Shown: one piece after another, positions 1 through 64,000 of the stretch
Layout of the letters: every line of letters begins with the position of its first letter
Position numbering within the stretch: the stretch's first letter is position 1
From: Clostridia bacterium
GTDB taxonomy: Bacteria; Bacillota; Clostridia; TANB77; CAG-508
Assembly (NCBI GenBank): GCA_030539215.1
Contig: JAUNSM010000001.1
Span: 12,669-76,668, forward strand
Direction of reading: 5' to 3'
DNA length: 64,000 bases
Translations under genes and position numbers: made by a program
The notes under the pieces: generated by a model
Seen by the model: the letters and a program-made list of their open reading frames with translations, nothing else
What the model was told of the DNA's origin: nothing
The model's database searches: none

Positions 1-24
1 CTATAAGAGTGGGAGGAATATTAT

Positions 25-318
25 ATGAATTTAGAAGAAAGAAAAAACATATCAAATACTGTTATTCAGAATTTAGTATTAGAAAACAGAGAAAAATTAA
101 GTATTTCAGGAGTCTTAGATGTTCTTAGTTTTGATGATCAAGTAGTAATAGTAGAAACTGAATTAGGACTTTTAAATGTAAAAGGAGAAAATATTAGAAT
201 TAATAAATTAAGTATAGATACTTCAGAAGTTGTTGTTGAAGGTGATATATATAGTTTGTTTTATTCGGAAAAAAGTTCCGAAAAAAAAGGCTCTATAATA
301 GGAAAAATATTTAAATAA
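25..318 (+). CDS. yabP: Sporulation protein YabP
   Basis: 97-aa ORF behind a gggagg RBS. The sequence (LENREKLSISGV...VIVETELG...VKGENIRINKL) looks like the YabP family. It is followed by yabQ and a divIC-like gene, as in spore formers. Confidence 0.8.
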   Translation: MNLEERKNISNTVIQNLVLENREKLSISGVLDVLSFDDQVVIVETELGLLNVKGENIRINKLSIDTSEVVVEGDIYSLFYSEKSSEKKGSIIGKIFK

Positions 319-331
319 CAAAGGTGATAAT

Positions 332-820
332 TTGGAAAATCAGGCATATTTGTTTACAATTTTTATTTTAGATGGATTCTTAATTGGTGTATTATTTGAT
401 ATTTTTAGAATATTGAGAAAGTCTTATAAAACAAATGATATTATAACTTATATAGAAGACATTTTGTTTTGGCTTATTACGGCTTCTATTATTTTATATT
501 CAATATTCAAATTCAATAATGGTGAGTTACGAGGATTTATATTTATAGGATTAGGATTAGGAACAGCAATATATATTCTGTTGTTCAGCAAAATTTTTAT
601 AAAAATAAATTTATTTATAATTAATATAATTAAAAAGGTTACTTACTATATAATTGTTATTCCATTAAAAGTCTTATTTAATATTACTAATAAAACAGTA
701 TTAGAACCTATTTCTTTTATAGTTATAAATCTAAAAAAGACATTGTCAAAAATTATACTAAAAGCAAAAAGTGTGTATAATAAAAAGAAAAAAAATGAAT
801 ATAAGAAGGATTTAATATGA
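332..820 (+). CDS. yabQ: Spore cortex biosynthesis membrane protein YabQ
   Basis: Small multi-TM protein directly downstream of yabP (conserved synteny). TTG start. Confidence 0.6.
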   Translation: MENQAYLFTIFILDGFLIGVLFDIFRILRKSYKTNDIITYIEDILFWLITASIILYSIFKFNNGELRGFIFIGLGLGTAIYILLFSKIFIKINLFIINIIKKVTYYIIVIPLKVLFNITNKTVLEPISFIVINLKKTLSKIILKAKSVYNKKKKNEYKKDLI

Positions 821-887
821 ATTTGTTGAAATATATAGTATAGGATAAAAATAATATATATTTTATATTACTGGAGAGAAAATACAG

Positions 888-1172
888 ATGAAAAAATTAT
901 TAAAATCAAATAAAATTTATAAGAAGTTACTCATATTTGGTGTTTTGCTTTATATAATGTATATTTTTATTGGACAACAAACAACATTAAGTTCATATAA
1001 AAATACACAAAAATATTATTCTGAGCAGCTAAATAAACAGTTAGCATATCAAAAATCTTTATACGAAACTAAATCAAATATAAACTCAAAAGAATATATA
1101 GAAGAAGTAGCTAGAGAAAAATTAGATATGTATTTACCAAATGAAAGAGTATATATAGATAAAGAAAATTAG
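888..1172 (+). CDS. Septum formation initiator (FtsB/DivIC family)
   Basis: 94 aa with an N-terminal TM helix and a coiled-coil. C-terminal motif AREKLDMYLPNERVY is typical of DivIC/FtsB. Synteny after yabPQ. Confidence 0.6.
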   Translation: MKKLLKSNKIYKKLLIFGVLLYIMYIFIGQQTTLSSYKNTQKYYSEQLNKQLAYQKSLYETKSNINSKEYIEEVAREKLDMYLPNERVYIDKEN

Positions 1173-1227
1173 TTTTAGGTAGGTTATACAGCCTATCTAA
1201 TTTATAATTTAAGGAGGATATAGTCAA

Positions 1228-2526
1228 ATGAGCCTTGAAGATTTAACTCTTATACAACTAAAAGAAAAAGCTAAAGAAAAAGGAATCAAAAATGTATCAA
1301 AATTAAAAAAAGACGAAATATTATCTTTATTAAGTGAAGAAAAATTAGATGAAAATAACCCAATAAAAAAAATAGAAGGTGGATATAAATTAACAAACGA
1401 AGGTGATGAATTTGTTAAAGGAATCTTAGCAGTTTTACCTGATGGATATGGTTTTTTAAGAGGTGATAATTATTTACCAACCTCAAAAGATGTATATATC
1501 TCACCAACTCAAATAAAAAGGTTTCGTTTAGATACAGGAGATATGGTAAAAGGAATAAAAAGAAAGCCAAAAGAGGGAGAAAAATTTCCTGCATTAATTT
1601 ATGTAGGTGAAGTGAATGGGGAACATCCTGAAAATGCAATGAAAAGGCGTTTGTTTGATGATTTAACCCCTATATATCCAAATGAAAGATTAAAATTAGA
1701 AACTATTGCTTCTGAATATACGATGAGGTTAATGGATTTATTGTCACCTATAGGAAAAGGGCAGAGAGGAATGATAGTAGCTCCTCCAAAAGCAGGAAAA
1801 ACAACCATTCTAAAAAAAATAGCAAATAGCATTACAACAAATAATTCTGATATTGAATTAATAGTTCTTTTGATTGACGAAAGACCAGAAGAAGTAACAG
1901 ACATGAAAAGGTCAATAAAAGGAGATGTTATATATTCTACGTTTGATGAAGTGCCTGAGCATCATGTTAAAGTGGCTGAAATGGTATTAGAAAGAGCAAA
2001 AAGATTAACAGAACAAAAAAAAGATGTAGTAATACTACTAGATAGTATTACCAGACTTGCAAGAGCATACAATTTAGTAATACCAACATCAGGGAGGACT
2101 CTTTCTGGAGGACTTGACCCAAGTGCTTTACATAAACCAAAAAGGTTTTTTGGAGCAGCAAGGAATACTGAAGATGCAGGTAGTTTAACAATTTTGGCAA
2201 CTGCTTTAGTAGATACAGGAAGTAGAATGGATGATGTTATATTCGAAGAATTTAAGGGAACAGGAAATATGGAAGTCCATTTAGATAGAAGGTTATCAGA
2301 AAAAAGGGTTTTTCCAGCAATAGATATAAATAAATCTGGAACTAGAAAAGAAGAATTACTATTAACAAAAAAAGAATTAGAAATAATTTTTTCTTTAAGA
2401 AAATCAATGTCTAATATGTCTGCACAAGAAATGACAGAACAATTAATAGATCAAATAATAAGTACAAAATCTAATGAAGAATTTTTAACAAGAATAAACT
2501 ATTTTTTTAAAAATCGAAATGTTTAA
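1228..2526 (+). CDS. rho: Transcription termination factor Rho
   Basis: 432 aa. N-terminal Rho_N ([10 protein letters not shown]), an RNA-binding domain, Walker A PPKAGKT, and the motifs RLARAYN and [25 protein letters not shown]. Confidence 0.95.
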
Positions 2527-3515
2527 AAAATGAAATTGTTCTTTCTACGATTTCTGGAAAATTTTTTTGCATAAAACAGAGAGAAGTATCTGATTGGGAA
2601 ATTTATTCAGAAAAAAGTAATCATAATTCTAATAGTAATATAATTTATTTTGAAAATTTTAAATAAATTATTGACATTTATTTTTTTTTATGATTATAAT
2701 TAGTCAATCACTGATTGTTTAATTAGGGTAGAGAACATCTACTTTAATATTTCAAATCATAACATTGCACAAAATCAAAGTTTTGCGCAATTAGGTATAG
2801 GGGTAAAATATAAAGATGCCTGTTCTGGTATCCTGCAAACCTCCTTAGTATCAGCCTCTTATAAGCCTTTACTAATATTCTATTCATATAACTTGTTACT
2901 TTTATAATTATTACTTCTTAAAATCGATTCTCACGTGTTTTTATTATAACTTTATATAATTACTTATCTGGTATTAATTTTTCATTTTTAATTTATAATT
3001 TTATTTTCAAATTTTTATTATAATTAAATTTTTCTATTATTTTTTTATAATTTCTATTCAATTTTTTCAAAATCGTTACAAGCCCTTATTTTAGCCATAT
3101 TTAGGACAACAAACTATATGTCTAAAATATAAAAACGCCTTAAAATCGATTCTCGTGCGTCGCTTTTTTAGACATTTTTAGCAGTTTTTTGATGTCTCTC
3201 AAAAATGCTTATTTTTCAGTATAGCTAACGCATAATTGCACAAAACTTTGATAATAGGATGAATTTTAATAATTTATATGTATAATCTTTATAAGTTTGT
3301 TAAAAATATATTATAAATTATATTCCGAAAACTTAAAAAAAGTTTGACTTTTCGGAATAAATAACATATATAATATTATAAAATTTCTAATTTCATTTTA
3401 AAATTTACTTTTTATTTTCTAAAACTTTTTATGTATTCTTTTCTTCAGATAATTTTTTTATTTTTAAATATTAAAATTTAATCATTTTATTAATGTTTCA
3501 AAATTTGGTAGTCCC

Positions 3516-4389
3516 CTACTCCCTCTTGGCTTTTTTGCAATAATATTCATATTGTTTTGTCAACCAATTCGCAATATCATATATTTGTATCCCCTCATAT
3601 TGATAATCTTCATGTCTTGTTCTAGCAATTATTATTTTAGGATATGCATCTCTAATTTGAATTAATGGTTCAGCTTCTCTTTTTAATGTTTTATCTTCAT
3701 CAATATTATCTGAGACCTGAATGTAAAGTTTTTCATTTTGTTTCATCGCTACGAAATCAATTTCTTTATTATATAAAGTTCCTACATAAATTTCATATCC
3801 TCTTCTAAGTAATTCTATTGCAACGATATTTTCATATACTCTGCCATAATTAATATTTTTTTTCCCTAATTTTGCATATTTAAATGTTTGATCAACTAAA
3901 TAGTATTTATCTATTGAAGATAAATATTTTTTTCCTTGTATATCATATCTTCGCACTTTATAAAATGCAAAAGCATCACAAAGATAGTTTATATATACGG
4001 CTATAGTTTTATCATTAGTAGCTAAATTGTTTTCATTTAATTTGTTTGAAACATTTCTATAAGATGTTAAATTAGATATATTGTCCATCATAAATTCAGT
4101 TAGACTATCCATAAGTCCAACATTTTGAATATTGTATTTTTGTTGAATGTCACGCACAATTAAAGCGTTGTATACATCATTTATATAATTATATTTTCTT
4201 TTAGCATAGTCATATAAATATGAACCTGCCATACCTCCATCAAATACATATTGATCAAAAGCATCCTGAATATTCTTTATATTGAAATATTTTATATATT
4301 CTTTAAATGTGCAATCATTTAAGGATATTCCAACATCAGTTGTTTCAGGGATTAAATAATATATACTTGTTATTTTTATTTTTTTATGT
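3516..4389 (-). pseudogene. 5'-truncated AAA-family ATPase, DUF4143-type C-terminal half only
   Basis: The track ORF 3516..4232 continues in frame upstream to 4389 with no start codon. The sequence resembles the C-terminal half of AAA_14/DUF4143 ATPases. The P-loop half is absent and murI signals begin at about 4420. Confidence 0.5.
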
Positions 4390-4433
4390 TATTATTCTAA
4401 AAAATATCACAAAAAACAGGTGAAGAGATAAGA

Positions 4434-5186
4434 ATGAATGATAATAGAAAAATAGGTATATTTGACTCTGGAATAGGAGGAGTTACAGTTCTTAAAGAAA
4501 TAGTAAAAGTTTTACAAAGCGAAGATTATATATATTATAGTGATTCTAAAAACAATCCATACGGAGATAAATCGGATAATGAGATTATGAATATTTGTGA
4601 CAATATTGTTAAGTTTTTTATAAAAAATGACTGCAAAGCAATAGTTATAGCATGCAATACTGCAAGTACAAAAGTGGCAGATAGATTAAGAGAGAAATAT
4701 CTAAATATTCAATTTGTAGCAATAGAACCAGCATATAAAATGGTGTATGATTATGCATACGAAAAGTCAACATTGATAATGGCAACAAAAGGAACAATAG
4801 AAAGTGAAAAGTTTAATATTTTATACAATAAATTTAATAATTACAAAACGTATCTATTAGAATGTGTGAGGTTGGCAGATATTATAGAAAGTGGTGAAAA
4901 GAAAAAGATAAAAGAATATCTAAATGATAATATAGGAAAATATAAAAAAAAAGTTCAAAATGTAGTATTAGGTTGTACACATTATCCATTAATACAAAAT
5001 GAAATTAAAGATACATTAGGAAATGTTACGTTTTTCAATGGTTCGTATAGATTAGCTATACATTTGAAGGAAATATTAGAAAAGAACAAAATGATAGGAA
5101 AAAACGAGGGAAAAATAGAATTTATTGATTCACAGAGGTTAAAGAGAAAAGAAGAAAGATTTTATAAAATATTAGAAAACAGGTAA
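4434..5186 (+). CDS. murI: Glutamate racemase
   Basis: Motifs IGIFDSGIGG, IACNTAS and LGCTHYP, with the two catalytic Cys contexts of MurI. Confidence 0.9.
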   Translation: MNDNRKIGIFDSGIGGVTVLKEIVKVLQSEDYIYYSDSKNNPYGDKSDNEIMNICDNIVKFFIKNDCKAIVIACNTASTKVADRLREKYLNIQFVAIEPAYKMVYDYAYEKSTLIMATKGTIESEKFNILYNKFNNYKTYLLECVRLADIIESGEKKKIKEYLNDNIGKYKKKVQNVVLGCTHYPLIQNEIKDTLGNVTFFNGSYRLAIHLKEILEKNKMIGKNEGKIEFIDSQRLKRKEERFYKILENR

Positions 5187-5245
5187 AAGTATTGAATTTT
5201 ATAAAAAAAAGAGTGTATAATACAAAAAGACAAGGAGGTGTTTTT

Positions 5246-6226
5246 ATGATGAATAAAGAGTCAAATCCAGGATTTTTAAATTCATTTTTAGATTATAGTA
5301 TTACTATATTAAATAAATCTCCTAATAGTATAAAGGAATATAATTATGATATATCCAATTTTTTGAAATTTATAAAGATTCAGTTTAAATTAACTAATGA
5401 AAAAGATTATTCTAAAATTGATATCAATGATTTAGATATTGATATAATAAAAAAAATAGCTTTAGACGATATTCATAAATATATATCTTATATGGCAACT
5501 GAATTAAAGAGTAAACCAGCAACAAGAGCTAGAAAAGTTTCTACAATAAGAGTATTTTTTAAATATTTGTCTCAAAAGGCAAAATTAATAGAATTTAATC
5601 CTGCTCAAAATTTAGAAACTCCTAAAATAGGAAAAAGAATGCCAAAATATCTTTCTTTAGATGAAAGTAAACATTTGTTAGAAATTGCCAAAAATGAAGA
5701 TAACAGAAACAAAGAAAGAGATTATGCTATTATTACTTTGTTTTTAAACTGTGGTATGCGTTTATCTGAATTAGTTAAAATTAATATTAATGATATTAAT
5801 TTTAGTGATTGCAAATTAAATGTTATTGGTAAAGGTAATAAAGAACGCACTATATATTTAAATAATGCTTGTATATTAGCTATAAATCAATATTTATTAG
5901 AAAGACCTAAAGAAGGAATTAAATACAACTCAAAAGATGCATTATTTTTAAGTGAAAGACGTGAAAGAATTAGTAATAGGACTGTACAAAGCATTGTAAA
6001 AAAAGAACTGTTAAAAGCAGGACTCGATATTAACAAGTATTCTGTGCATAAATTGAGGCATACTGCTGCAACGTTAATGTATCAGTATGGAAATGTAGAT
6101 ATTCGTGCCCTTCAAGAATTATTAGGACATGAAAGTATTTCTACTACAGAAATATATACTCATGTTGATAATAGCCAAATTAGAAGTGCTGTAGAAAATA
6201 ATCCATTAGCTAATTATATTAAATAG
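5246..6226 (+). CDS. Tyrosine recombinase, XerC/XerD family
   Basis: ATG at 5246 follows aaggagg. The C-terminal catalytic region carries RLSEL, HKLRHTAAT and LLGHESISTTEIYTH. Confidence 0.85.
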   Translation: MMNKESNPGFLNSFLDYSITILNKSPNSIKEYNYDISNFLKFIKIQFKLTNEKDYSKIDINDLDIDIIKKIALDDIHKYISYMATELKSKPATRARKVSTIRVFFKYLSQKAKLIEFNPAQNLETPKIGKRMPKYLSLDESKHLLEIAKNEDNRNKERDYAIITLFLNCGMRLSELVKININDINFSDCKLNVIGKGNKERTIYLNNACILAINQYLLERPKEGIKYNSKDALFLSERRERISNRTVQSIVKKELLKAGLDINKYSVHKLRHTAATLMYQYGNVDIRALQELLGHESISTTEIYTHVDNSQIRSAVENNPLANYIK

Positions 6227-6515
6227 TTGGTATTAATAGTTTTTGATCTACATTTATATTGCTATTTGCCAAATTGTTTATTCTAATAATATCATCTATT
6301 ATATATCTTAAATCTTTATTTTTATAATATGAATTTGATTTTGCTTCAAAGTTTGCAATATTCCATAATGTATCTCCTGTTGATACATAAATTGTTTTGT
6401 ATTGCTTTTCTCCACATGAATATGTAGATTTTGATACTATTAAAGATAGTATCGAAATAATTAATAATATTAATAATAAACTGGTTATAAATTTTCTTTT
6501 ATTTACTATTTTCAT
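6219..6515 (-). CDS. Small membrane-anchored LysM-domain protein (YneA-like architecture)
   Basis: Probable start is MKIVNK at 6515, behind aaggagg. One TM helix followed by a LysM motif (YVSTGDTLWNIA...LLIP). Confidence 0.6.
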   Translation of the reverse strand: MKIVNKRKFITSLLLILLIISILSLIVSKSTYSCGEKQYKTIYVSTGDTLWNIANFEAKSNSYYKNKDLRYIIDDIIRINNLANSNINVDQKLLIPTI

Positions 6516-6680
6516 TTTATCCTCCTTGTTTTTAAGCAAACATATATTTGCTTTTCTATTTCTTATTATAAACAAATGTTTGCGTCTTGTCAATTGTTTT
6601 TTAAAAAATTATAATCTTTCTATACTTTTTTTTACTAATATGATAAAATATCAATATTAGTTAATAAAAAGGAGATTTTT

Positions 6681-8220
6681 ATGAAAAATAAAGAAACAAT
6701 AATAATTTTAGATTTTTATAGCCAATTTAATCAATTAATAGCAAGACGCGTTAGAGAATGTAATGTATATTCAGAAGTTTTACCTTATGATACCCCTATT
6801 GAGAAAATAAAAGAACATAATCCTAAAGGAATTATATTTACTGGTGGTCCTGCTAGTGTTTATGAGGAAAATAGTCCTAAATGTGACAAGGAAATATTTA
6901 ATTTAGGTATTCCAATTTTAGGAATTTGCTATGGTATGCAACTTATGAGTATTTGTTTAGGCGGAAAAGTTGAAAAAGGAACTAAAAAGGAATATGGAGA
7001 GATAGAAGTAAATCTTGATTCTTCTTCCCCACTTTTTGACGGTTTTGATAATAAAAATATTTGTTTAATGAGTCACACAGATTCAGTAAAGGGCTTACCA
7101 ACTGGATTTAAAACAATTGCTAATACTGATAATACAGCAATTGCAGCAATTGAAAATAAAGATTTAAAATTTTATGGTATTCAATTTCATGCTGAAGTTA
7201 ATAATACCGTAAATGGTGTTAAAATAATTAAGAACTTTTTGTATAATATTTGTAAATGTTCTGGAGATTGGAAAATGTCTTCTTTTGCACAAGAATCTAT
7301 TAAATCTTTAAAAGAAAAAATTGGAGATAAAAAAGTATTACTTGCTTTATCTGGTGGTGTTGATTCTTCTGTTGCAGCTGTTCTTTTAAATAAAGCTATT
7401 GGAAAACAACTTACTTGTATATTTGTAGATCATGGTCTTCTTCGTAAAAATGAAGGTGATGAAGTTGAAACTATATTTAAAAATCAGTTTGATATTAATT
7501 TAATTAGAATAAATGCTAAAGATAGATTTTTAAATAAACTTGCTGGTATTTCAGAACCAGAACAAAAAAGGAAAATTATAGGTGAAGAATTTATTCGTGT
7601 ATTTGAAGACGAAGCAAAAAAAATTGGTAAAGTATACTATTTAGCTCAAGGAACAATTTATCCAGATGTTATAGAAAGTGGTAAAGGAAAAGCTGCTGTA
7701 ATTAAAAGTCATCATAATGTTGGTGGACTTCCAGACTATGTGGATTTTAGAGAAATTATAGAACCTTTAAGGGATTTATTTAAAGATGAAGTTAGAAAAA
7801 CCGGATTAGAATTAGGTATACCAGAAAAGTTAGTATATAGGCAACCATTTCCAGGACCTCGGTCTAGCAATTAGAATTATTGGAGATATAACTAAAGAAA
7901 AATTGGAGATTTTAAAAGATGCGGATTTCATCTTTAGAGAAGAAATTGCAAATGCAGGATTAGATAAAGAATTAAATCAATACTTTGCTGTTTTAACTAA
8001 TTTAAAATCTGTTGGTGTTATGGGTGATTATAGGACATATGATTATACTCTTGCTTTAAGAAGTGTTTGTACAACTGATTTTATGACAGCCTCTTGGAGC
8101 AAAATTCCATATGATATACTGGAAAAAGTATCTTCAAGAATTGTAAACGAAGTAAAACATATAAATAGAGTTGTTTATGATATAACATCAAAACCACCTG
8201 CAACAATTGAATGGGAATAA
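6681..8220 (+). CDS. guaA: GMP synthase (glutamine-hydrolysing); needs a +1 shift at in-frame CGG 7860-7862
   Basis: Track ORFs 6681..7874 and 7903..8220 are the two parts of GuaA (GATase CYGMQ, PP-loop SGGVDSS). Skipping C7860 (cct-C-ggt) gives the conserved [25 protein letters not shown]...PPATIEWE. Confidence 0.9.
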
Positions 8221-8230
8221 ATACAAAAAA

Positions 8231-8261
8231 ATCGTCCCTAATTTTTAGGGATGATTTTTTT
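8231..8261. terminator. Bidirectional hairpin terminator between convergent guaA and guaB
   Basis: atcgtcccta-attttt-agggatgat hairpin flanked by an A-run and a T-run. Confidence 0.6.
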
Positions 8262-8278
8262 GTTTAATATATTCTTAT

Positions 8279-9797
8279 CTACGATTTATATGAAGTGTCT
8301 ATTTCTTTAAGCATTACATCATGTGCTCCACCTTCTGATATACTTACTTCAGAAACCATTGTTAATCTTGCACTTTTATGCAACTCTGGAATTGAAGTTG
8401 CACCACAATTACACATTGTTGATTTTATTTTTGCAATTGTTATTTCTAAATTTTCTTTTAATGCTCCTGCATAAGGTATATATGAATCTACTCCTTCTTC
8501 AAAAGTAAGTTTATCTTTAGCCTCTCCTCCTAAATCATATCTTTGCCAATTTCTTGCTCTGTTTGAACCTTCTCCCCAATATTCTTTAACATAATTATTT
8601 CCTATTTTTACTACTCTTGTTGGGCTCTCATCAAATCTAGCAAAATATCTGCCCATCATTACAAAGTCTGCTCCCATTGCTAAAGCTAATGTTATATGAT
8701 GATCGTAAACTATTCCACCATCTGAACATATTGGAATATATATACCTGTTTCTTCAAAATATTTGTTTCTTTCATCTACTACTTCCATTATGCTACTTGC
8801 TTGTCCTCTACCTATTCCTTTTGTTTCACGAGTTATACAAATAGAGCCTCCACCTACTCCAACTTTTATAAAATCAGCTCCTGCTTCTGCTAAATATCTA
8901 AAGCCTTGTCTATCTATAACATTTCCTGCACCTATTTTTAAATTATCTCCATATTTTTCTCTTACAAAATCAATTGTATTTTTTTGCCATACTGAATATC
9001 CGATCAGATGAATCCATACATATTATATCTACACCTGCTTCTACTAATGCTGGTATTCTTTGCTCATAATCTCTAGTATTTATTCCAGCTCCTACAATAT
9101 ATCGTTTATTTTCATCTAATAATGAATTTGGATTATTTTTTCTATCTTCATAGTCTTTTCTAAATACTAAATACTTTAAATATCCTTCTTTTGTTAAAAT
9201 TGGTAAACAATTAATTTTATTTTCCCAAATTATATCATTTGCTTCTGATAATGTTATTCCTTTTTCAGCCCATACTGCATTGTCTTTTTTTGTCATAAAG
9301 TTGTCTATTGGTTCATCTTGATTATCTCTTGATAATCTATAATCTTTATTTGTTACAATTCCTAAAAATTTTCCTGTTGCTGTTCCGTCATCTGTAATTA
9401 TAACTGTTGAATGACCAGTTTGTTTAACTAGTTTTAGAACCTCCTTTAACGGCGTACCTGCTTTTACGTTTGAATCACTTATTACAAAACCTGCTTTATG
9501 TTTTTTTACATGATAAACCATTTCTGCTTGAGATTCAATTGATTGAGAACCAAATATAAAAGCAAGTCCACCTTCACGTGCTAAAGCAATTCCCATTTTT
9601 TCTCCTGATACAGATTGCATTATAGCAGATACCATTGGAATATTAGCATAATATTTTGATTTTTCTCCTCTTTTAAATTTTACAAGTGGTGTTTTAAGTG
9701 ATACATTTGTTGGTATACATTTTTCTGTAGTTAAATTTGGTAGTAATAAAAACTCATTAAATGTTCTTGATATGTCTGATAATATTTTTGACATCAA
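8279..9797 (-). CDS. guaB: IMP dehydrogenase family protein; needs a +1 shift at in-frame CGG (minus strand, 9002-9000)
   Basis: Track ORFs 8970..9797 and 8279..8788, plus the open stretch between them. Skipping the C gives ...[23 protein letters not shown]...[21 protein letters not shown]...CSDGGI with no stop codons. Confidence 0.85.
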
Positions 9798-9841
9798 ATA
9801 TCTCCTCCTTTTATTTAAATTCTAAATATTATATAATAAAT

Positions 9842-9867
9842 AGAGATTAATTGCAATATTAATCTCT
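9842..9867 (-). terminator. Hairpin after xerD, overlapping a TTGCAA-17-TATAAT promoter for guaB
   Basis: 10-bp stem agagattaat/attaatctct. Weak U-tract on the minus strand. Confidence 0.4.
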
Positions 9868-9897
9868 TATTTTTATTTTATTAGCAAAATGCCTTTC

Positions 9898-10779
9898 TTA
9901 TGCTCTCGGATGTGCTTTATTGTATATATTTTTTAAACTTTCATCTTGAAATTGCATATATATTTGTGTAGAAGATATATCTGAATGTCCAAGCATTGTC
10001 TGAATAGCTTTTAGCTCTGCTCCATTTTGTAATAAATGTGTTGCAAAAGAATGCCTTAAAACGTGTGGCGTTATATCTTTTGAAATATGAGCCTGTTCTT
10101 TATAATACTTTATGATTTTCCAAAAACCTTGTCTTGTTAACCTTTTACCATTTATATTTACAAACAGAGCTTTTTCATTTTCATCTTTTATAATAATTAA
10201 TCTAGCTTCTTCAATATATTGTTTTAAAGCCTTTAAAGACATTGAACCTAATGGAATATTTCTTTGTTTATTAGCAGTTTTACATACTACATAACTGTTT
10301 TCAAAATTAACATCTTCTATATTAAGTGATATTATTTCAGTAACTCTCATGCCTGTTGCATATGCAAATTCTAACATAGCTTTATCTCTTATGCCTTTTA
10401 AATCTATGTTTTTAGGTTGTTCTAGTAGTAATGACACTTCTTGTGCTGTTAAAATACTAGGCACTCTTTTTTCAATTTTTGGTAATTGTATACCCTCAGT
10501 TGGATCTATTTTTATTTTGCTATTTTTTAATTCATATTGATAAAATAATCTAATTGAAGCCAAATTTCTTGAAATGGTAGAAGCCTTTTTATTTATATCG
10601 TGTAAATATTGCAAATATATTTTTATATCATTTGAGTTAATCTTTGAATAGTCTAATTTTTTTAATTCTATATAATTTTTGTATTGAAGTATATCTCTCC
10701 TATATGATTGTAATGTATTATTTGATAACTTTTTATCATTTTCAATAAAATTTAAAAAACTAGAAATTTGTTTATCCAT
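9898..10779 (-). CDS. xerD: Tyrosine recombinase XerD
   Basis: 293 aa. N-terminal SAM-like domain, then the motifs GMRVTEI, HVLRHSFATHLL and MLGHSDISSTQIY. Confidence 0.85.
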   Translation of the reverse strand: MDKQISSFLNFIENDKKLSNNTLQSYRRDILQYKNYIELKKLDYSKINSNDIKIYLQYLHDINKKASTISRNLASIRLFYQYELKNSKIKIDPTEGIQLPKIEKRVPSILTAQEVSLLLEQPKNIDLKGIRDKAMLEFAYATGMRVTEIISLNIEDVNFENSYVVCKTANKQRNIPLGSMSLKALKQYIEEARLIIIKDENEKALFVNINGKRLTRQGFWKIIKYYKEQAHISKDITPHVLRHSFATHLLQNGAELKAIQTMLGHSDISSTQIYMQFQDESLKNIYNKAHPRA

Positions 10780-10908
10780 AATTTAGCTCCTTTTATATAA
10801 TAAAAACACTTGCAAGTGTTTAATTTGTAATTTTTTGTTATATATATATTTATATCAGATTAGAAAAAAAAAGTAAATAGATTTATTTAATAAAAATCAA
10901 AATTAAAA

Positions 10909-11557
10909 TTATATATATTTTATAAACATTAGTAAAACATTTTTAGATACATATACTTCTATTAAAGAAGAACAGATTAACAAAAATAGTATAAATAATG
11001 AGAATAAAGTATGTCTTAATATTTCTAATTTTATATTTTCTCTTCTCTTATCCTTCATTATAGAATTATGTAATTTCATTCCACTTACTGCAAGTGCAAT
11101 TACACAGGGGATGAATAATATGTTTTGCAATAATATTGTTGAAAATAAAAACAGTAAACCTTTTCCGAGTTCCACAAGTTAATATTATTGATGATATTGT
11201 ATATCCTAAACAAAATCCTCTAAAGCAAACAGTTAAATAAACAATTGAAATTCCTATAATTGTTGATCCCATAAACCATAAAAAAACAGCTAGTACACAA
11301 TTTTTTTTAATTGAGTCTTTTAAAAGAGTCAATTCATCAATTTCTTTATTTTCTTTTAAACCATTAATAAAATTTGAGATATAATTACTAATTTCTAATG
11401 ATTGATTTTCTGATGTGTTGTTAATAAATACTACTCCAATAATTATGCCAATAACAAATATTATAGTAATTATAATATACTCTTTAAAATTATTTTCTAA
11501 ATGCGTTACTAAAATCTCTTTTGTTTTTGATGCTTTTCTGTGATATCTTCTGTTCAT
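10909..11557 (-). CDS. spoIIM: Stage II sporulation protein M; needs a +1 shift at in-frame CGG (11167-11165)
   Basis: Track ORFs 11066..11557 and 10909..11175 are two halves of one polytopic membrane protein. act-C-gga joins ...SSIILTCGT-GKGLLFLFSTILLQNILFIP. Sits next to xerD, as is common in spore formers. Confidence 0.7.
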
Positions 11558-11629
11558 CTATTTCCTCCAAAATGTTTATAGATAATGTCTATTCATTTTG
11601 GAGAAAAAAAGAACAAAGAAAATTTATTT

Positions 11630-12825
11630 TTAGCAAGAACTTATTTTCCCATAAACTCCTCCACCGACCTTCTTTTATTTGCATTTTTCCTTCTCTAGCA
11701 GAAATTATAGAACGTGCTGTGCTTTCATTAATAACAGCTTGTATATCATCTTCAGATAATTTATGTAGTATGTTCATTTCTGTTTCAAAAGTGTCTAATA
11801 ATTTGTCTATTGTTTTCTTACCTATTCCAGGAATAAATGTAAGTGGTATTTGATATATATATTTTGGTCTATTTTCAGGACTTTGTGTTTGATTTTTATC
11901 TTTTATTGTTTCAATCCTATCATAAACTCCCATAGTTATATTTTTGCTATCACAAGTTTCACACAATGTTACTGGTGCTTTTCCACTTATGTTTTTTTTA
12001 CATACTTCACAATATGTTCTATGATATTTTCCGAAGCTTTGGGTCTAATCCATAATTTGCTATTATTTTTCTACCGTCTTCATTTTTTAAGGCTTTAACT
12101 AATTCTGTAAAACTTATATCTTCTACTAAAATTTTGTTATACTCTCTTGCAATTTTAGGTAGTGAATGTGCGTCAGAATTAGTTAGAAAGGTTTTTGACT
12201 CTAACTCTGATATTGTATCTGCTAAAAAAGTATCTGAGCTTAAACCTAATTCTATTGCCAATATTCTATCATATTTTTCTTTAAATATTTTTTGTAATCT
12301 ATCAGTACAATTTCCATAAAAACTTTTATGTGGTGTAAAACAATGTGCAGGTATTAGTATTCCATTATATTTTTCTACTATATCTAATAGGTTATATGCA
12401 GAAATATCTGCTCTTTGAGAACTTAAAGTAATATTTTTTATATGTGTACTCATTTCACTTGAAAACTTTTTTATATCTTCTAAATGAGGAAAAAAGCAAA
12501 TATTATGTGCACTTCCACATTTTCCATTTAAGCCAATTTCAGATGTTTCTATTTCACTTCCTAAAATTATACATACTTTATCTTTATATATAATTCCACC
12601 ATCTTTTATTTCATATGCTTCTCCTGTTTTTAAAAAACTTTCTATATCTTCTATTACATATGGAGATGCTGAGTCTATAATTCCAACTATATCTATTCCT
12701 TTTCTTTCTCTGCATTCCTTTGCTATATTTGCAAAATTTAAAGATCTTGCTGCTGTTATTTTTATTGGTTTGTTATTTTGACTTCTTCCTATATGTACAT
12801 GCAAATCTGCAAAAATTTCATACAT
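11630..12825 (-). CDS. Endonuclease Q-like PHP-domain protein (TIGR00375-like); two +1 shifts at CGG (12033-12031 and 11666-11664)
   Basis: N-terminal DLHVHIGRS PHP motif. ctt-C-gga restores ...NYGLDPKL-GKYHRTYCEVCKK...CETCDS (zinc ribbon). The second site would give the C-terminus ...KEG-GGGVYGKISSC; this one is less certain. Confidence 0.6.
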
Positions 12826-12889
12826 TTAATTTACCACCTTTAACAAAATTTTAGGTTGCAACTTTGCAACCTTTTTATTCTTTACATTA

Positions 12890-13081
12890 TTATAAAAACA
12901 ATTCATTGCTATTTTCTATTATAGTTTTCGTTCCATTTTTTAAATCTCGCCTAATTTTTTTTGTTTCCTCAACTGTTTTAGGTGCTATTTCTAATACAGT
13001 TTTTAAATATTCTGCTTCTGATAAATTTCCAGCTTTATTTCCTAAAGCAGTTAAAGGGTTAAATTTCCAAGGATCAATCAT
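12890..13081 (-). CDS. Hypothetical small protein
   Basis: 63-aa ORF overlapping the upstream gene by ATGA. No family recognised. Confidence 0.35.
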   Translation of the reverse strand: MIDPWKFNPLTALGNKAGNLSEAEYLKTVLEIAPKTVEETKKIRRDLKNGTKTIIENSNELFL

Positions 13082-13632
13082 ACCTTTATCTCCTTTACAA
13101 TATTTATAAAATCCTTAAATTTGTCTAAATAAACATTATTGCAGTTTTTTAAATTTCTACTTTCCAAAAGTATTAATGCTTCTTCTATCGGAAAAGCTAT
13201 TCTTTCTGGTCTATCTAAAAGCATACCTCCAAATTGATCCGCTAATTCTAAAATGTCACTTTCTTTTTTTCTAGGGAGATTATTACTATACCTGTTATGT
13301 TGTTCACATATTGTACAAAATTCTTTTGAAAATCCTAATGTAGATAAATATTTTGCTCCTTCTATTGCATAATTCTTTATTTTTTCTATATCTTGTGCAT
13401 TGTTTATTTTTTTACATCCACATAATAACATTGCTGTAACAACTAAATTCTCATCAATATCAATATCCATAGATTCGATAAACATTTTTGCAATTATTGC
13501 TTTAAAAATTACGGAATTATCAAAATAGATACTAGTTTTTTTACTTAAATAATATACTATTTCTATTTTTTTTCCGAAATCTTTTTCTGCTAAAATGTAG
13601 TCTGCAAATGTATCCATTTTTTTTGCCTCCAC
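13078..13632 (-). CDS. Hypothetical protein
   Basis: 184-aa ORF with an RBS. No confident family assignment from sequence alone. Confidence 0.45.
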   Translation of the reverse strand: MEAKKMDTFADYILAEKDFGKKIEIVYYLSKKTSIYFDNSVIFKAIIAKMFIESMDIDIDENLVVTAMLLCGCKKINNAQDIEKIKNYAIEGAKYLSTLGFSKEFCTICEQHNRYSNNLPRKKESDILELADQFGGMLLDRPERIAFPIEEALILLESRNLKNCNNVYLDKFKDFINIVKEIKV

Positions 13633-13719
13633 AAAATTTTCTATAATAATTCATAATTATTATATTCTAAAAAAACTCTTGTTTCAACAATGTTATACAA
13701 AAGTAACAGTAATGTAATT

Positions 13720-14161
13720 TTATTGTAATAATTTTTCTGTTTCTGCTCTTGCTAATTCATCACATCTATTATTAAATTTATTATCACTATGTCCTTTTAC
13801 TTTTACAAAGGTAACTTTATGAATTTTCGTAAGATTATATAAGTTTTCCCAAAGTTCTTTATTTTTGACAGGTTCTTTATTTGCTGTTTTCCAATTGTTT
13901 TTTATCCAATTATATATCCATCCATTTGTAAAACTATTTACTACATAAGCACTATCACTATATACTTCTACTTTACATGGTCTTTTTAAAAGCTTTAGTC
14001 CTTCAATAACTGCCGTTATTTCCATAATATTATTAGTTGTTTTTTTATTCCCTCCACTAATCTCCCTTTTTACATCATTGTACATAAGTATAGCTGCCCA
14101 ACCACCTGGTCCAGGATTACCGTGAACACGCACCATCTGTATATATCATTATTTTATCCAT
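13720..14161 (-). CDS. rnhA: Ribonuclease HI; needs a +1 shift at in-frame CGG (14122-14120)
   Basis: The true ATG at 14161 gives [13 protein letters not shown], then tca-C-ggt continues into [12 protein letters not shown], the universal RNase HI N-terminus. The rest is track ORF 13720..14136. Confidence 0.9.
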
Positions 14162-14244
14162 ACTATCCTCCAATTTGTATTTTCTTTATCTTTGTGATAT
14201 TATATCAGTAAATAAATTAATTTTGCAATAATTTGGGAGATATT

Positions 14245-15462
14245 ATGAGTAAAATATTAGGTATAATAGCTGAATATAATCCATTTCATTACGGCCATTT
14301 GTACCATATTCAACAATCTAAAAAATTAATTAATCCTGATTATACTGTATGTGTAATCAGTGGTAATTTTGTACAACGTGGAGAACCTTCATTAATTGAT
14401 AAATGGTCTAAAACACAAATTGCTTTAAAGTATGGTTTTGATATGGTTATTGAATTGCCTACTGTTTATAGTATATCAAGTGCAGAAAATTTTGCAGAAG
14501 GAGCTATTAAAATTTTAGATGTTTTTGATGATGTTACTCTTTCGTTTGGTAGTGAAGTTGGAGATTTATCAATCTTAAATGAATTTGTTGACATATTATG
14601 GAATGAACCTAAAGAATATTTAACAATTTTAAGACATGAACTTGCCAAAGGTATATCATATCCTAAAGCAAGAGATAATGCTTTAATGTTATATCTTAAT
14701 AATGTAAGAAAATATGCTAATGTATTATCTAATCCAAATAATATTTTAGCAATTGAATATTTAAAAGCAATTAAGAAATTGAAAAGTAAAATTAAACCAA
14801 TTACAATTAAAAGAATAGGAACAGAATATAATAGTTTAATTTTAAATGGTAATTTTGCTAGTGCAACAGCAATTAGAAATTTAATTAATAATAATAAAGA
14901 CATTAAAAGTTTATTACCTAAAACTTCTTTTAAAATAGTATCTCAAAATACAAAATATGGTAAAATAATTAAAAATTTATATGCTTTTGAAAAAGAGATT
15001 ATATATACTTTAAGAAAAATGAGTATTGAAGAAATACATAATTTACAAGATGTTTCTGAAGGGTTAGAAAATTTAATTAAACAAGCTGCTAATTCTTGTA
15101 ATAACTTAGAAGATTTAATAGATATTGTAAAAACTAAAAGATATACTCGTTCCAGAATTCAAAGAATTTTACTGTATGCATTATTAAATATAACAAAAAA
15201 AGATATTCAGATTTCTTATAAAACAAAACCATATATTAGGGTTTTAGGAATAACTTCTCGTGGAAAATCGCTCTTAGCTGAAATAAATAATTCTAAATGT
15301 TCTGTTATAACATCTTTAAAAAAATTTATAATTATAAATGATAACAAAGTTTTAAAAAATATGTTGGAAAAAGATATTCTCGCTACAAATATATATACAT
15401 TGGGATATGAGTATGATTCAAAAGCCAATTTAGACTATACACAAAAGTTAATTATAGAATAA
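14245..15462 (+). CDS. tmcAL: tRNA(Met) cytidine acetate ligase / UPF0348 nucleotidyltransferase
   Basis: MSKILGIIAEYNPFHYGHLYHI, then GNFVQRGEP and ELP motifs of the YlbM/TmcAL family. ATG at 14245 follows gggag. Confidence 0.8.
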   Translation: MSKILGIIAEYNPFHYGHLYHIQQSKKLINPDYTVCVISGNFVQRGEPSLIDKWSKTQIALKYGFDMVIELPTVYSISSAENFAEGAIKILDVFDDVTLSFGSEVGDLSILNEFVDILWNEPKEYLTILRHELAKGISYPKARDNALMLYLNNVRKYANVLSNPNNILAIEYLKAIKKLKSKIKPITIKRIGTEYNSLILNGNFASATAIRNLINNNKDIKSLLPKTSFKIVSQNTKYGKIIKNLYAFEKEIIYTLRKMSIEEIHNLQDVSEGLENLIKQAANSCNNLEDLIDIVKTKRYTRSRIQRILLYALLNITKKDIQISYKTKPYIRVLGITSRGKSLLAEINNSKCSVITSLKKFIIINDNKVLKNMLEKDILATNIYTLGYEYDSKANLDYTQKLIIE

Positions 15463-15502
15463 GAAAAGAAAATAGCAGTTTCTAAGACTGCTGTTTTTTC
15501 GA

Positions 15503-16229
15503 TTATTCTTCCCAGTTATGATATACATCCATTACATCATCTAAATCATCTAAATTATCTATTAATTTTTGCATTCTTTCACTTGCTTTCTCATCTAATG
15601 ATATGTATGTAGTTGGAATCATTTGCACTTCAGCTTGTAAAAACTCTATTCCTTGTTTTTCTAAAGCTTCTCTTACAGTTGTAAAATCTGTTGGAGCTGT
15701 AGTAATTTCATAATATTCTTCTTCAGCTTCAAAATCCTCTGCACCATTATCTATTGCTAAAAGCATTAATTCATCTTCTGATAAATTTGCTTTTGTTTTA
15801 TCTATTACAATAACACCTTTTTTATTAAATAAATATGATACGCAACCACTTGTACCTAAATTTCCTCCTGATTTATCAAAAACATGCCTTAAATCTGCAG
15901 CTGTTCTATTTTTATTGTCTGTTGAAACATTAACAATTAATGCAACTCCATTTGGTCCATATCCTTCATAAGTAATCTCCTCATAGTTTTGGCTATTTCC
16001 AGCTCCCGAAGCTTTTTTTATAGCATTATTTATAGTATCATTTGGCATATTGTTTGCTTTTGCCTTTGCTATAACATCCTTCAATTTTGAATTTCCTGAA
16101 GGATCTGCTCCACCTTCTTTTACAGCTATTAATAATTCTCTTCCTAATTTAGTAAATATTTTTCCTCTTGCGCTATCCACTTTCCCTTTTCTTGCTGCAA
16201 TATTATGCCATTTGCTGTGACCGTGACAT
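15503..16229 (-). CDS. yebC: YebC/PmpR family transcriptional/translational regulator; +1 shift at codon 3 (CGG 16223-16221)
   Basis: ggagg RBS, then atg tca C ggt cac agc aaa tgg. This gives [15 protein letters not shown], the invariant YebC N-terminus. The track ORF only reaches it through an out-of-frame upstream extension. Confidence 0.9.
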
Positions 16230-16540
16230 ATTCTCACTCCTCCTTTAATTTTTCTTAGTATTATCAAGCCTTTCAGCTTGTTGTATCAATGTTTTCATTG
16301 TTTCTTGAGTTTATTGAAACTTATTGATTTTAAAGGGTTTTTATGGATGCTTATTGATATGATTACGCTCAAATTGTGCTAAAATTGTGTTAAAATATTT
16401 TATGTACACCAAACTCCCCTTTGCTATTTTGTAAAAAAGAATACACTTTTTTACTTTTTTTATTTTAGCATATTTTTACATATTTGTGTAGTATTTTACA
16501 AATATTTTTTGTATTTTACTCATTCTAGTTGTATGATTTT

Positions 16541-16873
16541 TTATAGTTCTTCTTCTTCTGACAATATTTCATTTTTTTCTTTATCATATCCAGGCTCAAA
16601 TTCAAATGGATTTAAGTCATATTTTTTATAATTGTTTACAAATTTGAATAACTGCTCTTTATCCATTTCGCAAATTCTTTTTAACCATATATTAGATAAC
16701 AGTGAGGGTTTACCATCTTTTTTCTTTAATGTTTTCTTCAATAAATTTATGTCATTTAGGAAATCATAATATCCTTTGCATTCTCGTGTTTGATAAACCT
16801 TTTTATTTAATATAGGAAGATAATCTTTATATGCAAGTCCATATGTTACTGCTTTATACTCTTTTTTTTTCAT
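16541..16873 (-). CDS. Hypothetical protein, acidic C-terminal tail (SEEEEL)
   Basis: Last gene of the co-directional array. Probable start is MKKKEYK at 16873, just after the upstream stop codon. Confidence 0.6.
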   Translation of the reverse strand: MKKKEYKAVTYGLAYKDYLPILNKKVYQTRECKGYYDFLNDINLLKKTLKKKDGKPSLLSNIWLKRICEMDKEQLFKFVNNYKKYDLNPFEFEPGYDKEKNEILSEEEEL

Positions 16874-16874
16874 T

Positions 16875-17219
16875 TTATGACTCCATTTCTTGTTCCTCAT
16901 TTTCTTCTATTTCCTCAAATTTTATTTTGCTTAGAAATGTTTCTAACATTACTTCATCAAAAGTTTCTGGTAAACTATATGCAATCAGATTAATATCTAA
17001 AAATTTATTAAATATTTTGTTTAGTATATCTGTATCTTTTTCTAAAATATTTTTAAATAAATTTGTTTCAACAATTTCTTCAAGTAGTGTATTTTTAATA
17101 TTATTAAATATTCTATATTTATAAATTGCATTGTCAAAATCTTCATTAGAACATACTCTTATTTCTTCTCTAACTCTATTTATTTGATTATTCAAGTTGT
17201 TTTCAATCTCATCATTCAT
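16875..17219 (-). CDS. Hypothetical D/E-rich protein
   Basis: Minus-strand ORF tiling with its neighbours. Ends EENEEQEMES. No family recognised. Confidence 0.6.
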   Translation of the reverse strand: MNDEIENNLNNQINRVREEIRVCSNEDFDNAIYKYRIFNNIKNTLLEEIVETNLFKNILEKDTDILNKIFNKFLDINLIAYSLPETFDEVMLETFLSKIKFEEIEENEEQEMES

Positions 17220-17221
17220 TA

Positions 17222-18100
17222 TTATTTTTCCCTTTCCTCAATGTATTCTTCTAAACAAATATCTAATTCTTCATCTATATATGATAATATTTGATACATT
17301 TTTTCATTTTTTACCATTTCATCTGTAGGAAATATAACTATACTTTTATTAGATTGATATGGTACTTCAATTCTCAATCCTCTATTTGTAAATTCAAAGA
17401 TTGCAATATAATCAAGTCCTTTTATTGTTGTTTTATGGTTTGCTATCAGAATTTCAAATATTGGATCATTTTCTCTCACTAATAGTTTTTGTTTTGTAAA
17501 TTCTTTTAAACATTCCTCTATTGTTAAATATGTATAATCTTGTATTATTTTTTCAGAATACTTACATTTTGAAAAAATAATTTTTTCACTTATTGTTTTA
17601 ACATCAAAGTCAAATGTTCCCCCTTCAAGAATATTTGCTTTATCTTCAAGTTCTAATTTTTCTTGCAATTTATATTCAATTATCGAAGCATAAGTTAGGT
17701 CAACACCATTTTTTATATAGTTTTTAGCATATTGTATTGCTTTTTCTTTTTCTAAAAAAGCAATAACATTTTCGTCATAATGTCCATTATATCCTTCTGT
17801 ATTATTACATATCACTCCTACTTCAAGCCTATATACAGTATTGTTATTAGAAATTTTTTCTGCTTCTTCAATTGTACTTTTATAGAAAATATTGTTATTA
17901 ATTTTAATTGTATCTTCACATTGCTTTTTTTGATTTTCTATAATTTCTTGGTACTCATTATCATAAAAATCATTTATTGAAACAGGATACATTCCATCGT
18001 TATGTGTTTCTGGATATTCTTGGACATAGTTATTATAATAGACAAGTAGACTTAACAATTCTTCTTTTGTAAGGTCGCCAAAATTTATATTTTTATTCAT
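17222..18100 (-). CDS. Hypothetical D/E-rich protein
   Basis: 292-aa ORF overlapping the upstream gene by 8 nt. No family recognised. Confidence 0.65.
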   Translation of the reverse strand: MNKNINFGDLTKEELLSLLVYYNNYVQEYPETHNDGMYPVSINDFYDNEYQEIIENQKKQCEDTIKINNNIFYKSTIEEAEKISNNNTVYRLEVGVICNNTEGYNGHYDENVIAFLEKEKAIQYAKNYIKNGVDLTYASIIEYKLQEKLELEDKANILEGGTFDFDVKTISEKIIFSKCKYSEKIIQDYTYLTIEECLKEFTKQKLLVRENDPIFEILIANHKTTIKGLDYIAIFEFTNRGLRIEVPYQSNKSIVIFPTDEMVKNEKMYQILSYIDEELDICLEEYIEEREK

Positions 18101-18449
18101 TTTCTAATGTTCCCTCATTTTCTTTATATATTTCTTCTAATGAGCAGAAATCCATAAGTTCTACAACGCATTCTATTAAATCAGATTCATTTGAATCTTC
18201 AAGTGCTACTAACGATATTTCTTTTGTTGAATATGCTCTTGAAATTTTATGTGCAATAAATGCTAAACTCATATGTTCTGTATCTTCACTTCTCCAAGCT
18301 GAATTAATAACATCATATAATCTTTTCACTTCATCTAATGTTGCATCTTTATTTTCACTATATATTTCTTTTATAATTTCTATATCTGTAAAACGCATTT
18401 TCTGTTCAGGAGTAAGCATTTTAAATAATTCTATACTTCTTTCAATCAT
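18093..18449 (-). CDS. Hypothetical 118-aa protein, paralog of 42085..42441
   Basis: Same length as 42085..42441 and alignable with it (LT.E.K ... AY.T.E.SL.ALE.S ... LEE.Y). Confidence 0.65.
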   Translation of the reverse strand: MIERSIELFKMLTPEQKMRFTDIEIIKEIYSENKDATLDEVKRLYDVINSAWRSEDTEHMSLAFIAHKISRAYSTKEISLVALEDSNESDLIECVVELMDFCSLEEIYKENEGTLENE

Positions 18450-18493
18450 AATTTTTTTCTCCTATTCTTGAATTCTTTATATGGCTGATTAGT

Positions 18494-18724
18494 TTAACAT
18501 ATTTCGTTAATTTCTGATTCTTCATTATTAAAATACGTATTTCTAATATCTACTTCAGGCACATTTGGTAATAAATCACAAAGAAAATTATATTGTTTTA
18601 CTTCATCAAGATTTCCTGCATAATCTAGTATATTATTAATAAATTGTTCTACTAAAATACTGTTAGGAAAATTATAATAATTCTCTATTATGTGTTTCTT
18701 GAAGTTATTTTTACTAATTATCAT
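18494..18724 (-). CDS. Hypothetical small protein
   Basis: 76-aa ORF within the array. Confidence 0.5.
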   Translation of the reverse strand: MIISKNNFKKHIIENYYNFPNSILVEQFINNILDYAGNLDEVKQYNFLCDLLPNVPEVDIRNTYFNNEESEINEIC

Positions 18725-18762
18725 GTTATTTACCTCTTTATATATTGAATTTTATTTAATAT

Positions 18763-19617
18763 TTATAGTTCTTCTTCCTGATTACTTAAATCTATTCCAT
18801 AATCAAAAGCTATATCTTTAATTTTTTCTATTATTTCCATCTTTATATTTTCCCAATGGTCTTTCTTATGCAAATTATTTAATTCTACTACCTCTATTTC
18901 ATCTAACAATTTCTGTTTTAGTTCTGTTGTATAATCCTTATCAATCATTTCTATACCACATACTAACTGCTTTAATATTGTCTTATCAAAACTGTTGACT
19001 TTATCAATGAAGTTTATAAGTGATTCTGTATCGCGTACTTTTATTGATTGTTCTTCATTAATGAATCTGTTTTCAAAATAATCCTCAAAATGAGAATATC
19101 TTTCACAAAAAATTTTTAAATCTTGTTCCAAATTTTTTATTCTTTCTACATTTTCATTTAGACAATATTCAATTTCTAAGTCGATTTTTATTGCTTTATA
19201 ATTTTCATATATTTTCTCTAAACTATATGTTTGAATCAAATAATCTTCAGCAAACTTGCTTAAATATTTATAATCAATATTTTTATTAAATTCTTCAACA
19301 ACATTATCACAAAATTCTGGAAATTCTTCAAAATCCATACTGCCTAGAGATATTGTTGGCAATTCTTCTCTATCATTTTCTAATTTTCCAATATAATATG
19401 AAATTATTGCAACTTGTTCTTTTCTAAATTGCAAATTATTTTCCTCTTGAATTATATTAGTTATTTCATCCTCTAATTCATAATAATCTCTGCCATATAT
19501 TGCTGCTTCTGTTTCTTCTCCATTACGATCTTTGCTTGGAAGTTTTATATTATATTTACTTAGTAATTCTTCAAATGTATTAATTATTTTAATTGCTAGC
19601 TCTTTATTATCATCCAT
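18763..19617 (-). CDS. Hypothetical D/E-rich protein
   Basis: 284 aa. Ends NQEEEL. Confidence 0.65.
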   Translation of the reverse strand: MDDNKELAIKIINTFEELLSKYNIKLPSKDRNGEETEAAIYGRDYYELEDEITNIIQEENNLQFRKEQVAIISYYIGKLENDREELPTISLGSMDFEEFPEFCDNVVEEFNKNIDYKYLSKFAEDYLIQTYSLEKIYENYKAIKIDLEIEYCLNENVERIKNLEQDLKIFCERYSHFEDYFENRFINEEQSIKVRDTESLINFIDKVNSFDKTILKQLVCGIEMIDKDYTTELKQKLLDEIEVVELNNLHKKDHWENIKMEIIEKIKDIAFDYGIDLSNQEEEL

Positions 19618-19630
19618 TTATTAATACCTC

Positions 19631-20125
19631 CTATAATGATTCTTCTTGATAATTTAATTGTTCTTTTGACTGTTTATATAATTCTCTAATTTCTTCTATT
19701 TTTTTCTTGTATTCATCTTCACAAAAGAAAATTAGTTTTTCATTTTGTTTTCTAAATTCATTCCTGTTTTTTATTTTTGCCATTTCATCTATTTTAATTT
19801 GCATAGATGAATCTATTTGGTAATACTCAACAAAAATACTACAATATTTATAATATTTTTCTTGATAATTCTTATTTTTTAAACTTAAGTATAGTATTTT
19901 ATATTCTAGTAAATTTTTAAAGAACGAATTTTTGTCATATTTATTTATTAAAAAAATCAATCCAGCTGCATTTTCAGAGTTTAATTCTATATTATAATAA
20001 GTTAGCATATCTTCTGTTAATACACTAGCATTTTTGTGATTCATTAATAATTCTATATCTTCATCTTTCAAATAGTCTTTATATTGTTCTATGATTCTTT
20101 TTACGAATTTATTTTCTTTACTCAT
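19631..20125 (-). CDS. Hypothetical protein
   Basis: 164 aa. Ends YQEESL. Overlaps the upstream gene by 8 nt. Confidence 0.6.
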   Translation of the reverse strand: MSKENKFVKRIIEQYKDYLKDEDIELLMNHKNASVLTEDMLTYYNIELNSENAAGLIFLINKYDKNSFFKNLLEYKILYLSLKNKNYQEKYYKYCSIFVEYYQIDSSMQIKIDEMAKIKNRNEFRKQNEKLIFFCEDEYKKKIEEIRELYKQSKEQLNYQEESL

Positions 20126-20666
20126 TTTCTAACTCCTCTTCATTATTAATTTTATTTTCAATTAACTCATCAATATGCTTTTCTACTATCTGTCGAGGAT
20201 TTTGCATTTCCCAATCAATATCTTTATGTATGACCAAATAATCTAAAATCTCATTAAAATTGATTTCTTTATTATCGTTTATTTTATAAAGTTCGATGTA
20301 ATATCCTCCTTCATTTTCGTTACAATCGTTTATTACACAATAATATATATTCTTGTAAAAGTTAGACCTGAATTCTGGTATTTCTCTCTTATAGGTTTCG
20401 ATAAAAATTTGATTTATTTTACCTAATGCATCTCTAATATTTTGTGTCATAAAGTTATCTGTGGGTACAAAACTATCAATAGAAATCTCTGGTATACATT
20501 TAATAAATCCTTTTTCTATACTTTCTCTTGTTAGACATAAATCTTCATGTTCATTGATATATCTATAAGCATCTATTAATTTTGTTTTATATTCTTGTAA
20601 TTTTGATAAATCAGTAATTTTCGAATAATCAATTTGTAATATTCTTTTACAAGTATTAAAATCCAT
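20118..20666 (-). CDS. Hypothetical D/E-rich protein
   Basis: 182 aa. Ends EEELENE. Confidence 0.6.
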   Translation of the reverse strand: MDFNTCKRILQIDYSKITDLSKLQEYKTKLIDAYRYINEHEDLCLTRESIEKGFIKCIPEISIDSFVPTDNFMTQNIRDALGKINQIFIETYKREIPEFRSNFYKNIYYCVINDCNENEGGYYIELYKINDNKEINFNEILDYLVIHKDIDWEMQNPRQIVEKHIDELIENKINNEEELENE

Positions 20667-20667
20667 G

Positions 20668-21000
20668 TTATAATTCTTCCTCCTCTTCTATAGTATTATT
20701 AATTCTTTCTAAATGTTTAAAATGTTCTAAATAAAGCTCATCAAGACTTTTTAATGAATTATTGATTGTTTCCTCATAATAAATTATTGTTTCTTTTATA
20801 TTCTTTATTGTTTCTGGATCATCTTTATATATTTTTAGATTTTTTTTATTCAATTCTATTAATTTCAAATTTTTAAATATATAATTTACTTGACTTACAA
20901 CATCGGCCATATACATATATTCTTTAGCTTCATATTCGAATGATAATTTCGGAATATTAGTGTATTTTTCTAATTTACTCAATAAATTAATGTCTTTCAT
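20668..21000 (-). CDS. Hypothetical protein
   Basis: 110 aa. Ends EEEEEL. Confidence 0.6.
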   Translation of the reverse strand: MKDINLLSKLEKYTNIPKLSFEYEAKEYMYMADVVSQVNYIFKNLKLIELNKKNLKIYKDDPETIKNIKETIIYYEETINNSLKSLDELYLEHFKHLERINNTIEEEEEL

Positions 21001-21002
21001 AA

Positions 21003-21179
21003 TTAAAGGCTCTCTTCTAGTTCATTCTTTAATTCAATACCTAATATTTTCATTTCTTTTTTAGATAATCCAATAATGTTTATAAAAGTATTGTACTCAT
21101 CTTCTTCTGTTATGCAATGTTCACTAACATATTCTAATAACTTATCAATAATTTCATTTTTTCTATTACTATCTATCAT
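21003..21179 (-). CDS. Hypothetical 58-aa protein (below the ORF-track cutoff)
   Basis: My own translation: MIDSNRKNEIIDKLLEYVSEHCITEEDEYNTFINIIGLSKKEMKILGIELKNELEESL. Its ATG overlaps the upstream TGA (ATGA) and its stop lies 2 nt before the next ATG. Confidence 0.5.
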   Translation of the reverse strand: MIDSNRKNEIIDKLLEYVSEHCITEEDEYNTFINIIGLSKKEMKILGIELKNELEESL

Positions 21180-22147
21180 TGTAAATTTTCCTCCCCTTCT
21201 AAGCTTTCTAAGGAATCCTCTGGTATTTCAAATTCATATATTAAATAATAAACTCCTTTTGAATAGTTCTTATCAAAAAAATGCCATATGTCTTCTTTAG
21301 TAGTTTCTCCAGGAGTAAAGTAAAGAAATGTATCACCAAGTTTTTCTTCTCCCTGTTCATCGATATCAAAAGGTATATCTTCTAACTGTTTCCAGTAGAT
21401 TTCAAGCAATTCATCTTTATATGGCTGTGTAAATTCATAAGCTAGCCCATTGCAATTTCTAGTTTGAATAATTCCTTTATTTATTAATAAATTTAATTCA
21501 TCAGCAGTATATTTTTTTATTATGTCTGCATTGGCTGGTATCATCCCTTCATAAATCAAATTGTCCTTAATAAAAGATTCTGTAAATATTTTAATTAATT
21601 CTTTTTCTTTTTTTAAAGTAGAGTCATAATCTTTTTCTGATTGAGCTTCCTTAATATTCATTGACGTCATATTGTTTAATTTTTCACTTACAATTTCATA
21701 TATTTTGCTATTTATAGAATCATAATCTCCCATAAGGTACTTATCGTTGCATATTCCATCTGTTATTGAATCAACAATACTGACTGTAATTTCCCCTTGT
21801 TCCAGTTTTTCGACAAAGTAATCAGATATATAAGCCAATATGTCAGATTTTATGTTATTAAAGAAAGTGAAAGATAAAGAACCAATATAGTTATCAATAT
21901 TTTTTGGAGTCAATATTTCAATATCTTGTATAGATTTATCTTTTATTAAAACTTGATTTACCCCTGGAGCATTTATTAATTGAGTAGTTTTAGTATCTTC
22001 TACTTCAAATAACACATCTCCACTTTTTAATGCGTTTTTAGCCCACTCTCTTGCTTCTTCAAATGTTTTCGCATCTACTCCAATTACTCTTTTATTTATT
22101 TCAATTATTTCTATATCATATATTTCGTTATTTCCTTCATTGTTCAT
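21176..22147 (-). CDS. Hypothetical protein with a DpnD/PcfM-like N-terminal domain
   Basis: The N-terminus (YDIEIIEINKRVIGVDAKTFEEAREWAKNALKSGDVLFEVED) resembles the small DpnD/PcfM domain of Gram-positive conjugative plasmids. Assigned from memory of the family. Confidence 0.55.
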   Translation of the reverse strand: MNNEGNNEIYDIEIIEINKRVIGVDAKTFEEAREWAKNALKSGDVLFEVEDTKTTQLINAPGVNQVLIKDKSIQDIEILTPKNIDNYIGSLSFTFFNNIKSDILAYISDYFVEKLEQGEITVSIVDSITDGICNDKYLMGDYDSINSKIYEIVSEKLNNMTSMNIKEAQSEKDYDSTLKKEKELIKIFTESFIKDNLIYEGMIPANADIIKKYTADELNLLINKGIIQTRNCNGLAYEFTQPYKDELLEIYWKQLEDIPFDIDEQGEEKLGDTFLYFTPGETTKEDIWHFFDKNYSKGVYYLIYEFEIPEDSLESLEGEENLQ

Positions 22148-22369
22148 TTTCTTTCACTTCGCTTTCTTCTACTTTTTCATTGTTTAAAAATTTTTGTATG
22201 TTATTTTCATATTCAAACATTCTTCCCATTCTTCAAATGTACGAATTTCTTTTAGATTATTTACTTTATATATTCTCGGTTCACTTTCCCAGCATAATTC
22301 ACTTTCAATATTAGTATCACGATACAATACTTCATATTTTTTTCCTGATTATTAATAATTAACATCTAA

Positions 22370-23284
22370 TCACTCCTGAAATTCTTCTTCACTAATATCC
22401 ATTTCGTGTGTATCTTCTATTTCTTGACTTATGTATGATAATAAACTCTCTATTGAATTTTTATAACCTGATGAAAGTAAAATACTTTCGACTTTTTCTA
22501 TTAATGTTTCATCTATTTTTGAGGTTTTATTTTCTTCTAATAATTCTAAAATATCAAAAGGTGAAAGGCATTTAATATTTAAATTATTAAGTGTATCACT
22601 TATTTTCATTATTATTTCATTTAATTCATTTTCAATTTCTGATTTCTCACAAGCATCAAAATAGAAATATTCATCATTTTCTTCAATATAGTTTTCAAAA
22701 TGATCTAGTATTATTTTTTTTTTCATTTCTTCTGACAACAAATCTACTATATCATCTTTATTAAATTCTTCTTCGCACATGAATTCAAAGGCTTCTTGTG
22801 CATTACTAAAATTTTCTATTCCGTAATTTTTTAATGTTTCTTTCCCTAATTTAGAGAATAAAGTATGTTCTTTCATTTTAGTTCGATTGTTAAATTCTTT
22901 ACTTGCTTCGTATAGATTATCAAAATATGAGCCAGAAACCCATTCAAAATGAGTTTTTGTTTTACTTACTTGAATATTATTTGCTATAACATATGGACAT
23001 TGGGAACAATTTATTTTTTTTAGTAAAGTCATATTCTTATCGCCTTCTAATAAAATTGCATTTCCATATTTGAGATAAAAAAACGCGTCTTTTTTTATTT
23101 CATCAATGGTTACAACATCCTTAAATTCACGGATTTCTGCTCCTTTAAAATTTTCATCAGTTAATTCAATTTCGTTGTTATCATATTTTTCCTGTGCTTT
23201 TTCCAAAGCTTCTTCCATACTGTTTGCATAAATTTTTATAACATCTTGATAAATTTCTTCAATTTCGACTGGATAATGTTTCAT
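22370..23284 (-). CDS. Hypothetical protein with a DpnD/PcfM-like N-terminal domain
   Basis: MKHYPVEIEEIYQDVIKIYANSMEEALEKAQEKYDNNEIELTDENFKGAEIREF fits the DpnD/PcfM pattern. The remainder is unknown. Confidence 0.6.
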   Translation of the reverse strand: MKHYPVEIEEIYQDVIKIYANSMEEALEKAQEKYDNNEIELTDENFKGAEIREFKDVVTIDEIKKDAFFYLKYGNAILLEGDKNMTLLKKINCSQCPYVIANNIQVSKTKTHFEWVSGSYFDNLYEASKEFNNRTKMKEHTLFSKLGKETLKNYGIENFSNAQEAFEFMCEEEFNKDDIVDLLSEEMKKKIILDHFENYIEENDEYFYFDACEKSEIENELNEIIMKISDTLNNLNIKCLSPFDILELLEENKTSKIDETLIEKVESILLSSGYKNSIESLLSYISQEIEDTHEMDISEEEFQE

Positions 23285-23556
23285 ATTTCTTGTTCCTCCT
23301 CTTCCTGTTTATCAGCTTCCTTATAAATATCTTTTATTTCTTGTAAATCATCTGTTGTAATAATACTTACTTCCTCAGGAGTTAATCCATATCCTCTTAA
23401 TGTCAGTACAGCTTCTGTATAATTAGATATTTCAAATAAAGAATCTAATAACATATCGTATATTTCTAATTTTCTAACAATTGGCAAATCCTTATTTTCT
23501 TTTTTAGAATTTTCAACTTCAACTTTATTTTCAATAATATTTTTTTTATTTTCCAT
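23281..23556 (-). CDS. Hypothetical small acidic protein
   Basis: 91 aa. ATGA overlap with the downstream gene. Ends EEEEQEI. Confidence 0.55.
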   Translation of the reverse strand: MENKKNIIENKVEVENSKKENKDLPIVRKLEIYDMLLDSLFEISNYTEAVLTLRGYGLTPEEVSIITTDDLQEIKDIYKEADKQEEEEQEI

Positions 23557-23904
23557 TTAATTCAATTCCTCATTTCCCTCTATTTCTTCTTCCTCCATGT
23601 TTTTTTCATTTTCTATAGCTTTCACATATATTTCTGGGTATTTTTGTATAAACTTATAGAATTCTCTTGATCCAGAAATATTTTGAATCCCATTTTTTTC
23701 TATTAATTCTTCATATTTACTTAATTTTATTTTTGTAGGGTGAAATGGTAAAAATCCTAACCTTTTTTCGTATATTATTGTTGCAGTATCAATATTGAAA
23801 TTCATATATTCTGAATAAACATCTCTTAATCCTTCTTTGACAATTCGAACAGGAATTATTTGATATATTCCTTTTACTAATTCGATTGGATTATTATTTC
23901 TCAT
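23557..23904 (-). CDS. Hypothetical protein
   Basis: 115 aa. Abuts both neighbours with no gap. Confidence 0.6.
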   Translation of the reverse strand: MRNNNPIELVKGIYQIIPVRIVKEGLRDVYSEYMNFNIDTATIIYEKRLGFLPFHPTKIKLSKYEELIEKNGIQNISGSREFYKFIQKYPEIYVKAIENEKNMEEEEIEGNEELN

Positions 23905-24615
23905 CTAATGTTCCTCCTGATTTTCTTCTGAAATTTCTTTTAGAAAATCTGTTATAGTTTGTCCTAAATATTTTTCTGTTTCTTTAACAAATATTTTAGT
24001 TTCTTTTGGATTTAATATATATTTTTTATTTATTCTTGTATCATCATCTTTTATTTGTACAATTGTCATGGTTGTTTCTTTTGTTTTTATATGATAGCTT
24101 ACATATATATCATAGTAGAATGGCGTATCTATATTTTCATCAAATTCTAATTTATTTGTATTTACACAATTTGAAGACAGATAAGCTTCAATGGTATTGG
24201 TTTCTTCATCATAAAGTATTTCTTCATTATCAAAATCAATATCATTTTCTAAAAAAATGGATTCTTCAATGCATGGTCTTAAAAGTTTTCTTAGATATTC
24301 GGCCATTTCTCCTTGATTTTTGAATGCTTTTCTTTCATGAGACTCACTATATTCCCTCGTGTTACAATCTAAATCTAATCTTGCTGTTTCGATTCCTAAC
24401 TTTCCAAAATCATGAGTGATCCAAATTCTTTTATTTAAAATTTCACTTTCAACAACTATCCATAAAGGTCTATGTAAATCAATATAATCAGGATTTTTTT
24501 TATGCCAATTAGAAAAATCTGATACTTCTTCTAAATCTGCTGTAAATAGTAATCTATATATTTCCTTATATTTTTTATGGTAAAAGGTACTTTGCAAATT
24601 TATAGTTCTTCTCAT
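23905..24615 (-). CDS. Hypothetical protein
   Basis: 236 aa. Overlaps the upstream gene by 4 nt. Confidence 0.6.
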   Translation of the reverse strand: MRRTINLQSTFYHKKYKEIYRLLFTADLEEVSDFSNWHKKNPDYIDLHRPLWIVVESEILNKRIWITHDFGKLGIETARLDLDCNTREYSESHERKAFKNQGEMAEYLRKLLRPCIEESIFLENDIDFDNEEILYDEETNTIEAYLSSNCVNTNKLEFDENIDTPFYYDIYVSYHIKTKETTMTIVQIKDDDTRINKKYILNPKETKIFVKETEKYLGQTITDFLKEISEENQEEH

Positions 24616-25817
24616 ACTACTTCCTCCTCTTCTAATTCATTTTCCTTTTCTGGAAATTCATTTAAAATTGAAATCAATTCATTATCATTTAGACTAATTG
24701 CAATTTTTTTAGCATCTTTCAATGATTTTGTTTCTTTTAATTCTTGTATAAGATAACTCTTTTTTATTATTTCTTCTATATCTTGTGTATACCATGATGG
24801 ATAATTATTGTTATATTTTTCTGCTTCTTTTATAGCTGATAATGCAACAAAAAGCACATTTGGCATATATCCGTTTAATTCTGTTGGAATGCGTGTTATT
24901 TTGCTGTAAGAGTTATAATAATTGTTTTCATTTTCTTTTTCCATCTTGTCTATTTTTTGTTCAAATCTATCATCTAAAGAAATAGCAATTTGTTTATCAA
25001 TGTTTAGAAAATTAGATCCATTAATTTCTAGTATTTTGTTACTATACATAATTCCTTTTAAATCTTCAATTTTTAAATCTTCTACTCTTTTAGTTGGATT
25101 TTCATTTAAAAAGTTTTCTTTAGTTTTATCATAAAAGTTTAATTCAAAGAATAAACCTCTTTCATATAAAAATTCAGTTATCTTTGCAGTACATTTAAAA
25201 TTGTTTATATTATTAAACATTAATTTAATGCTCTGTTTTTCCTTTAAGAAATCTTCAATTTTTATTAGCTCAGTTATAAATTTAGGAGCTATATCATTTT
25301 CAATTTCTTTTAATATTAATTTTTTGCTTATTAATTCATCAAATTTTCTTTCGTTAAATAATGTTTCTAAATTTTCTACTTTTTGAGTATATGGATTATA
25401 TTGAAACGCCCCATAATTTATTTTGTTTGTATCGAAATTTATTTCTAAATAATCTTCATGCAAAAAACTAAAATTATTGTCTTTTAATTCTTTGATCTTA
25501 TCAAATGTCATTTTCTTATAGAGTTTATATTTTGAATAATTATTTAAATAATATAACTCATCTACTTTATTATCTATGTACTTATTAATTTGACTTTTCA
25601 TATCTTTATTTAGATTCACAACTTTATATCTTCTTAAAAGTTCTTTTTCAAAGTCAAATGAGTCTATTTTTTCAAAATTATCATAATTAGTTACAAATAA
25701 TGTATCTGATATTCCATCCAAATAGAAATACTTCATATAGTCCTGTAAATCTGTATATGAATCAACTATGTTATCTTTATTGCTTATAAAATTAAATTTT
25801 TCTATTTTTATTTTCAT
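24612..25817 (-). CDS. Hypothetical protein
   Basis: 401 aa. Ends LEEEEVV. Confidence 0.65.
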   Translation of the reverse strand: MKIKIEKFNFISNKDNIVDSYTDLQDYMKYFYLDGISDTLFVTNYDNFEKIDSFDFEKELLRRYKVVNLNKDMKSQINKYIDNKVDELYYLNNYSKYKLYKKMTFDKIKELKDNNFSFLHEDYLEINFDTNKINYGAFQYNPYTQKVENLETLFNERKFDELISKKLILKEIENDIAPKFITELIKIEDFLKEKQSIKLMFNNINNFKCTAKITEFLYERGLFFELNFYDKTKENFLNENPTKRVEDLKIEDLKGIMYSNKILEINGSNFLNIDKQIAISLDDRFEQKIDKMEKENENNYYNSYSKITRIPTELNGYMPNVLFVALSAIKEAEKYNNNYPSWYTQDIEEIIKKSYLIQELKETKSLKDAKKIAISLNDNELISILNEFPEKENELEEEEVV

Positions 25818-25830
25818 ATATGTTACCTCT

Positions 25831-26490
25831 TTATAAATTCATAGTATTTATATTGTCTTTTTCATATTCTTTTGCTATTTCTATTAATTTGTTTTCAATT
25901 TCTCCATAATGTGCATTAATAAAATTTTTATCATCTTCACCAAAGCATTCTATTGAAACTATCTGCATTGGTAGTCCGTTAATTTCATCTTTTATTCTAA
26001 ATAAGCCACCTAATTCATATGGACCCTTTGATAAAGTAAAATTAATATAATTATTGCTTTCTAATGAAACATTGTTAATTTTTATATTGTACCAATTATC
26101 TTTATATGCATCATATATACCAGCTATTTCTTGCCAATCTTCTGGATCAATAAGTGATGACAATTTTAATGAGCAATTGAAATTGATTAATAATATCTTA
26201 TTTAAATCTCCAACCATTTTAATTATCTTTTCTGAGGTTAAGTCTTTTCTTGTCTGGCAAAACCATAAGTTTAATTGGTCTGTGTTCCCAATTATTACTA
26301 AATCATTTTTAGCCAAATCAAACTTAATCCAATCATGATAGTGTTTATCTGTATCTTTCGCTTGGATAGATATATTTTCTTCTGAGTATTTTCGAAATTT
26401 AAATGAATAATCTTTACAAAACTCTTTGAGATTATTGATTATTTCTTTTTCTCTTTTTCTTTTTTCAAAATTTTCTCTCATTTTTTTCAC
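25831..26490 (-). CDS. Hypothetical protein
   Basis: 219 aa. No family recognised. Confidence 0.6.
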   Translation of the reverse strand: MKKMRENFEKRKREKEIINNLKEFCKDYSFKFRKYSEENISIQAKDTDKHYHDWIKFDLAKNDLVIIGNTDQLNLWFCQTRKDLTSEKIIKMVGDLNKILLINFNCSLKLSSLIDPEDWQEIAGIYDAYKDNWYNIKINNVSLESNNYINFTLSKGPYELGGLFRIKDEINGLPMQIVSIECFGEDDKNFINAHYGEIENKLIEIAKEYEKDNINTMNL

Positions 26491-26511
26491 CTATATTTTT
26501 AATATTCTAAT

Positions 26512-27105
26512 CTATCGTTCTACTAGTTCTGCATCTTTTTCATTATTTATAAAATATTCATTTGAAAAATCACATAGATACTCAAATAAATATTGGTCTC
26601 CATTTATTAAACTACTTGTATATTGCCAATCTACAGCTTCGAAAATATCTTCAACCATTTCTTCAATGCACTTTTCTGGTAATTTGTCAAAGTCAATATT
26701 AAATTGGTTTAGATATTGACATACTTCTTCATAAATTCCATCATAACTTATTCCTGCTTCACTTATTATTTTGTCATCATATTCTGATACATAACATTTA
26801 CCTTTTCTCTTATAAAAGTTTTCATAATTTTTATAAATATATCCTTGCCTAAAATACTCCTTTTCTATTGTTCCATCATTGTTTACTTTTCCAATTTCAG
26901 AACACATAACATTTTCTATATATTTTTTCGTTTCTTCAATATTGCTGTTTTTATTAACATATAATGTTTTAACTCTTATATAATCATTGTTTTTTTTAAT
27001 ATAAATATCTATTTGATTAAAATTCTTTTCTACTTCTTCTGACATAACATAATGTTGCATTTCTTTATTTATAAATTCGCAGTAAAAATCTCTTACTTTA
27101 AACAT
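26512..27105 (-). CDS. Hypothetical protein
   Basis: Probable start is MFKVRDF at 27105, overlapping the upstream stop codon. The track ORF extends to 27147. Confidence 0.55.
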   Translation of the reverse strand: MFKVRDFYCEFINKEMQHYVMSEEVEKNFNQIDIYIKKNNDYIRVKTLYVNKNSNIEETKKYIENVMCSEIGKVNNDGTIEKEYFRQGYIYKNYENFYKRKGKCYVSEYDDKIISEAGISYDGIYEEVCQYLNQFNIDFDKLPEKCIEEMVEDIFEAVDWQYTSSLINGDQYLFEYLCDFSNEYFINNEKDAELVER

Positions 27106-28018
27106 TTTCCTCTTCATATTCTTCTTCCTTTTCTTGATTTGCTTCATAATTTATATAGTATGTATCTTCAAATAATGCTTTCATTTCTATATTACTCAAT
27201 TTTAAGAAATCCCAAGTTTGAATTTCTTTAACTGCATTTCCATAGCCATCTGTAATGTTTATTCTGCATTTTCCATTATCAATATTTTTTACTGTTATTT
27301 CTAATAAATTGTCATTATTTATTAATGCAGGAGATTCTGAATATAGAATATGTCCTGATTTAAAGTACCCATTACATTCATACTCCTCAAATTCTAAATA
27401 GTATTTATCCAAATTGTAAAAATCAAAAATATCATTTTTTATTTTTTCATATTCGTCACAGCATTCATCTATTCCCTCTGATATATATTTATTATTTAAT
27501 TCTATAAATTTATTTAATTTTTCATTATCTTTATACCCATTGTCTAATAAATATACTATTGCAGAACATTCACCTATCGTTCTATCTATTCTTACATATT
27601 CTCTTAAATCTCTTTCATCAATTAAGACATTTTGTTTTAACAAATCTAACAGCTTCGTTGGTTCTATATTTTGTAAATGCTCTTGTAGCTTAATCGGTTT
27701 TCCATTTTGTATAAAGTATATTTCATCTAATTTTACTAAACCCATTGGTACATCTATTTTTTCCATTGGTATAATTTCTTGCCTAATTTTATTGTTTAAA
27801 AATGATTTGTATTGTTTTTGTGCTAACTCATTTCCTATTTTAAAATCATCTAATGTTTCAATATTTTTAAATGCTATTTCAAGGATATTATTAAAATTTA
27901 ACTTGCAACTATCTATTGATTTAAATAATTTAAATTCGTTTTTATCTCCATTAAACTCTGGTGTACAATATAGCTGTTTAGTTTCTTTGTCATAAAACAA
28001 CACTTTTCTCCTAGTCAT
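27098..28018 (-). CDS. Hypothetical protein
   Basis: Probable start is MTRRKVLFY at 28018, overlapping the upstream stop codon. Ends EEEYEEENV. Confidence 0.6.
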   Translation of the reverse strand: MTRRKVLFYDKETKQLYCTPEFNGDKNEFKLFKSIDSCKLNFNNILEIAFKNIETLDDFKIGNELAQKQYKSFLNNKIRQEIIPMEKIDVPMGLVKLDEIYFIQNGKPIKLQEHLQNIEPTKLLDLLKQNVLIDERDLREYVRIDRTIGECSAIVYLLDNGYKDNEKLNKFIELNNKYISEGIDECCDEYEKIKNDIFDFYNLDKYYLEFEEYECNGYFKSGHILYSESPALINNDNLLEITVKNIDNGKCRINITDGYGNAVKEIQTWDFLKLSNIEMKALFEDTYYINYEANQEKEEEYEEENV

Positions 28019-28604
28019 ATTCCTCTTCTTCCTCCTCATCTTCTTCAATTTTACTATTTAAATGCTTTTCAAAGTTATTTTCTAATTCACTTAAATTATA
28101 TTTTTCCCAAACATAACTTATAATGTCCTCATACATATTATTTGAATAAGTGTTTACTTCCCCAATAATGTTCTCGTATTCTTCTCTCCAGTCTAAAAGG
28201 ATTTTGACTATTTTATCATTAGTAATTTCATATAGTTTTTCTAATGCTTTTTGATCGTTTTCTCTCATAAATAATTTAATTACTTCTAATAACTGTGTTT
28301 GTATGTTTTTTTCTCCTTCTGTGTGTTTATCTATTAATAAATTTAGTTCCATATTGTTTAAATCTAAAACTAATAAATCAAATACTTCATAATGTTTTAT
28401 TAGTTTATCCCCAAAATACAATTCTCCTGACAGAGAGTAGCCTTTGGGCTGTTCCTCTATATGATATTTCACACTTATTTGTTCCTTTGTATTGTAATAA
28501 TTATTAAATTCCTTTATTATTTCTGGTATTTCATTTTTTAATTCTTCTTCAATACTCGGAATATCATCCTTACTAAATGTTAATGGTTTATTCTTATAAA
28601 TCAT
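28011..28604 (-). CDS. Hypothetical D/E-rich protein
   Basis: 197 aa. Ends EEDEEEEEEYD. Confidence 0.6.
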   Translation of the reverse strand: MIYKNKPLTFSKDDIPSIEEELKNEIPEIIKEFNNYYNTKEQISVKYHIEEQPKGYSLSGELYFGDKLIKHYEVFDLLVLDLNNMELNLLIDKHTEGEKNIQTQLLEVIKLFMRENDQKALEKLYEITNDKIVKILLDWREEYENIIGEVNTYSNNMYEDIISYVWEKYNLSELENNFEKHLNSKIEEDEEEEEEYD

Positions 28605-28615
28605 TATTATATCTC

Positions 28616-29671
28616 CTATCTTTCGACTTCTAATTGCAGATTATTTTGAACATATTTTATTGTTTCCTCGATGTCTTCGTTAATAAGACTTGGTGATTCA
28701 TTCGTATAATTTAAAATATCTTCTTTCCAACAACTTTTTATCAAACCATATACTTCATCAACACTATAGCCATTATTTTTTGCACCTTCAATTTGAAATT
28801 CTCTTATAAATTCTTTAGGTATAATTAAATCTTTATCCAAGATAATTTCTAACAAACCTCCACAGCCACTCCACTCATTAAAGATTCCTATCATTACTGT
28901 TTTATCAAATTTTAAATATTTATTGTTTTCTATATTATCTTTATATTCTAAAAAATTTAGAGCTTCCATTCCATTCATTTTTACAAGTAACGTAATTTCA
29001 CTCATTGAATCAGATGAATTATTTGCAATATCTTCTACAACTGTTTTAATAAAACTGTTTTTTACATCTTTACTTTGTTCATTGAAATTGTTTAATATAT
29101 CAAAATATTCTTTCACATAATGTCCTTGTTGATGTATTATATAGGTTAAGGCATTATCAAAATCATCGGATATTAAGTTTTCATAATATGGTTCATGGTA
29201 TGTTCCATAAGATCTAATAATATTACTCATATCTGAATTTCTTTCTTCACTAGTTGCAAACATAATATTAATATAAAAATTAGATCTGTTTAAAAGTTCT
29301 TCAATATAACAGTCTATTCCTTGATAACCATTTTCTATTAGATCTTCACGTAAATCACATGTTTCTTCATACCACTCTTTGAATTTTTCAGTAAAAAATT
29401 TTTCTTTTTGAATCTCTGTTTCTATATTTTTATACAAGTATGAATCATAATCTAAATTATAATTAATCAACTCATTTTCTAAATAATCTTTTATGCAATC
29501 GAATCCTTCTTTCTTATAATTCTTATATGCATTCAACAAAGTTTGTGGGTCTAAACTATCTCTATAATCCCAATAGATTTCTAAATAACCATTATCATTA
29601 CAATATTCATTTATCTTTTCTTTTAAAAAAGTGTCATATAACTCTTTATAATTATTCATACCCAAAATCAT
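28616..29671 (-). CDS. Hypothetical protein
   Basis: 351 aa. The start is either 29671 or 29659. Confidence 0.6.
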   Translation of the reverse strand: MILGMNNYKELYDTFLKEKINEYCNDNGYLEIYWDYRDSLDPQTLLNAYKNYKKEGFDCIKDYLENELINYNLDYDSYLYKNIETEIQKEKFFTEKFKEWYEETCDLREDLIENGYQGIDCYIEELLNRSNFYINIMFATSEERNSDMSNIIRSYGTYHEPYYENLISDDFDNALTYIIHQQGHYVKEYFDILNNFNEQSKDVKNSFIKTVVEDIANNSSDSMSEITLLVKMNGMEALNFLEYKDNIENNKYLKFDKTVMIGIFNEWSGCGGLLEIILDKDLIIPKEFIREFQIEGAKNNGYSVDEVYGLIKSCWKEDILNYTNESPSLINEDIEETIKYVQNNLQLEVER

Positions 29672-29690
29672 CCCTTACATTTTTGAACAG

Positions 29691-30179
29691 CTAAGGTTCA
29701 TTTTCTTCAGCTTCATTTTCATTTAATAATATATCTTCAACTTTTTCATCATAGTTTTTACTAAAGCATCTTTCCAAAGCTATTTTTAATCCATTTTTCA
29801 AATTTTTATTTCTATTTACTTCTTCAGGTGTTATTGATAAAGCATCCAATACTGCATCTATTTCATGTGTATACCCATACTCGTGATTTATAAGCTCTTC
29901 TATAAACATGTCTTTTATGAAACCTGTTCCATCTTTATCATGATTTATTTCATTTTGTATTTCTTCTTTATGCTTTTGACATAATTGTATGTAATCTTTT
30001 AAATCCGATTTTTTGACAAATCCTCCAAAGCCTATTGATGTAATTTCTTTTGTATCTTCTGGATTAAGTCCTAATTTTTTCATACCTTCATTAAATTGTT
30101 CATCAGAAAAGGCAAACATTAATGGGAATTTATCAACTTCCTCAATATGTCTTTGTTTAAGGTTTCTATATTTATTCAT
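29691..30179 (-). CDS. Hypothetical protein (conserved-looking FAFSDEQFNEGMKKLGL N-terminus)
   Basis: 162 aa. The motif looks like a recurrent conjugative-element DUF, but I cannot name it. Confidence 0.6.
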   Translation of the reverse strand: MNKYRNLKQRHIEEVDKFPLMFAFSDEQFNEGMKKLGLNPEDTKEITSIGFGGFVKKSDLKDYIQLCQKHKEEIQNEINHDKDGTGFIKDMFIEELINHEYGYTHEIDAVLDALSITPEEVNRNKNLKNGLKIALERCFSKNYDEKVEDILLNENEAEENEP

Positions 30180-30639
30180 ATTCCTTTTCCTCTTTTCTGT
30201 TACATTGTTCTATTATTTCGTTTAATCTATTATTCATAAGATCTTTAAGTTGTTCTTTTGTGATTTTGTCAAGTTCTTCTTCGAATACTTCGTAATAAAT
30301 ACATTCGTAGTTTCCTATATCGTCAATTTCATAAGCATTAATTTCAAACCAATTATTAGAACTTATTTCTACATCTTCTTGTTTGTACAGATTAGCACTT
30401 TTAATTAAATCAATTAACTCTTTAGGATAATTATTTGCATTTTCATATAGCTGATCTTTATAAAAAATTCTTTTTTCACCAGTAACTATAATTTCAATAG
30501 CATAATTACCTTTAATTAGTTCTGCTATCATATGGTCTTCGAATAATAGGCTATCTGAGTAGTTTTCTAAATTATCAACAACAGAGAATTCTTCTAATTC
30601 TATTTTATCCATTTCTCCTACTTTCTTAGATTGCAACAA
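30172..30639 (-). CDS. Hypothetical acidic protein
   Basis: 155 aa. Overlaps both neighbours. Confidence 0.6.
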   Translation of the reverse strand: MLQSKKVGEMDKIELEEFSVVDNLENYSDSLLFEDHMIAELIKGNYAIEIIVTGEKRIFYKDQLYENANNYPKELIDLIKSANLYKQEDVEISSNNWFEINAYEIDDIGNYECIYYEVFEEELDKITKEQLKDLMNNRLNEIIEQCNRKEEKEYE

Positions 30640-31394
30640 TCCCTTTTATTAAAATTAACATTATTTTTCCAATAGTTATAATGCTCAGTTACATCTTCGC
30701 AAATTGATATTTCTTTGTTCTTTTTGATATTTGATAACATTTTTATTTTTTCTTTCAATGGTAAATGCATATAATTACTTTGTTTAACTGTATATTTTGT
30801 ATAATCTATATCGAGCCATTTTTTTATAAAAGGATTAACTCTTAAAAATTCAATTAGTATTTTATCGCATTTAATCTTATTTATTATTTTATAATCAATC
30901 CATTCTTCAATAAAAGGAGATAATCTAACTTGTACATCAAATCCAAGATTTTGTAGTTTTTCAACAGCCTTAATCCTTTGCTCTGGTAATGATGCTTTTT
31001 CATATTTTTTTGATATTTCATCTGAAGTAGATGTAATACTAATTTGTATATGTGCTAGTTTTGGATCTAATATTTTTATATATTCATCTGCTGCAATTAA
31101 ACTTGATTTAGTAACAATTAAGTAGCCAAGCTTATATTTATTTAATAATTGAATAGTTTTGTAGGTATTTTTATACTTTAATTCACATGGTTGCATACAA
31201 TCCGTCATACCACCTAATCTTAATATTGTTCCTGGTTCTATTTTTTGTAATTTTCTTTCAATTACTTTTATATTAGCAACTTTTGGTTTTTCAAAATTCC
31301 ATAATTTCCTAAAATTTAATAAAGATTTTGCATAACAATATGAACAATTATGACTACAGCCGCAACCATACGTATCTAGTCTTTTATTGTACAA
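30618..31394 (-). CDS. Radical SAM protein, spore-photoproduct-lyase/DNA-photolyase-like (COG1533-like)
   Basis: CSHNCSYC (CxxxCxxC) cluster near the N-terminus. TTG start. Overall resemblance to SplB-type radical SAM enzymes. First gene behind promoter motif copy A. Confidence 0.65.
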   Translation of the reverse strand: MYNKRLDTYGCGCSHNCSYCYAKSLLNFRKLWNFEKPKVANIKVIERKLQKIEPGTILRLGGMTDCMQPCELKYKNTYKTIQLLNKYKLGYLIVTKSSLIAADEYIKILDPKLAHIQISITSTSDEISKKYEKASLPEQRIKAVEKLQNLGFDVQVRLSPFIEEWIDYKIINKIKCDKILIEFLRVNPFIKKWLDIDYTKYTVKQSNYMHLPLKEKIKMLSNIKKNKEISICEDVTEHYNYWKNNVNFNKRDCCNLRK

Positions 31395-31478
31395 ACACTT
31401 ATTCCCTTCATTGCCTCCAACTTCTTTATAAAAACTTTTAAATTCTTCGCTTCAGCATTTTCCTTTCTATTATTATTT

Positions 31479-31550
31479 TGGTTGCGAAGATAGGTACTGC
31501 CCCTATATCACCTGGCAAAGCAAACAGGCATGTTCTTTACACTACTTCGC
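31479..31550 (-). ncRNA. tRNA-like cloverleaf in the leader of the radical SAM operon (non-canonical)
   Basis: Hand-folded on the minus strand. Stems: 6-bp acceptor (GCGAAG/CUUCGC), 4-bp D stem, 5-bp anticodon-like stem, and a 5-bp T stem (AUAGG/CCUAU) stacked on the acceptor. Loops: 10 nt on the anticodon-like stem, 7 nt on the T stem. The 3' tail is AACCA. It lacks the conserved D-loop and T-loop sequences. Confidence 0.3.
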
Positions 31551-31597
31551 GATAAAAAAGAAAGGTATACAAATCTTTTATAATTTGTATAACCTTT
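31551..31597 (-). terminator. Leader hairpin plus U-tract downstream of promoter copy A
   Basis: aaaggttatacaaat / atttgtataccttt stem with one bulge, followed by cttttttat on the minus strand. Confidence 0.6.
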
Positions 31598-31606
31598 CAT
31601 GATAAT

Positions 31607-31661
31607 ATTATATATAGTGAAATAGTATATATCAATTCCGTTTTTTTTCCGTTTTTTCTAT
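31607..31661 (-). promoter_or_regulatory. Element promoter motif copy A (29-nt motif + TTGATA-17-TATAAT)
   Basis: Minus strand: atagaaaaaacggaaaaaaaacggaaTTGATA, a 17-nt spacer, then TATAAT. The motif is identical to copy D. Confidence 0.7.
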
Positions 31662-31663
31662 GA

Positions 31664-32680
31664 TTATTGTTCTTCTTCTAAATCTTCATCAAAAAATAAT
31701 TCGCAATACTCTTTGTAAATTTCTTTATTTATATATAAATTTTTAAATTTTTCATCTAGTAGCTTATATTGTTTGTCTACATCATAATCAAATTTATATT
31801 TTTCTTTTGATATTTCTAAAAAAGCTTTTGCTTTATTATATTCCTCAATATCTTGTCCAGTTATTTGAACAAATGTATTATTTCTTTTTAAAAAGTCCTT
31901 GTCTTTGGACATTTTAACTAAATCTTCATGACATTCTACTATTTTTTTATTTTTTATAATTTCTCCTAACCTTACGATTTCATCAATTAATTTGTCATTT
32001 GGATAATCTTCTTTTAAAGAAACATATGCAGAATATTTACCACTTCCATCTGCTGCAAATTCATATTCTTGTAAAAAATATAATAAATCATTATTTCTAA
32101 TATTACTTTTCTGTTCTGATATAACATTTAAATATAACTTATATGATTGTTCTTTTGATTCATATAATTCTTTTTTAAAGTTTACGACTTCATATTCTTT
32201 TAATCCACTAATCTTCGTTATCTCTCTTTTGCTATATTTTTTAGCCTCATTTATATTAAAAGTATATCTATATGTTTTCATACCTATGTTTTTTAAATAT
32301 GCCATTGAATCTTTAAATTTAATAATATACTCTTTTTTTTCTTTTAAAATATTATTAATAATATCTTTATATTTATTATATACTGTGACATCATCACTAT
32401 TGCAAAGTTCATTATAATAGTTCTCTAATTCAATCATTTCATTGCCAAATTCTATTTTTCTCAGCTTGTGATTTCCCCATATATGAACTCCTCCCGTTAT
32501 TACATTTCCTACTAAACGAGCATATTTTTCTTCCCATGTGTTTAAATATGGATATATATCATATTTATTTTCAAAAATATAATTCCCCTCATTATCTGTG
32601 AAAGAACTATTTGCAATTTTAGCACTTATTCTGTTATTTGGTTTATCTAATTTTAAATCTTTTACTATGTCATAACTCAT
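31664..32680 (-). CDS. Hypothetical protein
   Basis: 338 aa. Ends DLEEEQ. Confidence 0.6.
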   Translation of the reverse strand: MSYDIVKDLKLDKPNNRISAKIANSSFTDNEGNYIFENKYDIYPYLNTWEEKYARLVGNVITGGVHIWGNHKLRKIEFGNEMIELENYYNELCNSDDVTVYNKYKDIINNILKEKKEYIIKFKDSMAYLKNIGMKTYRYTFNINEAKKYSKREITKISGLKEYEVVNFKKELYESKEQSYKLYLNVISEQKSNIRNNDLLYFLQEYEFAADGSGKYSAYVSLKEDYPNDKLIDEIVRLGEIIKNKKIVECHEDLVKMSKDKDFLKRNNTFVQITGQDIEEYNKAKAFLEISKEKYKFDYDVDKQYKLLDEKFKNLYINKEIYKEYCELFFDEDLEEEQ

Positions 32681-32694
32681 TTAATCACCCTCTA

Positions 32695-33108
32695 CTATAA
32701 TTCTTGATTTTCTTCATATTCTTGATATTGTATATCTAATTCTTTTGATAATAACTCTATCATTTCTCGGTTTTCATTATAAAAACATTTTGATTTTTCA
32801 ATCATAATTTTCTTTAACTCGTTCTTTGTTTTAATTTTTTCAATATCAATTTTTTCATATAGTACATTTTCAAAATCAACGTCATAATTTTTGCTACTAT
32901 GTATACTATATGTTAAACCAAACTCATTATCATATACCCCTAAATATGCACTAATACTTAGCATTTTATTTTCTACAACTGCTAAATCATAAGCTTTGTT
33001 ATAATCTAATTCATATATTTTCTTTTCTTTTAACTCTTTAAAAGTATGTCCGTTTTCAAAATTAAATTTATAATATTTGTTTGATTCATTTATTATATTA
33101 TTTCTCAT
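32695..33108 (-). CDS. Hypothetical protein
   Basis: 137 aa. Ends YEENQEL. Confidence 0.6.
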   Translation of the reverse strand: MRNNIINESNKYYKFNFENGHTFKELKEKKIYELDYNKAYDLAVVENKMLSISAYLGVYDNEFGLTYSIHSSKNYDVDFENVLYEKIDIEKIKTKNELKKIMIEKSKCFYNENREMIELLSKELDIQYQEYEENQEL

Positions 33109-33118
33109 TTTTCCTCCT

Positions 33119-33152
33119 AAAAAATAGTAAAGGTTTTTATTATCCCCTTACT
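33119..33152 (-). terminator. Hairpin terminator after the repeat surface protein gene
   Basis: agtaagg/cctttact stem followed by auuuuuu on the minus strand. Confidence 0.45.
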
Positions 33153-33163
33153 ATTATCTTTTT

Positions 33164-35776
33164 TTATATTATATTTGCTACTATTACACTTAATGTTATG
33201 CTGTTGCCAGCCAAATCTTTTATCGTTACTGTTTCTGTAGCATTATTTTTAAAAGTCTTTTTCAAAGTTAATTTATCTTCAGATAATGTCCATCCTTCTG
33301 TACTTCTAATTATTTCATTTGCTATTATTTCCACAGTCACATTATCTGTAGTCTGTGTAGTAGTAGAATACTTTATAGTAGCTTTTGGGAATGTCTTGTC
33401 AATATTATTTATTGCAAGAGGTATTATATTATTATTGTTAAATAAGTCTTCTATAGTAATATTTGTGTTAATATTTGCATTAAATGTCTTTCTTAATTCT
33501 TTTTTGTCTACGGATAAATCCCAACCCAAAACTGGTTTTATTGCTTCATTAGTTTTTATGATAATACTTACATTTTCATTTGTTATATCACTTCTTGAAT
33601 ACATCACTTTTGCTTCAGGTTTTGCTGAATCAACATTTATTTCTTTTATAGTATCATTCTCATTTCCTGCTTGATCTACAGATAGTATGTGTAAATAATA
33701 AGTACCATCAGTAGTAACTTCTAAATTTAGTGTTTCAGTTATATTTGTAAATACTTTTGCATGTTCATAATTTGATATATTATTTGAATCTAATACATAC
33801 TTGCTGTTGTCTAAATCTATACCTGAATAATTATCAGACAAGTGTACAACTAAGTTAAATTTCTTAGTATTGAAATTTGTTTTATTTACTGTCGCTTCGT
33901 TAGGAGCTGTTTTGTCAATATTAGAAATTAAAATATCTACTGAAACAGGATTGCCAGCTAAATCATAAAAAGTCTCAATTGTTCTACTTATATTTTTATC
34001 ATATTCCCTTCTTAAAGTTAATCCACTATCAAATACTTGCCAATTTTCTTTTCCTTGTAATGTTTCATTAGACTTTATTGTAACTACAACATTCTCATTT
34101 GTAATATCTTTTAAGTTATATTCTCTTGTTACAATTGGATTTAAAGTATCATTTTTTATAGTGTGAATTGTATATGATTCATTTCCTACATTATCTACTA
34201 ATAAAATATGTAAATAATAAGTTGAATTTTCTTTTAAAGTAAAATATAACTTTTGATTTTGGTTATTAAATGTATTTGCTAAATTAAAACTATTTATTTT
34301 TTCTCTGCTCTGATTTAATAAATATTTACATTTATTGATGTTTAATCCTGAACCATTGTCATTATCTTTTATTAATGTATTAAAAGATATATCAATGTTA
34401 TTTGTATTATCAATTGATTTTGTATTAAATAGAGTATGAGATAATACTGGTTCTTGTGGTTTTTGTTTATCTATATTACTAATAGAAACAGTTACAGTAG
34501 TTTGCCTACCAGCATAATCTGTAAAATTTACACTTTCGTTACAATTTGATGTATATTCTTTTGAGAATACTTTTTCTGATAAATTCCATCCATCTAATTG
34601 TTGCATTTCTTTATTTGATGTTACATTAACAGTAACATTGTCATTTGTCCAAGATGTAGTTGAATAATCTACATTTAGTGTTGTTTCAATTGAATCTACA
34701 ATTAATTTTATTGTATTTTTCATTTCGTTACCACTATTATCCACACTTAAAATATGTATGTAATAAATTCCATCATTTTCTACTGTCTTTGATATATTAA
34801 TACACTCTGCATCTATAGAATTATATTTAGAATAGTCTTCTGTCATGTTTTCGTTACTATCTATTAAATATAGAGTTCTATTTAGATTTATACCTGATTG
34901 TTTATCTTCTAATGTTAATCTTGTATTAATAATTTTAGTTAAAAATAATCTATCTTCAATTTTAGCTTCTTCAGGTTTTTCTTTATCAATATTATCTATT
35001 ACTATATTTATATTTACTTCATTTCCTGCAATATCTTTTATAATTAAATTTTCGTTTGTATTTTTATCATATTTTCTCGTAAGTTCTAATTTATTCGGAG
35101 ATAATATCCAGTTTTCAAATTCATTTAATTGTTTATTAGATTTTATCTTAACCATAACATCATTATTAGTAAATTCAGTATCTGAGTATGTAATATCAAG
35201 TATTGGTAAATTCTTATCTATATTATCTATTATAATATTTATCGTAGTAATATTTCCTTCTAAATCTTTTATATATAGTCTTTCGTTTGAATTTGAAGTA
35301 TATTCTTTGCTTAAAATAAGTTTATCAGCAGATAACTTCCATCCTTCCAGATTTTGCAGACACTCATTACTTGTCATTGTTACAACTATATTTTTATTTG
35401 TTAATTCTTTAGTAGAATAATTAATATCTAATTGAGGAGAAGTAATATCTTTTATTTTCTCATTATAATTTGTATTATTTACACTTGTTGCATCTTTTTT
35501 ATATACTATTTTTGAACTAATTGATCTTTTATCTTTATAAGTTGTGTCTTTTGTAGAATTAACTACATTTTCTATACTAACATTCTCACTCACCTCATTT
35601 CCAACTATCTTTTCATTTGTAATATTTTCTTTTATTATATTTGCATTTATGCTATTTGTAGTATTTTGATTATCATCATCTTTTTTCTGTGATTTATTTA
35701 GAGTTATTATTAGTAAAATTATTAAAAGTAATAAACCAATTACTATGAGTTTTTTATATTTTTTAATATTTTCCAT
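33164..35776 (-). CDS. Large membrane-anchored surface protein with tandem Ig-like repeat modules
   Basis: 870 aa with an N-terminal TM anchor (LIVIGLLLLIILLIITL). Two ~100-aa modules alternate. One reads Y(S/T)..TN.NV.V.I.SN...L.GW.LS...L.K.Y......I.D.AGN...N..I.NIDK. The other reads SGI.L....Y.L......YY(I/L)HILSVD.AGNE. Confidence 0.65.
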   Translation of the reverse strand: MENIKKYKKLIVIGLLLLIILLIITLNKSQKKDDDNQNTTNSINANIIKENITNEKIVGNEVSENVSIENVVNSTKDTTYKDKRSISSKIVYKKDATSVNNTNYNEKIKDITSPQLDINYSTKELTNKNIVVTMTSNECLQNLEGWKLSADKLILSKEYTSNSNERLYIKDLEGNITTINIIIDNIDKNLPILDITYSDTEFTNNDVMVKIKSNKQLNEFENWILSPNKLELTRKYDKNTNENLIIKDIAGNEVNINIVIDNIDKEKPEEAKIEDRLFLTKIINTRLTLEDKQSGINLNRTLYLIDSNENMTEDYSKYNSIDAECINISKTVENDGIYYIHILSVDNSGNEMKNTIKLIVDSIETTLNVDYSTTSWTNDNVTVNVTSNKEMQQLDGWNLSEKVFSKEYTSNCNESVNFTDYAGRQTTVTVSISNIDKQKPQEPVLSHTLFNTKSIDNTNNIDISFNTLIKDNDNGSGLNINKCKYLLNQSREKINSFNLANTFNNQNQKLYFTLKENSTYYLHILLVDNVGNESYTIHTIKNDTLNPIVTREYNLKDITNENVVVTIKSNETLQGKENWQVFDSGLTLRREYDKNISRTIETFYDLAGNPVSVDILISNIDKTAPNEATVNKTNFNTKKFNLVVHLSDNYSGIDLDNSKYVLDSNNISNYEHAKVFTNITETLNLEVTTDGTYYLHILSVDQAGNENDTIKEINVDSAKPEAKVMYSRSDITNENVSIIIKTNEAIKPVLGWDLSVDKKELRKTFNANINTNITIEDLFNNNNIIPLAINNIDKTFPKATIKYSTTTQTTDNVTVEIIANEIIRSTEGWTLSEDKLTLKKTFKNNATETVTIKDLAGNSITLSVIVANII

Positions 35777-35791
35777 ATATTGTACTCCTTT

Positions 35792-38700
35792 CTACATACC
35801 AGTTCTTGGTAATTTTTTTATATTTAATTCTTTTTTATAACTTATTGTTGTCCATTCATCTTTATCTTGTAATGTAATATCCAAAAATGTTCCTGTAAGA
35901 TCTACGTTGTTTGTCCACACATCGTCACCTTTTACATGCGAGTTTACTTTTGCAAATAAAAATGGTGTTACTTCTGCTTTAAAATTAGCTGGAACTGTTC
36001 CAAACTCTAATTTAAAATTTGATATAAATTCACCATCTTGCAATTTAATGTTTTCAAAATCTATATAAGTATTTGTTTTAGAATTCAAATTTTCTTTATA
36101 TAAAATATAGTTTTCGGAAAGGTTAGTTTTATATAATACATTTATACTAACTTCACCATTATAAACACCAGTAAACAGTTTAGTTATACTTATATATTCA
36201 TAAGGTAACTTATCAGTAACTGTAAAATTATCTATTTCAACATTTGAATTGTTTGCAACTGTATTAAAATCATATCGAATTTCATCACATGGCTGTGCTT
36301 GAATAAGACCTATCTTTTCAATATCTAATTCTGTTTTTATTGGTTCATCTTCAAAATCAAAATGTACTGCTTGTCCATTTTTTGTTATTTCAAAATAATA
36401 TATTTTTGGATTTAATAAATAAAATTCATTTGGCTTTTGTTTTTCATAAATTCTATATTTACCTTCTTTTAAAAGAATTTTTTCATTAATAGTACCATTT
36501 TCATTAGTCTTTAAATCTGCTATTAATTCTCCTGTTATATCATTTTCTAAACGGTAAATTGCATTTGCTAAATAAGTACCTTTTTTATCTCCAGTATATG
36601 CATTGTTATCAGAACTAATTTTTGTAAAGTCAAAAAAGCCTCCTATTTCAACTTTGTTTGTAATGTCAATTGTTACTTTTTGTCCATTTTCTTTAATCTC
36701 GATTATTTCTGGATTTTCATTTACTATGTAATGCTCTGGTGCTTCAATTTCCCAAAGATAGAATGTTCCTTTATTCAACATAATATCTTCAGAAAATTGT
36801 CCATTTTTATCAGTTATGAGTTCAAGTAAAACATTATTGTTTTTATCTCTTAGTTCATATTTAACTCCTTCCAGAGCTTCGCCTTTTTTTCCATTTGTCC
36901 AGTAGTTATCTTCTAAAGCTGTTTTATTTATATTTAAGAATCCTGCTTCTTCTGGCTCATCAGTAAATTCAAAACTTACTTCTTGTTCATTTTTATTTAT
37001 GGTAAAATATACTTCTTCTTCATTTAATTTCCACTTATCTGGACAGTATGTTTCTTTTATATAATAACTGTTTTCACCTAATAATGCTGTCTCTGTATCG
37101 CCAAATTTATTTGTAGTTAATGTTATTATTTTGTTTCCATCTAAATCAAATATTGTGTATTGTGCATTTTCTATTGGTTCACTTTGATTTATATTTAACC
37201 AGTAATTAGTATCTTTTGCTGTTTTATGTACTTTAACTTTTCCTGCTATTTCTGGCATATTACTTACATCAATTATAATATTTTCTTCATTTTTATCTAT
37301 TTCAAAGTATCTTTCTTCATTATTGATTTTCCAACCATCAGGACTTGAAATTTCAAAGATTTTATATTTTCCAAGTAATAGCTCAATATTATCTGATGTA
37401 TAGTTTTTTTCTATGATTTTACCTTCATTATTAGTAGTAACATCAATATACCATCCTTCTACTGATAAGGATTCTATTCTGTATGTGGCATTTGCTACTC
37501 CTTCTCCTTCTAGTTGTCCTGTCCACAAATTATTACCAGCAGCAGTTTTAAAAATATTTACATATCCTCCTTCAATAGCTCTATTTTCTACAGGTAATAA
37601 AATACTTTCTTCATTATCTCTTATTGTAAAATAATGTTTAGTTTCATCCTTTTGAAAAAATGGTGCTGCCTCAATTTCCTGCATATAATATTCGCCTAGT
37701 TTTAATTTATATTTATTAAATATAACCCCTAGTTCATTGCTAGTAGAAATTGCCTTTTCTCCGTCAATTTCTACAATTTTTCCATCTAATGTATATATGC
37801 CATATGTTGCTCCACATACTGGATCACCTACTTTATGACCTGTCCATACATTATTTAGACTTGCATTTTTACTTGCAGAAAAATAGCCACCTTCTACAAC
37901 ATAATCTTGCATAGTTAAGTCAATTCTTTGTTCATTGTTTTTAATTTCAAACCAATGTTTTTCATTATCTTTTTCAAACCATTTTGGACAATCCAATTCT
38001 AATATATAGTATCTACCAGTCTGTAATTTATAATTTGCCCATAAAGTTCCGTCAGATGTTGAAGTTTTTGTATCTAACAACGCATTACTATCGTTATATA
38101 ACCCATATGTAGCTCCACTTAATGAATCTCCTGCTTTATGACCTGTCCAAATATTATTCTTTTCTGATATTTTATTAGTTGAAAAATATCCACCTTTTAC
38201 AACATTTTCTCCTATATTAATTAATACTGAATCGCCGTGATATGCTATAGAAAATGAATAAATATTATTATCTTTTATATAATAATTTGGACTTAAATTT
38301 TCTTCTATTGTATAATTTCCAACAGGTAAAGTAACATTAATATTTCCTTGTGAATCTGTAGTTACATCTTTTACTTTCTGCCCATTGCCATTTTTTATTA
38401 CATATGTAGCATTAGGCACAGGATCTCCTTTATATGTACCTGTCCATATATTATTATCTTCTGCTACTTTCTTTAAATTTAGTTGTCCTTCTACATTTAA
38501 GTTTAAATTTGTTACTGTTCCCACATCTCCGAAAGGGTCAAATGTTAGCAAATAGTTTTGAGTATTTGCAATGGTTCTTTCTCCAAAAAATACTGGATAT
38601 GTTTTACACTTTGCTTGAACAGCAATAACACCATTTAAATTTTGTGTTAATTGAGACTGTGGAATTCTAATTTTAAAATGTTCATGTCCATAAAATACTG

Positions 38701-39419
38701 TTTTTTCTACATTAGACATATTTGTTACTTTACTTCCACTGGGGAAACCACTTATTGATGTTATTTCATATTCTGATGTTTCTACAGGACTATTAACTGA
38801 GTATTCTTGAAAATAGTAATCTCCTTCTTTTTTTAGATTACCTACTTTATTTGCTGTAACGCTTGCATTGCTTGGGGTTTGCGTTCCATATCTTCCGATA
38901 TTTACTAACCTTACTATTGCATTCTTAATATTTTCTCCTCTTGCATCTCCACCTCTATAATATGTTGTAGGGTCTGTTCCGTATAATATACAATAAATAC
39001 TTTGCTTTGTTGCTAAAAACGCATCATACTCATCGTATACTCCCATATTAGCTGGGGTTTGATATGGATAACCGATTTATTGCAACTCGCCAAATTCTAA
39101 CATCATCTATTATCTGATTTACATTAACTGAATATGTATCATATCCGTCACTACCTCCCACTCCAGGATATTCTTTATTTAAACAGTAGGCGGGATATTG
39201 TACACCATTTTGTTCATAATAAACATAACTACATGTTACATAATTCCAATTTCCTTTATAATCAAATTGCAAATGATAAGTGCAATCACCTTTATACTTA
39301 ATTTGAGCAGAACTAATTTCTACTGCAAAAGATATTGTTGTAAATATGCTAGGAAATACTATAATCATAATAATAAGCAAACAAATTATCTTTTGTGCTA
39401 TTATTTTAGCATTCTTCAT
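35792..39419 (-). CDS. Thioester-domain (TQXA-type) adhesin with about 7 Cna-B/SpaA-like repeats and a C-terminal LPRTG; needs a +1 shift at CGG (39074-39072)
   Basis: Track ORFs 39048..39419 (signal peptide, YPAYCLNKEYPG) and 35792..39046 fuse when aat-C-ggt is read +1. The junction reads ...RVAIN-GYPYQTPANMGVYDEYDAFLATKQSIYCILYG, containing the GYP and T(K)Q motifs of thioester domains. Confidence 0.7.
36406..38506 (-). repeat. About seven tandem ~90-aa Cna-B/SpaA-like domain repeats inside the adhesin gene (approximate bounds)
   Basis: The recurring pattern GGYF..K....NN.WTG.K.GD...GATY.. ... G.YY..E...P..F is seen seven times in the translation. Confidence 0.55.
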
Positions 39420-39497
39420 TATTTTTAACCTCCTATTGATTGTTTATCATTCCAAATATTCCAATAGGTTGTTATAAATAATTTCATTCATTTTATT

Positions 39498-40445
39498 TTA
39501 CATTTCAAAAACACAATCTTCCATTTCTTGTTTATTGTTTTTTTCTAGTTCAATATAATTATTATAATTTTCTATAATCCTTTCTAAGATTTTTGAGCTA
39601 TCATTACATGCTTTAAATAATTCATCTGGATTATCTTCTAATACAGAAATCCATGACTTTAAATAATTTGTATGATCTATTTTATTTTCACCTTTTAAAT
39701 CAAAATTCAAATCTGCTTCTACAAAAATTGCACCAAGTTCAGCTCTTAGCTCTTCTTTTGCATACTCATTTGTTCCAAATACATTTATTATATTTCTGTT
39801 TAATCTACTTTCATGTCCAGTAGAATGTGACATTTCGTGTAATAAAGTCGCAATGAAAGCTTCTTCGGATTTAAAATATCTTCTTGGTGTTAATATTATT
39901 TCATCTTTGATTGGTGAATAAAAACATTTTTCTTGTGCTATTTCATTTATAGGACATTCACTACAATTAATTAAATCATTTGCTAATTCAAATAATTCCG
40001 TATCATTTTTTTCTTTTTTATTATATTCTGGCATTCCAGTAATTTGTGTAGCATTGAAAAGAGTAAAATAATTTACAATAGGAACTTTTAATTGAATTAT
40101 TTTTTTTACTTCTTTTTTATCTTCATCTAATTCCTTTATTTCCTTTGTCCATATCCATTTTTCACAAAGAGTTCCCTTTTCTTTACTATTTATTTCCCAT
40201 CCATTTTCTTTTGCTTGTAAGAATGTTACCCATCTTGGGTCTTTATATCCTTTTTTTATAGCTTGGTATGCTAATCTCATTCTATTTACTCCTTGGTATT
40301 TTGCTTTTGAAATTGGGTTATGTGGTCGAATAGCTTCTTTATCCCATCTGTCTTGCGAAAACAAAAAACCTTTTTTCATATTTTCAATTATCTCTTTTAC
40401 TAATTCTTTTCTACTCTCATTTACTATTTCTTTTGCAGTTGGCAA
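39498..40445 (-). CDS. ardC: ArdC-like antirestriction protein (ssDNA-binding N-domain + zincin metalloprotease)
   Basis: N-terminal ArdC-type domain (KAKYQGVNRMRLA...DPRWVTFLQAKENGW) and a C-terminal HEMSHSTGH (HExxH) motif. Confidence 0.8.
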   Translation of the reverse strand: MPTAKEIVNESRKELVKEIIENMKKGFLFSQDRWDKEAIRPHNPISKAKYQGVNRMRLAYQAIKKGYKDPRWVTFLQAKENGWEINSKEKGTLCEKWIWTKEIKELDEDKKEVKKIIQLKVPIVNYFTLFNATQITGMPEYNKKEKNDTELFELANDLINCSECPINEIAQEKCFYSPIKDEIILTPRRYFKSEEAFIATLLHEMSHSTGHESRLNRNIINVFGTNEYAKEELRAELGAIFVEADLNFDLKGENKIDHTNYLKSWISVLEDNPDELFKACNDSSKILERIIENYNNYIELEKNNKQEMEDCVFEM

Positions 40446-40539
40446 CCTTATTCCTCCTTGTTTTCTAAAAATAGATAAATTTTATTTATCCTATAATTTG
40501 TTTTTAAATTACATCCCATATAATTCTCCCTTCTCATAT

Positions 40540-40596
40540 AAAAAAATAAAGCTGACAAGTTTGCAAATTGTATCTGCTAAACCTGTCAACTTTTTG
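40540..40596 (-). terminator. Leader hairpin plus U-tract downstream of promoter copy B
   Basis: 15-bp stem aaaguugacagguuu/aaacuugucagcuuu (two G-U pairs), 16-nt loop, then auuuuuuu. Confidence 0.65.
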
Positions 40597-40604
40597 ATGA
40601 TATA

Positions 40605-40659
40605 ATTATATTATCTAATTTTTATATATTCAATTCCTCTTTTTTTCCCTTTTTTCTAT
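40605..40659 (-). promoter_or_regulatory. Element promoter motif copy B (TTGAAT-17-TATAAT)
   Basis: Minus strand: atagaaaaaagggaaaaaaagaggaaTTGAAT, a 17-nt spacer, then TATAAT. Lies upstream of ardC. Confidence 0.65.
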
Positions 40660-40663
40660 AAGG

Positions 40664-41374
40664 CTAGATAATAAAGCATTCTGTCCATATATATTCATCA
40701 TTAATATAGTAATCTCGTGAATATACTCTTATTGTGCCAAACTTATATTCTAATTTATCTTTTACTCTTTTTTCTGAATAAGTAAATTGATTTGTTCTTT
40801 CAACAATAGTTTCATCTATTACAACTATATATCCATGTTCTTTCATTAAGGCTGATTCATTTGCTTCAATAATAGAAACCATTAATTCTGACATATTTTT
40901 ATTATATTTAAATGATTCTATTGTTTCATTAACTGGTGCATCATTTATGATTACTTCTTCTTTCTTGTTTTTTATTTGTTCAGATTCTTTTAAAGCTTCT
41001 ATAATATTGTTATCCTGAGATGGTGCCATAGATTTTTCTATTATATTTTCTGAAGGCTTTTCCTCTATTTCATTTATAATTTCTTTCTTTTGTCTGCTAA
41101 CGTTTTCTTTATTTTTTTTAATTGTTGTATCTTTTCTCTCTGATTCAATTACTATATTATCTGTTATATTATTTTCTATTTTCTTTTGTTCTGTAATTTC
41201 TTCATTTTCTTGATTGTCAGCTATATTTTCAATAATATTTTCTTTATATTTATCAATATTATTGTATATATGGCTATCAGTAATTTTATTGTTTTTAATG
41301 ATGATTATACTTATTGAAACAATTAGAAGTATTACTTCAAATACTAGTATTAATTTTAAAATTCTTTTCTTCAT
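40664..41374 (-). CDS. Hypothetical membrane-anchored protein
   Basis: 236 aa. N-terminal TM helix, an E/N/I-rich linker and a C-terminal globular part. Confidence 0.55.
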   Translation of the reverse strand: MKKRILKLILVFEVILLIVSISIIIIKNNKITDSHIYNNIDKYKENIIENIADNQENEEITEQKKIENNITDNIVIESERKDTTIKKNKENVSRQKKEIINEIEEKPSENIIEKSMAPSQDNNIIEALKESEQIKNKKEEVIINDAPVNETIESFKYNKNMSELMVSIIEANESALMKEHGYIVVIDETIVERTNQFTYSEKRVKDKLEYKFGTIRVYSRDYYINDEYIWTECFII

Positions 41375-41406
41375 TTGCTCTCACCTCTCTTTGACTAAAA
41401 TATTCG

Positions 41407-41528
41407 GAAATTCCTTCTTAGTGGACATACATGCAAAAATAGTAAAATGTCAGGGCTAGGCGATAGCCTATTCATTTTAGCCTTGATATTTTACTATTTT
41501 TGCGTATACTTACAACAGAAGGAATTTC
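41407..41528. repeat. 122-nt nested inverted repeat (long imperfect stem-loop or cruciform)
   Basis: Outer arms gaaattccttct (41407-18) and agaaggaatttc (41517-28). Inner arms gcaaaaatagtaaaat.tca.ggcta (from 41433) and tagcc.tga.attttactatttttgc (to 41503). The apex carries a small taggc-gata-gccta hairpin. Confidence 0.7.
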
Positions 41529-41558
41529 AGGATAAGTCAAATTCGATATATTTATTAA

Positions 41559-42098
41559 TTATTTTGCTATTACACATAACCTTTTATCTTTTTTATCAGC
41601 AATACAGGTTATTAATGTTAATTGGTCTTGTTCAGTTGATTCTAGTACAGATAAATTTGTTTCTTCAATTTCTTTTATTTCTGAAACATAATACATTTTT
41701 TCTTCATATTTTGTAATATATTTGATTTCATCATTTACTTTTATATTTTTTAAATTTTCAAAGAAATTTTGCTTATTACCTCGATTATGAGCTGCCAAAC
41801 ATATATTACCAGAAAAATATGCTGTATCTTGAAAATGACCTATAGCTTTTGATAATGTTTCTAAGTCTGTGCCATCTTGTATTGGTGCATATAAATTAAT
41901 ACTGTCAATTTTTAAATAACCTATAATATCCGTTGATTCTATTGATAATGTTTCAATAGTTTTATCATTTATTTTCTCTTCTATTGTTGGTTCGTTTTGT
42001 TTATTATTTTTAATAATTATATAAATTCCAAAAGTAACGATCATCATGAATATTAGAATAATAATTATTAATTTTATATTTTTTTTATTTACTTTCAT
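41559..42098 (-). CDS. Sortase (cysteine transpeptidase)
   Basis: N-terminal TM anchor, a His context (LAAHNRG) and the catalytic LTLITC motif. Confidence 0.8.
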   Translation of the reverse strand: MKVNKKNIKLIIIILIFMMIVTFGIYIIIKNNKQNEPTIEEKINDKTIETLSIESTDIIGYLKIDSINLYAPIQDGTDLETLSKAIGHFQDTAYFSGNICLAAHNRGNKQNFFENLKNIKVNDEIKYITKYEEKMYYVSEIKEIEETNLSVLESTEQDQLTLITCIADKKDKRLCVIAK

Positions 42099-42441
42099 TT
42101 TCTAGCTCCTCTAAATAATCTTCTTCTAATACTTGAAAAGAAGTAATTCCGACAGCACAATTAATTACATTATATGGACTTGACATTTCTAATGCTTCTA
42201 AAGATACTTCTCTTGTTATATAAGCAGTTACTATTTCATCTGCTACTGTACTTGGATGAGTATTAGTCGAATCTTTTTCTATAGCTTTATTAACAATTAT
42301 AAGTAGACGTTCTTTTTCTTCTTGAGTTAATTCTTTCTTACCCTCACTACAACTTTCTATTGAAAGAATTATCGTTAAATCATCTAACAATCCTTTTTCT
42401 TCATTAGTTAATTTATTATATAAATCAAAAGCTACTGACAA
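42085..42441 (-). CDS. Hypothetical 118-aa protein, paralog of 18093..18449
   Basis: See 18093..18449: same length and a shared motif pattern. Confidence 0.6.
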   Translation of the reverse strand: MSVAFDLYNKLTNEEKGLLDDLTIILSIESCSEGKKELTQEEKERLLIIVNKAIEKDSTNTHPSTVADEIVTAYITREVSLEALEMSSPYNVINCAVGITSFQVLEEDYLEELENESK

Positions 42442-43262
42442 AATTCTTCCTCCTCTTCTTTAAACTCTTCTTCAATTCCGTTTAACCAATTAATGCATTT
42501 TTCTTTATCATCAAATTCTTCTATGAATACTTGTCCGTCTAAATTATCTATACCCAAGTATCTTCCATTTTCATTACAAAGCATTAAGGTCAATTCTTCT
42601 GGTTCAAAATCTATATTTTTATCAAATTTATCTAATAATTTTTTAACATCTTCAGAACCTACTTCTTTAATACTATCATCTTTAATTTGACTTAATTCGA
42701 TTTTTAATGCATTTATCAATTCTTGTATATTGTCTTTAGATACAATTATTTCATATTTCTGTCTATACTTTTCATTAAATCCTGTATTACAAATATGTTC
42801 TTTTATTTTATGATAAATTTCATCTTCTAATAAAGAAAAATGTAAATCACCATTTACTTCGTTTTCCATAAAGTCATTTATTAGCTCTCTGGTTGTGGTG
42901 TTTGAAGTTTTATCTGAACTATTCAGATAAGATTTTAATGTATTATCTATAAAACATTTTAGGCTTGCTTTATCTACTAATGGTTGCATATCTATTTCTT
43001 CATAATAGCAAGGACAATAATGGAGCCAAAAAACCATATTAAATGAATCTTTATCTAAGCATACAAATGCAATTCGCTTATCTTCATTAATACTTTTTAA
43101 TATCTCGTTTCTATTATTTTTTATAAAACCATTATCATTGTATTGATCAAAATACATACAGTAATCAAATTCACTACAGTCTTCCAAAGAATCTTCAATT
43201 ATTTTGTTTGCATAATATTTAATAGCATCTTCTTTGTTCATATTTACTGTTACTTCTTCCAT
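42432..43262 (-). CDS. Hypothetical D/E-rich protein
   Basis: 276 aa. Ends EEEEEFCQ. Confidence 0.6.
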   Translation of the reverse strand: MEEVTVNMNKEDAIKYYANKIIEDSLEDCSEFDYCMYFDQYNDNGFIKNNRNEILKSINEDKRIAFVCLDKDSFNMVFWLHYCPCYYEEIDMQPLVDKASLKCFIDNTLKSYLNSSDKTSNTTTRELINDFMENEVNGDLHFSLLEDEIYHKIKEHICNTGFNEKYRQKYEIIVSKDNIQELINALKIELSQIKDDSIKEVGSEDVKKLLDKFDKNIDFEPEELTLMLCNENGRYLGIDNLDGQVFIEEFDDKEKCINWLNGIEEEFKEEEEEFCQ

Positions 43263-43274
43263 AAATTTCTCCTT

Positions 43275-44024
43275 TTATTCTTCTTGCATTTCTTGATCTA
43301 TTATTTCGCTATTAACAAAACTAGCTTCATTTTCTTTAGCTGTGGCAATTTTTATAAAGTAATTATCTGCGTGTATTGGATTATTATTAATTTCTCTTAC
43401 ATAAAAGCTTAAATTATTTCTTTCTTCTGGATTATCTTTTATTTTCATATAAGAATTTCTTATAGCAAATGCTTCTTCTTCAGTCATAGCTGTTACATTT
43501 GCTATTCCATCTTTTTGCTCAAATTTTATTGAACATTCCAATTCCATTTTTCCATCAATTTCTGTTTCTTTTAAACAATAAAATGATTTTTCTTTTATAT
43601 CCTCAATAGTAGTAACAATACATTTGTTGCCATATCCTTCTAAAGTTTGTTTTAATCTTGCTACTTTATCATTTAAACTTTTGAATTCAAATTGTTTTGG
43701 AGCATTTTCTGGTCTAGTATTTTGTATTTGTTCTGGTTCATTTTGTCTTTTCCACGCAGGTTGCTCAACTTTTCCATAAATTACTCTATTAACAAAAAAT
43801 AAAAAGTTTCTATCTGATTTTGATAAATAGTCTTTTTCTTTATTTTCTTCTAATATTTGTTTAATTTCTTCTTTCATTGGTTCAAGTCTTTTTATAGACC
43901 ATCCTCTTTCAAATTCTCCTACAACTTTCTTCATATTTTCTACTAATGCTCGAATTCTGTCATTATGCTCTTGTACCTTAACTTCTTTTTTTATTTCTTC
44001 TGTTTTATTTGTATTCTTTGCCAT
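43275..44024 (-). CDS. Hypothetical protein
   Basis: 249 aa. No family recognised. Confidence 0.6.
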   Translation of the reverse strand: MAKNTNKTEEIKKEVKVQEHNDRIRALVENMKKVVGEFERGWSIKRLEPMKEEIKQILEENKEKDYLSKSDRNFLFFVNRVIYGKVEQPAWKRQNEPEQIQNTRPENAPKQFEFKSLNDKVARLKQTLEGYGNKCIVTTIEDIKEKSFYCLKETEIDGKMELECSIKFEQKDGIANVTAMTEEEAFAIRNSYMKIKDNPEERNNLSFYVREINNNPIHADNYFIKIATAKENEASFVNSEIIDQEMQEE

Positions 44025-44040
44025 AATATAAATCCTCCTA

Positions 44041-45075
44041 TTAAATTATTATTTCTATATATCTGTTATTGATATATACTTGTTTTTTAAATTTTCCTAT
44101 TTTAATATATATAAGTTTATTTTTCATTTTTTCATATAATTTTTTATTTATTTTTAAACTATATATATTAGAATTAACTTTATTTTGATATTTTGTAATA
44201 TCAATTACTTTATTTTTTTCATTAATTTTAAATTTTCCAAGATATTTAAAACCTTTTGTATTTTTGTTGTATACTTTTACATTTCCTTTTAAAAATAATA
44301 GTAACGTTAGTATTCCGATACCTATTCCACTTATTATAATAGGAATTGTTTCTTTTGGTTTATCTATTGTTATTGGAGTATAATAAATTGAATAATTGTA
44401 AATAGGATCTATTCTTTCTACTTCTCCACTATATGTTACTATTACATTATATTTATCTGGATTTTTTTTATTTAAAATAGTTTGATAGATCATTACACCT
44501 TTATATTTCTTTGGTATTTCTTGATTATCAATCGTTTCTGTGTCTTCTACTTGCCAATCAACATTTATTAAATAATAAGTAGTATTATTTATCTTTTTTT
44601 CTTTTAAAATTTGATTTAAATCATTTTGCGAATATCCTGTAAATTCAATTTTCTTTTCATCAACTTCTTCATAAGTTCCTTGAGTAATTGTTTCAAATTT
44701 AATATCTGTTATCTTCAATTCACCTTTATAATTAGAATCTTCATAATAGAGCATTTCTCCAAAATGTTTTTTTATTTCTTCATGATTATTTGTGTTCAAT
44801 AGTTCTTGTTTTTGATCTGTTTTTTCCTTAAAATTACTATTTGATTTCGTTTTTTCAATGCTTTCTGTTGTATACATTATTCCATCTATTTGAATATCTT
44901 TAGAAAATGCTTCTATTATCTTATTTTCTTCTGAAAAATTACCTTCTACAATTGTTTTGAAACGTTTTTTTTCATATTCAATCGTGTCTATTTCTACATA
45001 TCCGTTCACTTGATACTGTATTGAAAATAGAGCTACAATTAATAGTAATACAATTCTTTTTACATTCACTAACAA
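44041..45075 (-). CDS. Hypothetical secreted protein with a TM helix in its C-terminal third
   Basis: TTG start. Signal-peptide-like N-terminus (IVLLLIVALFSIQ). A TM helix (IIISGIGIGILTLLLFL) lies about 250 aa in. First gene behind promoter copy C. Confidence 0.55.
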   Translation of the reverse strand: MLVNVKRIVLLLIVALFSIQYQVNGYVEIDTIEYEKKRFKTIVEGNFSEENKIIEAFSKDIQIDGIMYTTESIEKTKSNSNFKEKTDQKQELLNTNNHEEIKKHFGEMLYYEDSNYKGELKITDIKFETITQGTYEEVDEKKIEFTGYSQNDLNQILKEKKINNTTYYLINVDWQVEDTETIDNQEIPKKYKGVMIYQTILNKKNPDKYNVIVTYSGEVERIDPIYNYSIYYTPITIDKPKETIPIIISGIGIGILTLLLFLKGNVKVYNKNTKGFKYLGKFKINEKNKVIDITKYQNKVNSNIYSLKINKKLYEKMKNKLIYIKIGKFKKQVYINNRYIEIII

Positions 45076-45087
45076 ACCTCCTATCCT

Positions 45088-45126
45088 AAAAATAAAAAAG
45101 TGCCTACCACATAGACACTTTTTTTA
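45088..45126 (-). terminator. Leader hairpin plus U-tract downstream of promoter copy C
   Basis: 12-bp stem aaaaagugucua/uaggcacuuuuu, 5-nt loop, followed by a U-run. Confidence 0.65.
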
Positions 45127-45133
45127 CAATAAC

Positions 45134-45188
45134 ATTATATTATTGTATTTTTTACTATTCAATTCCGTTTTATTTCCCTTTTTTCTAT
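45134..45188 (-). promoter_or_regulatory. Element promoter motif copy C (TTGAAT-17-TATAAT)
   Basis: Minus strand: atagaaaaaagggaaataaaacggaaTTGAAT, a 17-nt spacer, then TATAAT. The motif is identical to copies E and F. Confidence 0.7.
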
Positions 45189-45225
45189 TTCTTTGAAAAA
45201 AATTTAGCTGATTTCTTTAATTTAA

Positions 45226-45768
45226 TCATTTTTTATGTGTAATTTCATATTTGTCTAAAACAGGTTTGAAAAAAACTTCTTCTGCTTTTTTTCTTGCTTT
45301 TATAGCATCTTGTATATTATTATAGTATCCTAAAGTATGTTTTTTCTTCTGAAAAGCAATATGTGCTACCCATTTGTTAGTAGGTTTATACCAACTAACA
45401 CCCTTTATTCCACTTGTATTATCAACTCTAATTTTAGAATTAATTGTATTCAAAGAAGTTCTTTCAACAAAGGTTCTTTCTATTCTCAAACAACCACAAC
45501 TTTTAGTCCTTCCAGATAATAATTGTTCTACATTTGCAGAGACTTGTTTTCCGCAATCACAGTTACATATTAAATGCGGATGTCTTTTATCTGTTCTTTC
45601 TCTCTCAACAACAACAAGTCTTCCAAATCTTTTACCAATTAATTCTTTATACTCTTTAAAGTTCTTTTTGCTCATTGCAGCACAAGCACACTTTCTTGAA
45701 CAATAGTTTCTATTTTTATATTTTGCTTTAAATTCAATACCACAATATTCACAGATAGAATTATACAA
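45226..45768 (-). CDS. Zinc-ribbon + AP2-domain DNA-binding protein
   Basis: Cys-rich N-terminus (CEYCG...CSRKC; CNCDCG...CGC). C-terminal SGIKGVSWYKPTNKWVAHIAFQKKKHTLGYYNNIQDAIKARKKAE resembles the AP2/HNH-associated DNA-binding domain of phages and ICEs. Confidence 0.6.
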   Translation of the reverse strand: MYNSICEYCGIEFKAKYKNRNYCSRKCACAAMSKKNFKEYKELIGKRFGRLVVVERERTDKRHPHLICNCDCGKQVSANVEQLLSGRTKSCGCLRIERTFVERTSLNTINSKIRVDNTSGIKGVSWYKPTNKWVAHIAFQKKKHTLGYYNNIQDAIKARKKAEEVFFKPVLDKYEITHKK

Positions 45769-45856
45769 TTTTTTCTCACCTCTATATTTTATTATTATAT
45801 ACTATCGCAAAAGCAGATAATTAGCAATGGCAACCATTTGTTCTATAACTTGGAAT

Positions 45857-46495
45857 TTATATGTACTGTCTTAACCTTTCTATGTTTCCAGTTTGAATAT
45901 ATTTTATGTTTTTTTCTATAATATTTTTTTCCCAATTCCACCATTTTATTTTTAATAGTTCCGAAATTACTTCATCTGAAAATCGTTTCCTTATTATTTT
46001 TGCTGGTACTCCTCCAACTATTGTATATGGTGGAACATCTTTTGTAACTACTGCTCGAGTTCCTATAATTGCTCCATCACCAATAGTAACACCTGCCATT
46101 ATAACTGCTTCGTATCCAATCCAAACATCATTTCCAATTACTATATTTCCTTTATTGTTCCAAGAGTCTGTTACATTCTCTTTCTTTAAATTCCATTCTT
46201 CAAAAAATAATGGAAACGGATATGTTGATAATGAATCCATATTATGATTAGCACTATTAAATAAAAACTTTGCTCCACAAGCAATTGAGCAAAACTTGCC
46301 AATAACTAGTTTATCGTTGTTTATTGGATAATGATATAATACATTATTTTTTTCAAATAATTCTGGATTATTAACGAAATCATTATACATTGTATAATCT
46401 CCAACATTTATGTTTGGATTATTTATTACATTTTTCAAATATATTGTTTGTTTATCCCCTGTACGAGGATATATTTTTTTCTCTGGAATAGTCAT
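45857..46495 (-). CDS. vat: Vat-family streptogramin A O-acetyltransferase (xenobiotic acyltransferase)
   Basis: 212 aa. Contains [12 protein letters not shown], hexapeptide repeats ([52 protein letters not shown]) and the C-terminal WWNW motif typical of Vat enzymes. Confidence 0.85.
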
Positions 46496-46606
46496 TTTTA
46501 GTCCTCCTATTATATTAAATTTTATTATTTACTATTCCAGTAACTACAATGCAAAGTTTCACTTATACCACCTCTTTATTAAATTGTAATTTGTATTACT
46601 TATTGA

Positions 46607-46798
46607 TTACTTCTTAAATTCGTTTTTGTTTTTCTCATTTTCTAAATTACTTATTTTTGTCATTGAGAAAACTAACAAACAAATTCCTAAACAAAACATA
46701 ATAATGCCTAAAACAGTATTTAGCTTTCCTGCAAAAAAACCAATTAATCCTCCTCCTAAAGCACATAATAACATATAAATTATATTAATCTTTTTCAT
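46607..46798 (-). CDS. Small two-TM membrane protein
   Basis: 63 aa and hydrophobic. No family recognised. Confidence 0.45.
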   Translation of the reverse strand: MKKINIIYMLLCALGGGLIGFFAGKLNTVLGIIMFCLGICLLVFSMTKISNLENEKNKNEFKK

Positions 46799-46857
46799 CT
46801 CTAACTATCCTCCATTTTAGTATTTATATTATACTTCAAAGATTATTATTTGTAAAA

Positions 46858-47163
46858 TTACATTCCTATTTCTAAAATATCAGATAGATTTATAATAGTT
46901 TCGTCAATAGTAATTTTTTTATTATTATGATTTATATTAACTACTTTTCCTTCAATGTATATATATTGCTTATTTTTATAATACTTTACTTTTGTATATG
47001 AACCTTTTTCTAATTCGTTTAGTTTATTTTCCAGTTCTTCTAATGTAGAATCTGATAAGTCTTTTTTTTCCTCATATTCTATTTCTTTTTTTCTTAATTC
47101 TTCTTGAAGACCTTTTAGTGCATCAAAGGCCATAAATTGCTTTGCTCTATCTTCTCTATTCAC
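46858..47163 (-). CDS. YolD-like protein
   Basis: 101 aa. RAKQFMAFDALKG motif. Immediately downstream of, and overlapping, a Y-family polymerase gene, like the uvrX-yolD arrangement. Confidence 0.6.
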   Translation of the reverse strand: MNREDRAKQFMAFDALKGLQEELRKKEIEYEEKKDLSDSTLEELENKLNELEKGSYTKVKYYKNKQYIYIEGKVVNINHNNKKITIDETIINLSDILEIGM

Positions 47164-48421
47164 TATTGTGTCCTCCTATCATTTTGTTTCTTGCCATAGC
47201 AGTTGCACATTCTTGAAGATTCATTCCCCTTAATATTGCATTTTTTCCCATTTTGCTTTTTACAGAGTTTATTGCTAATTCTATTTTTCTTTCTTTATTT
47301 TCTTGTTCTTGGTTTACAAATAAGTTAAGTTGTACAGCATCTGGAGCTGTTACTTTTGAAAAAGTTATACCTATCCTTCTTATAGGTAAATTTCTATCTA
47401 CTTTTGTATCATATATTTTCATAAATGCTTTTGAAAGTTCTGTGTATATATTAGTTTGTGTTAGTAGTCTTTCTGTTCCTTTTGTAGCAGAAAGCATGTC
47501 TTTTGAATATCCAATATATAGTCCAACACAATCTGTTACAAGATTTGATTCTATTAATCTCAAACTGCCCATTTCTACCATTTCATTTAATACAATCCTC
47601 GCTTCACTAAATGAATAATCTCTAAAAAGCACTTGACTATTAGAAAGAGAATTATTTTTTGGTTTATAATTCTTTATATCTTTTATAGTACAATTTTCTC
47701 TACCCCAAGCATGGTCAATAAGTAATTCTGCATTAATTCCAAATTCTTTGAATAGTCTTTTTGTATCTGCATGTGCCACATCATACATATCATATAATCG
47801 CAATTTATTTAATCTTCTTTCAGTGCCAATGCCTACTTGCCAAAAATCTGTTAATGGTTTATGATGCCATAATTCTTTTTGATATTTTTCTTCATCTAAA
47901 TATCCTATATTTGTTAATGAATGTTTTGCTGTTATATCAAGTGCTATTTTTGTTAAATATAAATTTGTACCGATTCCAGCTGTTGCAGTTAGTCCATATG
48001 TTTTGTATATATCATTTAAGATAAGATTTGCTAGTTCTTCAGCATTTTTATGATAAAAACTTAAATACTTAGTAACATCTAAAAATGCTTCATCTATTGA
48101 ATACACATGAATATCATCTTTAGAAATATACTTTAAATAAATTGAATAAACATTTGCTGCATATTCAATATATTTTTTCATTCTTGGAACTGCTGTAATA
48201 TATTTTATAGTTGGTGGTATCTCATAAACTCTACATCTATTTCTTACACCTAACATTTTCATCTTTGGAGTTACTGCTAAACATATAGAGCCTTTACCAC
48301 GTGCAGGGTCTGCAACAACAAGGCAAGTTGAAAATGGATCTAAACCTCTCTCTACACATTCGACAGATGCAAAAAAAGTTTTTAAATCAATACACAAATA
48401 CATTTGTTGCACTTTTATCAC
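47156..48421 (-). CDS. Y-family (UmuC/DinB/UvrX-like) translesion DNA polymerase
   Basis: N-terminal CIDLKTFFASVECVERGLDP and SIDEAFLDVT catalytic motifs. 421 aa. Confidence 0.9.
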   Translation of the reverse strand: MIKVQQMYLCIDLKTFFASVECVERGLDPFSTCLVVADPARGKGSICLAVTPKMKMLGVRNRCRVYEIPPTIKYITAVPRMKKYIEYAANVYSIYLKYISKDDIHVYSIDEAFLDVTKYLSFYHKNAEELANLILNDIYKTYGLTATAGIGTNLYLTKIALDITAKHSLTNIGYLDEEKYQKELWHHKPLTDFWQVGIGTERRLNKLRLYDMYDVAHADTKRLFKEFGINAELLIDHAWGRENCTIKDIKNYKPKNNSLSNSQVLFRDYSFSEARIVLNEMVEMGSLRLIESNLVTDCVGLYIGYSKDMLSATKGTERLLTQTNIYTELSKAFMKIYDTKVDRNLPIRRIGITFSKVTAPDAVQLNLFVNQEQENKERKIELAINSVKSKMGKNAILRGMNLQECATAMARNKMIGGHNSE

Positions 48422-48471
48422 ACTCCTACAAAAAATATTTTGTAAGTATTATAACATTTATTTTTTATTTT

Positions 48472-48486
48472 GTAAACATCTGTTCG
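48472..48486 (-). promoter_or_regulatory. LexA (Cheo/SOS) box overlapping the -35 of the polymerase promoter
   Basis: Minus strand CGAACAGATGTTTAC, against the Firmicute consensus CGAAC-N4-GTTCG. It overlaps TTTACA, which is followed by an 18-nt spacer and TATAAT (48453-48448). Confidence 0.6.
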
Positions 48487-48498
48487 TTATATTTCGTA

Positions 48499-48530
48499 TG
48501 ATAAAAGCAAGTAGTTTAATTACTTGCCTT
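48499..48530 (-). terminator. Hairpin terminator after the anti-sigma gene
   Basis: aaggcaagta/tacttgctt stem followed by uuuu on the minus strand. Confidence 0.5.
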
Positions 48531-48544
48531 TATTATATGTATTT

Positions 48545-49549
48545 CTATTTTTTTATAAATTCAATACTATCTCTATCTTTTTGATGTAATGTTATACTGT
48601 CAGATTCATTATATTTTGTTATATTAAATATTAATACTGTTTTAATAGGTTCTATAAAATCTTTTATATTAAGATTCTCTATGTCAAATATTCTTTCACT
48701 ATTTGTTAATGTATATATATTTCCTTCTTTATCTTGAACAGTAAGATTCTCATTTGGAACAGTAAAATCACTTGTATTTATTGTTACTGCAAATCCACTA
48801 TTAGTTAGTTTTGCTTCTTCTATTTTACTTGTTTCACTTTTTGGTATATATGTTATTGAATTTCTTTGACTTAACTGTTCTGATACATCAAATTCTAATC
48901 TATAAGTATCTTCATATTCTATTGTTATTGGATTGCCTTGATTTACATTATATAGAATTACTTTATCAAAACTTACATATATCTTATTACTTTTTGGAAA
49001 ATTGTTTGATGAAAAATGTACTACTTGTCTTAAAGTATGGTCTTGCTTTTCTACAACACTCCATCTTTCGCCTGATAAAGCTATGTTTTTAGTCCAAATA
49101 TTTTGATCATCAGATGATATATATATTTGATTATTATTTTCATCCGTTATTTCTAATCCTTGCAAAGCTATTCGTTCATAATTACCCACACTATCATTAG
49201 TAACAAAATTAAATACTAAATCAAAATTTATATCGTCCATCATTAGATAATCAACTTTAAATTTCACTTTTTCTTTTTCTATATAATCCATATCAATGTT
49301 TTGTACATACTGATTTTCCAAAGCAGTTTGTATTCCTGTATCATCCATTCCTTTTATTCTAAATAAACTTGTCATTTGAATTCCAGCATAAACAATTCCA
49401 CATGTTAAACCTATTACTAATACAAATGAAGCAACCATTTTAAAAATCTTATTTTTTGGCATTATATCAATCTCCTTTTCTTCAAAGTTAGATATAGCTA
49501 TTTTTGTTTTTACTTTATCTATTATTTTTTCATTTAATTTATTTTCCAT
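48545..49549 (-). CDS. Putative anti-sigma factor (DUF4179-like: one TM helix + extracytoplasmic domain)
   Basis: Overlaps the upstream ECF sigma gene by 11 nt. A short cytoplasmic N-terminus is followed by a TM helix (VASFVLVIGLTCGIVYAGI). Confidence 0.55.
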   Translation of the reverse strand: MENKLNEKIIDKVKTKIAISNFEEKEIDIMPKNKIFKMVASFVLVIGLTCGIVYAGIQMTSLFRIKGMDDTGIQTALENQYVQNIDMDYIEKEKVKFKVDYLMMDDINFDLVFNFVTNDSVGNYERIALQGLEITDENNNQIYISSDDQNIWTKNIALSGERWSVVEKQDHTLRQVVHFSSNNFPKSNKIYVSFDKVILYNVNQGNPITIEYEDTYRLEFDVSEQLSQRNSITYIPKSETSKIEEAKLTNSGFAVTINTSDFTVPNENLTVQDKEGNIYTLTNSERIFDIENLNIKDFIEPIKTVLIFNITKYNESDSITLHQKDRDSIEFIKK

Positions 49550-50054
49550 ATCTATATCCTCCTCTTTCTAAATTTGTTTTAAGTTTTTTTCTAATTCTAA
49601 ATAATTTAGATTTTATTTTGTATTCTGAAAAACTTAAATCTTGTGATATCTCTTTTATACTTTTAGAATAATAATAATACAATATAAAAATATCTTTGTT
49701 TTCTTTTGGCATATTATTCAATGTTTGTTCAATAATTTTATACTTTTCTAACTGCTCATAATCATAACTAATATCGCTATTATCAATTATATATCCTTCA
49801 AAATCTTCAATGTTACTGTTTGTGTGTATTTTTCTGAATCTGGTTCTAACTAAATTTTTTGCTATTCCTGCTAAATAAAGATTTATCTTCTTACTTTCAT
49901 CAAATTTATCTTTATTTTGCCAAAATACTAAAAACACATCTGATATTATTTCTTCAATATCTTCATTAGTTAGGCTACCTTGCGACATATTAGTTGCAAC
50001 TGTGTGAACATAGTTAGAGTATTTATTTATTACTTCTTCTAATTCAAAACTCAT
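49539..50054 (-). CDS. ECF-type sigma-70 family RNA polymerase sigma factor
   Basis: 171 aa. Region 2 (DIEEIISDVFLVFWQN) and a region 4 HTH (SIKEISQDLSFSEYKIKSKLFRIRKKL). Confidence 0.8.
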   Translation of the reverse strand: MSFELEEVINKYSNYVHTVATNMSQGSLTNEDIEEIISDVFLVFWQNKDKFDESKKINLYLAGIAKNLVRTRFRKIHTNSNIEDFEGYIIDNSDISYDYEQLEKYKIIEQTLNNMPKENKDIFILYYYYSKSIKEISQDLSFSEYKIKSKLFRIRKKLKTNLERGGYRYGK

Positions 50055-50149
50055 TTAGATCTAAATCTCCTTATATTGTTAAAAGATATCTTACACTTAT
50101 ATATTGTCAATTTTTTTAAAATGGTTTCACTTTTTTAAAATTATATCAT

Positions 50150-50189
50150 AAAAAAAATCAATACCTACCTCATAATTGAGATAGGTATT
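50150..50189 (-). terminator. Rho-independent terminator after 50204..50860
   Basis: 12-bp stem aauaccuaucuc/gagguagguauu followed by gauuuuuuuu. Confidence 0.7.
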
Positions 50190-50203
50190 AAATAATAATT
50201 ACT

Positions 50204-50860
50204 TTATTTTATTGTGTACTGACTAATATCTGGCTCCATGAAGATGTCATCATTTACATTCCCAAATTCATAATAATATTCAACTATTACAGGTATGGTA
50301 TTTCCATTTTCATCTTTTGTACTACCTTCATTTGCTTTTACTCTAAGTCCTGTTTCTTTTTCTATATAACTTTTTTCTGTATCTCCTAAACTTAAAATAT
50401 AACATTCCTTATCATTATGCTCTACACTTTTTATTGATGTTGATACTGCTATTTTAAATAAATCCCATAAATTATCTCCACAGTATATATCCACAATCGT
50501 TACTTTACTTGGCAATCCATTTGAATCTAACAATGCTATTTTATCTCCACCTGACTCTATAAATGTATTAACCTTTTCATCTTTGTAATAATTTGTCAAC
50601 TTTCTTTCTTCTCCAGTAGCAGTTGTTGTATTTAAGAACATAACAGCTTTATCATCTTTGCAATAGTAATCTGCAATAGTTGTTGTTGAACCTGACTTAT
50701 TTATTATTCTTTCATAATGATTATTATCATTTACATATTTAGCTATTTTATTATTTAAGTCTTTTATTATTATCATTTTTCTAATAGTAAATCCAAGAAA
50801 TATAACTATTAAAACTAAAATAACTAATATAATTATTTTTAATATCTTTTTCTTATTCAT
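50204..50860 (-). CDS. Hypothetical membrane-anchored protein
   Basis: 218 aa with an N-terminal TM helix. It has its own TTGTGA-17-TATAAT promoter about 90 nt upstream. Confidence 0.55.
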   Translation of the reverse strand: MNKKKILKIIILVILVLIVIFLGFTIRKMIIIKDLNNKIAKYVNDNNHYERIINKSGSTTTIADYYCKDDKAVMFLNTTTATGEERKLTNYYKDEKVNTFIESGGDKIALLDSNGLPSKVTIVDIYCGDNLWDLFKIAVSTSIKSVEHNDKECYILSLGDTEKSYIEKETGLRVKANEGSTKDENGNTIPVIVEYYYEFGNVNDDIFMEPDISQYTIK

Positions 50861-51099
50861 AATAAATCCCCCTTTGTTATAAGGGCAACCAAGCTATCTT
50901 GAATTCTTTTAAAACTTTTAGACCTTTGGCTTTGCGTCATAAACTTTCGTTTACTTTGCTCTTTTACAATATATACTTATTATAACATATTTCAGCGATT
51001 TTCACAAATTTTATATTGCATAACATTGCGTTAATATCATTAAATATATAGTAATATTACAAACCATCATTTATTTTTTAAAATTATTTTATTTTTTGT

Positions 51100-51131
51100 T
51101 AAAAAAGAAAGTATCGTTTGATACTTTCTTC
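51100..51131 (-). terminator. Hairpin plus U-tract ending the short transcript from promoter copy D
   Basis: agaaaguauc-aaac-gauacuuucu followed by uuuuu. Lies about 80-100 nt downstream of the -10. Confidence 0.65.
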
Positions 51132-51208
51132 TAAAATAAATGAAAGGAGAGAAATATTCTTTAACAGAATAAATCAACAAACTATTCAAGAATATTTGGA
51201 ATAATCAC

Positions 51209-51263
51209 ATTATATACTCTAACAGTTTAGAAATCAATTCCGTTTTTTTTCCGTTTTTTCTAT
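51209..51263 (-). promoter_or_regulatory. Element promoter motif copy D (TTGATT-17-TATAAT)
   Basis: Minus strand: atagaaaaaacggaaaaaaaacggaaTTGATT, a 17-nt spacer, then TATAAT. Confidence 0.7.
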
Positions 51264-51296
51264 AAATAAAAAGTATCTATTGCTAGATACTTTTTC
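51262..51296 (-). terminator. Hairpin plus U-tract ending the short transcript from promoter copy E
   Basis: aaaaguaucu-agcaau-agauacuuuu followed by uauuu. It abuts motif copy D. Confidence 0.6.
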
Positions 51297-51311
51297 ACCA
51301 GATTGGAGGTG

Positions 51312-51333
51312 ATATTGGTATTAATACCAATAT
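51312..51333. repeat. Perfect 22-bp palindrome ATATTGGTATTAATACCAATAT
   Basis: Read directly from the sequence. Lies inside the short transcript from promoter copy E. Could be an operator or an RNA hairpin. Confidence 0.8.
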
Positions 51334-51351
51334 TATTGGGGGAATAAATTA

Positions 51352-51405
51352 ATTATAATATATATATGTAAAATTACAATTCCGTTTTATTTCCCTTTTT
51401 TCTAT
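51352..51405 (-). promoter_or_regulatory. Element promoter motif copy E (TTGTAA-16-TATAAT)
   Basis: Minus strand: atagaaaaaagggaaataaaacggaaTTGTAA, a 16-nt spacer, then TATAAT. Confidence 0.65.
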
Positions 51406-51549
51406 TTTCATTTTTTAACTTTACTGCATTTAAAAAGGTTTCAGTTAAGAGCATTTCTAAAAATTTCAAATCTTCTTCATTATTACACTCTTCTATGATT
51501 TTTATTAATTTGTTTTTATCTGTTTTCATCTATTATATTATTCCTCTCT

Positions 51550-64000: not shown

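Follow-up and report, generated by a model that had tools for sequence, protein, structure and literature searches.

What do some two dozen acidic and mostly unrecognised proteins do when they are encoded one after the other at the end of a conjugative element? The question is raised by a locus in a window of 64,000 nucleotides, which is the whole stretch of DNA analysed here and the reference for all coordinates, from a low-GC (25%) gut Clostridia genome.

Layout of the operon and its promoter box

According to the list of open reading frames, 24 minus-strand genes occupy 15 kb (16541-31394) and form the operon with which an integrated conjugative element (ICE) ends. The insertion site of the ICE adjoins yebC. 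The ICE encodes a MobL relaxase, TrbL_4, a T4SS pilin, VirB4, a coupling protein and ArdC, and further a sortase, a SpaA adhesin and a Y-family polymerase with YolD; its T4SS is of the Gram-positive type. Frameshifts, possibly assembly errors, interrupt VirB4, the coupling protein and the adhesin. The array starts about 31 kb from the relaxase gene and lies 31-47 kb downstream of it. Both oriT and the far end of the ICE are outside the window; on an F-like layout the array would not be on the leading side, unless that end is short.

The first-pass annotation had described a single-strand array of about 26 genes. There are indeed 26 same-strand ORFs in 16541-33108, but only 24 are downstream of promoter copy A; the other two sit upstream of this promoter and therefore end the preceding ArdC/adhesin operon. 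ArdC itself had been placed in the neighbouring operon, which the domain search confirmed. The features are as follows, with related loci designated by L numbers.

39498-40445, minus: ArdC (ArdC-N and zincin-like metallopeptidase), first gene after box copy B (40631-40659)
31664-33108, minus: two genes for acidic, Glu-tailed proteins (338 and 137 aa) like those of the array
31607-31661, minus: promoter module copy A, with the box at 31633-31661 followed by the -10 element
30618-31394, minus: first gene, radical SAM protein, 258 aa, basic (pI 9.4), CxxxCxxC
30172-30639, minus: 155-aa acidic protein, pI 4.3; corresponds to an inner stretch of a 345-aa L008 protein
29691-30179, minus: DUF7659 protein, 162 aa; homologues in L004-L006, L008 and L009
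28616-29671, minus: 351-aa acidic protein; matches phrog_23767 (unknown function); full-length homologue in L005, 54% identical
28011-28604, minus: 197-aa two-module protein, tail EEDEEEEEEYD; N and C halves match different proteins in L008 and in L005/L009
27098-28048, minus: 316-aa (or 306-aa) protein; similarity to L005 confined to the first 88 aa
26512-27147, minus: 211-aa conserved family, 44-57% identity in L005, L008 and L009; no PDB match by sequence
25831-26490, minus: 219-aa protein; among related loci, homologue only in L008
24612-25817, minus: 401-aa protein with disordered acidic tail, from a family that is unnamed and rare (47 representative clusters among 1.84 billion)
23905-24615, minus: 236-aa protein; N-terminal 120 aa are a separate 131-aa protein in L005
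23557-23904, minus: 115-aa single-domain protein; in L005, L006, L008 and L009 the domain lies in the middle or at the C-terminus of proteins of 271-363 aa
23281-23556, minus: 91-aa protein; module fused C-terminally to a DpnD/PcfM domain in L005
22370-23284, minus: 304-aa protein, N-terminal DpnD/PcfM domain; conserved over its full length in L008 and L009 and in some 45 metagenomic proteins
22148-22369, minus: sole sizeable gap of the operon, 222 nt, short ORFs only
21176-22147, minus: 323-aa protein, weak DpnD/PcfM-like N-terminus; module mosaic common to L006, L008 and L009; C-terminus matches phrog_4173
21003-21179, minus: 58-aa protein; module embedded in proteins of 121-230 aa in L005 and L009
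20668-21000, minus: 110-aa conserved protein, 59-67% identity in L005, L008 and L009
20118-20666, minus: 182-aa two-module protein
19631-20125, minus: 164-aa protein, no homologue in related loci
18763-19617, minus: 284-aa acidic mosaic protein, pI 4.4
18494-18724, minus: 76-aa ORF, no homologue in related loci
18093-18449, minus: 118-aa protein; alone in the array it has a paralogue in another part of the ICE (42085-42441, 34% identity)
17222-18100, minus: 292-aa protein; N-terminal 50 aa match a 62-aa L008 protein
16875-17219, minus: 114-aa acidic protein; full-length homologue in L009
16541-16900, minus: last gene, 119 aa, basic body, tail SEEEEL; the L009 homologue is likewise the final array gene, adjoining yebC

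The tight packing and the lack of internal signals noted at first were both upheld. Neighbouring genes overlap by 4 or 8 nt or are 0-44 nt apart, apart from the gap listed and a few longer overlaps of 20-50 nt that depend on the choice of start codon. The coding strand of the array contains no terminator-like site, and promoter-like matches within the array are not commoner than in shuffled sequences. This tight translational coupling argues for coordinated expression. Moreover, the 15 kb are free of frameshifts in a genome that has pseudogenes.

Promoter copy A consists of an invariant 29-nt box, ATAGAAAAAACGGAAAAAAAACGGAATTG, in whose last bases the -35 element TTGATA begins, followed by a 17-nt spacer and the -10 element TATAAT. 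Six copies of the box are present in the window against none expected by chance, and L009/L010 have an identical box ahead of their radical SAM gene. Within the ICE it stands ahead of the array and the ArdC, VirB4 (T4SS), sortase and sigma-factor operons, and in other contigs ahead of serine recombinase genes, so that the box is not establishment-specific. Judged from this common box, the array and the VirB4 operon are predicted to be co-regulated.

Acidic products and domain turnover

The initial impression that hardly any product is recognisable was borne out, since only radical SAM, DUF7659 and DpnD/PcfM were identified. The array is not one paralogous family; its products are soluble proteins of more than 20 unrelated families. 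The leading gene had been called an SPL-like radical SAM enzyme, of which the radical SAM part stands (Pfam, 54 bits; CxxxCxxC). Its matches to the PA0069, Rv2578c and mobile-pair-B families in NCBIfam are sub-threshold and a sequence search of the PDB gave no match; it may be a divergent member of the SplB/PA0069/Rv2578c-like group, but SPL-likeness is loosely supported. This gene is the best conserved of the array (69-78% identity in relatives). Of two DpnD/PcfM domains proposed, that in 22370-23284 exceeds the Pfam cut-off (35.5 bits) and that in 21176-22147 falls below it (19.1 bits). DUF7659 also occurs on Bacillota plasmids, and on a Paraclostridium plasmid its gene is found amid anonymous small genes.

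The acidity seen at first sight is evident in the numbers. The array has a median pI of 4.64, a mean net charge of -0.071 per residue and 20% D+E, compared to 8.88, +0.020 and 12% for 15 chromosomal ORFs and 5.49, -0.014 and 15% for 32 other ICE ORFs (p about 1e-4 against each, Mann-Whitney). A pI of 4.3-5.4 together with net negative charge is found in 21 of the 24 proteins, and D+E contents of 16-26% are offset by 7-23% K+R. A Glu-rich tail closes almost every product: in the array, 39% of the last 15 residues are D or E, versus 16-20% elsewhere, and 36-44% versus 13% in related arrays, where the last operon gene is included. Since this last gene, which has no downstream cistron, has the tail too, the tail is not a by-product of ribosome-binding sites. 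In the AlphaFold models of the 401-aa protein (pLDDT 89) and the 304-aa protein (pLDDT 81) the acidic tails are disordered; fold searches gave no match in PDB or BFVD for the former and none in PDB for the latter.

ICE relatives from gut metagenomes have similar arrays, laid out as an adhesin, a protein of about 870 aa, radical SAM and 20-27 small genes, and one of them ends at yebC, the same insertion site as in the window. Architecture, leader gene, acidity and tails are kept in at least four independent elements. In gene content, only 45-49% of the residues of the array in the window can be aligned to L005, L008 or L009, and the genes stand in scrambled order. Small domains from a common pool have been reshuffled, fused, split, gained and lost, and some relatives hold polyvalent-protein domains (LPD11 and, as a weak match, LPD28) as well as DUF3846 and DUF1281_C. 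The comparison for presence/absence variation that the first-pass annotation had proposed revealed fast turnover of content and shuffling of domains.

A proposed role in establishment and its alternatives

In the reading that we favour, at a probability of roughly 45%, the array would serve establishment or takeover of the host and would amount to a polyvalent protein split into separate genes. The anti-defence or establishment island first suggested is made plausible by context, namely the turnover, the polyvalent-protein domains of relatives and the position in a MobL-relaxase ICE whose ArdC operon has the same 29-nt box, but no known anti-defence homologue emerged, as searches of Pfam, NCBIfam, PHROGs and PADLOC assigned no array protein to a known anti-defence family. 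One may speculate that, on entry of the element into a cell or on its activation there, the products bind and neutralise host proteins involved, for instance, in defence or DNA processing. A factor acting on the common box would gate their expression, which would come as a burst that also includes ArdC, the transfer genes and probably the integrase. The radical SAM enzyme probably would work on a constant substrate, e.g. the element's DNA or a nucleotide, and the acidic proteins, which evolve fast, would keep up with host targets that vary.

Gram-positive conjugation systems are not known to have a DotM-like receptor. This bears on the unlikely alternative that the donor makes the proteins and the T4SS delivers them to the recipient before or with the DNA, with the disordered Glu-rich tail serving as an export or recruitment signal. 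The D/E enrichment of the tails, their recurrence in related arrays up to the last gene, their disorder in both models and the predicted co-regulation with VirB4 are all consistent with export, and polyvalent proteins have been proposed to travel alongside DNA (PMC5512222). In Legionella, DotM recruits Dot/Icm effectors by Glu-rich C-terminal E-block signals (PMC5802825), and there too unrelated proteins share a disordered Glu-rich C-terminus with a T4SS nearby; that system is, however, type IVB and from a Gram-negative pathogen, and the resemblance is to be taken as a lead only. Acidic tails could instead serve solubility, autoinhibition or the binding of basic DNA-binding proteins, and the coupling protein is frameshifted in this copy of the ICE. 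Export and establishment overlap in purpose and differ in mechanism.

It is similarly improbable that the genes have no common function and that the ICE end is a permissive site gathering heterogeneous, fast-evolving hitch-hikers, whose acidity and tails would reflect common ancestry in mobile-element gene pools or constraints on expression. The multitude of unrelated families, their very small sizes, the ORFs without homologue in related loci and the surroundings of DUF7659 on the Paraclostridium plasmid would fit. However, the features kept in at least four independent elements, the translational coupling and the freedom from frameshifts in a genome with pseudogenes speak against it.

Small size and acidity are typical of proteins that give immunity to nuclease toxins, and immunity genes form long same-strand arrays on mobile elements of gut bacteria (Bacteroidales acquired interbacterial-defence clusters and poly-immunity loci). 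By this parallel the array might serve the resident cell or element in poly-immunity, acquired interbacterial defence, exclusion or anti-phage defence, and be selected independently of transfer. If the frameshifts described above are real, the intact array may be kept for such a function; they may, however, be errors of assembly. We find this doubtful, as array proteins matched no Imm/SUKH or PADLOC family, no toxin gene is near, the proteins are multi-domain and reach 401 aa, radical SAM leads the operon and the box is common to transfer genes.

It is highly improbable that most of the proteins mimic DNA in the manner of ArdA and Ocr, as had first been suggested from their acidity: they are acidic cytoplasmic proteins of a mobile element like ArdA and Ocr, and 21 of 24 are net negative, but classic mimics are more strongly charged, no array protein matches ArdA, KlcA or Ocr in Pfam, and the two modelled proteins are multi-domain alpha/beta folds without significant match in a PDB that holds solved ArdA and Ocr structures.

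Relation to known mobile-element systems

The MobL relaxase class was founded on the relaxase of pLS20, and an establishment regulon with fast turnover resembling the pLS20 family is plausible on comparison. The regulons of this family (EGeRS1/EGeRS2; the p576 Reg system) comprise 14-20 or more highly variable genes per element, mostly of unknown function, with repeated regulatory sequences common to the ardC operon and other operons (PMC8708921, PMC6294495). In contrast, the repeat in the window is a box fused to a sigma-70-type promoter and also serves VirB4, sortase and sigma-factor operons and, elsewhere, serine recombinase genes. Furthermore, the genes lie in a single 15-kb operon instead of a set of short ones, the analysis identified no Reg-like repressor, no gene family other than ArdC is shared, and the element is a Clostridia ICE and not a Bacillus plasmid.

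Leading-region anti-defence islands of conjugative plasmids differ in the known anti-CRISPR, Ard, methyltransferase, SSB or PsiB genes that the array lacks and, as far as the window shows, in position, the array being far from the relaxase gene. They are similar in being dense single-orientation clusters of small genes with many uncharacterised families (PMC11541004); here an anti-restriction gene adjoins and the Y-family polymerase operon is in the same element.

Polyvalent proteins of phages and conjugative elements are single giant polypeptides, whereas the domains in the window are spread over about 24 separate coupled genes and are mostly absent from published catalogues. In both, a pool of small domains is recombined in different combinations, and the array is adjoined by ArdC-N with a zincin-like metallopeptidase (MPTase) and has relatives with LPD11 and LPD28. 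A role in the early invasion phase has been proposed for polyvalent proteins, and solo LPD domains beside T4SS genes have been suggested to be early-invasion facilitators (PMC5512222).

Architecture of the array and of the element that carries it

From ~16.4 kb to the end of the window (25% G+C) all genes lie on the minus strand and all belong to the integrated conjugative element (ICE), and positions 1 to ~16.3 kb hold the chromosomal genes rho, guaA, a guaB fragment, two tyrosine recombinases, a HIGH-nucleotidyltransferase gene and yebC.

Genes of the ICE within the window
62592-63905, minus strand, MobL-type relaxase
60512-61854, minus strand, coupling-protein fragments
58386-59228, minus strand, TrbL_4
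57251-57877, minus strand, T4SS pilin-like protein
54335-55285, minus strand, VirB4-like fragment
49539-50054, minus strand, sigma-70-like factor
46858-48421, minus strand, Y-family polymerase and YolD
41559-42098, minus strand, sortase
39498-40445, minus strand, ArdC (ArdC-N and MPTase)
35792-39046, minus strand, SpaA-repeat adhesin

A Logan contig (run SRR24915786) continues 2 kb past the window and carries ParB_N and RHH genes upstream of the relaxase. No nucleotide similarity to annotated plasmid or phage collections was found. The ICE also encodes an AP2-domain protein and a hexapeptide-repeat transferase (45226-46495, minus strand), and its polymerase at 46858-48421 is of the Y family (ImpB/MucB) and lies beside a YolD-like protein; translesion-polymerase (umu-like) operons are frequent neighbours of anti-defence islands (PMC11541004).

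The interval 16541-33108 contains 26 same-strand ORFs, and the first-pass annotation had described it as a run of about 26 tightly coupled genes. The single strand and the coupling stand, with neighbouring genes overlapping by 4 or 8 nt or lying 0-44 nt apart, except for a few 20-50 nt overlaps that depend on the choice of start codon and one gap of 222 nt. The gene number does not, since copy A of a promoter box (31633-31661) lies directly upstream of the radical SAM gene, so that the operon proper runs from 31394 down to 16541 and has 24 genes. The remaining two genes (31664-33108) close the preceding operon, which starts with ArdC at copy B. That no obvious terminator or promoter intervenes between copy A and 16541 was borne out, as no terminator-like hairpin was found on the coding strand of the operon and promoter-like hexamers within it were no more frequent than in shuffles. 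In the sole sizeable gap of the operon (22148-22369, minus strand), short ORFs of 34 and 27 codons lie in different frames, and the gap may represent either a small gene that has decayed or a regulatory region inside the operon.

The 29-nt box, ATAGAAAAAAsGGAAAwAAAmsGGAATTG, runs into the -35 element and is followed by a 17-nt spacer and TATAAT; it includes two 11-bp direct repeats (AAAAAAsGGAA) abutting the -35. Six copies are present where 0 are expected by chance, and they precede the array and the ArdC, VirB4 (T4SS), sortase and sigma-factor operons.

Copies of the promoter box, A to F in this order
31633-31661, minus strand
40631-40659, minus strand
45160-45188, minus strand
51235-51263, minus strand
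51377-51405, minus strand
56279-56307, minus strand

Six other gut metagenome contigs carry the identical box. In three of these it lies upstream of a large serine recombinase gene (L017, box at 426-454; L018, box at 4367-4395; L019, box at 2274-2302), and a conserved small ORF of ~61 aa follows it in four (L014, L015, L017 and L019). The box appears to be a regulatory element common to a family of mobile elements in low-GC Clostridia and, being element-wide, it marks "element active" rather than "establishment". Candidate regulators within the ICE are the sigma-70-like factor (49539-50054) and the AP2 protein (45226-45768). A c-di-GMP-I riboswitch (50881-50970, minus strand; Rfam RF01051, 72.9 bits, E 2e-12) is located just downstream of box copies D and E and upstream of an operon encoding a membrane protein (50204-50860) and the sigma-70-like factor. 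This position ahead of the ICE's own sigma-70-like factor suggests that c-di-GMP gates ICE activation.

Identity of the array genes

The gene families of the array are almost entirely unknown. Pfam recognises only three, Radical_SAM, DUF7659 (29691-30179) and DpnD/PcfM, and in the combined Pfam, NCBIfam, PHROGs and PADLOC searches these were joined only by three PHROGs families of unknown function, PADLOC returning nothing meaningful. When tblastn was run against plasmids, the DUF7659 protein matched anonymous genes only and the DpnD protein gave no match.

The first gene had been taken to encode an SPL-like radical SAM enzyme. Its radical SAM core is evident (Pfam Radical_SAM, 54 bits; N-terminal motif CSHNCSYC with the CxxxCxxC core), but membership of the SPL/SplB family found no backing. 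The best NCBIfam matches (PA0069, mobile-pair B and Rv2578c) were all far under their cut-offs, with 85 bits against 360 for PA0069, and no match at E<=1 was obtained among PDB sequences, which should include the solved spore photoproduct lyase. As judged by these sequence comparisons, the product is a divergent SplB-like enzyme and not demonstrably an SPL, and the label SPL-like has loose support only. Of two DpnD/PcfM-like N-termini that had been proposed, the one at 22370-23284 exceeded the gathering threshold of PF14207 (35.5 bits against 25), but that at 21176-22147 stayed under it with 19.1 bits; a profile-profile comparison linked the two with a probability of 32%.

Residues 1-48 of the protein at 22370-23284, the DpnD/PcfM domain, gave weak matches to models named RNA polymerase inhibitor in two independent libraries (Pfam PF16857, E 0.0024; phrog_1307, E 3.8e-4). 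Reading this domain as an RNA polymerase inhibitor received no backing from the PDB profile search or from Foldseek, the latter being a search with the whole multi-domain model.

The 401-aa protein (24612-25817) is a member of an unnamed and rare family: a word search retrieved 36 homologues, and among 1.84 billion there are only 47 representative clusters of the family. The AlphaFold model of the protein was confident (pLDDT 89, pTM 0.83), and that of the 304-aa DpnD/PcfM protein, built from 40 homologues, reached a pLDDT of 81. Foldseek with these predicted structures yielded no significant match in PDB (best E 0.04 and 0.18) and, for the 401-aa model, a best E of 0.24 in BFVD, with query-normalised TM-scores of <=0.17 throughout both collections. 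Profile searches with five families against PDB sequences also gave nothing significant. A diversifying multigene family with hidden paralogy was ruled out: BLAST found a single paralogue pair, formed by an array gene and a gene outside the array, and all-against-all hhalign added only the two DpnD N-domains and one 43-column match.

Acidity, shared tails and mosaic content

The array had been noted for acidic products, and computed pI and charge agree with this, the array ORFs being more acidic than both the chromosomal and the other ICE ORFs (Mann-Whitney p ~1e-4 each).

Median pI and net charge per residue of ORF groups in the window
Array, 24 ORFs: pI 4.64; net charge per residue -0.071
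Chromosomal, 15 ORFs: pI 8.88; net charge per residue +0.020
Other ICE, 32 ORFs: pI 5.49; net charge per residue -0.014

Acidity had led to the suggestion that these are DNA mimics. ArdA and Ocr mimics have an elongated fold with phosphate-like rows of carboxylates. The acidity is real, but no array protein matched the ArdA or Ocr families by sequence (Pfam, NCBIfam, PHROG), and the two of the 24 array proteins that were modelled are both predicted to be multi-domain alpha/beta proteins without a significant PDB match, no mimic-like fold being seen in these two models. No array protein has a hydrophobic segment, which makes them cytoplasmic proteins.

Almost all array proteins have a Glu-rich C-terminal tail, e.g. 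EEDEEEEEEYD, ELEEEEVV, KQEEEEQEI or SEEEEL, and D/E account for 39% of the 15 C-terminal residues in the array as compared to 16-20% elsewhere (p ~1e-4). Some 20 unrelated array proteins carry the tail, as do their homologues in four or more related elements, and a few proteins of this type are encoded elsewhere in the ICE (31664-33108, 42085-44024 and 59292-60071). The tails frequently overlap the GGAGG ribosome-binding site of the next gene, and their origin as a by-product of that site was ruled out, since they extend over 8-12 residues and occur both on the last gene and on the gene before the 222-nt gap. Their length, their retention in homologues of array proteins, their presence on the last operon gene and on its homologues in the related loci L005 and L009, and the disorder predicted for them in both AlphaFold models argue for a feature at the protein level.

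Loci encoding the 401-aa family were found in Clostridia MAGs of gut origin (rabbit, chicken and human) and in Logan and ENA assemblies. The closer relatives L005, L008 and L009/L010 share one layout, in which a SpaA adhesin, a protein of ~870 aa and one or two small genes come before radical SAM, and 20-27 small genes on the same strand come after it; their arrays show the same acidity and Glu tails. In L009 the same promoter box precedes the radical SAM gene. The array is the terminal operon adjoining yebC both in the window (yebC side at 15503-16540) and in the independent L009 element (yebC side at 18096-19141), which points to a common site of insertion upstream of yebC; the window ICE has no integrase at its yebC end.

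The comparison of related elements that had been proposed by the first-pass annotation revealed variable content. The radical SAM enzyme is 69-78% identical across relatives; only 45-49% of array residues can be aligned to any one relative, with a median identity of 45-54%, gene order is scrambled, and three array ORFs are without counterpart in any related locus. Similarity is largely at the level of domains. The 115-aa protein at 23557-23904 is an internal or C-terminal domain of proteins of 271-363 aa in relatives, and the products of 23281-23556, 21003-21179 and 32695-33108, as well as the N-termini of 18763-19617, 23905-24615 and 17222-18100, occur there in other fusions or as solo genes.

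A proposed establishment module and alternative readings

The best-supported reading, and one partly supported by context, is that the array may be an establishment or host-takeover module of the conjugative element. In this view, a conserved enzyme would head a set of small protein-binding domains that evolve fast, and the module would be expressed along with ArdC. The anti-defence or establishment role first proposed for the region thus keeps its contextual part (ArdC, the shared box and the variable content), but the array has no known anti-defence homologue and the box is element-wide. ArdC itself had been placed in the neighbouring operon, and Pfam matches to ArdC-N and MPTase at 39498-40445 confirm it there.

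Among precedents, the MobL plasmids of the pLS20 family come closest; their establishment regulons contain 14-20 variable genes, mostly of unknown function (PMC8708921). The assignment in pLS20 rested on regulatory sequences shared with ardC, and the pLS20/p576 regulon is expressed rapidly and transiently in the recipient under an element-encoded repressor (PMC8708921). Likewise, the array and the ardC operon share a repeated regulatory sequence, the 29-nt box, and the array content is variable and mosaic among related elements. In contrast to that regulon, the box of the array also stands before the VirB4 operon and, elsewhere, before integrase operons.

A second precedent is offered by the anti-defence islands of conjugative plasmids, which lie among the ~first 30 ORFs to enter the recipient, on the oriT-proximal leading side, with genes oriented for transcription from the transferred strand and with ssDNA (Frpo-like) promoters (PMC11541004). 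The relaxase gene is here 31-47 kb upstream of the array, which occupies the far end of the integrated element, and the promoter at the array is of the ordinary double-stranded -35/-10 type. The array differs from such islands in having no recognised anti-defence genes, ArdC being found only in the adjacent operon: no Acr, Ard, methyltransferase, SSB or PsiB genes were found within 16541-31394, and homology of array proteins to characterised anti-defence proteins was not detected.

The polyvalent proteins of phages and conjugative elements, in which the LPD families were defined, combine 2-15 conflict-related domains per polypeptide, and solo LPDs beside T4SS genes have been proposed to aid early invasion (PMC5512222). 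Array proteins, in contrast, are of 58-401 aa with one to three modules each. The resemblance lies in the ArdC-N and MPTase domains next door, in the domain shuffling and in the LPD11 (L008) and LPD28 (L011, weak) domains of related arrays, which also contain DUF3846, DUF1281_C and DUF7007 (weak); searches of the array in the window revealed no LPD domain. What sets this array apart from known establishment and anti-defence regions is that it forms one long operon led by a radical SAM gene, that its domains are unbundled and shuffled, and that its proteins have a Glu-rich tail in common.

That unrelated proteins end in the same kind of Glu-rich tail suggests that they share a recognition signal, and a rival reading that is still live holds that the array proteins are effectors translocated into the recipient. 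Conjugative T4SSs can translocate many element-encoded proteins, as documented for pED208 (PMC11288057), and Legionella DotM recruits effectors through Glu-rich C-termini (PMC5802825). Against this reading, the listed C-terminal signals of T4SS effectors carry positive charge or are hydrophobic. That the disordered tail is a recruitment signal, by which a Gram-positive conjugative T4SS injects a rapidly reshuffled effector repertoire into a recipient bacterium, we regard as improbable. If it were one, the system would parallel the Legionella Dot/Icm E-block effectors, but from bacterium to bacterium, and the translocated array would be an unbundled version of polyvalent proteins. Alternatively, the array could be an accumulation of hitch-hikers without a common function, which fits the number of unrelated families but fits poorly with an architecture, an acidity and tails that are conserved across elements. 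Poly-immunity or acquired interbacterial-defence clusters are marked by Imm, SUKH and other immunity families, or by an adjacent toxin gene or a dedicated recombinase, and such a resident-defence reading is not supported, as no Imm, SUKH or other immunity Pfam family was matched in the array and no toxin gene was found in 14-41 kb.

Should the array be an establishment module, it would add more than 20 protein families without known relatives, the two tested both being without a structural neighbour in PDB, as candidate inhibitors of bacterial defence or DNA-processing systems in gut Clostridia. To our knowledge, almost no anti-defence genes are known from these bacteria. A conserved enzyme leader, shuffled small acidic domains and a common tail provide a simple signature for finding such modules in other Gram-positive elements, and the tail leads to a testable hypothesis of recognition, be it for export, by a chaperone or by a shared target.

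Several genes outside the array are disrupted. VirB4 (54335-56267) has at least three frame changes and the coupling protein (60512-62554) at least two, and the N-terminal 123 aa of the SpaA adhesin are split off (39040-39080), as confirmed by the L006 and L011 homologues. A 1-nt insertion in guaA (7860-7875) interrupts the conserved PGPGLA motif, and guaB is broken up into the ORFs 8279-8788 and 8970-9797. Homologues revealed no frame change in the 15-kb array. An alternative genetic code was ruled out, since these are frame changes and not in-frame TGA codons. The disrupted genes are either pseudogenes or local assembly errors. If real, they would imply that the array is maintained in a copy unable to transfer, which would suggest either that it serves the resident cell or that inactivation is very recent; with assembly errors, this argument would no longer hold.

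The adhesin ends in KKLPRTGM (35792-35830, minus strand), its stop codon one residue past the LPXTG motif, and is without the usual hydrophobic segment and charged tail. Among the adhesin C-termini compared (L005, L006, L009 and L011), more distant relatives end in LPKTGF, and 13 nt after the window adhesin begins a gene whose start encodes a charged-then-hydrophobic segment. At the chromosomal end, guaA and guaB are flanked by the two tyrosine recombinase genes (32% mutual identity) and a truncated DUF4143 ATPase gene (3516-6226 and 9898-10779), which may be the remnant of another mobile element at the guaA locus.
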